DNA of 64,000 nt from Patescibacteria group bacterium UBA1396 (lineage in GTDB: Bacteria > Patescibacteriota > Microgenomatia > UBA1400 > UBA1396). The notes under the pieces were generated by a model that was not told where the DNA came from, did not search any database, and worked only from the letters and a program-made list of their open reading frames with translations. Positions 1 to 64,000 of this stretch are shown here, in pieces. The position numbers were made by a program, and so were the translations under genes. How positions within the stretch are numbered: the first letter of the stretch is position 1; each line of letters opens with the position of its first letter. The stretch spans positions 98,688-162,687 of the forward strand of contig DBQK01000008.1 of NCBI GenBank assembly GCA_002305195.1, given 5' to 3'.

Positions 1-587
1 GTAGTTGGTTGTGTAAATCTTGTCACTCACATTTAACCTGGATTGACTCTCAGATTGATTGGTGGAGTCTTATTAATCTTGATGCCGGTGTTGCCAAAAT
101 TTGGTCGGCAACAGAGTATGTAGATTTAGCCAAAGAGATTGTGGTTCGAGTGAAGTACCAACGGCAATTTGCCTTGTGCCAACTACAAGCAAAAATTATG
201 ATGCTTGCCTATGGCAAATATATTCAAGAGGCAGGAATTGATTGGTTGGTTCCAATTCCGATTACAACCGCTCGTCAACGCTGGCGTGGTTTTAATCAGG
301 CTGCGCTGATTGCTAAACATTTATCAAACTATACCAACATTTCATACAATCTCAAGGCACTGCGCCGCTTAGATCACGGGACAGCACATGCCAAAAAGAA
401 CCGGCAGCAAAGACAAGCTGAGTTACCGATGTTTGAGGCAAATCCTGTAGTTTGTCAAGGTAAAACGATTTGTCTAATTGATGATGTGGTCACAACAGGT
501 TCAACCTTAAAGACTGCGGCTGGCGCCTGCCGCCAGGCAGGCGCCAGCCAAATCTTTGCTGCAACTTTTGCGGCTACAATTGGGTAA
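1..587 (+). CDS. comF: ComF family competence protein (phosphoribosyltransferase fold), probably 5'-truncated by the window edge
   Basis: CxxC at start, RWRGFNQA motif, PRT motif LIDDVVTTGSTL; frame is open back to the window start. Confidence 0.9.
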   Translation, partial: SWLCKSCHSHLTWIDSQIDWWSLINLDAGVAKIWSATEYVDLAKEIVVRVKYQRQFALCQLQAKIMMLAYGKYIQEAGIDWLVPIPITTARQRWRGFNQAALIAKHLSNYTNISYNLKALRRLDHGTAHAKKNRQQRQAELPMFEANPVVCQGKTICLIDDVVTTGSTLKTAAGACRQAGASQIFAATFAATIG

Positions 588-617
588 GAGCTTTTAGGAA
601 AAATCGAAAATAGTTTT

Positions 618-938
618 TTACCGTTGAGTAGAAGTAGAACTTGTATTATGAAGCTGACTGGTATCAATGCCTAGTTCTAACAATTGTTTTTCAATATTTC
701 TCAATTTTCTATCAGCAGAGGCTATCAAACCACGATAACCATTGCATTGATGACAAGTAGTGGGTAAGACTAAAGTACCCTCAACAATATGCCACTTTTT
801 AACATGTTCATTTAAATAAGCGTTATTTCTGTCCAACATATCTTTAAAAAAGAAATATCTTTCCACAAGTTTGGCTTCAGTTGACCTATACTCAGATACA
901 TCATCATGTTTTTTAGAAAACTCACCCATTGGTAACAT
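618..938 (-). CDS. hypothetical protein with CxxC and coiled-coil
   Basis: 106-aa ORF, TATAAT-like box just upstream on the minus strand; no family recognised. Confidence 0.5.
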   Translation of the reverse strand: MLPMGEFSKKHDDVSEYRSTEAKLVERYFFFKDMLDRNNAYLNEHVKKWHIVEGTLVLPTTCHQCNGYRGLIASADRKLRNIEKQLLELGIDTSQLHNTSSTSTQR

Positions 939-1005
939 AGTAAATAATTATATAGCAACTACTTGATAATTTATTGAGTTATAAGAAAATTTTCAAAAAA
1001 AACTT

Positions 1006-1019
1006 TGGTGGAGATGTCG
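1006..1019 (-). repeat. att site: displaced tmRNA 3' end (CGACATCTCCACCA, includes CCA)
   Basis: Identical over 12 bp to 8569-8580. Confidence 0.9.
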
Positions 1020-1174
1020 TCCGAAAAGTGGAACCACTTGATTGAATGGATTGCGACTTGGGGGGAACAACTATCTACCTGTTGGATTTTTTCTCAGGGA
1101 GAAGCGTTTCAATATACCTAACACCACATCCCATCTTATGAACATATGAAGATAATCATATAAAATAAGAGGTA

Positions 1175-2233
1175 ATGCAAAAATTACCATTTGTATATAC
1201 AAATTATCAATCGCAAAAAGTCATCAGGCAAACAAAAACATTCTTAGAGACTGAAAATAATATTCAAGAATCGTTAACAAATATTGCTTGGGCGTATCAC
1301 AGTATTTGGAAGATCATCCCACAAACCTATGAAAATTTATTTTCTGGACATTCATTTCCATATCAGGACTCCTGGGATGAAATACAGGTATCTTATTTAC
1401 TAGCTGAGCAGGGTTTGTACAAGCAGGCCTTTGTGTCTCTGAGGTTGGCATTAGAGCTGGGTTTACTCTCAGTGTATTTCAATATTAACGATGACGGCCA
1501 TCTTGTAGTTCAAGACTGGTTGCGATCCAAAGACAGTTGGGAGGCTAATACTCCTAGGACAGATAAAATATGGGAGATTCTTAAGTCCAATGCAAACATT
1601 GCTGAGTTTGATGAACTAGTGGGTTTTAGAGATTACTATGATGAAATTACATACCTTCATAATTTTGTCCATACTAAAGGTTATAAGTTCTCAAATCGGG
1701 TGGGACTATTTAAAAGTAATTTTCAAACATTTGAAAGCTCGCAGTTGCTAAAATGGAAAAACCTTTTTTATAAAGTTGCTGTTGTTGTGATTACAGCACA
1801 TTTACTTAAGTATCCAATCGGAGCTATTAAATACAACTGGCATAGAAAGACTGGCATAGATAATCCGTTCCCAGTATTGCTTAGCTCAGAAATTGATCTT
1901 ATTTCGAAAATATTGCCTAGAAACTTTTTTGATGAAATAGAAAAAATAGCTCAGAAAGACAACTTTACTCAGGATTTGCTTAATCATGTTAAAAATATGC
2001 CAGATATTAGTGAGGAAGAAATTGAGCAACAAGCAATAGAGCTTGAAAAGTTAGATATTGAATCAGGAAAAGGTTTCTTGCAATGGGAGAAGGAGCACCG
2101 AAAATTATATGAAAGGCATGAGCTTAGTGATCCTGAAAGAGAAAACCTGGAGAAAAGAATTAGGATTCTTAGGAAATGGGCAGAAGAAAATGATTTGATG
2201 GAATCAAAGATTAAACATGCCAAAAACACTTAA
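1175..2233 (+). CDS. DUF5677/HEPN-like alpha-helical protein, putative defence effector
   Basis: GLYKQAFVSLRLALE and YLHNFVH motifs match the LRxxLE...YxxLxxFxH pattern of the neighbouring ORF. Confidence 0.5.
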   Translation: MQKLPFVYTNYQSQKVIRQTKTFLETENNIQESLTNIAWAYHSIWKIIPQTYENLFSGHSFPYQDSWDEIQVSYLLAEQGLYKQAFVSLRLALELGLLSVYFNINDDGHLVVQDWLRSKDSWEANTPRTDKIWEILKSNANIAEFDELVGFRDYYDEITYLHNFVHTKGYKFSNRVGLFKSNFQTFESSQLLKWKNLFYKVAVVVITAHLLKYPIGAIKYNWHRKTGIDNPFPVLLSSEIDLISKILPRNFFDEIEKIAQKDNFTQDLLNHVKNMPDISEEEIEQQAIELEKLDIESGKGFLQWEKEHRKLYERHELSDPERENLEKRIRILRKWAEENDLMESKIKHAKNT

Positions 2234-3074
2234 ACGCTCAAAAAAATCACAAGAACTTTTAGAGATTCTTGCTGAAATGATGAACTCTAGCATTAATGCA
2301 CTTAATGATGCTGAAGTTCAAATGAGTAAACTAAACTTAAAGCAGACTTATTTACTTCTCATGTTTGGAGTTGTAAATAGTTACGCAGAAGCAGTATTCG
2401 AATTGTGCAAGCAGTACAGGCCAAGGCCTACAATGGTCTTGTTAAGATCTATTCTTGAAGTCTGGATCAACTCTGCATACTTCTTAAGTCACAATAGCGA
2501 TAATCGCCTATATGGGCTCATGATGCATGACAGTTTTTCAAAATTGGGTCTAGTTGAAGAGATGGATGTTTTTGCTAGAAAGTATCCATGGATAATTGAA
2601 GGATCTGTTATAACCCCAGAAACTATTTCTGAAATGAGAAGTAAGGTTGATGAGGAGTTAGAAATATATAGAAAACGGGGATTAATTTTTGGAAAGAAAA
2701 AGGATCTTGAAGCTTCTACCTTTTTTGAGAAAAGCCTGATTGAAAGGGCTAGAATAGCGGACAGACGCTACAGAGGATCTGATTCCAGCAAACCTGGTCA
2801 TCCATTTGAATATCAATATTTAATTGTATACAGGTATCTTTCTGACTTTAGCCACGTAAGCCTGACAGGTACAAATAATTTCATTGTAAAAACTGAGGAA
2901 GGATATGACCTCCTAGCAAGTCAATCAAATGATGGTGTTGAAATGGAACTGGTTACTTTGTATGTTTTTTATCTATCGTTTCTCAATAAATTAAAGCAGT
3001 ACAAAATCGTCTCCGTACCTGAGCTATCAAGATTCAACAAATTTTTTAATCAAAATTTAGTTAGTAAGAAGTAA
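2217..3074 (+). CDS. DUF5677 family protein
   Basis: LLRSILE and YRYLSDFSH motifs; overlaps the upstream gene by 17 nt. Confidence 0.65.
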   Translation: MPKTLKRSKKSQELLEILAEMMNSSINALNDAEVQMSKLNLKQTYLLLMFGVVNSYAEAVFELCKQYRPRPTMVLLRSILEVWINSAYFLSHNSDNRLYGLMMHDSFSKLGLVEEMDVFARKYPWIIEGSVITPETISEMRSKVDEELEIYRKRGLIFGKKKDLEASTFFEKSLIERARIADRRYRGSDSSKPGHPFEYQYLIVYRYLSDFSHVSLTGTNNFIVKTEEGYDLLASQSNDGVEMELVTLYVFYLSFLNKLKQYKIVSVPELSRFNKFFNQNLVSKK

Positions 3075-4799
3075 TTAAAAAACCAGCCCATCTTCTTCGT
3101 CTACCTCTATAGATTCTGGCTTTTTAAGTACACTTTCAACATTTTCTGTAGAAAGTAATTTAATTTTCTCAGTGATTTCCTCGACCCATTCAGGAACAGG
3201 GAGACTCTCCTCAGAATATCTTTTCTTAAACTCAATAAAAAGATCACGCCCTTTTTTGTTAGTTTGAAAACCAATGTTTTCGTTTAATGTGTATTCAAAA
3301 CCCAAGTAATTCTCAGTCACTTTACCGTCAGGATAATCTTCACTTTCATCTCTGAATAATTCCATTATCACTTTATTTTTCTTGATATTATCTATTCCCT
3401 TACCTGATCCTTCTAGATGTTTGTCGCCATCAAAAATGACATAGCAAGGTATGCCAAATTCTGTGTACAAACGATAAAACCTATCAATTTCGTCTTTGTT
3501 TCCACAACGAACAATACTAATGCCTTCTTTCAAATAGTCAAAATTTACCGCTTCAAAAAGGAATGGCAAAAGCATTGACTCAGATTGCCCTTCAACAAGA
3601 ATAATTTTGTTTGCAAAAAAAGCCTCATTAGCTCTCTGAGAATCTCCAGTCTGTTCATAGGCAGTCTGGTGATAAAGCATAATCTCTTCATTACTTGAGT
3701 TAATACCAGTTCTATATAAAAGGTCTAGTCTGAAACTGTCAGGCTTAGCAAAATATAAATGAGTACCCTTCTCCTTATTTTTTCTTACTAAGAAAATTTC
3801 GTTAAACCTGGAAGTCGAGAGAAATTTCTCTGAGTGGGTTGTGTAGAAAATTTGCGTACCTTCTCTTACTAGCTCACCACCCTCGTTATATTTGTCTTCT
3901 GAAATTTCCTGCAAAACTCTATAAAAGTTATTCTGTGCTTGTGGATGAAGAAAAAGTTCTGGCTCATCTATAAATATTGGGCTATTATTGGATAAGTTTA
4001 ATTGAGAATAAGCTTGCAAGATTGCAACACTTATAGAAGCCTGAACCCCCATTCCTAAGTCTGAGGCTTGGAATTCTAAGTCCATATCTGACTCGTTTAC
4101 AATTAACTGCAGGGTTCTGTAAAAATTCCATGGATCGTATAGGCTTAAGTCGACCTTGAAATCCGTAATTGGTCTATTTAACTGTCTAGCACTTTCTTCC
4201 TGTAATATCTGGAGAAACCTCTGCATAATGTTTTGACCACTTTGATCAGTAACACTAAATAGAAGTCTATCTCTGATAACAGACAACCATTGAATTAGCC
4301 ATTCCGTCTTAGGTCTACTTTGCCCTTTATGTGTGTATTCTTCTTCAAGAAATTGCTTATTTACTTCATGTAGAATTCTCCCAATTAGTGACCATTTATT
4401 TGAAGGAAGATAATCTAAAATCTTTCTATCAGTTCCCAAGTAAGCACACATATATAAGTCTCTTGTCTCTTGATTGCAATAATCACCCCCGTTCATGTTC
4501 AATCCAGATTTCAACCTCCCAGCGTAATCATGCCATTCTTCTGCGAGTTCTAAGCAATTACCATCATCAAAATATAGTTGAATTTTTATTTTATTATTCT
4601 CATCACCCATGAAGTGATCATTTTTTGTTACAGAATTAAATGATGGCCCAGTTGGACCAAGAAGCCAATTTATCGCATCAAAAATGTTACTTTTGCCAGT
4701 ACTGTTTGCACCAATGAAAGCATTTAGTTTAGGACTTAAAGAGACATCCAGGTGTTTAATACTCTTGTAGTTGTCAATAACTATTCTATTTATCTTCAT
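3075..4799 (-). CDS. OLD-family ATP-dependent nuclease (ABC ATPase + TOPRIM)
   Basis: Walker A GANSTGKS, signature LGMGVQ, Walker B IFIDEPE, H-loop TTHS, TOPRIM LVEGQSE and DGD. Confidence 0.9.
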   Translation of the reverse strand: MKINRIVIDNYKSIKHLDVSLSPKLNAFIGANSTGKSNIFDAINWLLGPTGPSFNSVTKNDHFMGDENNKIKIQLYFDDGNCLELAEEWHDYAGRLKSGLNMNGGDYCNQETRDLYMCAYLGTDRKILDYLPSNKWSLIGRILHEVNKQFLEEEYTHKGQSRPKTEWLIQWLSVIRDRLLFSVTDQSGQNIMQRFLQILQEESARQLNRPITDFKVDLSLYDPWNFYRTLQLIVNESDMDLEFQASDLGMGVQASISVAILQAYSQLNLSNNSPIFIDEPELFLHPQAQNNFYRVLQEISEDKYNEGGELVREGTQIFYTTHSEKFLSTSRFNEIFLVRKNKEKGTHLYFAKPDSFRLDLLYRTGINSSNEEIMLYHQTAYEQTGDSQRANEAFFANKIILVEGQSESMLLPFLFEAVNFDYLKEGISIVRCGNKDEIDRFYRLYTEFGIPCYVIFDGDKHLEGSGKGIDNIKKNKVIMELFRDESEDYPDGKVTENYLGFEYTLNENIGFQTNKKGRDLFIEFKKRYSEESLPVPEWVEEITEKIKLLSTENVESVLKKPESIEVDEEDGLVF

Positions 4800-4881
4800 T
4801 CAACAAGAATTATATCAAGATAAGTTATTTTTTGATTATTAGATATGTGAGATTTCTATAGATCTGATAGAATCAAATCAG

Positions 4882-4992
4882 AGTCCGCTACCAAAAGACT
4901 TTAAATATCACGTCCAACGGTCGTTAAGAGGGGCAACTCTCGTTGACGGTTGGACGTTGGTAGCGGACTTCCTGAGAGGGTTGTCCCTTTTT
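4882..4992 (+). ncRNA. putative structured RNA leader/ncRNA with alternative pairings and a terminator-like end
   Basis: 13-bp stem 4882-4894/4957-4969, nested stem 4910-4918/4949-4957, alternative pairing 4926-4941 with ~4976-4991; TGnTAGAAT promoter at 4865-4873. Confidence 0.6.
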
Positions 4993-5038
4993 GTAGGTCA
5001 ATCTTCCCAGAGTACAAAATAATAAAGAAAGGCTTTTT

Positions 5039-5482
5039 ATGAAAGTCAAGAAATGGGGAGAACTAACCCTTGTTCAAAAAATTATTGGTTCAGTGGGTAC
5101 AGTGTTCTTGCTACTCATATTGCTAGGTATTTTCTTGCCAGGTGAAGCACCTCAATCTGAGGAATCCACCGAATCTATTCAAGTAGATGAGACTAACAAA
5201 AAGTATGACTTGAAAGGTCGAGCCATTAGTGAAGAGCTCAAAGTTGGCGTTGAAAACCAAAATGACTTTGATTGGAATGACTGCAGGATCACTCTAAATG
5301 ATGACTATCATTATGAAATGGATTTACCAATCCAAGCTGGTGGGACATATGATTGGGGCTATGCAGCGTTCACCAAAGATAATGGTGAGAAATTTAACCC
5401 TAGCACTCATGAAGCAAAGAGAATCTTTGTTTACTGTAAAGATCCCAATGGTGACTTTATTAGTGGTATGTGGGAGTGGTAA
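5039..5482 (+). CDS. single-pass membrane-anchored hypothetical protein
   Basis: N-terminal hydrophobic helix, acidic linker, small beta-rich domain with 2 Cys. Confidence 0.75.
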   Translation: MKVKKWGELTLVQKIIGSVGTVFLLLILLGIFLPGEAPQSEESTESIQVDETNKKYDLKGRAISEELKVGVENQNDFDWNDCRITLNDDYHYEMDLPIQAGGTYDWGYAAFTKDNGEKFNPSTHEAKRIFVYCKDPNGDFISGMWEW

Positions 5483-5516
5483 TTATTTCAATTAACCATC
5501 GCCAATAAATCACTTA

Positions 5517-5562
5517 TTGACTAAAATTTACACTCATGTATATTTTAATTATGAGTGTAAAT
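5517..5562 (+). promoter_or_regulatory. promoter with 12-bp inverted-repeat operator
   Basis: TTGACT 5517-5522, TATATT/TATTTT ~5539-5546; ATTTACACTCAT (5526-5537) and ATGAGTGTAAAT (5551-5562) are perfect reverse complements. Confidence 0.6.
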
Positions 5563-6372
5563 AGTCATCAGTTATCTAGCATGGCAAAGTATGTCATCAC
5601 AAGAGGTGTGGATTTTGACGAAGCTTATGTTGACTTTTGTGAAAGCGATACTCTTCATATTCTCCAGCAAAAAAGATATACAGTGAGTGAGACGGGCGTC
5701 TCATCAAGAGTAATTAACCATTGGAGTGGTTTAGGTCTTTTGCATGATTCAAATAAAAAAGAAGGTAAATGGCGTAAGCTAAGTATTACTGAAGCAATTT
5801 GGGTACGTATTATTGAAGAACTAAGATTATTTAATGTTTCATTGGATCAAGTTAAAAGTGTTCGACAATGGCTTTTCTATACATCCATCGATGGAAGAAT
5901 AAGGACTCGATACTTTGATTATTTCAATAATCTTGCGTTTCTTGGTAATAGTGTTTTTATTGTAGTTTTTGCTGACGGTTTTGCCCAATTTTGCTTAGAG
6001 AATGAGTATAGGGAATTCCAGAAAATCAGGGGTAACTACCCATCTCACATTTTGCTTAATCTTAATGAAATTATTCAGTCTATTTATCCAAATCTTAATT
6101 TGAAAACAATCGTCCCCAAATTCGAAGCAGTTTCCAAGCAAGAACTCTCTCTATTAAAGGAGATTAGAAGTGGAAGTTTTGATGCAATTCGGGTTCGATT
6201 CAATGATGGACAACCTGTACTGATTGAGCTCGAGAAAACTGAAAACATAGAAAAAAAGCTCTTTGACATTATTCAAGAAGATAAGTACCAAAAAATTGAA
6301 CTTCTTGAAATAAATGGAGGAATAAAAAGAATAAAGAGAACTATTCAAAAAAAATTGGATGATTCTCTGTAA
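5551..6372 (+). CDS. MerR-family HTH regulator (start may be 5551 or 5581)
   Basis: YTVSETGVSSRVINHWSGLGLL...GKWRKLS MerR-type winged helix. Confidence 0.75.
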   Translation: MSVNSHQLSSMAKYVITRGVDFDEAYVDFCESDTLHILQQKRYTVSETGVSSRVINHWSGLGLLHDSNKKEGKWRKLSITEAIWVRIIEELRLFNVSLDQVKSVRQWLFYTSIDGRIRTRYFDYFNNLAFLGNSVFIVVFADGFAQFCLENEYREFQKIRGNYPSHILLNLNEIIQSIYPNLNLKTIVPKFEAVSKQELSLLKEIRSGSFDAIRVRFNDGQPVLIELEKTENIEKKLFDIIQEDKYQKIELLEINGGIKRIKRTIQKKLDDSL

Positions 6373-6458
6373 ACGGCATGACACACAGTCAGCTATATAT
6401 TGACATAAATTGAGTACTATTGCACACAGCAACGTATCTCTTAAAAGGAGATCTGGCT

Positions 6459-6599
6459 GTGCTGTCAGTAGAAGAGTGCAAAAAGCACTTAAAAAATAAA
6501 AACCTATCCGATGACCAAGTTGAGGCCATTAGGAACTTAATTTATAAAATTGCCGAATGCATTGTGAGGAGCGAATTATGTCTACAAGAAAACAAATAA
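6459..6599 (+). CDS. 46-aa small protein upstream of the recombinase (not in ORF track); possible directionality/accessory factor
   Basis: AGGAG at 6446-6450, GTG start, MLSVEECKKHLKNKNLSDDQVEAIRNLIYKIAECIVRSELCLQENK, overlaps the next gene. Confidence 0.65.
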   Translation: MLSVEECKKHLKNKNLSDDQVEAIRNLIYKIAECIVRSELCLQENK

Positions 6600-7051
6600 A
6601 AGCTAATAAAATCAATGGATTAAAAGGTGGAGTAAAAACTAGTGATGGGAAAAAAAGAATTCGTTTTAACGCTGTTAAGCATGGCATCCTGGGAAAATTC
6701 ATTACTGAATATGATTCTGTTGATAGCAAAGAAATACTTGCTCTTTTTCAAGGAGAATTTTCACCACAAGGTATCATTGAGCACATACTTGTTGAGCAAT
6801 TAGCTTTACTTTATTTAAGAATGTGTAGAGCGGCTAGGGCAGAAGCCGAATTCATTGAGTCACAATTTCACAATGGCTTTATTAAGCTTGATTTCTCTGA
6901 TCACGAACCAAAAATCAGTATTGATGCGATGACAAAATGCTCTGAATTATATGCTCGTTATGAAACAAATTTAGAAAACAGATTTTTTAAAACTTTAGAA
7001 AAGCTTCAAACCCCTCAAGATGGGTTTGTTTCGCAGAAAGGACAAGTATGA
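6578..7051 (+). CDS. hypothetical protein with QIxANKxNxxKGGVKTxxGKxxxxxNAxKHG N-terminal motif
   Basis: AGGAG before ATG 6578; stop overlaps the recombinase start (ATGA). Confidence 0.75.
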   Translation: MSTRKQIKANKINGLKGGVKTSDGKKRIRFNAVKHGILGKFITEYDSVDSKEILALFQGEFSPQGIIEHILVEQLALLYLRMCRAARAEAEFIESQFHNGFIKLDFSDHEPKISIDAMTKCSELYARYETNLENRFFKTLEKLQTPQDGFVSQKGQV

Positions 7052-8631
7052 CAAACAAACAATATGTGAAAAGTTGCTTAATATATTGTCGAGTCTCCTC
7101 CAAAAGACAGGTAGAAGAAGGTAATGGTTTAGGCAGTCAGGAGAAAAGGTGCAGAAACTATGCTTTCTCCAAAGGCTATAAGGTTGAAAAAGTATTTGAA
7201 GAAAAAGGCGTGTCAGGTGCATTGTTCGATCGTCCAGCCATGAAAGAATTGATCTCTTTTTTGGATAAGAATGCTCACAAAGAATACGTAATTATTTTTG
7301 ATGACTTGAAAAGATTTGCAAGAGATTACTCCGTGCATTTGAAATTAAAAATGGAATTAGTTGAGGCCAGAGGAGCAACCCTTGAATGTCTCAATTTTAA
7401 TTTTGAGAATACACCAGAGGGAGAATTTGTAGAGGGCATCTTAGCTCTACAAGGTGAACTAGAGAGAAAACAAAATAGAAGGCAGGTTATTCAAAAGCAA
7501 AAGGCACGATTGGAAAGAGGTTTCTGGCCTTTTTGTCCTCCTCCTCAATTCAAACATATTAAATCAAAGCAACATGGAAAGATTTTAGTATCAAGAGAAC
7601 CAATGGCTTCAATTTCTAAGGAGGCGCTAGAACGGTATGCCAAGAACTTACTAAACACACAACATGAGGTGAAAGATTTTCTGAATGAAGAATACAAAAA
7701 ACATGGTTTAGATAGGAGAATTTCTATTCATGGGGTGCAAAAGCTTCTCTCTACTCCATTAAACGCAGGTTATGTTGAGTATAAACCGTGGGAAATTTCC
7801 TTATCTGAGGGGCAACACGAGGGAATTATTAGTATAGATATTCACCACGTTATTCAGGATAAGTTGGCAGGAAGATCAAAACCTAAGTTTAACAAAAGTT
7901 GTTCGACTGATTTTCCTCTCAGGAGATTCGTTACTTGTAGCAAGTGCGGTAGTAAATTACGTGCTAGTTGGAATACAGGCAATGGAGGTAAGTACCCTAA
8001 CTATTGGTGTCAAAATAAGGATTGTGAATATAGATATAAGGTAACCAAAGCGTGGGATATACATACAAAGTTTGAGGCTGTATTAAAACACTCCAAAGCC
8101 ACTAAAGGAGCTAGAAGCCTAGCGACTGCCATTTTCAACGATGTTTGGGAAACAGAAAAACAAAGAGAGCTAAAAAATATATCTAGTTTGAAAGATAGGA
8201 TGTTGGAAATTGATAAGGAGCTAGAAACGCTGGCAAAAAGGTCATCTCAGGCTTCCAGTGAAAAAGTTGTCAGTGTGTACGAACAATTAATAGAGAAGCT
8301 CTCTAATGAGAGAGATCATATTGGCTCGGGTGATGAAAAACCAAAATTAACTGAAAATAAATTTGGAACTTGCTTAAACCGTGTCTATGACACACTAGAA
8401 AATCCGCTTTTACTCTGGCACAGTGATAATTTAGAAGACCAAAGAACGGTTCTTTATATGTATTTTGAAAATGGATTAGACTTCGATTATAAAAAAGGTT
8501 TTGGAACCTACAAATTTAGCGAAGCCATCAATCTTTTACGGGATCCAGCCAACGCTGAATTCCCAAATGTGGAGATGTCGGGCAATGAACCCGAGTCCGA
8601 AAAAGATCATCAACTAGGACTACGCGTGTAG
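7048..8631 (+). CDS. large serine recombinase (resolvase + recombinase + Zn-ribbon/coiled-coil)
   Basis: YCRVSS catalytic Ser motif, GVSG...RP, DDLKRFAR, CxxC...C..C zinc ribbon; the last 20 codons run through att into antisense tmRNA. Confidence 0.95.
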   Translation: MTNKQYVKSCLIYCRVSSKRQVEEGNGLGSQEKRCRNYAFSKGYKVEKVFEEKGVSGALFDRPAMKELISFLDKNAHKEYVIIFDDLKRFARDYSVHLKLKMELVEARGATLECLNFNFENTPEGEFVEGILALQGELERKQNRRQVIQKQKARLERGFWPFCPPPQFKHIKSKQHGKILVSREPMASISKEALERYAKNLLNTQHEVKDFLNEEYKKHGLDRRISIHGVQKLLSTPLNAGYVEYKPWEISLSEGQHEGIISIDIHHVIQDKLAGRSKPKFNKSCSTDFPLRRFVTCSKCGSKLRASWNTGNGGKYPNYWCQNKDCEYRYKVTKAWDIHTKFEAVLKHSKATKGARSLATAIFNDVWETEKQRELKNISSLKDRMLEIDKELETLAKRSSQASSEKVVSVYEQLIEKLSNERDHIGSGDEKPKLTENKFGTCLNRVYDTLENPLLLWHSDNLEDQRTVLYMYFENGLDFDYKKGFGTYKFSEAINLLRDPANAEFPNVEMSGNEPESEKDHQLGLRV

Positions 8632-8963
8632 TTTCGCTTTTAGCTTAAACAGGTGGTGGAAAACGGACCAACCATTCACCTGCGCTGACGAAAAAACTTA
8701 GTTTCAGCTGGTCGCCAAGCCAGACTAAAACGCACATAAGCTGGGTTTATGCCCCACCACCTGCGCTTATGGTACAAAGCGGTGGGACACCAGTGTTGCT
8801 AATTAAGCAACGGCTGGCACCACGTTGGAGCCGCCGAACACAAAGTTGGCGAGCTTCTTCATGGCGTTGTCAAGTTTGTTGACATTTATGATTTTCACTG
8901 ATTACGTCAGTGATTCGACGCGCCCTTGTTCACGAACATTTCCCGTCAAAACGATACATCCCC
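8570..8963 (-). ncRNA. ssrA: tmRNA; tag peptide (A)VNKLDNAMKKLANFVFGGSNVVPAVA encoded at 8883-8803
   Basis: 5' GGGGATGTATCGTTTTGACGGG, acceptor stem GGGGATG/CATCTCC with G3:U70, discriminator A, T-arm, ATAAAT before the resume codon, tag ends in AVA-stop. Confidence 0.93.
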
Positions 8964-9053
8964 ATTTGACAGAAATTGTTGTTTTATCGGTTAAACTCGA
9001 TTAGCAACTCGGTAATTATAGCAATTTCTAGGCAAAATCGCTACACTTAATCT

Positions 9054-10721
9054 ATGCTGACCAATTCACTGGCCACCAAAACTCAGTCATCGACACTTAA
9101 GAAAAAAATATCTTCACAACCCAAAAAATTTAGTTGGTCGAGAGTTTGGCACATTTGCCAAACTTGGGCTAATCAACATGAGTGGCTATTTTTATTGTGG
9201 TTATTAGTAATTATCTTGAGACTACCAAGTTTATCTGAGCCTTATTGGTATGGTGATGAAGCAATATATTTAACGATCGGCAACGCCTTAAAATTTGGGC
9301 AACGACTGTACTTAGAAATTGTGGACCATAAAACACCGCTAATCTATTACTTTGCTTCTGTCCCCAACCAATTATGGTTTCGATTATTAATGTCAGTCTG
9401 GATGTTGGCTAGTTCTTACCTTTTTTGGCGATTGGCAAATAAACTATTTCCCAGTTTAAAGGTAGCTCTATTTAGTTCAGTTTTATTTGTTTTTCTGAGC
9501 AATGTTTCATTTATGGAAGGCAATGTTCCCAATGGCGAACTGTTCGTGATTGGTTTTGTCTTAGCAGGCTTGTATTTCTTAAGCAAAACTACTTTTTTTA
9601 ATAACTGGTTACAAGCAGAAAGCCGTTCACTAACTTCCAAAGACTTATGGTTATCTTTTGTAGCGGGATTAATGTTTGGTGGTGGCGTGATGACCAAAGT
9701 GCCAGGCATATTTGACGCAATTGCCGGAGCAAGCATATTTGCATGGTTAAGTCTGCCAGGGCTTTGGTTGTTAATCAGCCCGAGGAGTTTTCGTACACCA
9801 CCACTGAAACAAACTATTTTGGGAGGCTTAATTTTTGTTGCTGGTCTTCTGTCGCCACTGATTCTATTTACTATTTATTATTGGTTTAGAGGTAGCCTGT
9901 CGGCATTCTTAGAATTTGGTCTGCTTTACAATTTTCATTACACCAGCAACTGGACTGTACCAATCGACAATATTTGGCTAGGCACACAATTTGAGCTACT
10001 TAATAAAGGTTTATGGTTAGTGTTTGGTTTACTACTGACAACCTATCTAAGTTTTATACGCTCGGCGGACAGAAAATTAATCTGGCTGTCTTGGTGGAGC
10101 TGGTTGGCTTTATTTGCTGCCTTATTGTCTAATCGCCCTTATCCGCATTACTTCTTGCAGTTAGTGCCACCATTGTCTCTGTTGGCGGCCGCCTGGTTGT
10201 TTACTAAGTCACACTGGTACTCCAAGCTTGTGGCATCCTTGCCAATTTTATTTTCGGCGGCCGCCTTAATTCTGCTGCAGTTTAAACTTTACCCTTTTGT
10301 TGATTACTATCACCAATATCTAAAGTTGGTTACGGGACAGATTTCCCAGACAGAGTATCATCAGCAATTTAATTCTCTGGTTGGTCAAAATGAGGTTATG
10401 GCTCAAACAATCATAGATAACTCATTTTCCAACGATCGATTATTTGTTTGGGGAACCAACCCAATGTTGTATGCACTGACAAAAAGAGTGCCGGCTAGTA
10501 AGTTTACGGTTGCCTTTCATATTCACGACTTGTATGCCTATCAAAATGTATTACAAGAAGTTAAGCTAGCAAAACCATCACATATAGTCGTTATGAAAAA
10601 TGAAACTAGTTGGCCTGATCTCAACGAATATCTTGGCGAGCACTATTTGAGATCGGTTGAAACTGAAGATATGATTCTCTATCGACGCAGTACTTTAACC
10701 AGCTTGATGTTGATACAATAG
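9054..10721 (+). CDS. GT-C fold membrane glycosyltransferase (ArnT/PMT-like)
   Basis: Multi-TM, DE motif (YGDEAIY), DHKTP, C-terminal extracellular domain. Confidence 0.8.
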   Translation: MLTNSLATKTQSSTLKKKISSQPKKFSWSRVWHICQTWANQHEWLFLLWLLVIILRLPSLSEPYWYGDEAIYLTIGNALKFGQRLYLEIVDHKTPLIYYFASVPNQLWFRLLMSVWMLASSYLFWRLANKLFPSLKVALFSSVLFVFLSNVSFMEGNVPNGELFVIGFVLAGLYFLSKTTFFNNWLQAESRSLTSKDLWLSFVAGLMFGGGVMTKVPGIFDAIAGASIFAWLSLPGLWLLISPRSFRTPPLKQTILGGLIFVAGLLSPLILFTIYYWFRGSLSAFLEFGLLYNFHYTSNWTVPIDNIWLGTQFELLNKGLWLVFGLLLTTYLSFIRSADRKLIWLSWWSWLALFAALLSNRPYPHYFLQLVPPLSLLAAAWLFTKSHWYSKLVASLPILFSAAALILLQFKLYPFVDYYHQYLKLVTGQISQTEYHQQFNSLVGQNEVMAQTIIDNSFSNDRLFVWGTNPMLYALTKRVPASKFTVAFHIHDLYAYQNVLQEVKLAKPSHIVVMKNETSWPDLNEYLGEHYLRSVETEDMILYRRSTLTSLMLIQ

Positions 10722-10725
10722 CATT

Positions 10726-11073
10726 ATGCGCTGGCAATACTCGATTCACTCCCAAAATAAAAAGTTTCTTTTTATTTTCTTTGCTTTGCTTACTGTTAGC
10801 TTATTATTGAGTGCAATTCTGTATCTTTTTGGTCCACCGCTAATTCCTCTCTGGTATTCGTTGCCTTCTCCGGCCGAACAACTAGCTCCAAAAGTTTACT
10901 TCTGGGTTTTTCCTATTCTTAGTGTTCTGGTTGCTATCTTGGCAATTTGGCAAGGAAGAAAAAGTAATTTAGAGCACAGTTTTTATTTATCCAGATTAGC
11001 TTTTGTTAGCGGTCTGGTTTTGTTGATATTACTACTAATTGCTCAGATAAGAATAATGAAAGTGATTTTGTAA
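10726..11073 (+). CDS. small 3-TM membrane protein (DUF1648-like)
   Basis: PPLIPLWYSLP...QLA pattern. Confidence 0.6.
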   Translation: MRWQYSIHSQNKKFLFIFFALLTVSLLLSAILYLFGPPLIPLWYSLPSPAEQLAPKVYFWVFPILSVLVAILAIWQGRKSNLEHSFYLSRLAFVSGLVLLILLLIAQIRIMKVIL

Positions 11074-11126
11074 TCTATCTGATTATTAAAATTAAATAGA
11101 ATTAAGATCAATTAGATATATTTAAT

Positions 11127-12215
11127 ATGCAACTTAATTGGGTTATTACGTGGGTTATTAGTGGCGCGGCCGCGGCCGCGGCCGCGCCACTAATAATCTC
11201 CCTCTATCAACGTCTTGGTTGGGTGGACGATCCAGCTAAACAAAAACACCCCAAGGTCGTCCATACCTATCCAGTTCCAAGAGGCGGTGGGTTGGTGGTC
11301 TCGACCGGAATTATTGCGGGCGTTGTTTTACTTAATCACTACGATCCTTCACTGAACGGCATCTTGCTGGGTGCCTTACTACTACTGATTAGTGGAACCT
11401 TGGATGATGCCTACAATTTGAGTCCGTACTTACGAATAGTGATCAATATTTTAGCCGCTGTTTGTGTAGTACTAAGCGGGATTGGGATTGACTATATCAC
11501 TAACCCTTTAGGTGAAGGCGTAATTTTCTTGAATCAGTGGCCAATTTCATTGCTGTTATTTAATCATCCTTTATCTTTTTCTTTGCCTGCCGATTTATTA
11601 GCCATTGCCTGGATAGTTTGGAATATGAACGCCGTTAACTGGGCTAAAGGTGTCGACGGCCAACTACCAGGATTTGTTAGCTTGTCGGCAATTTTTATTG
11701 CCTTGTTAGCTCTCCGTTTCATCGGCGATACTAGTCAGGTTACCGTGATTAATTTAGCCTTAAGTGTTAGCGGCGCTTATGCCGGTCTACTACTTTGGAA
11801 CAAATATCCGCAAAAAATGATGCCTGGCTATGCGGCCGGTTCGCTGGGAGGCTATTTTTTGTCGGTTTTGGCGATACTATCCGGAGCCAAGATAGCCACA
11901 GTTTTACTTTTACTGGCTATTCCCACAGCTGATGGAATTTTTACTTTGGTCAGGCGATTGGCCAAAGGCCAATCGCCTGTCTGGGGCGACCGAGCTCACC
12001 TTCATCATCGAATGCTCGACGCCGGTTGGGGGAAACGACGAATTGCTTTTTTTTATTGGGTAACAACTGCCTTGTTTGGTATTATCGCCTTACAGCTGGA
12101 TTCTAGGGCTAAACTCTATGCTATGATGGCTGCAGCAATTGTATTTACGGCAATGATTATATGGTTCAAACGCTCTATTACCTCCTCAAAACCGCCCGTC
12201 CTAGACAATGGATAA
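11127..12215 (+). CDS. MraY/WecA/TagO family polyprenyl-phosphate HexNAc-1-P transferase
   Basis: HxxPVPRGGG, LDD, NAVNWAKGVDG, DRAHLHHR. Confidence 0.92.
   Translation: MQLNWVITWVISGAAAAAAAPLIISLYQRLGWVDDPAKQKHPKVVHTYPVPRGGGLVVSTGIIAGVVLLNHYDPSLNGILLGALLLLISGTLDDAYNLSPYLRIVINILAAVCVVLSGIGIDYITNPLGEGVIFLNQWPISLLLFNHPLSFSLPADLLAIAWIVWNMNAVNWAKGVDGQLPGFVSLSAIFIALLALRFIGDTSQVTVINLALSVSGAYAGLLLWNKYPQKMMPGYAAGSLGGYFLSVLAILSGAKIATVLLLLAIPTADGIFTLVRRLAKGQSPVWGDRAHLHHRMLDAGWGKRRIAFFYWVTTALFGIIALQLDSRAKLYAMMAAAIVFTAMIIWFKRSITSSKPPVLDNG
11155..11196. repeat. 42-bp perfect palindrome inside the CDS
   Basis: TTATTAGTGGCGCGGCCGCGGCCGCGGCCGCGCCACTAATAA equals its own reverse complement. Confidence 0.95.
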
Positions 12216-13120
12216 AAAACCTGGCAGTTTACGCCGCTTTGGTTTTTTCCGGTCTATTTTTCTTTGATTTTCCTAATTATCTATTGCAAGTAACCACAAC
12301 TTTTTTTCTTTTTTGTATTTTGTCGTCATCTCTTTACATTCTTAATGATATTGTCGATCGAAAATCAGACAAACAGCATCCGTTTAAGAAAAAAAGACCT
12401 CTCGCTTCCGGTGATCTTTCAGTGCGTACCGCTCTATTAGCTGCTTCCTCCGGAATAATTTTATCGTTAATAATATCTTTGTCTTTGTCACCGTTTTTAT
12501 TTCTAATAACTGGAAGTTATTTACTTCTTCAGCTGGCATATAACATGGTCCTGAAAAGCATTCCTATTTTAGATGTTTTAGCGATAGCTGCAGGGTTTAT
12601 GCTACGAGTTTATGCCGGTGCAATTACAGTTAACCTCCATATGAATGTTTGGTTTTTATTAACAGTAATCTCGGCATCCCTCTTTATCGCAGTGAGTAAA
12701 CGCCAAAGCGAGCGAACCTTATTAACCGGTATGGAAAATCGAGTTGGTTTTGCCACTAGAAAAACTTTAGAAAAATACAGCCAACGTTTATTAGATATTT
12801 ATACTGGGATGTTTGCTAATGCCACCTGGCTTACCTATGCCCTCTTTGCTTTTCAACTTGACAGCTCTGTAACAGCAGGCAACATTCCCACCCTTCTCGC
12901 TTACGTTCCCAGAGCTTTTGTGGCTCAAAAGTGGCTAATGTTAACCGTGCCACTCGTAATTTACATTGTGATGCGTTATTTGCAGCTGGTTTATGAAAAT
13001 AATCAAGGAGAATCACCAGAAAGAGTGTTACTGCAAGACAAACCTCTATTAGCCGCAGCCATTGTCTGGGGGACTATGGTGATGACGATTCTATACTTTC
13101 TGGAGATGATCGCAGTCTAG
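12161..13120 (+). CDS. UbiA family polyprenyl-phosphate phosphoribosyltransferase (DPPR synthase-like)
   Basis: RPRQWIKN, NDIVDRKSDKQHPFKKKRPLASG, KRQSE. Confidence 0.9.
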   Translation: MVQTLYYLLKTARPRQWIKNLAVYAALVFSGLFFFDFPNYLLQVTTTFFLFCILSSSLYILNDIVDRKSDKQHPFKKKRPLASGDLSVRTALLAASSGIILSLIISLSLSPFLFLITGSYLLLQLAYNMVLKSIPILDVLAIAAGFMLRVYAGAITVNLHMNVWFLLTVISASLFIAVSKRQSERTLLTGMENRVGFATRKTLEKYSQRLLDIYTGMFANATWLTYALFAFQLDSSVTAGNIPTLLAYVPRAFVAQKWLMLTVPLVIYIVMRYLQLVYENNQGESPERVLLQDKPLLAAAIVWGTMVMTILYFLEMIAV

Positions 13121-14359
13121 TCGATTAAAAAACTTTCTTATCAACCAAATCCCAAAAACAATAAGCGCTCCAATCCAAGTTGTAGCTCTCATCTGCCAAA
13201 TCACCTGATCGGTGTATTCTAAATTATTGGCCAGCCAAGGCCAATATCTTAGTAAAGAGCTAATCATCAATCCTAGCAAAATCGCCCGTAAGCTTGACCA
13301 TTTAACAAATGGCCAAAAAGCTAGCGGCCAAATTAAATACCAAGGGTGAAACCACTGCGATCGAGCCGTAAATAAGGGTAAGATCATTAGTAATGCCGCA
13401 AAATCTCCCCAGTGATTCATCAAAAAATCATTTGTTTTTCCCAGCCACTCAATTTGCCGATACTTATTAACTACAGGCTGTAAAAACATAAACAGCACAA
13501 TTGGAGCTAAAAGAATTGTACTGAGTTTAACATTCCAGGAAAATGTCCACAGCAGAACCGCCACCAACCCATATCGCCAATTAAACTTTGATCTGAGTTG
13601 TAATAATAGAATTGATAATAACGCCGGCCACATCATCCAAAAATCATTATGACCATTAAGCACAACCTCTAATACAAACAATGGATTAGAAGCTAAAAAC
13701 CACCACTTAGCTGAATTATTATTTTGAGAAAGGCGATTAAACCACCACCAAATTATCAATAGATAAATTGCGAATCCAAAAACTGACCACATCTTCATTA
13801 ACAAAAAAGCAAGCGAAAAAATGCCAGCACTTAGACCGAGAGGCAATAGCGAAACAGCCGTCCAGCCGTAGCCGTAAGGCGCTGGGGTGTGAATATTGTG
13901 CATAAACCTTACCCAGGGATCGCTGGCAAACTCCATTGCCGTAATTTGATGTGGATTTGTCTGATAAAACAGAACCATTTTGGCGTTAAATAGATAATTA
14001 AATATATCGTGAGACAAGGCATTGTATCCGAGCCATAAAGGCACCATTATAATTAACCACCATTTAATAATCTGCCAAGACGATCGGCTGGTTATTTTGG
14101 GTAAAACAGATTGATAGTTGGTTTTGCTCAACTGAAACCAGGCAATCAACCAACTTGCTATGAGCACAATATAAATTGTTGTTAATAACTCTGGTTGATT
14201 CCGCCAACTCTGCCACCAATGTTGCCAGCGCCAGGCAAAATCAAGAGGTAAAAACACTAAATTATAATCGATATAAATCTGCGACCAAAAAAAAGTAAGA
14301 ATCGATAAAAAAAAGAGAATTGCTAACCAATTGACCGATAAAATCTTGATGCTACGCAT
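13091..14359 (-). CDS. GT-C polyprenol-phosphosugar-dependent glycosyltransferase (MptA/B-like)
   Basis: SHDIFNY, PYGYGW, NP..GHND, FHPWY motifs; multi-TM. Confidence 0.75.
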   Translation of the reverse strand: MRSIKILSVNWLAILFFLSILTFFWSQIYIDYNLVFLPLDFAWRWQHWWQSWRNQPELLTTIYIVLIASWLIAWFQLSKTNYQSVLPKITSRSSWQIIKWWLIIMVPLWLGYNALSHDIFNYLFNAKMVLFYQTNPHQITAMEFASDPWVRFMHNIHTPAPYGYGWTAVSLLPLGLSAGIFSLAFLLMKMWSVFGFAIYLLIIWWWFNRLSQNNNSAKWWFLASNPLFVLEVVLNGHNDFWMMWPALLSILLLQLRSKFNWRYGLVAVLLWTFSWNVKLSTILLAPIVLFMFLQPVVNKYRQIEWLGKTNDFLMNHWGDFAALLMILPLFTARSQWFHPWYLIWPLAFWPFVKWSSLRAILLGLMISSLLRYWPWLANNLEYTDQVIWQMRATTWIGALIVFGIWLIRKFFNRLDCDHLQKV

Positions 14360-15107
14360 GGTATCGCCCTAGCCAGTCAGCAAGTCGTATTTTAACAATA
14401 TCCAAAAACATCCTGATAGAATCTTTGACTGGGTTGACTCGATCACTTTCATTGTGCTCCCACAAGACAGGCACTTCAGCAATATGATAGCCAAGTTTTT
14501 TAGCTAAAAAGAGCAATTCAACGTCAAAGGCGCCGGTAAAAGCATCTTGCCTCTCTTTATTGACATAAATCACTAGCCTGGGAAAAAGATCTTCGGTGGC
14601 CTGAGCACTAAAAAGTTTGAAACCACATTGGGTATCATGAATACCGGCGATTGCCACGGTTTGAACCACGAAATTAAAGCCCTTTCCCATAATGTGTCTA
14701 TACCAAGGCTCTTTATCACGTTTGGCTCCTTGTAAGGCTCTCGAGCCAATAACAATATCGGCACCATCCTCAACAAATGGCCACATTTTTTCGATCTCTG
14801 ATATAGGCGTAGATTGGTCAAAATCTGTAAAAAGTCGATATTGGCCTGTGGCTGCTAGCATCCCGGCCGCCACGGTTGGCCCTTTGCCTCGGTGAGAATT
14901 TAATTGAGTTTTCACCTGAGGGTGATTTTGAGCAAATTTAATTAATTCCTCTTTGGTTCCATCGGTAGAACCATCATCGGTCAAAATGATTTCAAAACTA
15001 TAATCCTGTTTTTTGAGATAATCTAACACTGAATTCAGTACACCTCGTCGTAGATTTTTAATTTCATTATAGGAAGGGATCACTACCGAAAGAAAAACAT
15101 TTGGCAT
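14352..15107 (-). CDS. GT2 polyprenyl-phosphate glycosyltransferase (Alg5/DPG synthase-like)
   Basis: VVIPSYNE, DDGSTD, GKG, DTQCGFKLF, FDVELL. Confidence 0.9.
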   Translation of the reverse strand: MPNVFLSVVIPSYNEIKNLRRGVLNSVLDYLKKQDYSFEIILTDDGSTDGTKEELIKFAQNHPQVKTQLNSHRGKGPTVAAGMLAATGQYRLFTDFDQSTPISEIEKMWPFVEDGADIVIGSRALQGAKRDKEPWYRHIMGKGFNFVVQTVAIAGIHDTQCGFKLFSAQATEDLFPRLVIYVNKERQDAFTGAFDVELLFLAKKLGYHIAEVPVLWEHNESDRVNPVKDSIRMFLDIVKIRLADWLGRYHA

Positions 15108-15152
15108 AAACTATTTTATTCTAATACGCCTGCTTGTGGGTGTCACTGGGAA

Positions 15153-16742
15153 TTATGGCTGCTTAGCTATCAGATAAATCAGTGGCCCACCAGGATAGTC
15201 GACTATTTTATACTCTCCCTTAGGGAAGGAACTAATCTCGTAAACAGGTGAATTAATCACTTTGTCTGCTTCCCGAGGGTTTTCGGCAATAATCACCAGC
15301 CAGTCTGCATCAGAAACATTTTCTTGAGCCACCGGCGGATGACTTGAGTTAATCAAAAAGTATCGATAATTTAACCCGCGATAGTCTTTAATTTCGGTTA
15401 AGGCTGCCAGTGAGTAGGATTGTTCTGTTGGAATTTCTCTTAGAACTGTCTGTGCCACGGCTTCCATTTTTGAAATCGGCCAACCTAAAGTATCTAGATA
15501 TTCTAGCTGCTTTGGCTGCACCTGCAGCCAACTAATGTAAATTAGTAAGCTACTTGCTAGAAGAAGTCCAGGAAGTTTCAGGTAGGTGCGAAGCCAAACC
15601 AGTATTGCACCGGTTACTAAATAAGAAATCGGGAAAAAATACGTCAAGTAATGATGGTGAACGGTTGATCTATACCAAGCCAAACCTGAAATAGTAGTCA
15701 GACAAGCAAGTAGTAATAGCCAAAAGCCGAATTGATAATGATGTTTTTTGGACCAGTGCCAACCTAAAAATGCTGTTCCAGCATAAACGCATAGTAAAGC
15801 CGTATTTAGTGATCGATATAAACTTCCCCATTCTTGTCCCCAAATCTCAAAGAAAATATGCATTGCCCGACCATGGTGTTCTTTAACAAAGGCTATTAGA
15901 CGCTCACTTATTAGAAAATTTTCACTGCCAGTGGCAGTGGTACCTGCAAAAAAATCAGTAAAGCCTTTAGCAATCACTCCATTAAATCGTAAGTTAAAGA
16001 GAACTAGCGGCAAAAAAGACAGCAAAATTATGGCTAACCCACTTAAACTAGAAATTAAAAGAGATCGAGCACGATTTGTCTGACCGATTTTAACAACTCG
16101 ATAAGAACGAACAAAATCTGCTAATAATAGGATGCCAAATGGAGCAGCGATTAACATCGCCACGTAATGCAGTTGAATCATTACTGCCCAACCTAAAGCA
16201 ACTCCAATCCACCATTTGGGCGAACCGTGCCAAGCTTTCCAACCTGCATAAAGCATCCCTAAAGTTACTATGGGGGCCGGATTGGGATTCCAACTAAATC
16301 TGGTGTAGAGATTAACATAAGGAGCGAAAGCATATAACAAAGTAGCTAGGGTGGCGGCGGTTGGTCCGACCAACCGCCGCCCAACCATAAACAATAAAGG
16401 TACGGTTATAACACCAATAATCGCTACCGCATAAGCTGGACCCAGCGGACTACCGCTGGCTAACCACAAAAATGGCGCCATAAAATAGTAATAAATTGGA
16501 CCTAGGTACATTTCACCAACACTTGTAGACGGTCCAACTAGAGTAAAATCGCCGTGTAAAATTCCATGAGCAATTATCGCATCACGACCTTGATCGGCAA
16601 GAAACTGAAGACTGTTTGGTAAGTTAAACAAACGATAAGCGGCACCAAATAAAGTAGCTATACAAACAGCTAAGTACTGCCAACGCTGAGAGTTAGAAAG
16701 CCTCACCCACCATTGTCGATACACCGTTAGCCAGTTTCTCAT
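15153..16742 (-). CDS. ArnT/GT39-like GT-C glycosyltransferase
   Basis: ADQGRD, YLGPIYYY, RFSWNPN; multi-TM. Confidence 0.85.
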   Translation of the reverse strand: MRNWLTVYRQWWVRLSNSQRWQYLAVCIATLFGAAYRLFNLPNSLQFLADQGRDAIIAHGILHGDFTLVGPSTSVGEMYLGPIYYYFMAPFLWLASGSPLGPAYAVAIIGVITVPLLFMVGRRLVGPTAATLATLLYAFAPYVNLYTRFSWNPNPAPIVTLGMLYAGWKAWHGSPKWWIGVALGWAVMIQLHYVAMLIAAPFGILLLADFVRSYRVVKIGQTNRARSLLISSLSGLAIILLSFLPLVLFNLRFNGVIAKGFTDFFAGTTATGSENFLISERLIAFVKEHHGRAMHIFFEIWGQEWGSLYRSLNTALLCVYAGTAFLGWHWSKKHHYQFGFWLLLLACLTTISGLAWYRSTVHHHYLTYFFPISYLVTGAILVWLRTYLKLPGLLLASSLLIYISWLQVQPKQLEYLDTLGWPISKMEAVAQTVLREIPTEQSYSLAALTEIKDYRGLNYRYFLINSSHPPVAQENVSDADWLVIIAENPREADKVINSPVYEISSFPKGEYKIVDYPGGPLIYLIAKQP

Positions 16743-16745
16743 ATC

Positions 16746-17987
16746 TTACTTATTTTTTCGCCAGATTAATCGACTATAAATTGTAAAGTTCCAAACCATC
16801 CCCAGTAAAACACCGATTATCAGATATAAATTATCACTGGTTATATCAATGCTCCAGACTTTAAGTAGGGTGAAAACACCAAAAGTCAGCACTGAGATCT
16901 GCATCGTTAAATATTGAATCACCACCGATCCTAATGAGCCAAAATTAAATTGCAAAAACTTCTTTGCGTGATTAATAAAACCAAAAATTTGCCGGTCCTT
17001 AAATGTCCAGATATTATTCCAGAGATAATTTGACAAAATTGCCACCTCTGCCGATAAAGCGACCGCCAAACCTTCATCTGATAATAAATTGCTAAACCAA
17101 CCATTCTGACCAGCAAGTTTTAACCAAGAGCTTAAACTTGTCCATAAGCTAAGCCAACGAAATAGGTGGTAAAAAGTTAAATTAACCACAAACCCGATGC
17201 CGCCAACAATGGCAAACTTAGTGATTCGATGATTAAACAGTTCTTTAAGGCGCACTCCCACAATGTAGAGTAGTGTGTTAATTATATATTCTGGTCCCAA
17301 TTTGGACACACCAACCGTTCGATCAACAAAGTGAAAAGGCACTTCAACTACTTTGTAACCTGCTCGAAGTGATTTGTGTAAAAACCCTATCTGAAAAGTG
17401 TAGCCTGAGAAACGCTCGCTTAATAACTCCGGGTGAATTTTGTCATAAACTTCCTTGCGGATAGCACGATAACCGGTTGTCCAATCTCTGACTGCGGTCG
17501 AACCCAGAATAACTGAGGCAGTCAAGTTACCCACCACACTTAAAAATTTACGGTAAAACCCCCAATTGGCTGGAATCGAACCACCTTTTATATAGCGTGA
17601 TCCTAGAACAAGATCGGCACCAGCATCAATAGCTCGCAAAAATGAGGCAAGTATTTTTGGATCGTGAGACAGATCGGCGTCCATTTCAAACACTACCTGC
17701 GCCCCCATTTGGTTAAAAGCTTTATTCATTCCGGCTAAATAAGCACCGCCTAAACCCATTTTCTTTTTGTTAACCAACAACTCGACAAAAGAGTATTTTT
17801 TTTGCAGCTGTTTAATTTCCTCAGCTGTCCCGTCTGGTGATGAATCATCAACAAATAATAATTTGATATCCCAATCAGAAATATTTTTAATGACCTTGGC
17901 AACAATTGGCACTAATTTCTTTACATTAGGACGCTCGTTATAAGTGGGCGAAATAATGACAGCTAATTTTTGCTTACTGGCAGCCAT
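16746..17987 (-). CDS. Dpm1-like polyprenol-phosphate hexose synthase fused to GtrA domain
   Basis: PTYNE, DDSSPDGT, MDADLSHDP; C-terminal KFAIVG...NYLWNNIWTF GtrA. Confidence 0.9.
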   Translation of the reverse strand: MAASKQKLAVIISPTYNERPNVKKLVPIVAKVIKNISDWDIKLLFVDDSSPDGTAEEIKQLQKKYSFVELLVNKKKMGLGGAYLAGMNKAFNQMGAQVVFEMDADLSHDPKILASFLRAIDAGADLVLGSRYIKGGSIPANWGFYRKFLSVVGNLTASVILGSTAVRDWTTGYRAIRKEVYDKIHPELLSERFSGYTFQIGFLHKSLRAGYKVVEVPFHFVDRTVGVSKLGPEYIINTLLYIVGVRLKELFNHRITKFAIVGGIGFVVNLTFYHLFRWLSLWTSLSSWLKLAGQNGWFSNLLSDEGLAVALSAEVAILSNYLWNNIWTFKDRQIFGFINHAKKFLQFNFGSLGSVVIQYLTMQISVLTFGVFTLLKVWSIDITSDNLYLIIGVLLGMVWNFTIYSRLIWRKNK

Positions 17988-18005
17988 AATCTCCTCTTAT
18001 CTAAC

Positions 18006-18980
18006 TTATTTATTTTTACTTTGCTCGGCTAAATCAGCTTCAACCATCATCTTGACCAATTCATCGAAAGATGTCTTCGGCTCCCAGCCGAGTTTTTTCT
18101 TGGCTTTGCTGGCATCACCAATAAGCAAATCTACTTCAGCCGGTCGCATGTATTGTGGATCTACCTCAACCACTTTCTGCCAGTTGTCAATACCAGCAAC
18201 CTCACATGCCTTAACTAAAAAGTCTTTAACCGAGTGTGTTTGGCCAGTGGCAATCACAAAATCCTCGGGCTTATCTTGTTGCAGCATCAACCACATAGCT
18301 TCTACATAATCACCGGCAAAACCCCAATCTCGTTTAGAATCGAGATTACCTAGGTAGACCTTATCTTGCAGGCCTAATTTTACTCTGGCAATACCGTGTG
18401 AAATCTTCCGAGTCACAAACTCTAAACCTCTTCGAGGTGACTCATGATTAAATAGTAAACCAGAGACGGCAAAAATATTAAATGACTCCCGATAATTAAC
18501 GGTTATCCAATGCCCATAAACTTTTGCAACACCATAAGGAGATCGTGGATAAAAAGGAGTTTTTTCATTCTGAGGTACTTCTTGCACTTTACCAAACATT
18601 TCAGATGATGAAGCCTGATAGAACTTAGTTTCGGGACAGGCTAATTTGACTGCTTCTAACATTCTGGTAACACCGATGGCGGTAAACTCGCCAGTTAAAA
18701 CTGGCTGTTCCCAACTGGTTTGTACAAAGGACTGAGCGGCTAAATTGTAAACTTCGTCAGGTTTAATATCTCTGAGTGCCTGAGTTAATGAGTGCTGATC
18801 AATTAAGTCGCCAGAAACAAGATGTAAATTAGGGTTATCAATTATATGATCAATACGATTAAAATTTTGGGTACTGGTGCGCCTAGTTAAACCGTGGACT
18901 TCATACCCTTTGTCAAGTAAAAATTCGGCTAAATAGGAACCATCTTGACCGGTTATACCAGTAATAAACGCTTTCTTCAT
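18006..18980 (-). CDS. gmd: GDP-mannose 4,6-dehydratase
   Basis: [34 protein letters not shown]. Confidence 0.97.
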
Positions 18981-19019
18981 ATTTTTTTCTCCTTAATTTT
19001 TCAAGTCATTTTTGATTAA

Positions 19020-19988
19020 TTACTGATTCGCCTGTCTAGCTGATTCCAGAATATCACCAAGTGTTTGCTCTAAGGAAGTCTCGGGTTGCCAACCAAGCTG
19101 GTTTAACTTAGATATATCAGCTACAAAATGAGGTACATCAACCGGTCTCAGCCTTGATGGATCTGTTTCAATTTCTATCTTAACCTTAGCAAGAGCGACC
19201 ATTTTTTGAACCACCTCTTTCATAGTCACCCCAGCTCCACTACCTAAATTGTAAACTTCACCACTCACACCCTGGCGTAATAATACTTCGTAGGCTTTAG
19301 CGGCGTCTCTAACATCAGTAAAATCTCTAACTGCTTCCAGGTTGCCAACCAACAATTTATCCTGTTGCCCTTTTTCAATCTTCACGATTTGGTCAGCAAA
19401 AGAAGGTAAGGCAAAATCCGTGCTTTGTCCTGGTCCAATCTGGTTAAAAGGTCGGACATGAATAATATCCAGTTGATAACTTAGTTGATAGGCTCGAGAC
19501 AATAATTCTTGCGTAGCTTTGGAAACAGCATAAGGGTTACTTGGATAAAAAGGGGCTTCTTCATTTATTGGCTGAGCTTGATATTTAGCGGGTAAAACAC
19601 CATATGCTTGAGCCGAGCCAAGGCTAATTAATCTGGCTTGCTTGGCTGCCTCCTTGATAGCTTCCAACATTACCAGTTGTAACTTGGTGTTGGTATTCAA
19701 AACTGCCTCGGCCTGCTGATAACTTTCATTTACTGAAGCGCGAGCAGCCAAGTGAATGATCCCTCTTGGTTGAAGTGTTGCTAATAAGTTCGTAACTGCA
19801 GGCTGATTAGTTAAATCAAGTGTATGAACATTATTATTACCTAGAGTTTTAGCTAATCTGGATGCCGATTCTGGTCTGAAAGCCGTACCGTGTACGTTGG
19901 TATACTGAATATTTTGTAAGTGGTTAATTATGTGTTGACCGACGAAACCATCGGCGCCGGTGATAAGTAGCACGCTATCTTTGGTCAT
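19020..19988 (-). CDS. rmd: GDP-4-keto-6-deoxy-D-mannose reductase-like SDR
   Basis: GADGFVG, YAVSK, RPFNQIGPGQ, RDFTDVRD; adjacent to gmd. Confidence 0.75.
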   Translation of the reverse strand: MTKDSVLLITGADGFVGQHIINHLQNIQYTNVHGTAFRPESASRLAKTLGNNNVHTLDLTNQPAVTNLLATLQPRGIIHLAARASVNESYQQAEAVLNTNTKLQLVMLEAIKEAAKQARLISLGSAQAYGVLPAKYQAQPINEEAPFYPSNPYAVSKATQELLSRAYQLSYQLDIIHVRPFNQIGPGQSTDFALPSFADQIVKIEKGQQDKLLVGNLEAVRDFTDVRDAAKAYEVLLRQGVSGEVYNLGSGAGVTMKEVVQKMVALAKVKIEIETDPSRLRPVDVPHFVADISKLNQLGWQPETSLEQTLGDILESARQANQ

Positions 19989-21288
19989 TTTTTCTCCCGA
20001 TACTAAGGTATAACCACTGGTCAGTGGAAAATTTGGCTGGGTCTAGTTGATTACGTACATCGATGAGGGTTCGGCGCTGGCCGCCGGCCAGCGCCGGCAA
20101 TGAAGCAAAATCAAACCCTACTATTTCCGGCCATTCAATCAACAATATAATCACCTCGGCGTCGGTAACAGCCTCTGCGAGAGTATCAACCAGAGATAAG
20201 TGCGGCTTGGCGCCGACTTGTCGGCGCCAAGCCGCCATCGCCATTGGATCATAAGCTTTGACTTGCGCACCTTTGTGTAGTAACTGTGGCACAACCTTTA
20301 AGCTGGGAGCTTCGCGCAAATCATCGGTATTGGGCTTAAATGAAAGACCTAAAACAGCCACTTTTTTATCTTGCCATCCGCCGATTGATTCGGCAAAATC
20401 CTGCAACTTAAGATGTGGTCGATTTTCATTTAACTCATTAATTTTATTAAATAAATTATCGCCTTGACCGACCGAGCGCGAGTAAGCTGCTAGCTCGCGA
20501 ACATCTTTGGGAAAGCAGGATCCGCCATACCCAAACCCAGGATACCAGTAATGATCACCAATTCTTTTATCGTGACCAATAATCTTGATAACTTCCTGAA
20601 CGTCAGCACCGTTTTCTTCACATAAATCCGCAATCTGATTGATAAAGGTAATTCGCTGCGCTAAATAAGCATTGGCGGTATACTTACCCATTTGAGCACT
20701 CTCAGGATTGGCGATTACAATCGGCGCTTGAAAAGGTTCGTGCAGATGTTTTAAACGCTCAATGGCTGCCGCTTCACGGCAGCCAATCACTACTCTGTCA
20801 GGGTGTAGAGTATCCTCAACCGCCGTACCCTCTCGCAAAAACTCTGGTAGTGAAGCTAAATAAAAGTTTTTATCAGTTATGGATTTAATTTTTTTAGTAA
20901 GGATTGAGAAAATTCCAGGTGGAACCGTGCTTTTGATACCAATGACCACATCATCGGCAATATACTTGGCTGATTCTTGGCAAGCAGCCTCAACATAAGT
21001 GGTGTCCGCCGTTCCATCTGGAGCAGAGGGTGTACCCACCGCTACTAAAATAACTTGTGCATCTGGGATTGCTTCTTGATAACTACTCGTAAACCTCAAC
21101 CGACCGTTTTTTAGCTCTTGTTTAAGAAGATCTGTAAGTCCGGGTTCAAAAAATGGAACCTCACCCTCCTGCAAACTCGCAACTTTGGCTGGATCTATAT
21201 CTAAACCAGTTACCTGATTCCCAAATGAGGCTAAGGCGGCGGCGGTTACAACACCAACAAAACCGGTTCCAATAACAACTACCTGCAT
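19975..21288 (-). CDS. ugd: UDP-glucose/GDP-mannose 6-dehydrogenase
   Basis: GTGFVG, PEFLREG, GYGGSCFPKD, FKPNTDDLRE. Confidence 0.93.
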   Translation of the reverse strand: MQVVVIGTGFVGVVTAAALASFGNQVTGLDIDPAKVASLQEGEVPFFEPGLTDLLKQELKNGRLRFTSSYQEAIPDAQVILVAVGTPSAPDGTADTTYVEAACQESAKYIADDVVIGIKSTVPPGIFSILTKKIKSITDKNFYLASLPEFLREGTAVEDTLHPDRVVIGCREAAAIERLKHLHEPFQAPIVIANPESAQMGKYTANAYLAQRITFINQIADLCEENGADVQEVIKIIGHDKRIGDHYWYPGFGYGGSCFPKDVRELAAYSRSVGQGDNLFNKINELNENRPHLKLQDFAESIGGWQDKKVAVLGLSFKPNTDDLREAPSLKVVPQLLHKGAQVKAYDPMAMAAWRRQVGAKPHLSLVDTLAEAVTDAEVIILLIEWPEIVGFDFASLPALAGGQRRTLIDVRNQLDPAKFSTDQWLYLSIGRKNDQR

Positions 21289-21344
21289 TGGCTAATCCTA
21301 TCAGAGAACGCCCCCTAGGAAAAGCGATGGATTAAGATGCAAAA

Positions 21345-21761
21345 CTATCTGTGATTCTTGAAAAAATTTAGTTCCTTTAATCCCTGAGATATTTGACGCA
21401 AAACATTAACACAATAACTAATATTTTCATTAGATGGATTGTTCGCTAAAATTGGAGCAATTTCTAAAAGTTTGGACGAGCTATCTGCGATACATGTTTG
21501 TATTTTTTTTAATATATTTTCTGGAAAGCTTAGCTCATTCAGGCCACTGTAAACCTGAAGGATAGAGACGGTACAATTTCTAATGTTTTGACTAGTAGGC
21601 TTACTCGATAAGATTGAAATTATGTTATCTACTCTAGAACTGACATTAGCAATTCTGGATTCTATTTGTTCAGGAGTGTTTGGGGTTTCAGACATATCCC
21701 CATCGGTATTTTCTCCAGAATGAACAACACTCTCATTTGCAACTGCCATACCACCTCCCAC
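21345..21761 (-). CDS. hypothetical helical protein
   Basis: 138-aa ORF; GGAGG before an internal ATG suggests a start near 21749. Confidence 0.55.
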   Translation of the reverse strand: MGGGMAVANESVVHSGENTDGDMSETPNTPEQIESRIANVSSRVDNIISILSSKPTSQNIRNCTVSILQVYSGLNELSFPENILKKIQTCIADSSSKLLEIAPILANNPSNENISYCVNVLRQISQGLKELNFFKNHR

Positions 21762-21834
21762 CCTTTTAACTATTCTATCAATTTTCCCAAGAAAAAACTA
21801 TCGATCGAAAAAAAACAACCAGCTAGTATCTCTT

Positions 21835-22203
21835 TTAGGCTACCACTGACTTATTTCTGGCGGGCTCACCAACCAACCAGGTTAAAACTAGTCGTGGATC
21901 ATTACGAGCAATTCCCTGAATGACGGTACTACAAAAGTTGGTGGATAATTGGTCTCCACCTGGCAATAGTTGAAGTTCTTGCTGGATGGCTGCCAAGCGC
22001 AACCAACAAGCTGGCGTTTCACCAGACTGATTAGGATTACTCTGTTGTATTTCTCCATTCCTGGCTTGCTGTAAAGCAACGCCCAACACTTCAATCATTA
22101 ACTCATTTCGCAAGCGATCTAATTTGCGAGAGCTTTCATCATGGATGCCAGTAATAATTTCGCTAACTGGTTTTTCTGCTCTAGCAATAATCTCCATAAA
22201 CAA
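21835..22203 (-). CDS. hypothetical protein
   Basis: 122-aa ORF co-oriented with neighbours. Confidence 0.45.
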   Translation of the reverse strand: MFMEIIARAEKPVSEIITGIHDESSRKLDRLRNELMIEVLGVALQQARNGEIQQSNPNQSGETPACWLRLAAIQQELQLLPGGDQLSTNFCSTVIQGIARNDPRLVLTWLVGEPARNKSVVA

Positions 22204-22283
22204 GATTACTGTAATGGTTGCTTCTAGCGAAAAATGTAATTAAAACAAAATAGAAACGTAAGAATTATCGAAAAATTATTGAT

Positions 22284-23348
22284 TTAACCAAACAAACTCG
22301 CCTGAACTTGATTCTCAAAAGAATCCGAAGGTAATTTTCTCTTTAATGACTCAAAACCCAACTGGGTAAACAGCTCCAAAGCTGACGTTTTGTTGTAATC
22401 ACTTAATTTGGCTTGTTCTAATGAAAAATCCAAAGGAACATCGGTGTCAATCTTGGCTAATTCTTGAGATAGCCAGGCTTCTTCCTGACTATCAACCAAC
22501 TTCTTGATTACTGCTGGGCGTAGATTTCTAACTTTAGATATTAGTTGTACTTTCTCTGATTCGGAAAATTTATTTTCAATCTCAGCTTGATCTAAATGGC
22601 TGCTGGAATTAATTTTGCTGGCAAGCATTAAAGCCTGATATAATCTCTCGATTGAACCAAACTCGGTTAAAAACTGAACGGCGGTTTTCGGACCAACTCC
22701 TTTAACACCTGGAATATTATCAGACGGATCTCCACACAAAGCTTTATAGTCAATTACTTGATCCACCTTAACCCCAAAATGATCTTCAACCGCTTGTTTG
22801 TCAATAACTCTCAGATCACCGCTACCATCGCGTTCCGGCCAGAGCACATAAACATTATCATGAATTAGCTGAAACGTGTCACGGTCGCTGGTAAAGATAG
22901 CCACTTTCAACTCTGGATTTGAATGGGATAATTTCTCGCTAAGTGTACCGATAACATCATCGGCCTCATATCCATTAATACCAATGGTGGGAATGTTTAG
23001 TACTTTAAGCACGGCATACATCAAAGGAAATTGGGCCTTAAGTTCTGGATCGGCTTCTTCACGGTTCGCTTTGTATTGAGTATAGGTTTGGTGACGAAAG
23101 GTGGGCTCTCCCATATCGGTACCGGTGACGATATATTCAGGATTAACGATCTCTAAGACTCTTAGTAGCATTCTGGTAAAACCGTAAACAGCGTTGGTTA
23201 TCTCACCATCTGGTGATTGCAAACTTAACGGAAAGGAGTGGTAAGCTCTAAACAATAATGAATAAGCATCCAAAATAACTAAATCGATATCTTGAGGCAA
23301 TACAGTTGCCTGGTTTGACTGGCTTTTGTCTGAATCTTTACTAATCAT
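22284..23348 (-). CDS. stand-alone 5'-3' exonuclease/flap endonuclease (PolA N-terminal domain)
   Basis: D.YSLLFRAYH, YKANR, YEADD, DRD, GDPSDNIPGVKGVGPKTA; no polymerase domain. Confidence 0.93.
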   Translation of the reverse strand: MISKDSDKSQSNQATVLPQDIDLVILDAYSLLFRAYHSFPLSLQSPDGEITNAVYGFTRMLLRVLEIVNPEYIVTGTDMGEPTFRHQTYTQYKANREEADPELKAQFPLMYAVLKVLNIPTIGINGYEADDVIGTLSEKLSHSNPELKVAIFTSDRDTFQLIHDNVYVLWPERDGSGDLRVIDKQAVEDHFGVKVDQVIDYKALCGDPSDNIPGVKGVGPKTAVQFLTEFGSIERLYQALMLASKINSSSHLDQAEIENKFSESEKVQLISKVRNLRPAVIKKLVDSQEEAWLSQELAKIDTDVPLDFSLEQAKLSDYNKTSALELFTQLGFESLKRKLPSDSFENQVQASLFG

Positions 23349-23383
23349 AAATTGCCACGGAATAATTAGTGGCTAGATTAATT

Positions 23384-25381
23384 TTAATTTTTTTTTGACT
23401 TTGATTGAAGGGTGTGATTACTCTTCAGTTTGCTTTTGGCCTTTGGTAGACCAACTGCATTCTCAAATTCATCTCCCTCTAGTGTTTCTGCCTCAAGAAG
23501 ACGTTCCACAACTCGTTTCATAGCCTCATCATTCTCTTGAATAATCTGTCGAGCTAACTTCTCTGCTTCACTAACAAATTTTTGCATTTGAGCATCCACC
23601 TGACTTTGCAACTTGTCAGAAATTCGATAAGGCTCTGGAAAACTTCGCCCATAATCACTCATTTCATACTGGGGTCCAAAGTTTAAAGGCCCCAGATCGC
23701 TCATACCAAAATCTAAAACCATAGCCCGAGCAATTCTGGTGACTTGATCAATATCACTCGCAGCACCTCCAGTTAATTCCTTAAAGTAAATATCCTCAGC
23801 AATTCTGCCACCCAACAGCACCGCCATTCTGGCCATCAGTTCTGATCTAGTTTGTTGATACTTGTCCTGTTCGGGTGGGGTCAAAGTAAAGCCCAAGGCT
23901 TGGCCGCGTGAAACAATTGAAATTCGGTGAACAGGATCGGCATAGGGCAGCAAGTGAGCCACCACTGCATGCCCAACTTCGTGATAAGCTGTCATTTCCC
24001 GCTCATATTCACTTTGCAGTTTTTTCTTGGAAGGACCAAGTTTAACCTTAAGAGCGGCTTCTTCAAGATCTTTCATATCGATCTTGGTTCGGTTTTCTCT
24101 AGCAACCAAGATGGCCGCTTCATTCAACATATTTTCCAAATCAGCACCAGAGAAACCTACGGTGCGCTTGGCAATCTTGGACCAATTCACATCATCTGTA
24201 AATGGCTTATTAGAACTGTGAATTTTTAAGATCCGTTCTCTTTCCTCAATATCAGGCAAGGTAGCGGTTATTCGTCGATCAAACCTACCAGGACGAGTTA
24301 GAGCCGGATCAAGCATGTCACCCCGGTTTGTAGCAGCCAATACAATTACGCTATCTGTAGGTGCAAAACCATCCATTTCTACTAAGATTTGGTTCAGAGT
24401 CTGTTCGCGCTCATCATGACCACCCATACCACCAGCATTTCCTCTCATCCGGCCGATGGCATCTATTTCATCAATAAAAATAATTGCTGGCGCCATTTTT
24501 TTGGCGGTTTCAAATAAATCTCTAGCTCTGGCCGCACCAACGCCAACCAGCATCTCCATAAACTCAGAGCCGGCAATCGACAAGAATGGCACGTTGGCTT
24601 CACCAGCCACCGCTCTTGCCAATAAGGTCTTGCCAGTACCGGAAGGTCCAACTAACAGGGCTCCTTTGGGAGTTCGAGCCCCTAATTTTTGGTATTTATC
24701 TGGATGTTTAAGAAAATCAACAATTTCTTGCAATTCTTGCTTTGCCTCTTTCATACCTCCGACATCAGCAAACTTAACGTCTTGTTTGCCCTTGATGAAA
24801 AACTTAGCCTTACTCTTGCCAAATCCCAACATATCTCCCTGAGCGCCTCTGGCCTGTCTGAATAAAAACAAAAAGAAAACAACCATCAAAAGTAGTGGCA
24901 CAAAATTAACAATTAATTCCCAAATAATGGCACTGGCGGTTAAATCTTTAACCTCGATTTGAACCGTGGAAGGGTCAACATCTACCTTGGTTAGCAAATC
25001 TAGAAAATCCTGACCGGCCTCTTTGCGCGATTTCTTCACTGTGCCATCAAAATACTCGATCTGAATCTCATCACCCTCGATCATAATTTGTTCAACAGTT
25101 TCTGACTTTAAATCAGCTAATAAACTGGAGATGGGCACGATATTGCTATCAGCACCAGAGAACACACTAAATAAAAATGGCAAAAATAATAAAAGAATAA
25201 TCAGCCAAACAATCAATCTATTTGGATTAAATTTAAAACCAAATATCCAAACATTACCCTTATTTTTCTTTGGTGATAAGCGCTTCAACTGGTCGCCGGG
25301 AATTCTTGAGCGTTTGTTTGATTTTCCGCCACTCTTAGAAGATGAATTTGGTGTTTGTTCATTATTCATATTATTAGCCAT
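23384..25381 (-). CDS. ftsH: ATP-dependent zinc metalloprotease FtsH
   Basis: 2 TM, GPSGTGKT, FIDEID, RPGRFDR, HEVGH. Confidence 0.97.
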   Translation of the reverse strand: MANNMNNEQTPNSSSKSGGKSNKRSRIPGDQLKRLSPKKNKGNVWIFGFKFNPNRLIVWLIILLLFLPFLFSVFSGADSNIVPISSLLADLKSETVEQIMIEGDEIQIEYFDGTVKKSRKEAGQDFLDLLTKVDVDPSTVQIEVKDLTASAIIWELIVNFVPLLLMVVFFLFLFRQARGAQGDMLGFGKSKAKFFIKGKQDVKFADVGGMKEAKQELQEIVDFLKHPDKYQKLGARTPKGALLVGPSGTGKTLLARAVAGEANVPFLSIAGSEFMEMLVGVGAARARDLFETAKKMAPAIIFIDEIDAIGRMRGNAGGMGGHDEREQTLNQILVEMDGFAPTDSVIVLAATNRGDMLDPALTRPGRFDRRITATLPDIEERERILKIHSSNKPFTDDVNWSKIAKRTVGFSGADLENMLNEAAILVARENRTKIDMKDLEEAALKVKLGPSKKKLQSEYEREMTAYHEVGHAVVAHLLPYADPVHRISIVSRGQALGFTLTPPEQDKYQQTRSELMARMAVLLGGRIAEDIYFKELTGGAASDIDQVTRIARAMVLDFGMSDLGPLNFGPQYEMSDYGRSFPEPYRISDKLQSQVDAQMQKFVSEAEKLARQIIQENDEAMKRVVERLLEAETLEGDEFENAVGLPKAKSKLKSNHTLQSKSKKN

Positions 25382-25384
25382 ATT

Positions 25385-25774
25385 TTACCCTAATCTGGAG
25401 CCGGCTGGCGCCAAGTTGCTTTGTAATAATAATTGTGGAGTCGACTCCGGCTGATCATCCTGCGCTGCTAGAATCATTCCCTCACTCACTCCCGGACCCA
25501 TTCGGCGAGGTTCTAAGTTAACCACAAAAATCGATTGCTTGCCAATAAAATCTTCCGGCTGATACCACTTTCGCAAGCCAGCCAAAATTGTTCGCTGGCC
25601 AATCTCCTGACCAAAATCAACTTTTAACTCAATTAATTTATCTGACCAGTCCGGTAAACTAGCTTGGAGAATAGTACCCACCCTGATATCGACAGCCAAA
25701 AATTGATCAAACTTAATAGATGATGTTTTAGTTTCATTACCATCTGGTGATGAAGTAACAACTGATTCAGACAT
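25385..25774 (-). CDS. tRNA-binding OB-fold protein (MetRS C-terminal/CsaA/Trbp111-like)
   Basis: DIRVGTI, VNLEPRRM...SEGMILA. Confidence 0.88.
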   Translation of the reverse strand: MSESVVTSSPDGNETKTSSIKFDQFLAVDIRVGTILQASLPDWSDKLIELKVDFGQEIGQRTILAGLRKWYQPEDFIGKQSIFVVNLEPRRMGPGVSEGMILAAQDDQPESTPQLLLQSNLAPAGSRLG

Positions 25775-25812
25775 ACTGGCAAATTCTACCCTTTCTTTAA
25801 AAATAGAACTAG

Positions 25813-26670
25813 TTATAGTTCTCTGATCTGCACATCCTGGTGCATATCGGCTAAGTCAATTAATTGTAAATATCTCTCGGTTGTTGAGAGGCGTTTATGA
25901 CCAACAATCTTGCTGACCGTCACCAGAGGCACACCGGCGATTAACTGCTGATAAATAAAGGTATGACGCAAATCATTGACTTTGGCATCTTTAATACCGG
26001 CTAACTTGAAGTATCGATCGATAGCACTGCGAATATTCCTAACTAAAAATGGTCGGCAACTTTTAGTTAGAAAAAAAGTTCTTTCTTTAGTGCGGGGCCT
26101 AATTTGAGAATAATCCTTAATAGCTGCGACCGCGGCATTATTAAGTGGCACAACACGACTATCGTGTGAGTTTTGGGCAGCAATAAAAATCTGTTTTTTA
26201 GGTAAAGAAATATCTTCTATCTTTAGTTCCGCAAGTTCACTAATACGCATACCGGTTTGTAGTAATAGTTCGATGATGGCATACATTCGGCGATCTTTTT
26301 TAACAATGTCTCTTAAAGCTCGATATTCTACTGGTGTTAAAACTCTTGGCGGGGCATTTTTGTATCTGGGTTGAACAATTTGCTGTACTGGATTATCGCT
26401 AATGATCTTCTTGTCATGCAGATATCGAAAAAAGGATTTAAGTGAGTTGAGCTTTCGAGAAATTGATTTATCTGAATAACGCAGAACTTCTAATTCCTCT
26501 TTATAGTCGTTAAAGTCATCCGCCACCACTTGTTTAGGATCAGTCTTGTTGCGCCGGATTAAAAATTCACAGAACTGCTCTACATCTTTGCTGTAGGCCA
26601 GTAAAGTAGCTTGGGCTTTACCTGAATCTTTTAAAGCCTGAGTATAATCTTGTTGCAGCTGTTTAATCAT
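25813..26670 (-). CDS. XerC/XerD-like tyrosine recombinase
   Basis: SAM-like N domain, TGMRISEL, NDLRHTF, GHKRLSTTERY. Confidence 0.9.
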   Translation of the reverse strand: MIKQLQQDYTQALKDSGKAQATLLAYSKDVEQFCEFLIRRNKTDPKQVVADDFNDYKEELEVLRYSDKSISRKLNSLKSFFRYLHDKKIISDNPVQQIVQPRYKNAPPRVLTPVEYRALRDIVKKDRRMYAIIELLLQTGMRISELAELKIEDISLPKKQIFIAAQNSHDSRVVPLNNAAVAAIKDYSQIRPRTKERTFFLTKSCRPFLVRNIRSAIDRYFKLAGIKDAKVNDLRHTFIYQQLIAGVPLVTVSKIVGHKRLSTTERYLQLIDLADMHQDVQIREL

Positions 26671-26770
26671 AAATATATAGTTGAGTTATCGAGATATTAA
26701 ATGTGTCTTAAAGGATAAGGTCACATTTTAACGTCCGATAATATTATAGCAAGAGCTAAAAGATACTTCT

Positions 26771-27103
26771 ATGCTTGATTATCAAAATTCTAAGATACGT
26801 AGATCAGGTGAGTGGCCATCAAATCAGTCACGAGGTGGATTCAAACTACATCGTTTGGTGGTTTCTGTCATTATCTTGGTGTTGATATTTTCTTTTCTAC
26901 GTAGTGTTTGGTTAACTAGACAAGCTAAAAAAAACTTTGCCGAGCAAGCTTTGCGAGTAGAAAAACTTAGAAATGATATTTCAAAACTGGAAGATGAGGT
27001 TAAGACAGCCACTTCAAGTTTTGAGTTGGAGAAGCGAATTAGAGAAGAATTAAAACTTCAAAAACCTGGTGAGATTATTTTAGAAGTTGAGACAAATAAT
27101 TAA
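26771..27103 (+). CDS. septum formation initiator (FtsB/DivIC family)
   Basis: TM + coiled coil + EKRIREELKLQKPGE. Confidence 0.85.
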   Translation: MLDYQNSKIRRSGEWPSNQSRGGFKLHRLVVSVIILVLIFSFLRSVWLTRQAKKNFAEQALRVEKLRNDISKLEDEVKTATSSFELEKRIREELKLQKPGEIILEVETNN

Positions 27104-27178
27104 TGCTTGATTTAATAAGCTAAATTGTAAGTTTTTTGTAAGAATTTTTGTTATAATGTCTTTTTTAGTGCAGGAGAT

Positions 27179-27871
27179 TTGATGGAAAAGTTGTCCTTGT
27201 TAATTGTCGAAGATAACGTGGTTTTAAACAATGCCATTCGTTCTTATTTACGAAAGTATTTTACAATCCATCAAACACCTACCTTTAACGGAGCCTTATC
27301 GCTGTTAGATAAATTAACACAACTTGATGTAGTTATTTTAGATAGATTTCTACCTGATGGTGATGGCCTTGAGTTACTGCCCATTTTAAACCGCTATTAT
27401 CCTCAGACTAGGATTTGTGTCTTAAGCAATGGACAATGCTTGACTGATAAACTTAGAGGTTTGGACAGCGGAGCAGATGTTTACCTGCCCAAACCCATTA
27501 GCCTCCCAGAAATAAAATCACAAATTATTGCTCTATTAAGACGAACTAGACTGCTTGATCATCAACTCATTAAACAGGGTAACATTGCTTTAAATTTACA
27601 TACCAGAAAAATTAGTAATAATGATGAGACTGTTACCCTAACTAAACGTCAAACAGAAATAATGACTTATTTTTTGCAAAATCCTTTCGGTTTTGTCTCT
27701 AAAGACCAATTGTTTGATGTCTTTTGGCGGTTAAATTCTGAGCCAAGTGATAGCGCTATTCATGTAAATATCCAGCGATTGCGAAAAAAACTAATGCTCA
27801 TTGGCATTAATCTCATTTCTAAATATGGGTCAGGATATCAGCTTGCCCTGGCTGAGAGCTCCTCTGCTTAA
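27179..27871 (+). CDS. OmpR-family response regulator (no adjacent kinase)
   Basis: IVEDN, ILDRFLPDGDG, GADVYLPKP, winged-helix C-terminus. Confidence 0.92.
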   Translation: MMEKLSLLIVEDNVVLNNAIRSYLRKYFTIHQTPTFNGALSLLDKLTQLDVVILDRFLPDGDGLELLPILNRYYPQTRICVLSNGQCLTDKLRGLDSGADVYLPKPISLPEIKSQIIALLRRTRLLDHQLIKQGNIALNLHTRKISNNDETVTLTKRQTEIMTYFLQNPFGFVSKDQLFDVFWRLNSEPSDSAIHVNIQRLRKKLMLIGINLISKYGSGYQLALAESSSA

Positions 27872-27967
27872 TTACTATGTTCGGCAAGGTAAATTCTACT
27901 TGATCTAGATCATTTATTGTTTTAATTCCAAATAGCAGATTTAGATTCATAAGTTAAAATGTCCTGT

Positions 27968-29143
27968 ATGCCTAACTACTATATTCACACCTTTGGCTGT
28001 CAAGCTAACAAATCAGATAGTGAGCGTATTGCTGGCGATTATGAAGCCAGAGGATATATAGCAGCCAAGTCTTGGAAAAATTGTGATGAGTTAGTGGTTA
28101 ACACCTGCGCCGTTCGACAACGAGCTGAAGATCGGGCAAAGGGGTTTTTAATTAACGTGGTTAATTATTATCAAGAAAACAACTTACCTAAGCCAAAAAT
28201 TATCCTAACCGGATGTATGACTCATCATGGTGATAAAAAATTGTATGAGCTACTACCTGAAATAGATGAGATCTTACCTATCAATGAAGTTGGTTTTAAC
28301 CAAGCAGCTATCAGAAAAAATAATATTAATACGCAAACTGGCCGTCGTCACGCTTGGGTACCTATCTCAAGTGGCTGTAACTCTTTTTGTACTTATTGTA
28401 TTGTGCCTTATTCGCGCGGCCGCGAGGCCTCGCGGCCGCGCGACGCTATCATCGAGGAAGTTCAACAATTACTTAAAGAAGGATACGAAGAAATTACCCT
28501 ACTTGGACAAAATGTTAATTCGTGGGGTTTGGAAAAAGTGGGAATTGGATTGCGCAAAATGTTGATGCAGACCGATAAACCGCTTGCCAGAGATGATATC
28601 CCAGACAATGCAAGTCAATACTTTGATTCTGACGGAACACCGCCGTTTGTTTCTTTACTACAAGAACTGTCACAGCTTGAAAAACTACAAACCATCCGTT
28701 TTATGACCAGCAACCCCTGGGATTTTCCGGATGAGTTAATAGCCGAGATTGCCAATAACCCTAAACTTGATAAGTTTATTCATTTGCCGGTTCAATCAGG
28801 TAGTAACTCTGTTTTGCACCGTATGAACCGTGGCTATACCAGAGAGAAATATCTCGACGTGGTTAATAAACTTAAAAAACAAGTCCCTGACGTACAAATA
28901 GGCACCGACATAATTGTTGGTTTTTGTGGTGAGACCGAAGCCGAGTTCCAAGAAACTATTGATTTAGCCAAAGAGGTGGGTTGGGCCGTCGCCTTTATTG
29001 CTCAATATTCACCTCGACCAGGCACAGCAGCCTGGAGGCTTTATGAGGATGACGTTCCTGCCGCTACAAAGAAACATCGCTTTCAACTCTTAGACAAATT
29101 GATAAATACTAGTCACATGGAAAAACGCCCTCTTATTCTGTAA
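27968..29143 (+). CDS. miaB: tRNA methylthiotransferase MiaB (no TRAM domain)
   Basis: TFGCQAN, NTCAVR, GCM, radical-SAM CNSFCTYC; adjacent to miaA; start 27968 preferred over 27959. Confidence 0.9.
   Translation: MPNYYIHTFGCQANKSDSERIAGDYEARGYIAAKSWKNCDELVVNTCAVRQRAEDRAKGFLINVVNYYQENNLPKPKIILTGCMTHHGDKKLYELLPEIDEILPINEVGFNQAAIRKNNINTQTGRRHAWVPISSGCNSFCTYCIVPYSRGREASRPRDAIIEEVQQLLKEGYEEITLLGQNVNSWGLEKVGIGLRKMLMQTDKPLARDDIPDNASQYFDSDGTPPFVSLLQELSQLEKLQTIRFMTSNPWDFPDELIAEIANNPKLDKFIHLPVQSGSNSVLHRMNRGYTREKYLDVVNKLKKQVPDVQIGTDIIVGFCGETEAEFQETIDLAKEVGWAVAFIAQYSPRPGTAAWRLYEDDVPAATKKHRFQLLDKLINTSHMEKRPLIL
28412..28443. repeat. 32-bp perfect palindrome inside miaB
   Basis: TCGCGCGGCCGCGAGGCCTCGCGGCCGCGCGA equals its own reverse complement. 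Confidence 0.95.
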
Positions 29144-29146
29144 TTT

Positions 29147-30076
29147 ATGACTAAGAATTCACCCACTAATTATCCAGTCACTTTTAGTTCAACTCAACAA
29201 GCTTGGCAACATTTATCTTCTCAAAAATCACTACCTGCTTTTACAATTATTTTTGGGCCAACAGCCAGTGGCAAATCTAGCTTAGCCTACCAACTGGCTG
29301 AATACTTCGACGCCAACATTTTATCCTTTGATTCACGGCACGTTTACCGAAAAATGAATGTGGTCACCGGCAAAGACAGACCAACTGAAACAAAAAAATG
29401 GCAGTTATTTGGCCTTGATTTGGCTGATCCTGATCAAGATTTTTCGGTTCGACACTATTACGAATATGCCAAAAAAGTAATTGAAAAACAGCGACAAAAA
29501 CAACAACCGCTCATCTTGGTTGGCGGATCCTGGCTTTACGCCAAGACGTTGCTTCAACCGCCGGACACTTTGTTTGCACCTACCAATCTAAAACTTCGCC
29601 AACAACTAAAAAAATTCAGTACTATAGAGTTGCAAACCAAGGTTCAAGCAGACAATCCAGTCGCTTGGCAAAGATTTAACAATTCCGATCGACATAATCC
29701 TAGACGATTAATTAGAGCAATCGAGACCGCTCAGCAAATCAATAAAAAATTAATCACTAAGGTAAAACCATTAATTTTTCCTAATGAATACCAATTATTT
29801 ATCATCAATCCACCTCTTGAAAAAATTGCCACAAATATTGCTGACCGGATTAAGACTAGGTTAAAGGCAGGAGCTTTAGCAGAAACAGAAAAATTATTGC
29901 AAGATTACCACGATTGGTCTAAACCTGCTTTTCAATCAACTGGTTATGCTTTGATAAAAAAATATCTTCAGCAAAACCTATCATTGGCGGAATTACAAGC
30001 AAAATGGCTTATTCAAGAGAAAAACTACGCCAAAAGGCAGCAAACTTGGATAAATAAATTGCTAGAGCAAGATTAA
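29147..30076 (+). CDS. miaA: tRNA dimethylallyltransferase
   Basis: GPTASGKS, DSRHVY, VGGSWLY, RRLIRAIE, YAKRQQTW. Confidence 0.95.
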   Translation: MTKNSPTNYPVTFSSTQQAWQHLSSQKSLPAFTIIFGPTASGKSSLAYQLAEYFDANILSFDSRHVYRKMNVVTGKDRPTETKKWQLFGLDLADPDQDFSVRHYYEYAKKVIEKQRQKQQPLILVGGSWLYAKTLLQPPDTLFAPTNLKLRQQLKKFSTIELQTKVQADNPVAWQRFNNSDRHNPRRLIRAIETAQQINKKLITKVKPLIFPNEYQLFIINPPLEKIATNIADRIKTRLKAGALAETEKLLQDYHDWSKPAFQSTGYALIKKYLQQNLSLAELQAKWLIQEKNYAKRQQTWINKLLEQD

Positions 30077-30328
30077 CAACTCAATAATTGTTACCAATGC
30101 CAAGGTTCGAATCAAGATCAATGCCCTGGAATAACGTTCTAGACACAGTGAAAAATGGTAGTCTTCTAAGCTTTTTTGACCAATTTTTAAAGGTCGGCGA
30201 CGAACTCTTAGTAATTGAGATTTTCTCTTATTTAAGTAGATATCAAAGTGGGTTTTTGGAATTAAGGAAGCTAGTTCTAACGAACTGTTTTGAGACCTTT
30301 GCCGGTTAGTTAACCTGTCACCTGACAG
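30062..30328 (-). CDS. putative 88-aa basic protein with C-terminal TM helix, CTG start (not in ORF track)
   Basis: Stop-free frame 30328-30062, SD-like AAAGGTGGGG immediately upstream, consensus promoter at 30354-30381. Confidence 0.5.
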   Translation of the reverse strand: MSGDRLTNRQRSQNSSLELASLIPKTHFDIYLNKRKSQLLRVRRRPLKIGQKSLEDYHFSLCLERYSRALILIRTLALVTIIELLILL

Positions 30329-30353
30329 GACCCCACCTTTCTAAACTATGGCC

Positions 30354-30381
30354 ATTATAGCAATATACGTTTATATGTCAA
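30354..30381 (-). promoter_or_regulatory. consensus sigma70 promoter
   Basis: TTGACA-16 nt-TATAAT with extended TGn. Confidence 0.8.
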
Positions 30382-30435
30382 CACTTTTAAAATTACAAAA
30401 TAATTGAAAATTAACAGCTGACAGTGAGCAACCTT

Positions 30436-31056
30436 TTAATGACCAAATCGTCTAATCAAGCCAACGCATCTACCTTGAACTCTAACGTTGGTAGCATAAA
30501 TAGGAGTCATATTTGAGTTAGCTGGTTCTAATCTGATTCTGGTGGCTTCTTTAAAATATCGCTTGAGTGTGGCCAGCCCATTTTCAAGCAAAGCAACCAC
30601 AATATCACCATCGCGCACATCCTCTTGTTCCTCTATTACTACATAATCCCCGTCCAGAATGCCATCCTCAATCATTGACTCGCCCTTAACGTGCAAAACA
30701 TATGCTCGACGTTTGCCAGAAATTAATTGCGGCGATACTTTAAAGGTTGCGTTGGGATCTGGATACGGATCGATTGGTCTGCCAGCAGCAATATAGCCCA
30801 TCAGGGGTAAATCAATACCTTCTGAAATCTTTAAAAAGGTTCTATCAAGTAGCTCAATTCCTCTCACTGCACCTTCTGACCTTCGAATAACATTTTTTTT
30901 CTCAAGAGCGCCCAAGTGTTCGTGGACCGTGGCTAGTGAGGAAACACCTATGGCATCGGCAATTTCCTGTAAAGTTGGTGAGTAATTGTTAAGCTGAATA
31001 TATTGAGCTATGAAGTCAACAATTTGTCTCTGTCGTCGATACAGCGTGATGGCCAT
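30436..31056 (-). CDS. lexA: SOS repressor LexA
   Basis: PTLQEIA HTH, IAAG cleavage site, GESM (Ser) and TLKR (Lys) catalytic motifs. Confidence 0.97.
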   Translation of the reverse strand: MAITLYRRQRQIVDFIAQYIQLNNYSPTLQEIADAIGVSSLATVHEHLGALEKKNVIRRSEGAVRGIELLDRTFLKISEGIDLPLMGYIAAGRPIDPYPDPNATFKVSPQLISGKRRAYVLHVKGESMIEDGILDGDYVVIEEQEDVRDGDIVVALLENGLATLKRYFKEATRIRLEPANSNMTPIYATNVRVQGRCVGLIRRFGH

Positions 31057-31083
31057 GGCAGGTCTCCTTTTATGTTTGTTTGG

Positions 31084-31099
31084 GCGAACATATGCCGAA
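31084..31099 (-). promoter_or_regulatory. candidate LexA operator, direct repeat TTCGG-N6-TTCGC
   Basis: Lies between the lexA -10-like box (31107-31112) and the start codon, in the divergent lexA/uvrB spacer. Confidence 0.55.
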
Positions 31100-31255
31100 T
31101 ACCCTTAGAATACCCAGAAAACTAACGCCCTGTAAAGCTGATCTTTATATGTCTTTTTATATCAATTACAACTATTGCTGATTTGGTTTTGTTTTGGGTG
31201 TATTTTTAACCATTTCCATACCAGTGCTTACTAATGCGCCCTGTATAATAGTGGC

Positions 31256-33421
31256 GTGTTTCAACTAGAATCTAATTATCAGGCGGCCGGCGACCAGCCG
31301 GCCGCCATCACTAATCTACTCAAAGGTTTTCAAACCGGTAGTGATAACCAAGTTTTACTTGGTGTAACCGGATCAGGCAAAACCTTCACCATGGCTAATG
31401 TGATTGCTCAACTAAAACGACCAACTTTAGTAATCGCCCATAACAAAACCCTTGCCGCCCAACTTTACCAAGAGTTCCGAGATTATTTTCCCGATAATGC
31501 AGTTAGTTATTTCGTCAGCTACTATGATTTTTATCAGCCTGAAGCATATTTAGTGTCAACCGATACTTACATCGAGAAAGAAGCCGAAATTAATGAAGAA
31601 ATCGATAAACTTAGACTAGCGGCTACGGCCAATCTGTTATCACGTCCCGATTGTATTGTCATTGCTTCGGTATCTTGTATTTATAACCTGGGTCGACCTG
31701 AGGATTTTGCCGACTTATCCTTTGAACTGGTTGAAGGCGAAGTAATCTCAAGGTTAACTATCCAGCGCCGCCTAACTCAGATGCAGTATCAGAGATCAAC
31801 AACCGATTTAAGTCGGGGCACTTGGCGACAGAGAGGTGAAACCATCCAACTCTGGCCGGCAAATGAAGAGTGGGCGCTTAATATTGTTCTTCCAGGAGAT
31901 CAAATTACCAAACTGGAAAAAATTCATCCCTTAACTGGCGAGCTTTGGCCAATTCAAGCTCAACCATTAACACCTTTTGAAAGCACTCGACATCGAATCA
32001 CAATCTATCCGGCCAAACACTACATTATCGAAGAAGATAAAACGACCGCCTTTGCTCAGATTGAAGCAGATTTACAAAAACAACTTGTTAGATTACGAGA
32101 ACAAAATAAGCTCTTAGAGGCCTATCGTCTTGAACAACGCACCTTACATGATCTGGATATGCTTAAAGAAGTTGGTTATGTTAACGGCATTGAAAATTAC
32201 TCGCGCTACTTTGACGGTCGAAAGCCCGGTGACCCTCCCTTCTCCTTAATCAATTATCTTAATTACAACGCCAAAAAATTCGGTGATGGTCGCTGGCTAA
32301 CCATCGTTGATGAAAGTCATATGACCATCCCCCAAATCAGAGGTATGTACCACGGAGATTTTAGTCGTAAGCAAACTCTGGTAGATTATGGCTTCAGATT
32401 GCCCGCTGCTCTAGACAATCGACCATTGCGCTTTGACGAATTTATCAGCAAGATCGATCAGGCATTATTTGTTTCGGCTACTCCCTCCGAGTGGGAAATT
32501 GATTACTCAAAAAATCAGGTTATTGAACAGATTGTCAGACCAACTGGGTTGATCGATCCACCAGTTGAGGTTCGACCAACCCAAAAGCAAATCCCTGATT
32601 TAGTTAATGAAATTGTGATGAGACAAAAACGAGGACAGCGAACCTTGGTAACTACTTTAACCAAAAAAATGGCCGAAGTACTAACGGACTATCTGAATAG
32701 CCAAGAAAAAGTAAATCGATTATTGAAAAAACACGGCTATCAACCTGTGGAAACACTACCTAAAGCACAATATCTACATTCAGACGTTGAAACTCTGGAA
32801 CGCAGTGATATTCTTGATGATCTACGATTAGGCACTTATGACGTTGTGATCGGAGTTAACCTACTACGTGAAGGCTTAGATTTACCAGAAGTAACTCTGG
32901 TTGCTATCTTGGATGCTGATCAGGAAGGTTTCCTACGCTCACAGCAGGCACTAATTCAAACAATGGGGCGCGCCGCGCGACACCTGGACGGCCAGGTCAT
33001 TATGTACGCCGACAAAATAACCAAATCAATGAAAGCGGCTATGGATGAAGTCGCGCGGCGGCGCCAAATCCAACAAGACTTTAACCAAAAACATAATATT
33101 AACCCAACTACCATCGCCAAACCGGTAAGAAAAAAGCTTATTCAGATTGAAAGAAAAACCGAGCTGCCAGGCGTTAAAAATCGATCCAATAATCTGGATA
33201 AATTAAAATCAAGTAGACCAACAAAGCATCAAACGATCGTGGCTCTCAACAAAAAAACGAGCGTAGTCTTGGAAGAGCTTGAGCCAAATTCTCTCACTCC
33301 CCAAGATAAACAAAAACTAATCAAACAGCTTAATCGCTCAATGCTAAGCGCTGCTAAAGAATGGAATTTTGAACTGGCGGCTCAAATAAGAGATACTGTA
33401 ACCGAACTAGAAAATAAATAA
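31256..33421 (+). CDS. uvrB: excinuclease ABC subunit B
   Basis: GVTGSGKT, YYDFYQPEAY, DESH, GRAAR, C-terminal UVR domain. Confidence 0.98.
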   Translation: MFQLESNYQAAGDQPAAITNLLKGFQTGSDNQVLLGVTGSGKTFTMANVIAQLKRPTLVIAHNKTLAAQLYQEFRDYFPDNAVSYFVSYYDFYQPEAYLVSTDTYIEKEAEINEEIDKLRLAATANLLSRPDCIVIASVSCIYNLGRPEDFADLSFELVEGEVISRLTIQRRLTQMQYQRSTTDLSRGTWRQRGETIQLWPANEEWALNIVLPGDQITKLEKIHPLTGELWPIQAQPLTPFESTRHRITIYPAKHYIIEEDKTTAFAQIEADLQKQLVRLREQNKLLEAYRLEQRTLHDLDMLKEVGYVNGIENYSRYFDGRKPGDPPFSLINYLNYNAKKFGDGRWLTIVDESHMTIPQIRGMYHGDFSRKQTLVDYGFRLPAALDNRPLRFDEFISKIDQALFVSATPSEWEIDYSKNQVIEQIVRPTGLIDPPVEVRPTQKQIPDLVNEIVMRQKRGQRTLVTTLTKKMAEVLTDYLNSQEKVNRLLKKHGYQPVETLPKAQYLHSDVETLERSDILDDLRLGTYDVVIGVNLLREGLDLPEVTLVAILDADQEGFLRSQQALIQTMGRAARHLDGQVIMYADKITKSMKAAMDEVARRRQIQQDFNQKHNINPTTIAKPVRKKLIQIERKTELPGVKNRSNNLDKLKSSRPTKHQTIVALNKKTSVVLEELEPNSLTPQDKQKLIKQLNRSMLSAAKEWNFELAAQIRDTVTELENK

Positions 33422-33426
33422 TCTAT

Positions 33427-33744
33427 CTAACGATGCTGATATCTTCTGAATCTTGCCGATTTTTTAAACTCAAATTTACCAGTAAACATATTGAAACTAA
33501 CCATCCAATCCTCTTGATGATATCTAGATATTATCAATTCTACAATTTTTAACCAATATTTATCCCTCTCGTCTGGAGACATTTTTTTAAAATATGAAGA
33601 AAAATCTAATTCTATGGTCTGAGAATCACGTCTCGGCAGTGCTTTTCTTACTAATTCTTGATCAATAAAATCTTCAATTTCTTTGAGAATGGACTTTGCC
33701 TCCTCGGGACATGTATTCTCTGCTTCATCACGACTTATTACCAT
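33427..33744 (-). CDS. hypothetical protein, paralog of 33793-34098
   Basis: Shared MVIxxxxAExxCP...IDQxL...LIxRYxxExW pattern and AGAGAGGA RBS. Confidence 0.7.
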   Translation of the reverse strand: MVISRDEAENTCPEEAKSILKEIEDFIDQELVRKALPRRDSQTIELDFSSYFKKMSPDERDKYWLKIVELIISRYHQEDWMVSFNMFTGKFEFKKSARFRRYQHR

Positions 33745-33792
33745 CTTAATCCTCTCTAAAATACTTGGTATGATTGGTGATAAGTAACATTA

Positions 33793-34098
33793 TTAACGTA
33801 TCCGTGAGCTATCATCAAATGAACTTTTAACAAAAATAAACGTTTTATCGTGATAGGTGACACTCCATCCTTCTGTATTATATCTATCAATAAGCAATGC
33901 AATAACTTTTAAACGGGACTGGGGTCTTATTTCCATAATTATTTCCGAAATATCAATAAGAATATGCTGATCATCAACATCCGGTAATTTTTCTTCTATT
34001 AATGTTTGATCGATCATTGCTTCAATACGACTCAGAGTTGGTTCCGCGTCCATCGGACATCTACTTTCTGCATCTGCAGGACCTATTACCATTTTCAA
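33793..34098 (-). CDS. hypothetical protein, paralog of 33427-33744
   Basis: Same motif pattern and upstream sequence as its paralog. Confidence 0.7.
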   Translation of the reverse strand: MKMVIGPADAESRCPMDAEPTLSRIEAMIDQTLIEEKLPDVDDQHILIDISEIIMEIRPQSRLKVIALLIDRYNTEGWSVTYHDKTFIFVKSSFDDSSRIR

Positions 34099-34145
34099 TC
34101 CTCTCTAAAAAATATAAAAAAGATTATAACACTAACAATAAGAAT

Positions 34146-34337
34146 CTACTTCAGCTTTTCAACTTCTTTGTGTAAAACGTGCTTGCGAACAATTGGATCG
34201 TACTTCATTAGCTCTAACTTACCCTTGCCCTTTTCACGCTGGTTGCGCTTATTACGACTAGTATAGTGAGTGATATGACCAGAAACAGTCGACTTTAATG
34301 CCACTGGTTGTCGAGGTCCTTTTTTTGCTTTTCCCAT
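34146..34337 (-). CDS. rpmG: 50S ribosomal protein L33 (Zn-free type)
   Basis: YTSRNKRN...KLELMKYDPIVRKHVLHKE. Confidence 0.95.
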   Translation of the reverse strand: MGKAKKGPRQPVALKSTVSGHITHYTSRNKRNQREKGKGKLELMKYDPIVRKHVLHKEVEKLK

Positions 34338-34429
34338 AGTTATCTTTCAGAAAATCAGATTATAACACAATGTTGAACACAAATCCCTGGTTATAAAAGG
34401 TTAAAAAGGTCAAAAGCTAGCTTCATTTA

Positions 34430-34933
34430 TTATCTTGTTTTGGCTTTCGGATTTTTCATTAGTGCCTGAAGTCTTTCAGCCACGTATCTTCCAACAATAA
34501 TTTCCCTATATCTTGAGGCCAAATATTCAGCGGGGTGTGGCTGCTCCTTATTTCCATCCTCCCATTGCTTAACTAATAAATTAAAATGAAAAATTTCACT
34601 CTCTGGAACTCGGTACTCCACGAGCATCTCCTCACCATTTACCAGGGCTTTAAAACAATAACAATATTTAAGTGAGTCTCCACCTCTATTTTCTTGATTG
34701 GAAAGTGGGATGGTCAAAACTCTGACGTCTTTTTGTCTTTTGGATTTTTTAAATTCGTCTGGGGTTATTATTTGTATAGTAGTAGCAAGTTCGTCTACTT
34801 CCGCTCTATTCAAATTTTGAAGATGTAAACGTTTTGGTCTGTGGACGACACTCTCAGCAGTTTCCTGAATTCTTGCTGCAACACCTTTAAACATATTTAT
34901 ACCCTCTGTTAGTATTTGATCTAATTTTATCAC
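34430..34933 (-). CDS. hypothetical protein
   Basis: 167-aa ORF; the real start may be the internal ATG (MFKG). Confidence 0.55.
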   Translation of the reverse strand: MIKLDQILTEGINMFKGVAARIQETAESVVHRPKRLHLQNLNRAEVDELATTIQIITPDEFKKSKRQKDVRVLTIPLSNQENRGGDSLKYCYCFKALVNGEEMLVEYRVPESEIFHFNLLVKQWEDGNKEQPHPAEYLASRYREIIVGRYVAERLQALMKNPKAKTR

Positions 34934-35035
34934 GTTAAATTTAATAATGATTCATTAATCAAAAAAAATTAAAGTTCAAAAATAAAAAACAAAACAAACT
35001 GAGCGAGACCGTTTGATTTTGGGCGAAACAAACTG

Positions 35036-35108
35036 AGCCGCCAGGGGGACTCGAACCCTCGACCTATGCTTTACAAAAGCACCGCTCTACCAACTGAGCT
35101 ATGGCGGC
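35036..35108 (-). tRNA. tRNA-Thr (anticodon TGT), CCA not encoded
   Basis: GCCGCCATAGCTCAGTTGGTAGAGC...TT-TGT-AA...GGTTCGAGTCC...TGGCGGCT cloverleaf. Confidence 0.97.
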
Positions 35109-35173
35109 AACTGTTTAGAACAGAAAAATTATATCAGTAAAATCGGCCAACAATAGACAAATACTTATATTCA

Positions 35174-36139
35174 CTATTCGAGCTTTTCAACTCGAATTAC
35201 TTCTAAATTAAGCTTAACCGGCTTACCGAACTGATTTGTTAGCTCTGTTTCTAGATTTGACAGTGTGGGTAACTCTGCCAGCTGAGGCACCTTAACCACT
35301 ACCTGCATAACCAACTCCGGCTCATCTGTCACTACCTCTAATTGTTGAACATCTGATTTACTGCTAAGTGATAATTGCTGTACCAGGCCCTGTTTAGCCA
35401 CTTCTTGCCAGTGAGTTGCTTGGTATGACTGCCAGAAAGCTACTGATAGCAAAACCGCCAACACAAGCACAAATAAGGCTGATAAAACACCGCCCCACAA
35501 AGCAACATTTTTCTTTTCTTCCTGATGACTAAATCTTTGATAAAACCAAAGAACAATCAGGCCAGAAAAAATAATCGCAGCCATATTTGCAAAAAACAAA
35601 ACCGTGGCTCCTAGTGCGATGGGCCACCAACCAAGTGAAACTGACAAACCGGCTACGCACAAAGGGGGCAATAAGGCTACTGCCACGGCCACACCAGCAA
35701 GTCCCTCCGGCACGTCTTTATTTAGATAGGCAAACATTGCTGCAAAGCCTGCTATTAACGCAATAATTAAATCAACCACGGTTGGTTGGGCACGAGCGAT
35801 GATTTCATCAGGTAAACCAACTACCGGCACTAACCTGCCTAAAATAGAACTGGTAATAAAAATCAGCAAAATACTCATCGAGAGATTGCTGGTAGAACGA
35901 CCTATTGCCCGCAAATCACCTCTTGCTATCCCAACCGATAATGATGATAAAGGAATCATTAACGGGGCTAAAATCATTGCCCCAATGATAACGTTGGCGT
36001 TGTCAATCAAAAGCCCTAACGTCGCCAAAGCAGTTGAAAAAAATAGAATCCAGTAGTAACTGGCCGAACCCTTATCCTGTTCGATCAAATCAGTTTCATC
36101 TCGCTGATTCAAGTGCCACCAACGATTAATCCAACCCAT
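35174..36139 (-). CDS. DUF389/TIGR00341 family membrane protein
   Basis: VIIGAMILAPLMIP, GVAVAVALLPPL. Confidence 0.92.
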   Translation of the reverse strand: MGWINRWWHLNQRDETDLIEQDKGSASYYWILFFSTALATLGLLIDNANVIIGAMILAPLMIPLSSLSVGIARGDLRAIGRSTSNLSMSILLIFITSSILGRLVPVVGLPDEIIARAQPTVVDLIIALIAGFAAMFAYLNKDVPEGLAGVAVAVALLPPLCVAGLSVSLGWWPIALGATVLFFANMAAIIFSGLIVLWFYQRFSHQEEKKNVALWGGVLSALFVLVLAVLLSVAFWQSYQATHWQEVAKQGLVQQLSLSSKSDVQQLEVVTDEPELVMQVVVKVPQLAELPTLSNLETELTNQFGKPVKLNLEVIRVEKLE

Positions 36140-36182
36140 AATTTTTCTTGTTTTTTAGTAAGTCGTTTGTCATCAGGTACTT

Positions 36183-37028
36183 CTATTCTTCTGTTCCACT
36201 AGTGGTTGAATTAGCAGCTGGTTCTGTTTCTGCTGCCACGTAGGCTAGATACCAAGGTCCTTGAGCAGTGGCTACTTTCTCAGAAACTTCTGTCTCCAGC
36301 TTGACCCATTGCTCGCCGTCCCAACCGAAAATGCTGGCGGCAGATGAATCTGCATTTAATCTGATAGCAACCTCAACCTGGTTAATCGAGGTAGTAGTGC
36401 CCTCAACGCTGGGCGCATATGGAGCTGACAGTAATTCATACGCCAGCTCTTCCGGCAACCCTGGAGATTGCAAAATAATGCCATACTTAATTCTAGCCAA
36501 ACCAGCTGATTCTAGGGAAAATTTACCATCTCGAGAACTGAAAAGAGTTTCCTGATCGGTATTGTCTATAAATGCCCAATCATTTTTCAGAACATATTTT
36601 TCCTCGCCCAAAAAGCGCAATAACAAACTGCCACCTTTGACATCTTCGTGATAACTGCATTTTCCACCGGCACTACAACTACCGAGTAGAATATCGGTTC
36701 TTTCAGGTAATTTTTGCAACTTAAAGATTCCTATTGCGCCTTGTAATAAAGAGCCTGATTGATATTCAAGTTCAATTTCGGCTTCATCGGCTGGTTTTTT
36801 TAAATCATAAAGGGTAATGGTAAGATTCCTGCCCTGTTGACTAGGTGTCAAAGTTACAAACGGACGCTGATTAATGGGAATGGTGTTAACTTCTTCAGGA
36901 GGTAAAAAGACTTGTTCATCTTCAATTTCTGAGCTGCGATTGTGCCAGTTAAACCACACCAAACCGACAACAACTGCCAAAACAAGTAGTAAACCTGCGC
37001 CAACCAAAAACCAACGATTTTTTTTCAT
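36183..37028 (-). CDS. membrane-anchored hypothetical protein
   Basis: N-terminal TM, LLGSCSAGGKC motif. Confidence 0.75.
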   Translation of the reverse strand: MKKNRWFLVGAGLLLVLAVVVGLVWFNWHNRSSEIEDEQVFLPPEEVNTIPINQRPFVTLTPSQQGRNLTITLYDLKKPADEAEIELEYQSGSLLQGAIGIFKLQKLPERTDILLGSCSAGGKCSYHEDVKGGSLLLRFLGEEKYVLKNDWAFIDNTDQETLFSSRDGKFSLESAGLARIKYGIILQSPGLPEELAYELLSAPYAPSVEGTTTSINQVEVAIRLNADSSAASIFGWDGEQWVKLETEVSEKVATAQGPWYLAYVAAETEPAANSTTSGTEE

Positions 37029-37082
37029 TAGTTAATGATACTGGAGGATAGTTGGCTGGACAAGAGTTTTGCCGACAAAAAG

Positions 37083-37493
37083 TTAACTACCATTTAATTG
37101 TGGTTCAAAGTCTTGTAAAAATTGGGTTAAGCCTTCTCTAATTAGCCTAACTTCATTTTTATCAAAGGAGTCCATAGAAACATGATTGGAAACTAGATAA
37201 ATATGAACACATTTCTTTGAGCGACTAGCTGCTATCTCTATTCTAAGCGGTAAGGCTGAGTTTGGCGTTTTAACATCAAATACCGCTCGCGGATCTCCAA
37301 GAAAACTAGACCTAGCTTCAATCTTCAGCTCTTGAGATCTTTCAGATAAAGCCTCTCTTAACTGCCTAACCATTTCCTCTGGAGAGATACCATATGTTTC
37401 ACAATCTATTTTGTACTTTTGATCAGGAGATCTGCCTATATGACGAGCGTCAATTTCTACTACAGATGGATCTAGTGTTGTATATTCAACCAT
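37083..37493 (-). CDS. hypothetical protein
   Basis: 136-aa ORF directly downstream of glyQS. Confidence 0.55.
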   Translation of the reverse strand: MVEYTTLDPSVVEIDARHIGRSPDQKYKIDCETYGISPEEMVRQLREALSERSQELKIEARSSFLGDPRAVFDVKTPNSALPLRIEIAASRSKKCVHIYLVSNHVSMDSFDKNEVRLIREGLTQFLQDFEPQLNGS

Positions 37494-37503
37494 TTCGCTA
37501 CTT

Positions 37504-38904
37504 CTAGGCAGCTAATTCTGCCAACAAATCATGAATTTTAACTCTAGCTTGCTTGGTGGTATCACGCTGGCGGATAGTCACTGTATCGTCCTCAAGGGTT
37601 TGAAAATCAACGGTTACGCCATAAGGTGTGCCGATTTCGTCCTGACTTAGATAGCGTTTACCGATATTGCCTCGGTCATCCCAAGTGGTGGGCATCGCTG
37701 ACTGAACTAATTTAAACACAGATTCGGCTTTAGCGACTAGTTCAGGTCTATTGCGAAGCAAGGGAAAAACAGCCGCTTTATAAGGAGCTAGATGATATGG
37801 TAATTTCAAAACTAAGCGATCATTAGCCTCATCCTGCCATAGAAACTCCAGCAAAACCATTAAAAGTAGACGGTTTATACCCACAGCTGGCTCGATAACA
37901 TGGGGAATATATTTGCGACCATCACTTGAGTCGGTTACTCGCAGGTCCTGACCAGAATACTCCATATGTTGCTTAAGATCATAATCAGTGCGATAAGCCA
38001 ATCCCCAGAGTTCTTTAAACCCAAACGGGAAATTATACTCTAAATCAACGGTTCGTAAGCTATAGTGTGATCTTTCCTCATCTGTATGCTCTCGCCAGCG
38101 AAGATTATTCTTGCCGATGCCCAACTGGATAGTAACAAACTGCCACATTGCCTCCTGCCAATTATCAAAAAGTTCTTCCCAATTACTATTTTGTGGATCA
38201 AAAAAATATTCAATCTCGGCTTGTTCGAATTCCAAAGTTCGAAAAATAAAGTTTCCTAGTGTAATTTCATTGCGAAAACTCTTGCCTATTTGGCCGATTC
38301 CAAAAGGCAACTTAACTCGAGTAGAATCGAGAATATTTTTAAAACTTAAAAAGATCCCCTGGGCCGTTTCACCTCGCAAATAAGCCTTAGATTCTGACTC
38401 AGGCACAATCCCAATACTAGTTTCAAATAATAAGTTAAATTTTCTAACCGGGGTCCATTGAAACTCACCACAGGAGGGACAAGCAATTTGCTCTTTTTCA
38501 ATAATTTTTTGAAGCTCCTCGATGGGCAAACCCTCAACTAATTTTGGTTCTTGCTTTTGAGCGTAGTAGTTTTCGATCAAGTGATCGGCTCTGGTTCGAC
38601 GTTGGCAATTTTTGCAATCAACTAGAGGATCGCTAAAACTATTGATATGACCGGAGGCTTCCCAGGTTTTGGGGTGAACAATAATTGAACTATCTAGACC
38701 CAACATATCAATTCGATCGTGAATAAAGGTTTTCCACCAGAGATTTTTAATGTTGCGCTTTAACTCAACCCCTAAGGGACCATATTCATACGCATTAGCT
38801 AATCCCCCATAAATCTCTGAGGAGGGAAAAATAAAACCACGCCGCTTGCAAAGAGCCACCACCTGAGTCATTAAATCATTTTCGTTCATACACTTGGCTT
38901 CCAA
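37504..38904 (-). CDS. glyQS: glycine--tRNA ligase (homodimeric type)
   Basis: CKRRGFIFPSSEIYGG, YLRGETAQG, FRNEI, HVIEPAVG, anticodon-binding domain. Confidence 0.97.
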   Translation of the reverse strand: MEAKCMNENDLMTQVVALCKRRGFIFPSSEIYGGLANAYEYGPLGVELKRNIKNLWWKTFIHDRIDMLGLDSSIIVHPKTWEASGHINSFSDPLVDCKNCQRRTRADHLIENYYAQKQEPKLVEGLPIEELQKIIEKEQIACPSCGEFQWTPVRKFNLLFETSIGIVPESESKAYLRGETAQGIFLSFKNILDSTRVKLPFGIGQIGKSFRNEITLGNFIFRTLEFEQAEIEYFFDPQNSNWEELFDNWQEAMWQFVTIQLGIGKNNLRWREHTDEERSHYSLRTVDLEYNFPFGFKELWGLAYRTDYDLKQHMEYSGQDLRVTDSSDGRKYIPHVIEPAVGINRLLLMVLLEFLWQDEANDRLVLKLPYHLAPYKAAVFPLLRNRPELVAKAESVFKLVQSAMPTTWDDRGNIGKRYLSQDEIGTPYGVTVDFQTLEDDTVTIRQRDTTKQARVKIHDLLAELAA

Positions 38905-38925
38905 TCTTGGTAAAGAATTGTTAAA

Positions 38926-39114
38926 TTACGATTTTTGTCCTAATAATTTAATTTCCACCTGATCCCATTCCTTAGTTTCGTAACGAAGCTTGGTTTCAAT
39001 TGTTTTTTCCAGAGCTTCCCAACGACTAGGTGCTTCCACCTGATAATCACTAACAAAGCTGCCCTGATTTTTCCAAATTATCTGGTATCGATAAATCTGC
39101 ATTTTTGTCCTCAA
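38926..39114 (-). CDS. small hypothetical protein
   Basis: 62-aa ORF filling the recO-glyQS gap in operon orientation. Confidence 0.5.
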   Translation of the reverse strand: MRTKMQIYRYQIIWKNQGSFVSDYQVEAPSRWEALEKTIETKLRYETKEWDQVEIKLLGQKS

Positions 39115-39134
39115 TGTTTTTTGTAGTCAGGTCA

Positions 39135-39680
39135 TTATAACCGAAGATAGGCAAAGCTGCGGATCGGTCGTTGCGTCACTGACTCCACCAGTTCCGAGAC
39201 AGAATCTGCCGGTGAAGTATATGGTAATTGAATTCCTTGACTAGCTAATAATTTTTGTAACTCACTGCGAATTAAACCCCGTGGGTAAGTCTGTGGTTTA
39301 GTTTTCATAATCTCTAAAATACTAATTGTTCCATCATACAAATCCATTTGCTCAATATTTTCCAGGCTGATATACGAAATAATTTCTAAAATTGCCAAAA
39401 AATCACGCAAAACCGCCAACTGCGGGTTAATTGGTGATAACTGAGATTTTAAGCTGACTTCGGTAATTAATCTGGTTTCACCATACTCAAGCCAGCTAAA
39501 GACAATGATGGAACCCGGCTGCAATGCTGAGATGCGCTTAGATTTTAGCTGCCTAACTCCCTTGGCTAAAAAGGAAAGCTTGCCATAACTTGGCGTTAAA
39601 ACATCAATCCAACGATCCAGCTCTTGATAATCTCGAGCCTGCAAAACTAGTCCGATAGCACTACGGGATGGTCCAGCCAC
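39135..39680 (-). CDS. recO: DNA repair protein RecO (short form)
   Basis: GLVLQARDYQELDRWIDVLTPSYGKLSFLAKGVR OB-fold N-terminus. Confidence 0.88.
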   Translation of the reverse strand: MAGPSRSAIGLVLQARDYQELDRWIDVLTPSYGKLSFLAKGVRQLKSKRISALQPGSIIVFSWLEYGETRLITEVSLKSQLSPINPQLAVLRDFLAILEIISYISLENIEQMDLYDGTISILEIMKTKPQTYPRGLIRSELQKLLASQGIQLPYTSPADSVSELVESVTQRPIRSFAYLRL

Positions 39681-39685
39681 AAGCT

Positions 39686-41842
39686 TTATGGTACGCGGAT
39701 GGTGATGTCTTTATCAAGTGTAAACTCAGTTTGACCGAAGGGCGTCGCAATCTCAAATGGAATTGGGTCGGTACCGCCTTGTTTTTGCATCGACAAAACA
39801 TATTCTTTGTTATCTAAGTTGTAAGGAACACTTAGAGTTGCCCGAATTTTGGCCTGACTCATGGGGTTAAGTTTGAAAAACCCTTCAATTACATCATAAT
39901 CTTGATTTGAGGTATCGATAACCGGTTCATTCTCAAAACCAACTAGTTGCTCAACTTGAGTACCTTTAGGCACATACCATCTTGTCCAGTTATTAAGCGT
40001 GGCATTGAGACAAAGTAGTCCAGCTTCCAAATTGCAATTTGAGGCAGCGTGAGTATTGCGATAGGTTAACTCAACTTCCTTGCGCAAACGACCATTAGCA
40101 ATCTCTTGAACAGTCTGAGATCCGCTCACTTCAGTGAATAAATTAGATTTCGCCCCACCCAGATTAGCGTCTATAATCGTTAAATAATCGCCTTCCTGAG
40201 ACAGTTTTGGAATAATACCGGCCGCGTTAATAGACTGAGCGGCTAACTGCTTGTCTTCATCAAAAAAATACATCTGCGTGTGTCGACCCTCAATGCTTTG
40301 CCAAACAAGCTGCGCTAACAATGGCCATTTATCTCTGGATGTAGCGTAGGTTTTTTGAATGATTGCCTGCATCATCGGCGCTAAAATTCCCTTGCGGTCT
40401 TCTCTAATATAAGGAGTTGGCCGGTCGATAATTTCACTCAAGGCGTAAATAATCTGGGGACAACCACCGCATTGTGGATCAGGTTCGGCTGAAAAAGTTC
40501 CATAGCCAGGGACCTCAACCGGTCCCAAAACTTCAACAACATTGGCTAAAAGTACGGTGTCAACCGCAATAATGCCGTCAATGTCCTTTGGTTCGCCTCT
40601 AATTTGTTGATAATTCTCATAGAAATCAGCCATAGAATTTGCAAAATTAGGATCGATGTTCATATCGCGTAAATTCCAATAGCGCTCGGTGGTTAAATAT
40701 TTTCCCAAAGTCTCTGGAATTGGTGGCTTATTACTAAATTTCTTGTCAAGCTCATAAATATCATCAGATTTTTCCGGAGTTACTTTGCCATCTTCCACAA
40801 AAACCACGGCGTAGGCTGTCATAAAGCCACCGGTAGGACGTAATTCGTTATCATTTTGGAAAATGACTAGGTATTTTTGGCGTTCTCCGGCCCCAGCAAT
40901 GGCTGGTAATTGCTCAATAGCTGGTCTGGCGTCGGTCAAAATAGTGGCGGCTGCTTGAGCACCATCGTGGAGAGCTTTTACATAACTTCTAACCGGGTGT
41001 CCAGCAATATTTTCTGGATATTTCTGTGGGTCAATCTGTTTAGCATAATCATTCATTTCCTCGACTTTGGCGGAGATCGAGTCAAGCTGGGGTGTAATTT
41101 GAGCTAATGTTTCCAACATTAAACCGATTCTGTCCTCGGTTGTGCCTCCCTCAAAAGTGCCCTCACCACTAAAACCTAGTAAGTCGGCGTGAGGCTTAAT
41201 GGCCTCAAGGGCAAGTTGGCCGGCCTCTAGGCCGGCTAGTCCGGCCTGAAGGCCGGCCTCACCATCAAAATAATAACCCCGCACAACAGGAATGAATTTC
41301 AAATAACCCATCTTCTGGAAAGAAGTTTGCGACTTTACAAGTTGTTCTTTAGCACGACTTAAGTGTAAATCTGTTTCTGGTAAATTCTGCCTCTTAAATG
41401 AGTCATAAGCCAATCTACCCTCGGTGGCTACCTGTTGAATATCGCCCTGCACATTCCTGGCTTGAGCATAAACTGTAAATGCAGCTAAAAATAAAACAGT
41501 AATCCCGACCAATAATACACCACCGGTGATACCTACTGCTTTAAACCAACGCCTTTTTTTGGGAGAAACTCCCCGCCACCAATTCGGCAAGTTTTTCAAA
41601 CTGAATTTATCTTTGTTTTTTTCAACTGCACCTGAATTGGAAGGCAGATCATTATTTATTCTAGACACCTGATTTTTAATTCCTGATTCTGCTGAATCTT
41701 GAGTTTTTTTCGATCGCCTGGCGGTAATTGGGCTGGCAAAAACATCGTCGCCCTGATCTAGATTGCGCTCAGCAGATCGCTCAGTCTTCTTCCAATTAGA
41801 TAATAGTGTTTGATCACTCATAATGGTAGCTCCCATCACCAA
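39686..41842 (-). CDS. DUF4012 domain membrane-anchored protein (start possibly 41821)
   Basis: YLVIFQNDNELRPTGGF, NLRDMNIDPNF, DANLGGAKSN. Confidence 0.9.
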   Translation of the reverse strand: MVMGATIMSDQTLLSNWKKTERSAERNLDQGDDVFASPITARRSKKTQDSAESGIKNQVSRINNDLPSNSGAVEKNKDKFSLKNLPNWWRGVSPKKRRWFKAVGITGGVLLVGITVLFLAAFTVYAQARNVQGDIQQVATEGRLAYDSFKRQNLPETDLHLSRAKEQLVKSQTSFQKMGYLKFIPVVRGYYFDGEAGLQAGLAGLEAGQLALEAIKPHADLLGFSGEGTFEGGTTEDRIGLMLETLAQITPQLDSISAKVEEMNDYAKQIDPQKYPENIAGHPVRSYVKALHDGAQAAATILTDARPAIEQLPAIAGAGERQKYLVIFQNDNELRPTGGFMTAYAVVFVEDGKVTPEKSDDIYELDKKFSNKPPIPETLGKYLTTERYWNLRDMNIDPNFANSMADFYENYQQIRGEPKDIDGIIAVDTVLLANVVEVLGPVEVPGYGTFSAEPDPQCGGCPQIIYALSEIIDRPTPYIREDRKGILAPMMQAIIQKTYATSRDKWPLLAQLVWQSIEGRHTQMYFFDEDKQLAAQSINAAGIIPKLSQEGDYLTIIDANLGGAKSNLFTEVSGSQTVQEIANGRLRKEVELTYRNTHAASNCNLEAGLLCLNATLNNWTRWYVPKGTQVEQLVGFENEPVIDTSNQDYDVIEGFFKLNPMSQAKIRATLSVPYNLDNKEYVLSMQKQGGTDPIPFEIATPFGQTEFTLDKDITIRVP

Positions 41843-42456
41843 CGGCTAATCATCGCCTTTGGTGTTTTGGCAAGGATTACGATATCAGTCCATAGGCTCT
41901 TTTGTCGAGCATATTGAGCATCCATTTTTGCCCGCTGAACAAAAGGAACATCATTCCTCCCTGAAACTTGCCAAGGACCGGTAATTCCTGGCTTCACGGT
42001 CAAGATGTCGCGAACGTAATCTCTAGTTTCAGGATAACGCATCGTTTGCTCTTTAAGCTCCGCCTCGACATACGCGCGGGGACCAACCATGCTCATATCT
42101 CCTTGAATAACATTGAGTAATTGGGGGAATTCATCAATTGTTAAGGCTCGTAAAACTTTTCCTAATCGTGTAATACGAGGGTCGTTTTCTAGTTTCCAAT
42201 CACTTTTCTTGAATTTGGCCAAAAGTTGACGATTCTTTTTGTGCAGTATTTCATCGGCGTCACGTACCATTGATCTGAACTTATAGAGCTTAATGCTCTT
42301 TCCTCCCTGCCCAACTCTGGTATGAGAAAAAAAGACCGGCCAACCAGAATCGAAAAAAATTAGGATCGGCACAATAATCCAAAAAGGGAGAAAGCAAATC
42401 AACAAAATTGTAGCCACAATAATATCTAGAATTCGTTTAGCTACTTGATAGTTCAT
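41836..42456 (-). CDS. priming phosphoglycosyl transferase (Bac_transf family)
   Basis: KRILDI, KFRSM, DPRITRLG, DEFPQL, KPGITGPWQVSGR. Confidence 0.95.
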   Translation of the reverse strand: MNYQVAKRILDIIVATILLICFLPFWIIVPILIFFDSGWPVFFSHTRVGQGGKSIKLYKFRSMVRDADEILHKKNRQLLAKFKKSDWKLENDPRITRLGKVLRALTIDEFPQLLNVIQGDMSMVGPRAYVEAELKEQTMRYPETRDYVRDILTVKPGITGPWQVSGRNDVPFVQRAKMDAQYARQKSLWTDIVILAKTPKAMISRW

Positions 42457-42564
42457 ATTTGTGAAACCAACTTATTTTATATTTTCTTTAATCAAATAGT
42501 CTAATTGGATATTATAAACATTTAGTTTGCTCAAGAATATCTTCTTCCCTGATAGCTAGTGGTC

Positions 42565-43683
42565 TTATAGATACTCGTCTAAGTTTTCTGCCTTTAATTT
42601 TTCAACCATTTTCTTAATATCGGCCGATCGACTGCGAGGTGCAATCATAATAACGTCCTGACTATCCACCACCACTAAATCTTCCACGCCAATTAGGGCA
42701 ATTAGTCTCTCATCTGGACTTACTAAGTTGTTATGACCATCTAAACTCACCACCGGTGCTTGTTCACCAGCAGCTCTGACGATTACCGTACCCGAACCAT
42801 CTTTCTCTCCCAACTCATAAACTGTACTCCACAGTCCCACATCATCCCAACCAAAATCGCCGGGAATTAATAAAAGGTTGTCTGCTTTTTCAGAAATGGC
42901 AAAGTCAATCGAGATTTTTGGCGAAGCTTCATACACGTCCTGTAAAACAGGATTGAATCTGGGCGTCTGAATAGCTTCAGAAATTTGAGCTAGCTTGTCA
43001 TCCGCTTCAGGAAAATAACGATGAAAGGCCTCAAGAATAGCACTAACTTTCCAAGTGTACATATTAGCGTTCCAGAAGTAATTACCCTCGGCTAAAAAGG
43101 TTTCGGCAGTTGGTAAATCAGGTTTTTCTTTAAAACTATTGACCTGGTACACTTGATTATTCTCAGCATCACCTGACTGAGATACCAAGTTATCGACCTT
43201 TATGTAACCGAAATTAACATTTGGACCAGTAGGAGTAACTCCCACTGTAATTAGATGTTCTCCAGAATTAGCCAGTTCTAAAGAGCGATTAATAACTCTT
43301 AAATATTCGGCTTCATCCTTTAAAACATGATCTGAAGCAATGTTGGTAACCACCGCTTCAGGGTCTGCCTTTTGAGCTACCAAGGCACCAACAGCCATAG
43401 CAAGAGCTGTATCTCTTTTCATTGGTTCGGCAATAATATTATTGGGATTTATATCTGGCAGCTGTTGTTGAACGGTTTCCACATACTCTCGGTTGGTCAC
43501 CACAATAATTTTTTCCCACTCAATCAGCTGGCTAATTCTTTTGGCTGCCTGTTGTAGTAAGGTTTCGTCTCCGCCTAACTTTAAAAACTGTTTAGGTTTA
43601 TTATCCCTCGACATTGGCCACAACCTAGTACCGCTTCCTCCGGCCAAAATGACGGCAAAGGCGTGTTCAGTGTGATTGCTCAT
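42565..43683 (-). CDS. manC: mannose-1-phosphate guanylyltransferase
   Basis: ILAGGSGTRLWPMSR..PKQF, FKEKP, WDDVG; start reassigned to MSNH at 43683. Confidence 0.93.
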   Translation of the reverse strand: MSNHTEHAFAVILAGGSGTRLWPMSRDNKPKQFLKLGGDETLLQQAAKRISQLIEWEKIIVVTNREYVETVQQQLPDINPNNIIAEPMKRDTALAMAVGALVAQKADPEAVVTNIASDHVLKDEAEYLRVINRSLELANSGEHLITVGVTPTGPNVNFGYIKVDNLVSQSGDAENNQVYQVNSFKEKPDLPTAETFLAEGNYFWNANMYTWKVSAILEAFHRYFPEADDKLAQISEAIQTPRFNPVLQDVYEASPKISIDFAISEKADNLLLIPGDFGWDDVGLWSTVYELGEKDGSGTVIVRAAGEQAPVVSLDGHNNLVSPDERLIALIGVEDLVVVDSQDVIMIAPRSRSADIKKMVEKLKAENLDEYL

Positions 43684-43687
43684 ACTC

Positions 43688-44842
43688 TTACCGCATCCCT
43701 TTCCGATGTTTTTGCCACTCTGATTCAACAAATTTGATAAATTGTTTTTGCCAGGCGACCTCTGCATATTGGCTTGCTTGACGCTTAATGTCAAGTTTAT
43801 GCCAGCGCACCTGACTTGCCAAAGACATTATTTGTCTTATGGTTGCGGTTTTTTGGTCTTCAAAAAAAAGTCCATCAATGTTGGGTCTAGCAATCTCTGC
43901 TGCCCCACTAGATTTGTTAACAATTACTGGACAACCCTGGGACATAGCCTCTAAAACCACCAGACCAAAATCTTCAACTTGAGGAAAAACAGCGGCCTGA
44001 GCATTTTGCAAATACCAAGCTAGGCTGGCTTGATCAATCCAGCCTACAAACTTAATTAGTCTTCCCTGCGGATCAAGCTGGTTGGCTAGTTGGCGGAGGC
44101 GGCCTGCCAGGGGGCCGTCACCAGCAATAACTAAATTAAACTTGCCCTGGCAGGCCGCCTTAATCAATAAATCAAATCTTTTATATGCCACCAACCTCCC
44201 CCAAGTGAAAAAAAATGGTTGAGTTGGTTTATACCTTGGTTCTTGACTAACTGGTAGAGACACTAGAGGGGGATAAATTACCTTGTCAGACTGGCGACCA
44301 TAATATTTTAAACAACGTCGAGCAACCAAGTTGGATATCGCAATTATTTTATCTGGTCTTTGAGCTAACAAATAATCCCACGTTTGCAGATATTTAAAAA
44401 TTGGCTTAGCCAACCAACGAATAAAATTTGGTATCTGCTGCAAATAAAAATTTCGATGCGACCACAAATACCTAGTTGGAGTTAGTAAGTAACACAAATG
44501 CAGTTGTTCCGGCTTGGTGATAACCCCCTTAGCCGCCTCTGAGGTAACACTAATAACTAAATCATATTTTTCAAGCTCAACACTTTCAAAAATCCAGGGC
44601 ATTAACCAACCCAACCAACGATGTTTACTAGCTAAAAAAGAATTGTTCACAACTGCGTTAACTGACCATGACTTTGCCCAAGGAGCCCCTACCGGATCAT
44701 AAACCGAGGTTACTAACTCGGCTTGAGGTAATAGTTTCTTAATCTGCTTAAGAATTTGCTCGGCTCCGCCTCGACTATTTACTCGATCATAAATAACCGC
44801 TATTTTCAGATCAGCTAACTTGGCTGGAAATTGATACTGCAT
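43688..44842 (-). CDS. GT4 glycosyltransferase
   Basis: GGAE, EDFGLVVLEAM. Confidence 0.93.
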   Translation of the reverse strand: MQYQFPAKLADLKIAVIYDRVNSRGGAEQILKQIKKLLPQAELVTSVYDPVGAPWAKSWSVNAVVNNSFLASKHRWLGWLMPWIFESVELEKYDLVISVTSEAAKGVITKPEQLHLCYLLTPTRYLWSHRNFYLQQIPNFIRWLAKPIFKYLQTWDYLLAQRPDKIIAISNLVARRCLKYYGRQSDKVIYPPLVSLPVSQEPRYKPTQPFFFTWGRLVAYKRFDLLIKAACQGKFNLVIAGDGPLAGRLRQLANQLDPQGRLIKFVGWIDQASLAWYLQNAQAAVFPQVEDFGLVVLEAMSQGCPVIVNKSSGAAEIARPNIDGLFFEDQKTATIRQIMSLASQVRWHKLDIKRQASQYAEVAWQKQFIKFVESEWQKHRKGMR

Positions 44843-44854
44843 AACAACTTAAAC

Positions 44855-46009
44855 TTAATTAGTGTTTTTGTGGTTCAACACTGTTTCATATGCTTGCCAG
44901 GTTTTAGCCGCCGCCTTTTTCCAAGTAAAGCTTCGTGCCCACTGCTGAGCAAGTTTTAACTGCTTAATTGAGGGTGGATTTTGTTCCAAAGTTTGAAGCT
45001 TTTGCACCAAATCTTCCGGTTGATAAGGGTTAAAAAAATCAGCTTTGTCTTGATAAACTTCTCTAAAAACAGGAATGTCGGATACAACTACCGGCAAACC
45101 AACCGCTAGGGCCTCCAGTCCAGTTAAACCAAATCCTTCTGCTAAAGATGGTTGAATTAAGGCGAGAGCATTTTGGTAAATAGCCATTAGTCGTTGATCA
45201 TTTTGCCCAATTAAAATTTTTACCCTATCTGCTAATCCATTCTGCTTAACCATTTTTTTGAATTCCTGGGTGAAAACCGATCGACTGGTAGCGACAATCA
45301 GATGCAACCACTCCATTTTGGTTAGTGCTTCCAAAACAACATCGACATTCTTATGCGGGTACAAGCTGCCTGTATAAACAACGTATGGCGCCCTTTCTTT
45401 AGTTTTTGCCGCTCGTTTTTGCTCTCCCACTGATGGTGCGCTCAAAAACACCTGACTAATCCCTTCTGATGTGACCAATACCTGATTTTTACGACCAACG
45501 ATTTGCTTAATTTGTTTTTTAACCTCCTGCGTAGGAACTAAAACAACCTCAGCACTTTTAATAGCGCTTCGACTTACGAAACGATAGGCCAAGTATTTTA
45601 AACGATATTGCCAGGGAGCTAAGGTTGTGGCTCGAGGGTCACGCTGTTGATGCCAAAGCAAATCATGAATCGTAACAATGGTATCTTTTCGGTAAAGCCA
45701 AGGTACGTTAAAGTGTGGTATATGCAAGCAATCTAAATTGGCGTGGTAAAAATACCATGGTAGAACTAATTGCTCAGCTAGGCTGTAATGTTTAATCGGC
45801 ACCACCACGATCTCACACTGAGGTATATCTTTTAACCAAGGTAGTTGATTCTTGTCAGCAAGAAAAATAACCCACTTAATCTTGATTGGTAACTTATTAG
45901 TGAAATTAATGAGTTCGCGGAGAATCTCTTCACTGTATCGTCCTATACCAGCGTGCTCTATGCCGGCCAAACGAGCATCAAAACCTAATCTGAATTGTTT
46001 GGCCGGCAT
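44855..46009 (-). CDS. GT4 glycosyltransferase
   Basis: GIGRY, TIHDL, EGFGLTGLEAL. Confidence 0.93.
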   Translation of the reverse strand: MPAKQFRLGFDARLAGIEHAGIGRYSEEILRELINFTNKLPIKIKWVIFLADKNQLPWLKDIPQCEIVVVPIKHYSLAEQLVLPWYFYHANLDCLHIPHFNVPWLYRKDTIVTIHDLLWHQQRDPRATTLAPWQYRLKYLAYRFVSRSAIKSAEVVLVPTQEVKKQIKQIVGRKNQVLVTSEGISQVFLSAPSVGEQKRAAKTKERAPYVVYTGSLYPHKNVDVVLEALTKMEWLHLIVATSRSVFTQEFKKMVKQNGLADRVKILIGQNDQRLMAIYQNALALIQPSLAEGFGLTGLEALAVGLPVVVSDIPVFREVYQDKADFFNPYQPEDLVQKLQTLEQNPPSIKQLKLAQQWARSFTWKKAAAKTWQAYETVLNHKNTN

Positions 46010-46090
46010 AACATCTCCTTGAATTGGCTAAATCAATTTAGCTACCAATTACTGTCATTATGCCATTTTTAATTGGCAGTTAGCGACTGA

Positions 46091-46573
46091 TTATTTTTTG
46101 CTCGATCGGCGAGAGCTACTTTTCTTTGCAGTCGATTTCTTAGCAGTACTTTTACTAGCTGAAGCGGTTTTTTTACTTGTTGAGGTAGCTTTCTTTTTGC
46201 CAGTTTGACTCGATTTTGATTCAGGTGCAGATTCTGATTCTAGCTGGCTTAAATCGGCTTCGTCAAAAGCATATTGCATTAACTCAATATCACGTCTGAG
46301 TTGGCGAATCTTTCGTCCACGCAAATAATTGCCAATCAAAGCATAAACAAAGAAAAAGGCGGCAATAGCATACGCGCCGGTGGGAATGTTAGCTAAAAAC
46401 TCTGACTGTGCCTGAGTAAATTCACCATTTTGCATAAAATAATCAAAAATGATTTGAGGCAAAAGAATAGCGGTAATAATTGCCATAAAGCTAATCAAGA
46501 ATGCCTCCACTGCGGCAGTTAAACGGTTCTGTTGTTCGTTTTGAATCTCGAACTGAAGATTACTTAGATGCAT
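46091..46573 (-). CDS. 2-TM protein with Lys/Ser-rich tail
   Basis: Two hydrophobic helices, then KKATSTSKKTASASKSTAKKSTAKK. Confidence 0.7.
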   Translation of the reverse strand: MHLSNLQFEIQNEQQNRLTAAVEAFLISFMAIITAILLPQIIFDYFMQNGEFTQAQSEFLANIPTGAYAIAAFFFVYALIGNYLRGRKIRQLRRDIELMQYAFDEADLSQLESESAPESKSSQTGKKKATSTSKKTASASKSTAKKSTAKKSSSRRSSKK

Positions 46574-46577
46574 ACTT

Positions 46578-47501
46578 TTAGTTCCTTTCTTGTTGCAACT
46601 TCACTTTCTTAAGTGTCTTAATCATAACAAATGATAACAAAAGTACCAGTCTCGAATATTTACTAGCATAATGCTTCTGCATAAACTGCCACATCGTGTC
46701 ATAAAAGGCAGCTATTGTTCGGCGACGTGTAGCTAAATCAGACTGCTTTTGGCCCGATTTATGCTTGTGATGCAAAATCTCGATACTGGGGTCATAAATT
46801 ATTCTCCAACCAGCTTCTTTAAATCGATAGCACCAATCAATATCTTCAGCGTACATAAAAAATTGTTCGTCTAATAAGCCAACCTCTTTGATTGCTGACA
46901 GTCGAACCAACATTGCCGCCCCACTGCAGGCCTCAATATCATGTTTGGTATCAAGATCTAGATAACTTAGTCTGTAACCCGCAACCGGCTTAAATTTTGG
47001 CAACCATTTAGCAATACCGCTGTAATACATTAAGGCGTTCCAGGGTGTAGGAAAACCGCGGTGACAAGCGTGATCAACCTTACCACTTGGAAGAATGACC
47101 TTGGGCGTAACCACCCCAACCGACTGATCATTAAAATTCTCAAGTAGTGAAAGTAAATTGGTATTAGGCAAAAACTCTGTATCGGAATTAAGCAACATGG
47201 CATAATCTGTCTTTACCTGGGACAAACCCAAGTTATTGCCGCCAGCAAAACCTAGATTTTCGTTGCTTCTAATCCATTCTAACCAAGGAAATTTCTTTTT
47301 AAACTGAATTGACTTGTCTTGTTTGGAACCATTATCGACCACAATAACCTTGATTGATTTGGGACCTTGTTGATCATCAATCCAATTTGACAAATCTTGA
47401 AAAGACAATAAACACTTCCGTAGCCAACCCCAGCCGTTATAGTTGACCAAAATAATCGTAAGCTGATAATCAGATTGTGGTTGATGTTGCTGTTTCTTCA
47501 T
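46578..47501 (-). CDS. GT2 glycosyltransferase (rhamnosyltransferase WbbL-like)
   Basis: VVDNGS, NLGFAGGNN, LLNSD, FFMYAEDIDWC. Confidence 0.92.
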   Translation of the reverse strand: MKKQQHQPQSDYQLTIILVNYNGWGWLRKCLLSFQDLSNWIDDQQGPKSIKVIVVDNGSKQDKSIQFKKKFPWLEWIRSNENLGFAGGNNLGLSQVKTDYAMLLNSDTEFLPNTNLLSLLENFNDQSVGVVTPKVILPSGKVDHACHRGFPTPWNALMYYSGIAKWLPKFKPVAGYRLSYLDLDTKHDIEACSGAAMLVRLSAIKEVGLLDEQFFMYAEDIDWCYRFKEAGWRIIYDPSIEILHHKHKSGQKQSDLATRRRTIAAFYDTMWQFMQKHYASKYSRLVLLLSFVMIKTLKKVKLQQERN

Positions 47502-48681
47502 ATACCTTCAATAAACTGCTGGCAATATTTTCCCAGCTAAAGCGTTTTTCAACAAACTCTTGGCTGGCTCGGCCCATTTTTGTCTGGAGCTGAGGATTTT
47601 GTAATAATTTTATAGCTGCTGCCGCCAGTTCATTAGCTGTATCGGCTTCAAAATAATGAAGATTTGGCTCAGCCTTTATACCTTCAAAAGCAATTGTAGT
47701 TCCAACTACTGGAGTTTGAGAAACCATTGCCTCAAGTACTTTGTATCTAGTGCCTTTGCCACTAAAAACAGGAGCTATCAATAGGTTTGCCCGTGCGTAT
47801 TCATGACGAATATCAGCAACTCGGCCAGTAATTTCAATGCTCTCATCTATACTGCCATAGCTAATAATTTTTTTGGTAGGTGATGAACCCACAATTCTTA
47901 ATCTTGCTTTTGGCACTGCTTGTTTAACCAGTGGCCAAACCTTTTCGACTAAAAACTCAACTGCCTCGACATTTGGTAACCAGTGAAAAGTTCCTACGAA
48001 AAGAACTGTGGGAGTTTTGTCCAATTTCTTTTTTACTTGATTAAAAAATCTAACATCAACCCCATTGCTAACTACGTCAATTTTGGTCAAGGATGGCTCA
48101 ACCTGTTTAATAAACTCACGATCATTTTCCGAAACTGTCACTAATCTGTGACATCGACGCCAGTAATGCTTTTCCCAAAACCTTATCTTGGCAATATCTA
48201 GGTTAAAAATTGGACGCAGCCAAGCCTGACGCTGACATATCTTGGCGGCAAAATCTTCATAACCTAAATACTCAATAGTCTGTTCCACCAAAATAGTTGG
48301 CAAATTGGTACGAGGAATGTTGGGCATCATATAAAAAGTTTCAACGTGGATAAGATCATAATTCGAGTTGGCAAGTTCTTGAGCGATCTCCTTTTTTAAA
48401 GACAAAACTAGATTGCGGGTCACTACGAAAGGAAAAGGTGTTAGAGCTGCTAATAAAATATTGCGTGGGTGCCAAGGATTTTTGGTTCGTTTAAAAACCT
48501 TGATTTTGTCACAGAATGGCTCCAGTTCTTTGATATATTCTTTTTCTTCTTCATCCTTAATAAGAGCAAACAAAGTTACCTGATGTTTTTTGGAGATTTG
48601 TTTTAGCAAGTTGTAGGTCCGCACCTGACCGCCACTTAAAAGTGGATACGGCAAATATGGCGTCAGCATAAAAATCCGCAT
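47470..48681 (-). CDS. GT4 glycosyltransferase
   Basis: PYPLLSGG, GTRYKVLEAM. Confidence 0.92.
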   Translation of the reverse strand: MRIFMLTPYLPYPLLSGGQVRTYNLLKQISKKHQVTLFALIKDEEEKEYIKELEPFCDKIKVFKRTKNPWHPRNILLAALTPFPFVVTRNLVLSLKKEIAQELANSNYDLIHVETFYMMPNIPRTNLPTILVEQTIEYLGYEDFAAKICQRQAWLRPIFNLDIAKIRFWEKHYWRRCHRLVTVSENDREFIKQVEPSLTKIDVVSNGVDVRFFNQVKKKLDKTPTVLFVGTFHWLPNVEAVEFLVEKVWPLVKQAVPKARLRIVGSSPTKKIISYGSIDESIEITGRVADIRHEYARANLLIAPVFSGKGTRYKVLEAMVSQTPVVGTTIAFEGIKAEPNLHYFEADTANELAAAAIKLLQNPQLQTKMGRASQEFVEKRFSWENIASSLLKVYEETATSTTI

Positions 48682-48682
48682 T

Positions 48683-50233
48683 TTAAATTTCCTCTCTTAA
48701 ATCAAAAATAATATATTCATCTGTCTCGGCTAAAACTGAATATCGGTCTCTAAGTTCATTGACCTCATCATCTTTGGTAGTTGAAACATAAAACTGTGCC
48801 CCAAGTTTAATTTTTTCTTCAATTTCAAAGCCGATTGGCCAGCCGCGTCGATTAGTTTGCCAGAGAAAAGCGGTATCACCCTGATAAGGAGCAATTACCA
48901 AAGCATCTGATGGCGTCAATTGGTCAACTGCTTTACCAGCCGAAACAATGGCTGGATTATTGATGTGAAAAAAATCACCAACGTGATACCAAGCAAAAAG
49001 CCAAGAAAAAATAATGATGGTGGATAGGGCGGCGAGCATCGCGAGCCGCCGGAAAGTAGAGGTCATACTATTAACAAGACCAACCACACCTTCGGCAAAC
49101 AGCCACACAATAATCGGCAGGAGAATAATTTGATAGTAGTCGTGCTGAACATTACCGGTGGCAAATACAATTAAATAGGCCAAAATTCCTAGCACACCAA
49201 AAATTAAGGCACCAGATTTCTCAAACCAGGTTAAAAAGAAAGAAATTATCAAATTAATCTGTTTTGGCCAGAGTGCTAAATAACGTTTAGCCACTATCTT
49301 TTCCGGAATCGAAAATACTAGACCAAAAATCAATAGCGCTGCTCCCCAATACCCAAACATCAATCTACCAATCCTATCGGCCATTAACCAACGCCACCAC
49401 GCTGGTTTTAGTCTTATGTGGTTGCCATTAAATAGCCAGTCGGAAGCGGGTATTCCAGTGGGAAAGTTTAAGATCCAGCGTCGCCAAAGCAATAAAGGAA
49501 TAACTGCAAGAATAAATGTTAAGGCTATCAAAAGTAAATTGCGGACAATGTGGCTGGCTTTGCCAACAAATCGACGTGGTCGTTCAAAAATTAACCCCAC
49601 CATTAGTGGCATCAAAAATGTCGCCATTGGTTTAACCAATAATGCTAAAGCTAACAAAAGTCCAGAAACCAATAGCCAGACAAATTTATTTCGCCTATTT
49701 GTAAGCCATTTATACCAACAAACCCAGGCCAAACTCATAAACAAGATCACAAATGGTTCGGGCAAAATTACTCGACCATAATAGATGGCATATGGCATTA
49801 AAGCCCAGGCTAGCGCGGCGGCGAGCGCCACTGATGTTCCCCGTAATTGCTTTAACAACCAATAAAAAGCACCAATGCTAACGGCGCTCGCCGCCGCGCT
49901 AGCTAAACGACTCACTACGACTAAATCCCAACCAGGATTTAACCTTAAAATAAGCGCAATAACAGCGTTAATAATCGGAAACTCCACCATTCGCCAGCCT
50001 TCTAAATTGTCTTCACCAGACTGGATATTGGATAAGTCGTGATATTTTGGTCGGAGCAAATCAATACCATTCTTAACATACTCGCGAGTAACCGAAGCAG
50101 TATCGGCTTGCCTAAAAGAGTGCCAATCAGCTAATGGAGCGTTAATTTGATACAACCTAACTACAAAAGCACCAGCAATAATAATCCAAGGCAGCCAACT
50201 ATGTAATTGTTTCTGCCACCAGGCTTTAGTCAT
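48683..50233 (-). CDS. ArnT-like GT-C glycosyltransferase
   Basis: WHSFRQADTA, EFP, HDYYQ; multi-TM. Confidence 0.85.
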   Translation of the reverse strand: MTKAWWQKQLHSWLPWIIIAGAFVVRLYQINAPLADWHSFRQADTASVTREYVKNGIDLLRPKYHDLSNIQSGEDNLEGWRMVEFPIINAVIALILRLNPGWDLVVVSRLASAAASAVSIGAFYWLLKQLRGTSVALAAALAWALMPYAIYYGRVILPEPFVILFMSLAWVCWYKWLTNRRNKFVWLLVSGLLLALALLVKPMATFLMPLMVGLIFERPRRFVGKASHIVRNLLLIALTFILAVIPLLLWRRWILNFPTGIPASDWLFNGNHIRLKPAWWRWLMADRIGRLMFGYWGAALLIFGLVFSIPEKIVAKRYLALWPKQINLIISFFLTWFEKSGALIFGVLGILAYLIVFATGNVQHDYYQIILLPIIVWLFAEGVVGLVNSMTSTFRRLAMLAALSTIIIFSWLFAWYHVGDFFHINNPAIVSAGKAVDQLTPSDALVIAPYQGDTAFLWQTNRRGWPIGFEIEEKIKLGAQFYVSTTKDDEVNELRDRYSVLAETDEYIIFDLREEI

Positions 50234-50234
50234 A

Positions 50235-52109
50235 TTATTTTGTACGCCTGATTATTTTTCTTTTTTTATCTTTGAAACTTTTCCGTCGTCGTTTACTACT
50301 TGATAAGTATTTACTGCCAGATAATTTTTGATTCGTGTTGGATTCAACTGCTTGCAAAAGTGTTTTCAACCGCTGCGTGTCAGATTTTTGGCGCTGTCCT
50401 TGAAAGTTAAACTGTGATGCCACTATGCCTTCTTTAACAAAAATTGCTAGGAAAATTCCTTGTAATAACCAAAATGTGTATGCTACTTTTGAGGCTACAA
50501 AAACATCGATATAAACCGCGTTCAGCAACAAGCCGATCGTACCAGCAAAGTTAGCTACGGCTAAACCAGTTAACCACCTATCTTGACTTTGGCGATACAC
50601 CAACCAACTGTACCAAAGCGAAAGACCAATAGTACCGTAAAAGAAGAAAAAGCCGATACTACCGTTTTCTCCTAGCGTTCGTAAGAAATTGTTGTCCGTA
50701 CTTTCTGCTTCGGTAAACTGTTCAACTGATGATTTGGTCAAAGTGGCGTAACCTGAACCAAATAGCGGATTAGCTAGCCAACCTTGAAAAGCCTGTGGCC
50801 ATAAAGTTTCCAAGCGAATACACACCGATAAACTGTGTTTCAAGGCACAATCTGAAAAAACTCTGTCTTGAACTAATTTGTCCCCAACCTGTCGCAGTTC
50901 ACCTGCCAGCGTGGCAGCGGGATCAGCAAGTTCAAACTCTTTTTCGGGAACATCAACGTAAACATCTTTTGGTTTGGAGGTTGATGGTTGTGTGTCGGAT
51001 CTAGTCATTCCTTGCTTTTTAAGCTCTTCTTCTAACTGATCGGTTGAAATGCTGTTTTCTGGTGGTCGAGAAACTTGACCAATAAACTTAAGCGGATCTT
51101 CTTTTAAGTTTTCGGCTATTTCAAAAACCTGTCCTGCTAATGGATAGCGCTCGGTATCGATAACTTGAGAAAAACGAGAGGATAGATCGCCCACAAAAAT
51201 CATCATCAAACCACTGATCAAAAAAACTACTGCACCACGAGAAATACTAAACCACCAACCTTTAATCTTAATAAATAGCAAAAACACTAAACCGATCGCC
51301 AATAAATAACCACCATATGAGGTGCGAGAGGCGGATAAAACGAGAAGCCATAAACCACCGAACCACGCAAACCAACTACCGGCAATTAAAACTTGCCTAA
51401 CTATTTTCCCCAATTTTGTCTGAAAAAAAACAGACTTGAGAGAATCTTTTTGTGATAAAACTAAAGCACTAACAAGGGCAAGAGGCAAAATAACAACCAA
51501 ATAGGCTCCCAAATCATAATGGCCGGCAAAAGTTGACTGCACTCTAGCATGCTCACTCAGGTAGAGTTTAACTCCCTTACTAAACTCACGATTCATGGTG
51601 GAGTAAACTGGCCAGTAATGATATTTCTGGCCATAGCCATAAATCACTACTCCAACTAAAGTTCCCAAAGTAACCAAGAGTAAAAATAGTCCTTGCTTGC
51701 GATTCTTAACAGCATTGTAAGCAATAAAAAAGAGAGACAAATACTGAATGTGCCGAAGCCAATGCAGCATTGATTTAGCAATGTGAATACTTTCAGTAGG
51801 AATGGTTTTGGTTAGAACCACACCAAGTAGATTGGACACTAAACCAGTGGCCAAGTAAGCCAAAATAAAAATAGATAATGGTGTTTTCCAAGTTACTTTT
51901 TTGCGCAGTAATTGAATTACCCACCAACCAATAACTGTTGCGATAACAATATCCTCCAACCGCAAACGAACAATATAGCCGGGAATAATATCGGCTAACG
52001 GTATTTTTGGATAAAGAGGAACAATAATTAGCAAAAGTGCCGTAGCCAATAAAAGAAAGTAGTTATCAAACCAAGTCCAAAGCTTCCTGATAAGCCCGTT
52101 GTCTGCCAT
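50235..52109 (-). CDS. O-antigen ligase/polymerase family membrane protein
   Basis: RVQSTF, SASRT, NPLFGSG, DNNFLRTLGENG; start set at MADNG (52109). Confidence 0.82.
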   Translation of the reverse strand: MADNGLIRKLWTWFDNYFLLLATALLLIIVPLYPKIPLADIIPGYIVRLRLEDIVIATVIGWWVIQLLRKKVTWKTPLSIFILAYLATGLVSNLLGVVLTKTIPTESIHIAKSMLHWLRHIQYLSLFFIAYNAVKNRKQGLFLLLVTLGTLVGVVIYGYGQKYHYWPVYSTMNREFSKGVKLYLSEHARVQSTFAGHYDLGAYLVVILPLALVSALVLSQKDSLKSVFFQTKLGKIVRQVLIAGSWFAWFGGLWLLVLSASRTSYGGYLLAIGLVFLLFIKIKGWWFSISRGAVVFLISGLMMIFVGDLSSRFSQVIDTERYPLAGQVFEIAENLKEDPLKFIGQVSRPPENSISTDQLEEELKKQGMTRSDTQPSTSKPKDVYVDVPEKEFELADPAATLAGELRQVGDKLVQDRVFSDCALKHSLSVCIRLETLWPQAFQGWLANPLFGSGYATLTKSSVEQFTEAESTDNNFLRTLGENGSIGFFFFYGTIGLSLWYSWLVYRQSQDRWLTGLAVANFAGTIGLLLNAVYIDVFVASKVAYTFWLLQGIFLAIFVKEGIVASQFNFQGQRQKSDTQRLKTLLQAVESNTNQKLSGSKYLSSSKRRRKSFKDKKRKIIRRTK

Positions 52110-53211
52110 ATCGTGCCAGTATACCAAAAATAATAATCCTTAGTCTGATACCAAATAAAAGAATCTGACGGAAAAACCAAAAATCAGTCTGTGAGGTATG
52201 TTTCGACCAAAGGTACTTTAATCCTTTAATCTCCCCTACGATTGCCTGATGGCTATCGCTACTAGCTGAGCCGAGGTGAACCACTTTACCCGCCTCCACT
52301 AGAACTACGTCCCAATGACGTCTGGTTGCTCGCCAACACAGTTCAATGTCCTCGCCATACATAAAAATACGAGGGTCAAAACCACCAATTTCTTCTAGGC
52401 AGGAGCGGGAAATCATCATTGACGTGCCACCAACCCAACCTACCTTAGCAATTTTTTTTCTCTTTAATGACCTCATATCAGCCAGGTGATGCTGGTAAGA
52501 ATTCCAAACTTTGTTAATAAAGGGAATGTCATCTAAAAAAGTTATCCAGAGGAAAATGTTGAGTAAGTTTGGTAGCGAACCGCCTTGAACCTGAATGGTT
52601 TTATCTTGATTGTAGAGCTGAGCGGCCGCGATACCAACATTATCAATCTGTTGACGAAAACGGCCTAAAACCGCTTGCGATTTCACACCGGCGTTGGTTT
52701 TAAACGATTTAACCAGATTTAATATGGTGTGTGGCTTAACGAAGGCATCGGAGTTGAGAAATAAGTAGTGGCTGGCTGGCACCAGTGCCATGCCCAAATT
52801 GTTTGCCCGACCGAAACCAATATTATGGTGTAACTCCACTAAATGAAGCTGGTGCCGACCAAGTTTGCCAGTACGAATGTTGACGACCTCTTGGTAATCG
52901 AAGGGCAGGTTTTCCCAGATTTCAGTTTTGGTCTTATTTTGTGCTTCACCCACTCTGTTAAGTAAAGCATGGTTTTTTCGTAAACGATATTTTCTAGCCA
53001 GGGATACCGCCGATCTATCGGTGGAGGCGTTATCAACAACCACGATATTAAGCTCAACACCTCTGGAACTTGATACTGCTTCCAAACAACGTCTAGTGAT
53101 ATCGGCGGTGTTAAAACTTAGAATCACTACCGTGACAGATGGTCGAGAAGTCTGACGTTTTTTCCAGGCCGAACTAGTTACATTGGAGTTGGATTTAGTT
53201 AAACTAGACAT
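52066..53211 (-). CDS. GT2 glycosyltransferase with insertions
   Basis: VVDNASTD, NIGFGRANN, FLNSD, FMYGEDIELC. Confidence 0.9.
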   Translation of the reverse strand: MSSLTKSNSNVTSSAWKKRQTSRPSVTVVILSFNTADITRRCLEAVSSSRGVELNIVVVDNASTDRSAVSLARKYRLRKNHALLNRVGEAQNKTKTEIWENLPFDYQEVVNIRTGKLGRHQLHLVELHHNIGFGRANNLGMALVPASHYLFLNSDAFVKPHTILNLVKSFKTNAGVKSQAVLGRFRQQIDNVGIAAAQLYNQDKTIQVQGGSLPNLLNIFLWITFLDDIPFINKVWNSYQHHLADMRSLKRKKIAKVGWVGGTSMMISRSCLEEIGGFDPRIFMYGEDIELCWRATRRHWDVVLVEAGKVVHLGSASSDSHQAIVGEIKGLKYLWSKHTSQTDFWFFRQILLFGIRLRIIIFGILARYGRQRAYQEALDLV

Positions 53212-53442
53212 ATGCGAACATTATCGGTTAGTGTTAAGCCGGCCAGCAAGCGAAGTGAAGTTATTGAAACCGCGCCTAACACTTTCAAAGTATATGTTAC
53301 CGCGCCAGCTCAAAAAGGCAAAGCCAATCTGCTTATGATCAAACAACTGGCAGAGTTTTTACAAATACCCCCATCACGCTTGCTAATTAAACGCGGTGAT
53401 CGTGCCAGATCTAAAACCGTGATAGTATTGGAGCAGGATTAA
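53212..53442 (+). CDS. DUF167 (YggU) family protein
   Basis: VKPASKR, VTAPAQKGKAN, RGDRARSK. Confidence 0.88.
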   Translation: MRTLSVSVKPASKRSEVIETAPNTFKVYVTAPAQKGKANLLMIKQLAEFLQIPPSRLLIKRGDRARSKTVIVLEQD

Positions 53443-53444
53443 GT

Positions 53445-54470
53445 ATGAAAGTATTAATAACCGGTGGAGCAGGTTTTATTGGCTCGCATTTTGTTAGATA
53501 TTGGCTAAAGAATCATCCAGACGATGAAGTGGTCAATCTGGATTTACTCACATATGCAGGAAATCTTGAGAATTTATTAGATATTGAGAAGAACCCTCAT
53601 TACACCTTTATACAAGGTGATATTCGCGATCCACAGGCTGTGGATAAAGCAATGGCAGGAGTTAATCTGGTGGTACACTTTGCCGCCGAAACCCACGTGG
53701 ACCGATCTATCATGGAACCAGCCAATTTTGTTACTACCAATGTTGTTGGTACGCAAGTTCTTCTAGAAAGCGCTTTAAAACACCAGGTTGACCACTTTCA
53801 CCATATATCAACCGATGAAGTTTTTGGCTCACTCGAGCTCAACACACCTGAAAAATTTAATGAAACAACACCTTATGATCCGCGTAGCCCTTACTCAGCT
53901 GCAAAAGCTGGCTCAGATCATTTAGTAAGAGCTTATGGAGAAACCTTTGGATTGCCCTATACCATTTCTAATTGTTCAAACAACTATGGTCCTTATCACT
54001 TTCCTGAAAAATTTATTCCTTTAGCTATTACCAATCTCCTTGAGGGTAAAAAAATCCCCATTTATGGCGATGGTCTTAACGTTCGTGACTGGTTATTTGT
54101 TACCGATCACTGCCGAGCAATTGATTTAATCATTCTGAGTAAAAAAACAATGACTACCTATTGTGTGGGCGGTTTACAAAAGGATCATTCTAATCTTGAG
54201 ATAGCCAAAATGATTCTCCAAATTATGAATTTGCCAGAAGACAGAATTGAATTTGTTACTGACCGTCTAGGTCACGACCGACGTTACTCGGTTGACTGGA
54301 GTAAAATTAATCAGGATCTTGGTTGGTCTCCAAGTGTAACTTTAGAGGAAGGCTTGAAACTAACGATTAAGTGGTATCAGCAAAATACCGTTTGGTGGAA
54401 AAGAGTAAAAAGTGGTCAATATCAAGAATATTATCAAAAACAATATCTGGATCGCAAAAATAATGAGTAA
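53445..54470 (+). CDS. rfbB: dTDP-glucose 4,6-dehydratase
   Basis: GGAGFIG, AAETHVDRSI, STDEV, YSAAK, DRLGHDRRY. Confidence 0.97.
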   Translation: MKVLITGGAGFIGSHFVRYWLKNHPDDEVVNLDLLTYAGNLENLLDIEKNPHYTFIQGDIRDPQAVDKAMAGVNLVVHFAAETHVDRSIMEPANFVTTNVVGTQVLLESALKHQVDHFHHISTDEVFGSLELNTPEKFNETTPYDPRSPYSAAKAGSDHLVRAYGETFGLPYTISNCSNNYGPYHFPEKFIPLAITNLLEGKKIPIYGDGLNVRDWLFVTDHCRAIDLIILSKKTMTTYCVGGLQKDHSNLEIAKMILQIMNLPEDRIEFVTDRLGHDRRYSVDWSKINQDLGWSPSVTLEEGLKLTIKWYQQNTVWWKRVKSGQYQEYYQKQYLDRKNNE

Positions 54471-55014
54471 AAGGAGTTTTATGAAGCTAGACCCAAAATT
54501 TGAATCAGCTTTGACGGTACAACAATACCAAACTAAAGAAAGTATTGAGGGAGTACAGATTATTGACCAGCCGTTTCATCGCGATGACACCGGTAATTTT
54601 ACCGAACTAGGCAGAATTAATGATCAAGGTGAGCTGGAAGCCTTCGAAGGTTTTAAACCTCAACAAGTTAGCTTGTCAATTATGCTACCAAAAGTGGTTA
54701 AGGCCTTTCATGTTCATAAAAAACAAGATGATGTTTGGTATGTTTCTCCAGATAATCGCTTATTGGCCATATTAGTTGACCTCAGAGAAAATTCACCAAC
54801 CAAGGGCAATATGATGCGAGTTATTTTGGGAGGTGGTAGTAATAGCTTACTCAGGATACCGGCAGGCGTGGCTCATGGAGCCGGCAATCCCTGGCACACC
54901 TCAACCAAATTAATCTACTTCACCACTCAGCAGTTTTCACCAGAATCTCCAGATGAATATCGCTTACCTTGGGATTATTTTGGCGCCGATATTTGGCGCA
55001 AAAGTCGAGGTTAA
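54463..55014 (+). CDS. rfbC: dTDP-4-dehydrorhamnose 3,5-epimerase family
   Basis: KAFHVH, DLRENSPT, IPAGVAHG; between rfbB and rfbD. Confidence 0.85.
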   Translation: MSKRSFMKLDPKFESALTVQQYQTKESIEGVQIIDQPFHRDDTGNFTELGRINDQGELEAFEGFKPQQVSLSIMLPKVVKAFHVHKKQDDVWYVSPDNRLLAILVDLRENSPTKGNMMRVILGGGSNSLLRIPAGVAHGAGNPWHTSTKLIYFTTQQFSPESPDEYRLPWDYFGADIWRKSRG

Positions 55015-55062
55015 CCTTAAAATGGCACTATAAATGCCAAATAGTAAAAATTAGACGATAAT

Positions 55063-55923
55063 ATGGAAAAAGAAAAAGCCATTGTTTTTGGAACCGGTTT
55101 ATCTGGTTTGGTTGGTTCGGCAATTATTGCTGGGCTAAGCAATAAATATGAGTTCGTCAATTTAGATCTTAGTCGCGGTGTGGATATTCTTGACCCCAGT
55201 AGTATTGAAAAAGTTTTGTCCTCATACCAAGGAAAAGTTTTGATTCATTTGGCGGCGTTCACGGATGTGAACGCCGCCCAACAACAAGATGGGGATAAAT
55301 CTGGAAGCTGTTGGCGAGTAAACGTTGAAGGAACAGCCAACATTGTTAAAGCTTGCCAGCAACATCAGTTGCACCTTATACATTTCAGTACAGCCTATGT
55401 TTTTGACGGTCAACAAAAAACTCCTTACCTGGAGTCTGATCCAGTTAATCCCGTAGACTGGTATAGTAAGACCAAGGCCGAGGCCGAAAAAATTGTTTCC
55501 ACCCAACTGCCTAAAGCAAGTATTTTGCGTATCAGCTTTCCATATAGTCAGCAACTATCTAGTCGTCTAGACGTATGGGATAAAATTGCACAAACTCTAA
55601 AAGATGGTCGGACTGGACCGTTTTTTAAAGATCATTTCTTTACCATGACTCCGCTTGAGTGGTTAGTTCCGGTAGTTGATTGGGCAATCGAAACTCAACC
55701 CGCTGGTATTTGGCATACCACAACCGATAAAGTTTTTTCTGATCTAAGTTTGGCCAAACTTATTGCTAACGAGCTAAACTTGCCAACATCATCGTTGCAA
55801 AGTAGTTCAGTAAGAGAATATAACCAAAAGGCAGAACGTCCCTATCAACCATACCTTGTTCTTGATAACCAAAAATTAAAAAAGGCTATGGGTCCGCGCT
55901 TCCCTCAAGAAAATGTTACGTAA
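55063..55923 (+). CDS. rfbD: dTDP-4-dehydrorhamnose reductase family
   Basis: GLSGLVG, HLAAFTDV, STAYVFDG, YSKTK. Confidence 0.88.
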   Translation: MEKEKAIVFGTGLSGLVGSAIIAGLSNKYEFVNLDLSRGVDILDPSSIEKVLSSYQGKVLIHLAAFTDVNAAQQQDGDKSGSCWRVNVEGTANIVKACQQHQLHLIHFSTAYVFDGQQKTPYLESDPVNPVDWYSKTKAEAEKIVSTQLPKASILRISFPYSQQLSSRLDVWDKIAQTLKDGRTGPFFKDHFFTMTPLEWLVPVVDWAIETQPAGIWHTTTDKVFSDLSLAKLIANELNLPTSSLQSSSVREYNQKAERPYQPYLVLDNQKLKKAMGPRFPQENVT

Positions 55924-56944
55924 TTTGATAACAAATCTAGTTTCTCGCTGGCGATTAATAATTACCGTGTTAGTGCTATTTTTTCTAGCCTATTATATTG
56001 AACTTCATCCTGATTCAATCAAATTGCCACCAGGATTATCGACACCCATACACAAACTGACACAGAGGTTGGGATTAAGCTCGGATAAAATATCAAACTC
56101 AGATTCAGTTTCTCAAAATATTTCTGCTGAACAAATCATCAGCTTTGTTGCTTCACAAAGACAGACGGCTGAACTGGCGGTACCACAAACTAATACCACG
56201 CTTGAAAAAGCAGCACGCCTTGTAGCTTTAGCAGTCGAAGATCAGCAGCAACTTACTACTGATTTATCTTTACCAGAATTACTCAAAGCAATTGGAACTA
56301 AACAGCCACCAGAATTAGAAAATTTAACCATTTTTGTTTCGGGTTTTGGTGACTTTCAACAAGCCATGATCAACCCAGAAAAACCTAGTAAACTAATTAC
56401 TCAAGCAGACTATCAACAAATTGGTGTGGCGGTTCGTCCGGCTGAATTTCAAGGGGAAATTGGTAATATTATCGTCATTTTAAGCTCACCAGATTTTGTC
56501 AATGAGGCAGAGGAAAAAGAAATGTCTAGGGATGAGGCGCCGGCCGCGGTGCGGCCGGCGCCTCCTGCCACCACTCCTACCTTCACTGGTCAAGATCTTT
56601 GGCAAGCAGTTCAGAACTATCGCCGGGCCCATCGCCTGCCAGAATTTGTACAAGCTAACGAGTTGTGCACCGTAGCCAGCATTAGACTGAATGAGCTTTT
56701 AGAACTAGGCAAACTTGACAACCACGATGGTTTTGGTCCACGAGCCGAAGAGTTTTTTGAACGTCACCCTGATTGGGACAGTATTAATGAAAATTTAGCT
56801 GCTGGGTATGAAACAGCAGTTCAAACCGTAGAATGGGGCTGGGACCAAAGTCTTGGTCATCAAGCCTTGATAAAAAGCCTTGATTACCCCAAAGCGTGCG
56901 CGGCCGCACAAAGAGGCTTTGCTGTTTTAATAACCGGCAAATAA
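55913..56944 (+). CDS. membrane-anchored CAP (SCP) domain protein, two CAP-like repeats
   Basis: VQNYRRAHRL, HDGF, ENLA, SLGH; degenerate N-terminal copy. Confidence 0.8.
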   Translation: MLRNLITNLVSRWRLIITVLVLFFLAYYIELHPDSIKLPPGLSTPIHKLTQRLGLSSDKISNSDSVSQNISAEQIISFVASQRQTAELAVPQTNTTLEKAARLVALAVEDQQQLTTDLSLPELLKAIGTKQPPELENLTIFVSGFGDFQQAMINPEKPSKLITQADYQQIGVAVRPAEFQGEIGNIIVILSSPDFVNEAEEKEMSRDEAPAAVRPAPPATTPTFTGQDLWQAVQNYRRAHRLPEFVQANELCTVASIRLNELLELGKLDNHDGFGPRAEEFFERHPDWDSINENLAAGYETAVQTVEWGWDQSLGHQALIKSLDYPKACAAAQRGFAVLITGK

Positions 56945-57004
56945 TAGAATCTTGGCTAATAAAATCTTAGTTTTGGCTATGTTTATTTGAACTGATATTA
57001 GATA

Positions 57005-57391
57005 TTAAGCCACCAAGCGTCGGTTGGGAACTTGCCTCATTTTTCTAAGATTATTAATCATAGTCTGTAGCATTGCCGCCCTAACCTTTAATTCATCCTC
57101 AGCAAGACCAAGTTTATTAGCCGGTCGATCAGACTTAGGGTGAAGTAAGTCGATCACAACTCGCTCAATATCAGCGGCTTCCCGCTCGATATCGGTTGCG
57201 TAAAATGCCCCGTTATTTCCTTGGCTTGGCTGTCTTGCCAGTGTCCTGGCAGTTTGCATGGCTTCATTAACTAATTTTCTTATCACTTTGAGTGTGTGGT
57301 CATGATCTGTTTTTATACTTTCCCGACGAACCAATGGTTCGCCAATCTTGTTTTTTCTATCTACAGCCACCTTAGCTTCTCTTGCGATCAT
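57005..57391 (-). CDS. hypothetical helical protein
   Basis: 128-aa ORF with AGGAGGG RBS. Confidence 0.65.
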   Translation of the reverse strand: MIAREAKVAVDRKNKIGEPLVRRESIKTDHDHTLKVIRKLVNEAMQTARTLARQPSQGNNGAFYATDIEREAADIERVVIDLLHPKSDRPANKLGLAEDELKVRAAMLQTMINNLRKMRQVPNRRLVA

Positions 57392-57631
57392 AGCTCCCTC
57401 CTACCTAATTAAATTCAGTATCAATGCTTTGGGTTTGGCAAAATCCCAACTAAGTGCTCTTCCTTTCTAACCTGTTAGACTAAATTTAAAAATTAAAGGT
57501 TTTGGCAAAATTTGGTAATAGTCACTTAAGAATTTAAGCAAGTGATCGCTAAGAAGCATGCCGTAGAAAAAAGATTGGAATCGTTGAAAAGGTAATCTCA
57601 GAGAACTAAAAACAACACACAACCTTAGTAA

Positions 57632-58513
57632 CTACAAAATGGTACTGGTCTCACCTGAATCTGCTTGTTTGTCTCTTGGAGGTAAAACGTAGACATCACT
57701 GCCATACTCACTCTCGCCAACCAACCTGGCCTTCCCCTGTAAAACCATTTCATAAGGTTTGCAGGCAGGACAGCCTTGTTCGCCGTTGGGACAAGGAAAG
57801 TGTTCCAACTTGCGAGCGGTTTTAATTTTTTGTGCAATTTGAAGTACTCTTTGTTTGGCCTCATCTAAGTCAGGCAAAACTTGTGGTGTTAAATCATCGT
57901 TCGATTCTAAATACCAATAGCTGGCCTTGGCAACCTCTCGGTGTTGGCAGTGATGAACTAATAAATAATAAATTGGTAATTGTAGAGAATCTTCCTTTTC
58001 TATATTTTTACCGGTTTTAAAATCGATAATGTGAACTTGATCCGATTCTGGTATGTATTCCAACCAGTCAATCTTGCCGCAAAGAATTAATCCCTCTGGT
58101 TCCGATAACCAAAACCACGGAAGTTTCTCTGTTATCTTGACGGCTTTATTGGCTAACGGACCAGGATTGTTGATGACGCGGCGCAGCATCGCTGCGCCGC
58201 GTTCCTTATACTCCCTCTCTGTTTCAGCTCTGAAGAAACCACCCTGTAAACCACTGACCCTACCCCACACTCGCTCATATTTCTTGATAAGTGATTCCTT
58301 AAAACGCTCGGCCGTCGGTAAAACCGAAAGTGCCTCTAGAACTTCGTGAACAGCCGAGCCCAAAGCCAGAGGTGGAGCCATTAGTTGAATTTTGTGTTTG
58401 GTTTTGGGATCGCGATAAATGTTTTTTAAATAATATGCCCGAGGGCATTGTAAATAATCTTGAATTGAGGAATGGGAAACCCACACCGCACTATATTTGT
58501 CAGCCATACCCAC
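57632..58513 (-). CDS. PD-(D/E)XK nuclease (RecB/AddB/Cas4-like, Cys-flanked)
   Basis: SHSSI..YLQCP, GSAVH, GKID, IIDFKTG, QLPIY, C-terminal Cys cluster. Confidence 0.9.
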   Translation of the reverse strand: MGMADKYSAVWVSHSSIQDYLQCPRAYYLKNIYRDPKTKHKIQLMAPPLALGSAVHEVLEALSVLPTAERFKESLIKKYERVWGRVSGLQGGFFRAETEREYKERGAAMLRRVINNPGPLANKAVKITEKLPWFWLSEPEGLILCGKIDWLEYIPESDQVHIIDFKTGKNIEKEDSLQLPIYYLLVHHCQHREVAKASYWYLESNDDLTPQVLPDLDEAKQRVLQIAQKIKTARKLEHFPCPNGEQGCPACKPYEMVLQGKARLVGESEYGSDVYVLPPRDKQADSGETSTIL

Positions 58514-59026
58514 TTATCCTAGCACACCAGATTTACATAATTTGAGAAAATTTTCCACCTCTATCGTCGATTTAAACACTATTAGTCTTTGATCATGATT
58601 CAGATTTGATGTAACAAGTTTAAAAATCTTTTTTCTTGGATAAAACAAAATTTGCATCGCCAAACGCCGACTAAATCTGGGCGGATTACCAAACTTGCTC
58701 GAGTCTTGTGAAAAAAAGGCTTTAAGATATCTTTTTATTGCCCGATAAAAACACAACCCTCGAGGGTAATCAAAAAAAATTACTGCGTCAGATTTTTTAA
58801 GTCTTCTAACCAAAGATCTCTCATAGTTACCATCAATAATCCAAGCTTCTCTTTGTAAAATGGCACTTAATTTTTTATCGAAGACTTTTTTACTTACTCG
58901 AGTGTAATTTGGCAACCAAAAAATTGAGTCTAAATGAATTACTGGCAAATCAACACAATTGGCCAATTGTTTAGCAAAAACTGACTTCCCAGCACCACAA
59001 TTACCGATAATTATTATTTTTTTCAC
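58514..59026 (-). CDS. adenylate kinase-like P-loop protein (FlaR/topology modulation family)
   Basis: GNCGAGKS, IHLDSIFW, WIIDGNY. Confidence 0.88.
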   Translation of the reverse strand: MKKIIIIGNCGAGKSVFAKQLANCVDLPVIHLDSIFWLPNYTRVSKKVFDKKLSAILQREAWIIDGNYERSLVRRLKKSDAVIFFDYPRGLCFYRAIKRYLKAFFSQDSSKFGNPPRFSRRLAMQILFYPRKKIFKLVTSNLNHDQRLIVFKSTIEVENFLKLCKSGVLG

Positions 59027-59104
59027 ACTAATGCTTTAGCCTAAATATTAGTATACTATTAAAACAAATTACTATAAACTCCACAGTCATATCTTGTCTA
59101 AGTT

Positions 59105-59572
59105 ATGTCAGTCCAACCAAATAACCGCAGCACTCCACTAAATCCGGTCGGTCGCTTTATGGTGGCTGTGGGTGCCATCATTCAGTTGAAATCAAGTAAC
59201 AAAATTCTGTTGATTCACAGATCAAACAATCAGGACTGGCAGCCAAGTCATTGGGAAATTATTTATGGACGAATTGATCAGCACGAAGACTTAACCACAG
59301 GCTTAAGAAGAGAGGTGCAAGAAGAAGCTGGAATCACAGATTTGGAAATTGGCCCCTTACTTACACACTGGCATATTTACCGAGGTGCCAAATCTCCCGA
59401 AAATGAAGTTATTGGTGTAACTTTCCAAGCTAAAACCTCTCAAGAAAAAATTAAATTATCGGATGAGCACGATGGCTATCAATGGGTTGAGCCTCAACAA
59501 GCTGTCGATATGATCATGGTTGATGGTATTAAAAGAGACGTGTTGGCTTACATCAAAAATTTATCAAAGTAG
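59105..59572 (+). CDS. NUDIX hydrolase
   Basis: GRIDQHEDLTTGLRREVQEEAG Nudix box, LSDEH. Confidence 0.92.
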   Translation: MSVQPNNRSTPLNPVGRFMVAVGAIIQLKSSNKILLIHRSNNQDWQPSHWEIIYGRIDQHEDLTTGLRREVQEEAGITDLEIGPLLTHWHIYRGAKSPENEVIGVTFQAKTSQEKIKLSDEHDGYQWVEPQQAVDMIMVDGIKRDVLAYIKNLSK

Positions 59573-59580
59573 TAACAATT

Positions 59581-59964
59581 TTAGTGATGATCCTCTTCGT
59601 CAGCTAAAGCTTCACTTTTTGTCTGATGAATCACACCATCTTTGTGGTGAGGTGGTGCATAAAGTGTGTACAATTTCAAAGGCTTGTCTGGTGAAGTATT
59701 AATTATATTATGTTCCGCTCCGGCCGGAATAATAATCGCTGAGCCATCCTCAATTTTACCTTCTTGCCCATCGATAATTACTTTTCCTTCACCAGCCTCA
59801 ACACGCAAAAATTGATCGTTCTGACTATGAATTTCCAAGCCAATATCTTCATTTGGATCAATCGACATTACCACCAATTGCATATTCTGACCGGTAAATA
59901 ACACTTTACGAAAATACTGATTGTTCAGGGTAATTTCTTCGATGTTGTCTAGATAGCCCTTCAT
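59581..59964 (-). CDS. cupin domain protein
   Basis: IGLEIH..NDQF, IPAGAEHNIIN, LYAPPHH. Confidence 0.92.
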   Translation of the reverse strand: MKGYLDNIEEITLNNQYFRKVLFTGQNMQLVVMSIDPNEDIGLEIHSQNDQFLRVEAGEGKVIIDGQEGKIEDGSAIIIPAGAEHNIINTSPDKPLKLYTLYAPPHHKDGVIHQTKSEALADEEDHH

Positions 59965-59977
59965 ATTTCTCCTTTCC

Positions 59978-60448
59978 TTAATTTAAAACCCAAATTGCTA
60001 GATTAAGAGCTGATGCCAAACTAACCCAGACCAAATATAGAATAAGTAGATAAGCAGCCCACTTTGACAATGGATAAAATTTCTTAATAGTTAAGGCAAT
60101 CATTGCCCACAGCGGCAAAATAACCAACAAACCCAACGCTGGTGATCGCAAGCCAAAAAATACCGGTGACCAAAGAAAGTTAAGACCTAATTGGATTAAA
60201 AATAATTTACCAGCTGTTCTAACAGATTTTTTCTGCCAACCAAGCTGCCAAATTAAATAAAAAGAAACTCCCATTAAAAAATATAAAAGCGTCCAAACCG
60301 GTGCAAAAAGCCAACCCGGAGGAGTAAAAAATGGTTTATTTAAAGAAGTATACCAACTGGGTATCGCCGAGACAGTAAAAGGTGCTCCTAAAATGCCCAC
60401 CAACTCACAACCTACTACCGAAACAGCTAATTTTATTGTGTTTTTCAC
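59978..60448 (-). CDS. tspO: tryptophan-rich sensory protein TspO/MBR
   Basis: WYTSLNKPFFTPP..FAPVWT, LNFLWSPVFF. Confidence 0.93.
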   Translation of the reverse strand: MKNTIKLAVSVVGCELVGILGAPFTVSAIPSWYTSLNKPFFTPPGWLFAPVWTLLYFLMGVSFYLIWQLGWQKKSVRTAGKLFLIQLGLNFLWSPVFFGLRSPALGLLVILPLWAMIALTIKKFYPLSKWAAYLLILYLVWVSLASALNLAIWVLN

Positions 60449-60489
60449 TAGAAATAGTATGGCCTAAATGAAAAAAAAGAGCAAATAAT

Positions 60490-60810
60490 TTACTTACCCT
60501 TCTTATCCAACTTATCAAAGCCGAAACCCTTAACCAAGTAATAAACCACTAAGGCAATAATCATAAAGTCAATCAGAACAGACAAGAAATTGCCCCACAT
60601 AATATTTACCGGACCAATCGCGGTTGATTTTGCAGATAAATCACCTGCTGCTCCCAAAACAATTCCTAAGATGGGATTTATTATGTCTTGAACCAGTGAA
60701 GAAACCACCTTTGAAACTGAACCACCTAAAATAAAACCCACCGCTAAACCAACGACTCCTTGTTCTCGCACAAACTCGATGAATCCCTTCATACCCAACC
60801 TTTCTCTCAT
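60490..60810 (-). CDS. mscL: large-conductance mechanosensitive channel (short form)
   Basis: FIEF...VVGLAVGFILG...VSSLVQDIINP, WGNFL. Confidence 0.92.
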   Translation of the reverse strand: MRERLGMKGFIEFVREQGVVGLAVGFILGGSVSKVVSSLVQDIINPILGIVLGAAGDLSAKSTAIGPVNIMWGNFLSVLIDFMIIALVVYYLVKGFGFDKLDKKGK

Positions 60811-60888
60811 ATTTAAATCATTTTACTTGGTTTTCGACAAATATGATATTTTCATTTTGCCTTTTGATAAAAGTTGTGTCATATTAAA

Positions 60889-60902
60889 TGAATATATATT
60901 CA
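60889..60902. promoter_or_regulatory. 14-bp palindrome, candidate DUF134 operator
   Basis: TGAATATATATTCA ends 24 nt upstream of the DUF134 start. Confidence 0.5.
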
Positions 60903-60926
60903 CTTCAACACGATATTTAAATAACT

Positions 60927-61298
60927 ATGCCAAGAAATAAAACACCACGTACCATTCTTTCTGAACCTGAAGCGGTTTTTTATAAGCCCCAGGGTGTGTG
61001 TCTAAAAGACCTGCAAGTGGTGGAGTTACAAGACGATGAATTTGAAGCCATCAAGCTTCACGATTTTGATCAACTTTCTCAGGTTGAGGCTGCCCTGGCT
61101 ATGAAAATTTCTCAACCAACTTTTGGTCGCATTTTACACTCGGCTTATCACAAAATTAGTCTGGCCTTGTTTAAAGGCAAAGCCATCGCTATTACCAAAA
61201 AGAAAGGACAAAGCTATGAAAACGGCCAACCTCAAGAGTATTTTGATAATCGTACTGTTTTTTGTGATGTTTGTGGTCGGCATTGCCTGGCTGAATAA
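60927..61298 (+). CDS. DUF134 family HTH DNA-binding protein
   Basis: MPRNK..R, YKPQG, DEFEAIKLHD, QVEAA..MKISQPTFGRIL. Confidence 0.92.
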   Translation: MPRNKTPRTILSEPEAVFYKPQGVCLKDLQVVELQDDEFEAIKLHDFDQLSQVEAALAMKISQPTFGRILHSAYHKISLALFKGKAIAITKKKGQSYENGQPQEYFDNRTVFCDVCGRHCLAE

Positions 61299-62406
61299 AT
61301 TACCAGGTTTTTCCGGCTGGAGATTTAAAAACGATCAGCCAATCAATGGCTTAATAATGCTCATTGAATTCGAAAAAATCGACGGTATTTTGCAGTGGGA
61401 AAAAGAGCTAGATAAACGCAACTTAACAGCAATGGTCAAGGTTCAAAATAATATTTTGAAGGATTACCCTGAGGTTTTCAAACGACTGGCTAGTAAGGGC
61501 TACGAAATCGCTGGTGGTTATGATGAAGAACCGTTCTGGGATATGCCTTATGAAAAACAATATCAGTATCTTAAGGAAGCTAAAGACTTAGTTGAATCAA
61601 CAACTGGATTGCCGATGCGTGTGTTCGGTAGTCGATACTTTGCTTATGATGAAAACACTCTTAAAGCTGCCGATGACCTAGGTATCGAGTATATCCTGGC
61701 ACGCGGAACTCAAGACGTTGCAGCTGTCATTTATGATCCGGCAGAATATGATGTCAAGGTTATTTCGGTAACCAACGTTGAAAATGGCGAAATGGGTCGA
61801 GGTTCGCTGTGTGACTACAGTTTATGGGCGCGCGGCGCCGATGCTCAGGAGTTTGCCACCATCTTGGAGGAAAGCTTGGCAAAAAAACCAAAAAATATGA
61901 TTTTAGTTTCACACTCGTACTTGGGCGGAACGCGTCAAGAATGGTGGGAGGAATATCGAAAAGTTCTGAAGAATGACAAGGTGAGTTGGGTTGGGTTTGA
62001 CACCTGGCTTGAAAAACAAGAGTTGCTAACAATGCCCAATAGCGAAATTCCAATCAATCGCGAGGTTAAGTACGTTCAACCGAAGCCTGCCAAACCAATG
62101 GAGAATTACACTCCAGTGCCTAATCTTGAAAGTGCCGAAGTTATTATGTTTCATAATAATTTAGGTGAGATGTGCCTTGAAGCCATTGAGTTTTTTAAAA
62201 CTCATCAAATTGAATACAAAGAATATCTAAACACCGATTCAGAATTTAGGCAGATGCTAACACAATATCAACAAGAACATCCTACTAGCATGGGTGAATC
62301 GGAAAACTATCAGTACTTACCCATCATTTTTTATGAGGGAAAAGCATACTCAGGATTCAACGAACAAGTAGCTCAAAGCATCTTGTCAGATTGGGAAAGT
62401 AGGTAA
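61216..62406 (+). CDS. membrane-anchored polysaccharide deacetylase-like protein with C-terminal glutaredoxin-like domain
   Basis: AAGGA RBS before ATG 61216, TM, NodB-like KGYEIA region, C-terminal GEMC...LPIIFY..GF. Confidence 0.7.
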   Translation: MKTANLKSILIIVLFFVMFVVGIAWLNKLPGFSGWRFKNDQPINGLIMLIEFEKIDGILQWEKELDKRNLTAMVKVQNNILKDYPEVFKRLASKGYEIAGGYDEEPFWDMPYEKQYQYLKEAKDLVESTTGLPMRVFGSRYFAYDENTLKAADDLGIEYILARGTQDVAAVIYDPAEYDVKVISVTNVENGEMGRGSLCDYSLWARGADAQEFATILEESLAKKPKNMILVSHSYLGGTRQEWWEEYRKVLKNDKVSWVGFDTWLEKQELLTMPNSEIPINREVKYVQPKPAKPMENYTPVPNLESAEVIMFHNNLGEMCLEAIEFFKTHQIEYKEYLNTDSEFRQMLTQYQQEHPTSMGESENYQYLPIIFYEGKAYSGFNEQVAQSILSDWESR

Positions 62407-62491
62407 AGGAACAAAAAATAGAAAAATAGAAAAATAATTACTGTAATCGGGTAAAACTACAATTACAACAGTTCACTAGATTTTGGATAGC

Positions 62492-62519
62492 TTGACAGCC
62501 CAAAAAAAAGAGATATGAT
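62492..62519 (+). promoter_or_regulatory. sigma70 promoter of the T-box leader
   Basis: TTGACA-16 nt-TATGAT. Confidence 0.75.
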
Positions 62520-62544
62520 ATCTCCTACTTAACAAGTGAATAAA

Positions 62545-62881
62545 AACGTTGACCTAAGGAATCAGTAGAGATTCATGAGTGACAAGAGAGAGTTGGTGGT
62601 CGCTGAAAACCAACCGTATCATGCTGATCGAAATACCCTTGGAGAGTTGCAAAGCTGAAAATTATAGTAAGCCACGCCGGGAGCGCCCGTATACAGCGCT
62701 AGAGCATGTCACACCAGAAACAGAGTGCTTGAAAAATAAGATTTATCTTTTAGTTTTCAAGTCCCGTACATGCGGGATTTTTTAATGCCAAAGATAAATA
62801 AAGTGAGGTGGTACCGCCTTTAGCAATAAAGACCCTCACATATTCATCGGTCATAACCGGTGAATGTGTGAGGGTTTTTTT
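62545..62881 (+). ncRNA. T-box riboswitch (transcriptional)
   Basis: Stem I with AGTA, AGAGAGA bulge, GCTGAAA loop, GAA-specifier loop; stem II GAA/AGTA; T-box AGGTGGTACCGC 62806-62817; antiterminator GTGAGG/CCTCAC. Confidence 0.9.
62832..62881 (+). terminator. T-box intrinsic terminator
   Basis: ACCCTCACATATTCATCGG/CCGGTGAATGTGTGAGGGT hairpin followed by a T run. Confidence 0.9.
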
Positions 62882-62902
62882 GTAAAAAATAGAAAGGACT
62901 AT

Positions 62903-63874
62903 ATGTCAATACATAAAGATCGTCTCTTGCCTCCGTTTAGTCAGGAGGCTTTGGGTCTAAGCGAAAACAAGCGACAAGCAGAAATAACTTGGATTAGCTT
63001 GCATAATTGGTTGCATAGCATTTTGAGAGACAGAATTACTGTCTCGCCTGAGCTGGAAAAGCTTGGGTTTATTGGCGGTATTAACAGGACTAATACCGGA
63101 GCACTAACAACCGCTATCGGTCGAGCCCCAACTGAACAACCAATAACTCGTCACATCCAGCCAATTAAAGCTATTGCCAGAAGGCTTGTTTTAGAACAAC
63201 TTGAGCTAGCTCCTTCTACACCACTTACTTTTCTAAAAAACGAGCTTGAATTAGGTTCCGGAGTCCATCTGGTAAAAGAAACTATTGGTCCGGATGTTAA
63301 TAACCCAGGAGAATGGATGGAATCAATGCAGCTTCTCTTGGAAGCGGGCGTATCGCCAGAAAAAATGTTCTTCATTCCCACTTTTAGAGACCCTCTAGAT
63401 GTTGTGGCAAGTTGGAAAAGGATGTGGGGCTGGGAAATCAGTAATTTTCCTTTTGAAAGCTTTAACTTTAGTTTTCAAAAGGTCGAACAAATGGTTCAAG
63501 AAGCCAAGGAAAGAAATATTTTGGTCATACCATACATCCATGAGTTTTTGCGTGACTTTGGCTCGGCTAAAACACTAGCCAGAATCCTAAATATTGTTGG
63601 CTTGCCTTTTAATGAAAACATTATTAACTGGGGAGACGATGATGACCCCTACTGGCAAGGAAACATTGTTAAATACGACGTACCTCCTAACGCTTGGATT
63701 CAAGGTAGCTTAAGTCCAAAACATGGAGGCAGAGGTGGTTTGGAATGGAGACCAATTAAATCAGAGCACAGGCTCACATCGGCAGAGGAAATTATTGTAA
63801 AACAAAAAATTAAAACTGCACTCGATGTCTACAAAAGAATGGAGATTTTAGCCGGACAAATTCTTGCTAAATAA
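62903..63874 (+). CDS. sulfotransferase-fold (P-loop) protein
   Basis: GGINRTNTGAL (5'-PSB-like) and FRDPLDVVASW (3'-PB-like); AAGGA RBS before ATG 62903. Confidence 0.6.
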   Translation: MSIHKDRLLPPFSQEALGLSENKRQAEITWISLHNWLHSILRDRITVSPELEKLGFIGGINRTNTGALTTAIGRAPTEQPITRHIQPIKAIARRLVLEQLELAPSTPLTFLKNELELGSGVHLVKETIGPDVNNPGEWMESMQLLLEAGVSPEKMFFIPTFRDPLDVVASWKRMWGWEISNFPFESFNFSFQKVEQMVQEAKERNILVIPYIHEFLRDFGSAKTLARILNIVGLPFNENIINWGDDDDPYWQGNIVKYDVPPNAWIQGSLSPKHGGRGGLEWRPIKSEHRLTSAEEIIVKQKIKTALDVYKRMEILAGQILAK

Positions 63875-63880
63875 ATTACT

Positions 63881-64000
63881 ATGCAAAATTTTCAAGCTAC
63901 ATACAGTTCAAAAATCGGCTCAGCTGCTTTCTCAATAAAAAAGGCAGTCGTGGCTGGATCAAAACTAAATTGCAGCCTCACCTACACCGTGGGTGAGGCT
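63881..64000 (+). CDS. partial CDS running off the window, second gene of the T-box operon
   Basis: ATG 6 nt after the previous stop; open frame MQNFQATYSSKIGSAAFSIKKAVVAGSKLNCSLTYTVGEA. Confidence 0.6.
   Translation, partial: MQNFQATYSSKIGSAAFSIKKAVVAGSKLNCSLTYTVGEA

Follow-up and report, generated by a model that had tools for sequence, protein, structure and literature searches.

Perfect GC-rich inverted repeats with quantised spacers in patescibacterial genes, and template switching on SSB-wrapped DNA as a candidate origin

Perfect inverted repeats in the genes of the window

The 64,000-nt stretch of the Patescibacteria group bacterium UBA1396 genome analysed here (the window) carries a series of perfect GC-rich inverted repeats (IRs) within its genes, which raises the question of whether they form a code upheld by selection, as a first-pass annotation of the sequence had favoured, or are made by a mutational process. 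All 13 main repeats that it had listed are perfect and have the coordinates and arm lengths reported, and both of its weak repeats are present, although one starts at 41218 rather than 41219. As claimed, every repeat is located in an ORF (gene calls follow a simple ORF rule), except that the one at 45959–46010 reaches one base beyond the start codon. Rfam matches in the window comprise a tmRNA and one tRNA and nothing else. The repeats and one context gene are given below; G000 is the window's genome, G001 and G002 belong to the same genus, and L170 and L171 denote strain contigs.

518..549, IR in a comF-like gene (9–587, plus strand); 14-bp arms, 4-nt spacer
10184..10265, weak IR of the ~70-nt class in ORF 9054–10721 (plus strand); 10-bp arms, 62-nt spacer
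11155..11196, palindrome in a WecA/MraY-like gene; 21-bp arms, spacer 0; unpaired in the G001 and G002 orthologs
11951..11979, IR in the same WecA/MraY-like gene; 13-bp arms, 3-nt spacer; absent from the earlier list
16353..16381, IR in ORF 15153–16742 (minus strand); 14-bp arms, 1-nt spacer
20072..20096, IR in a nucleotide-sugar dehydrogenase gene; 12-bp arms, 1-nt spacer
20202..20235, second IR in the nucleotide-sugar dehydrogenase gene; 16-bp arms, 2-nt spacer; arm residues unlike those of G001 and G002
22284..23348, minus strand, stand-alone 5'-3' exonuclease equivalent to the N-terminal part of Pol I (context gene)
28412..28443, palindrome in miaB; 16-bp arms; 12 bp also perfect in G002, among the few conserved cases
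31282..31306, IR in uvrB; 10-bp arms, 5-nt spacer; Ala here, Pro in 28 of 29 ortholog rows
32971..33060, IR of the ~70-nt class in uvrB; 11-bp arms, 68-nt spacer; 9 of 11 positions pair in G002 and 1–8 of 11 in 26 other rows
41218..41258, weak IR; 9-bp arms, which a synonymous SNP in the sister strain lengthens to 10 bp (21-nt spacer)
44097..44160, IR of the ~33-nt class in a glycosyltransferase gene; 16-bp arms, 32-nt spacer; arms identical in L171
45959..46010, IR spanning a start codon; 14-bp arms, 24-nt spacer; one-sided break at 46002 in three of four runs and in L171
49809..49903, IR; 21-bp arms, 53-nt spacer; the sister strain pairs over just 13 bp, and the Val-to-Ala change at 49896 that gives the perfect allele is derived
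55251..55278, IR in an rmlD-like gene; 12-bp arms, 4-nt spacer; absent from the earlier list
56534..56564, IR in ORF 55913–56944 (plus strand); 14-bp arms, 3-nt spacer
58176..58202, IR in an ORF for a Cas4-like nuclease; 12-bp arms, 3-nt spacer; terminal pair missing in L170

Two codon-level nulls give counts far below those observed. Twelve in-ORF repeats of the window have arms of at least 12 bp, and 97 of 100 codon shuffles contained none. Across G000, 102 in-gene repeats compare with about 3 in codon shuffles (ORF repeats with arms of at least 11 bp and GC of at least 0.6; four shuffles), distributed as 48, 12, 38 and 4 over spacers of 0–5, 6–59, 60–85 and 86–120 nt, against 0.25, 1, 1 and 0.25 after shuffling. 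When each codon's GC class was held constant, 44 repeats were found against 4.4 and 41 against 4.9 (highest counts 9 and 8 among 20 shuffles), and AT-rich repeats were close to the null expectation. The stems are abrupt: 98 perfect stems of at least 13 bp compare with 20 containing one mismatch, and past the first mismatch pairing drops to 0.24–0.37. Positions 44000–58300 are covered by contigs from four runs in four independent studies (compared through 40 of 534 differences), and the strain contigs L170 and L171 retain the repeats. At least half of the sampled words occur in 17 runs. GC-rich protein motifs do underlie the arms (GC 0.62 in orthologs), but the two nulls, distance-specific peaks, separate runs and strains and recurrence in six separately assembled genomes lead us to reject amino-acid content, GC clustering or an assembly artefact as the source, an origin that we regard as extremely improbable.

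A spacer ladder within one family

The main feature of the repeats, absent from the first-pass annotation, is a ladder of spacer lengths. Across six genomes from a single family of ultra-small bacteria, spacers are quantised at 0–5, ~20–39, 60–79 and 130–150 nt. Pooled counts (arms of at least 11 bp, GC of at least 0.7) are 70 at 0–9 nt, 19 at 20–39, 1 at 40–49 and 68 at 60–79, followed by 3 at 100–129, 10 at 128–152 and 3 at 210–213, where the null yields at most 1 per bin; the ladder survives removal of G000, whose own long class measures 71 ± 7 nt (n = 41). The peaks at 128–152 nt (p = 2e-4) and 17–39 nt (p = 3e-3) were evaluated in windows picked post hoc, with the data already in view, and in kin genomes that are not independent. 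A literature search found no publication on such a ladder.

The mix of classes varies between genomes, with chiefly short spacers in G003 and long ones only in G008. The long class is missing in G001, G004 and G007, and the congener G001 has just 5 repeats in 389 kb. Family genomes were sampled over 72–789 kb each, and because relatives were sampled in part, the few repeats counted in G004 and G007 should be read as provisional. Other families of the same order showed no repeat excess in the 20–60 kb sampled per genome.

Individual sites turn over within the genus: repeat positions are kept in 3 of 62 cases in G002 and 0 of 22 in G001. The view that the repeats reflect codon choices rather than insertions holds in its second half, since 54 of 66 show no length change against G002 (the largest gain being 2 codons, with one gain of 10 codons against G001), but amino acids differ as well, with at least one difference from G002 in the arm codons of 58 of 62 repeats. 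Derived amino-acid changes in arms occur at the background rate (27 against 29 expected), and SNPs in arms at about the local rate (3/178 against 120/6113). In 21.6 kb of strain data, the four differences within arms were each a single base; neither two-sided, compensatory changes nor multi-base switch events were seen among them. Derived changes that extend an arm irrespective of what the protein prefers were found in two cases only: one polarised, the extension of an arm from 13 to 21 bp at 49896, where 75 of 80 aligned rows have Val or Ile and the window has Ala, and the change from Pro to Ala in UvrB.

Along the genome, spacing is near random (CV 0.66–1.15). Repeats are co-directional at 21 and head-on at 17 per 100 kb, and no effect of the direction of replication or transcription was seen, with leading strands guessed from a weak GC skew. 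The absence of repeats from the island of the window, noted earlier, is true but weak evidence because only 1.4 were expected (P(0) = 0.26); in the suggested comparison of core and accessory DNA, accessory genes had 8.0 repeats per 100 kb against 20.7 (p = 5e-4).

Proposed template switching on SSB-wrapped DNA and competing explanations

We propose, with moderate confidence, that the repeats arise through self-correction by template switching on single-stranded DNA (ssDNA) wrapped by SSB, and are not an adaptive code. Perfection would be made and maintained by mutational copying on ssDNA, with no functional selection at single sites. SSB tetramers would coat ssDNA at the fork or in gaps, and roughly complementary GC-rich words, mainly Ala, Gly, Arg and Pro codons, could pair only when adjacent (0–5 nt) or when the DNA between them is taken up by a half-wrapped tetramer, one fully wrapped tetramer or two tetramers (~33, ~70 and ~140 nt). 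A stalled nascent end would then change template and copy one arm onto the other, a known mechanism that we invoke here, and harmful events would be purged by selection at the protein level. Stable GC-rich stems may be corrected more often and so persist, while others decay. The ladder itself is observed; SSB is put forward as its cause because the spacer sizes match. SSB has site sizes of 35–77 nt on natural DNA and forms octamers in the fully wrapped mode, according to the portion available of PMC4652220, and with a strand of ~69 nt a duplex can close round the tetramer that it wraps (PMC9917605, likewise in part). By its sequence, the SSB of G000, encoded at about 81.8–82.3 kb of G000:C2, is an ordinary single-OB protein with an acidic tail.

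Several observations sit less easily with template switching, among them the lack of multi-base events in the strain data and the background rate of derived amino-acid changes in arms. Yeast template switching prefers short spacers, as far as the accessible text of PMC8604942 goes, which counts against a long-spacer model. The outer flanks are strongly polarised, with wobble G at 0.36 and C at 0.08 on the 5' side and wobble C at 0.50 and G at 0.09 on the 3' side (background 0.21), and show no in-register pairing; the model covers this polarity only through an add-on, in which stalling would occur on G-rich template. One-arm rewriting looked convincing by eye, but arm asymmetry against G002, a saturated congener, equalled that of controls (0.18 vs 0.18, n = 62).

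The closest competitor, possible but considerably less probable, is that the stems are selected or driven ssDNA landmarks, in which SSB-locking stems with G-rich 5' and C-rich 3' tails would aid survival or recombination of transforming DNA or attract a protein of replication or restart, accumulating genome-wide like uptake sequences as single sites turn over. It predicts the same ladder, and the flank polarity is a lineage-specific trait, wobble C standing at 0.07 in G000 and at 0.19–0.22 in orthologs, and holds symmetrically for both strands. ComEC and DprA were found in five of five genomes tested, strain SNPs are mosaic (gaps reach 807 nt, mean 36), accessory genes are depleted of repeats, and wobble-wobble pairs are 74–76% GC against a GC3 of 0.36. 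Set against this, the arms are unshielded from SNPs, G001 has the same competence genes and is nearly repeat-free, and selection for stability should leave many near-perfect stems, of which few were found. In its boldest form, which we hold slightly more doubtful still, this would be a genome-wide code of shape, with stems clamping one, half or paired SSB tetramers between the two tails and upheld by selection or transformation drive to serve as a signal for self-marking or recombination; if true, it would be a structural counterpart to DNA uptake sequences running through protein-coding genes. The adaptive landmark code preferred by the first-pass annotation gained no support in the tests run, given turnover, SNPs in arms, near-random spacing and no G-U bias, and its second choice, template-switch perfection, fits better. 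Cruciforms with spacers of 60–150 nt, another of its suggestions, also appear unlikely.

We rate as improbable that the repeats are mRNA structures under selection for stability, Rho avoidance or ribosome spacing, the length of their loop being fixed by Rho or another RNA-binding complex. The span of Rho is about 70–80 nt, the protein occurs in nine of nine family genomes, 79 of the 89 GC-rich repeats with arms of at least 12 bp lie inside a single ORF, and the protein-sparing pairing phase is favoured (45 vs 22 vs 22). Rho is order-wide, however (28 of 31), which also removes it as a trigger. Moreover, the sense strand lacks G-U tolerance (G-T vs A-C mismatches 2 vs 3, and 16 vs 13, thus no strand preference), spacers lack C-richness, position within genes is uniform, the last and internal genes of operons are alike (11.5 vs 12.0 per 100 kb), and sites are not conserved. 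That the repeats are scars left by a mobile palindromic element of the RPE, REP or MITE type, or decayed copies of one, with stems mirroring host sequence, is very unlikely: G000 does carry an 84-nt palindromic intergenic repeat in 7 copies, but this reading is largely refuted by length constancy, no change being an insertion of spacer size, and by unshared spacers, with 0 cross-matches among 93 long spacers or with the 84-nt repeat.

Comparable systems and gene content

Rickettsia palindromic elements and REP/MITE sequences are palindromic and can sit in frame in genes. They are insertions of one shared sequence, whereas the family's repeats are neither inserted nor shared. HIP1, DNA uptake sequences and Chi are fixed words; they resemble the repeats in being genome-wide, in genes, turning over and scarcer in foreign DNA. 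A Markov scan of 4- to 8-mers found no dominant word, and the arms are built from GC-rich words that are ordinary for the genome. The earlier description of the repeats as non-random, in frame and without a shared sequence is borne out by the shuffles and by the word and spacer comparisons; of the GGCC/GCGC cores it had singled out, GGCC is under-represented genome-wide (0.68), though the sequences are indeed unshared.

A close likeness is to the coding palindromes of Nematomorpha mitochondria, where the available part of PMC6649704, which also mentions Rickettsia palindromic elements, reports perfect IRs within conserved coding regions, with identity that is all-or-none, repeats gained and lost from species to species, a phase bias and conversion as the proposed cause. 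The repeats analysed here differ in lying on a bacterial chromosome and in having GC-rich arms of 11–21 bp rather than repeats of up to 284 bp, as well as polarised flanks and spacers of ~33, 70 and 140 nt, no ladder being described in that portion of the paper. Quasi-palindrome switching in E. coli and yeast likewise homogenises arms to perfect complements, may change amino acids and is tied to fork stalling and Okazaki processing (PMC6357072, PMC5941160, PMC8604942, PMC5677150; partial texts). According to the same partial texts it is rare and prefers short spacers, two studies having capped spacers at 70 nt, whereas here the excess is tens-fold and the long-spacer peak nearly equals the short one. 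As given in excerpts of PMC4652220 and PMC9917605, the E. coli SSB modes (SSB)35, (SSB)65 and the octamer, at 35, 65–77 and about double, match the spacer peaks; those data are in vitro and concern the E. coli protein. The literature search found no genomic imprint of SSB binding sizes.

If SSB sets the ladder, the genome sequence would record wrapping modes in vivo, and since the class mix differs between genomes (G003 vs G008) the ladder would be a readout comparable across species. Which SSB wrapping modes are used in cells is still debated. Conserved residues in the core genes of an uncultured lineage would also have been driven to alanine by a templated process of considerable strength, which bears on how fast-evolving Patescibacteria proteins and their codon bias are read; stems under selection would instead be DNA signals of a new kind.

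Several enzymes that restrain switching elsewhere are missing from the family, a lack that would be permissive but is not sufficient. SSB-recruited exonuclease I reportedly aborts template switching, according to the title of a paper cited in PMC6357072. DEDDh 3' exonucleases were found in 0 of 9 family genomes, a Pol I polymerase domain was not found in G000 and is represented in the family by one short fragment only, and SbcD was found in 0 of 31 genomes. SSB and the absence of these nucleases cannot alone be the trigger because they are common to trait-free members of the order. Loss of MutS/MutL looked like a perfect fit on samples of 40–80 kb, but more DNA overturned it: G003 and G005 retain both genes and have many repeats. 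ExoVII is a hint only: MutS and ExoVII are both present in G001, G004 and G007, which lack the long class, yet also in G005, which has the trait. Crosslinks by a cytosine methyltransferase (PF00145 in 0 of 9) and wrapping by histones (none found in five genomes) were also rejected, and DinB and DnaE are present without pattern. RecJ bit scores are 57–66 in the family against 78–116, and its motifs look intact in the four sequences aligned. Among the genes specific to G001 (50 of 81 scanned), the sole link to nucleic-acid processing besides MutS/MutL is a Schlafen-type helicase domain.

Reality and genomic extent of the repeats

The source genome is represented by a 666-kb assembly (73% complete, 40% GC), in which the window corresponds to G000:C7:98688-162687 and which we compared with eight further genomes of its family; its UvrB is 51-54% identical to that of labelled relatives including Levybacteria, Woesebacteria, Gottesmanbacteria and Microgenomates, which suggests a Patescibacterium of Microgenomates type. 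The first-pass annotation had listed 13 perfect GC-rich inverted repeats within genes between window positions 518 and 58202; every one was perfect as given, and two more had been overlooked. The window holds 12 in-ORF repeats with arms of at least 12 bp, while 97 of 100 synonymous codon shuffles gave zero. Across the whole genome, 102 in-ORF repeats (arms at least 11 bp, GC at least 0.6) were found compared with 2.5 in synonymous shuffles, and a null preserving the GC class of each codon predicted 4.4 and 4.9 where 44 and 41 were observed. Counts of AT-rich repeats were near their null. Contigs from four runs in four studies cover window positions 44000-58300, and repeats are kept in two strain contigs with 97.4% identity to the window. 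Together, the shuffle nulls, independent runs and strain contigs lead us to conclude that the repeats are neither chance nor assembly artefact. In a minority contig of run X2 (depth 4/20), one extra base lies at 56546 inside the repeat at 56534-56564, which may be an error. A survey has described coding palindromes as over-represented in some genera (PMC4060949); searches of the full-text literature within reach turned up no study of inverted repeats within Patescibacteria genes and none of spacer peaks matching SSB sizes.

Spacer lengths and a candidate protein ruler

A feature overlooked in the first pass is that spacer lengths are not smoothly distributed. In the source genome, spacers measured either 0-5 nt (n=48) or 71 +/- 7 nt (n=41), with few in between. 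When G000 (the source genome) was pooled with its relatives G002, G003, G005, G006 and G008 (arms at least 11 bp, GC at least 0.7), counts in 10-nt bins from 0 were 70, 5, 7, 12, 1, 7, 32, 36, 8, 3, 2, 1, 0, 6, 3 and 1, with three more spacers at 210-213 nt and a null of at most 1 per bin. Both smaller peaks were evaluated in windows picked post hoc: 128-152 nt (10 in 25 nt versus 4 in the 80 nt flanking, p=2e-4) and 17-39 nt (22 versus 8, p=3e-3). The ladder persists after dropping the source genome, and the mix of classes varies, with 26 short and 8 long spacers in G003 (315 kb), 0 short and 8 long in G008 (80 kb), the short class only in G004 and G007 and almost no repeats in 389 kb of G001. 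Outside the family, the 56-90 nt class was at its null in the order (2 versus 2, 494 kb), in metagenome loci (7 versus 7, 964 kb) and in other phyla (27 versus 22, 504 kb). One site in relative G005 spans a gene junction:

G005:C1:57079-57289, perfect inverted repeats of 47 bp (spacer 85 nt) and 20 bp (spacer 138 nt)

For arms 70 or 140 nt apart to pair, the nucleic acid would have to be single-stranded, and a preference for certain lengths regardless of sequence would call for a protein ruler. On natural DNA, E. coli SSB is described as covering 35-77 nt, with tetramers dimerising in the fully wrapped mode (PMC4652220), and a report on the 65-nt mode places the strand ends close together, with an end duplex locking SSB onto a strand whose labels lie 69 nt apart (PMC9917605). 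The source genome encodes a standard SSB, and no histone fold was found in the 5 genomes searched. Rho was rejected as the ruler, being present order-wide (28/31 genomes) while the spacers are not C-rich; the source genome's copy (G000:C1:5808-7202) has a long low-complexity N-terminus. Given the size match, the lack of a histone fold in those 5 genomes and the order-wide presence of Rho, we read the ladder steps as a half wrap of SSB, a single wrap, two wraps and perhaps also three, a match in size rather than a demonstration.

Proposed copying between arms and competing explanations

The repeats are a genuine trait of the family. The likeliest account, to which we give about even odds, is a variant of template-switch perfection, in which a stalled nascent end copies one arm onto the other, that carries a protein-sized ruler. 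Template switching had been offered in the first pass as the non-adaptive alternative, and it gains from two observations. Firstly, stem identity is all-or-none: 98 stems of at least 13 bp were perfect versus 20 with one inner mismatch, and past the first mismatch pairing falls to background; a study of Nematomorpha argues for a conversion mechanism from the same pattern (PMC6649704). Secondly, one arm extension can be polarised, from Val to Ala at position 49896, where the window encodes Ala versus Val in the strain and in the congener G002; with Ala the arm reaches 21 bp instead of 13 bp. Val or Ile occupies 75 of 80 aligned rows, near-duplicates among them. Similarly, the uvrB repeat at 31282 encodes Ala versus Pro in 28/29 rows. 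Derived arm changes led to Ala in 13/27 cases versus 316/4515 elsewhere, part of this excess being due to the choice of GC-rich arms. The overall rate of derived change in arms was not elevated (27 versus 29 expected), the two arms were not unequally diverged, and no multi-base switch event was observed.

The main rival, a selected or driven signal, we consider less likely. The 5' arm was the G-rich one in 43 cases versus 14, and the 2-12 nt flanking the stems on the outside show a polarity on either strand: at wobble positions, G and C stood at 0.36 and 0.08 before short stems and at 0.09 and 0.50 after them (reference 0.21). This skew has faded by ~20 nt outward, does not occur on the spacer side and is weak or missing in orthologs; it is independent of gene and fork direction and shows no in-register pairing. 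Such a G-then-C order would follow from stalling on a G-rich template at the second arm, and equally from selection on a tailed hairpin. The competence proteins ComEC and DprA are encoded and the strains look recombined, which would be compatible with transformation drive.

The remaining candidates fared worse. Fixed landmarks are not supported within the genus, pairing being present in only 3/62 G002 and 0/22 G001 orthologs. In the sister strain, a small sample, 3/178 arm bases differed versus 120/6113 nearby, always on one side only. Typical RNA stems are disfavoured by a sense strand without G-U bias, a flat position along genes and a density that does not differ between last and internal genes. 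As for a word code, no k-mer stands out and GGCC is rarer than expected, and insertions or a mobile element are rejected by unchanged length relative to G002 in 54/66 cases and no shared sequence among 93 spacers.

A separate REP/MITE-like palindromic repeat of 84 nt, mostly intergenic, occurs outside the window in seven copies; none was found in the sampled DNA of the 8 relatives. At one central position the bases pair as A-T in 2 copies and as G-C in 4, and fail to match in 1, a two-sided change.

G000 copies: C1:18805-18888, C3:1872-1951, C11:10280, C11:21747, C12:32810, C12:45269, C12:49754

Enzyme background and the island

Among 31 genomes searched, a Pol I polymerase domain was not found, bar one short fragment, and SbcD was found in none; DEDDh exonucleases were found in none of the 9 family genomes. 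In yeast, switching is reported to rise upon flap-nuclease loss (PMC5677150). These enzyme gaps may be permissive; most of the order has them without the trait. Pol I is cut down to its 5'-3' exonuclease, in the window (22284-23348) and order-wide. For the OB domain of RecJ, family scores are 57-66 bits, versus 78-116 for other members of the order, and the catalytic motifs of RecJ look intact. MutS/MutL status was rejected as the trigger, as it does not correspond with the trait; mutS and mutL are adjacent in 5/9 family genomes (G001, G003, G004, G005, G007; one internal TAG in the G007 match), and MutS occurs in 1/22 other order genomes.

The reported absence of repeats from the island (window 1008-8580) carries no power for this single island (expected 1.4, P=0.26), but depletion holds for accessory genes: genes without a homolog in the sampled parts of G001 and G002 contain 8.0 repeats per 100 kb versus 20.7 (p=5e-4). 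The island region includes the following features:

4882-4969, long intergenic stem-loop separating the divergent OLD-like nuclease gene from the following ORF (no Rfam match; outer arms of 13 bp, z=-6.5)
7048-8631 (+), large serine recombinase overlapping the tmRNA 3' end
8567-8963 (-), tmRNA, the 3' end of which is likely the integration site of the island
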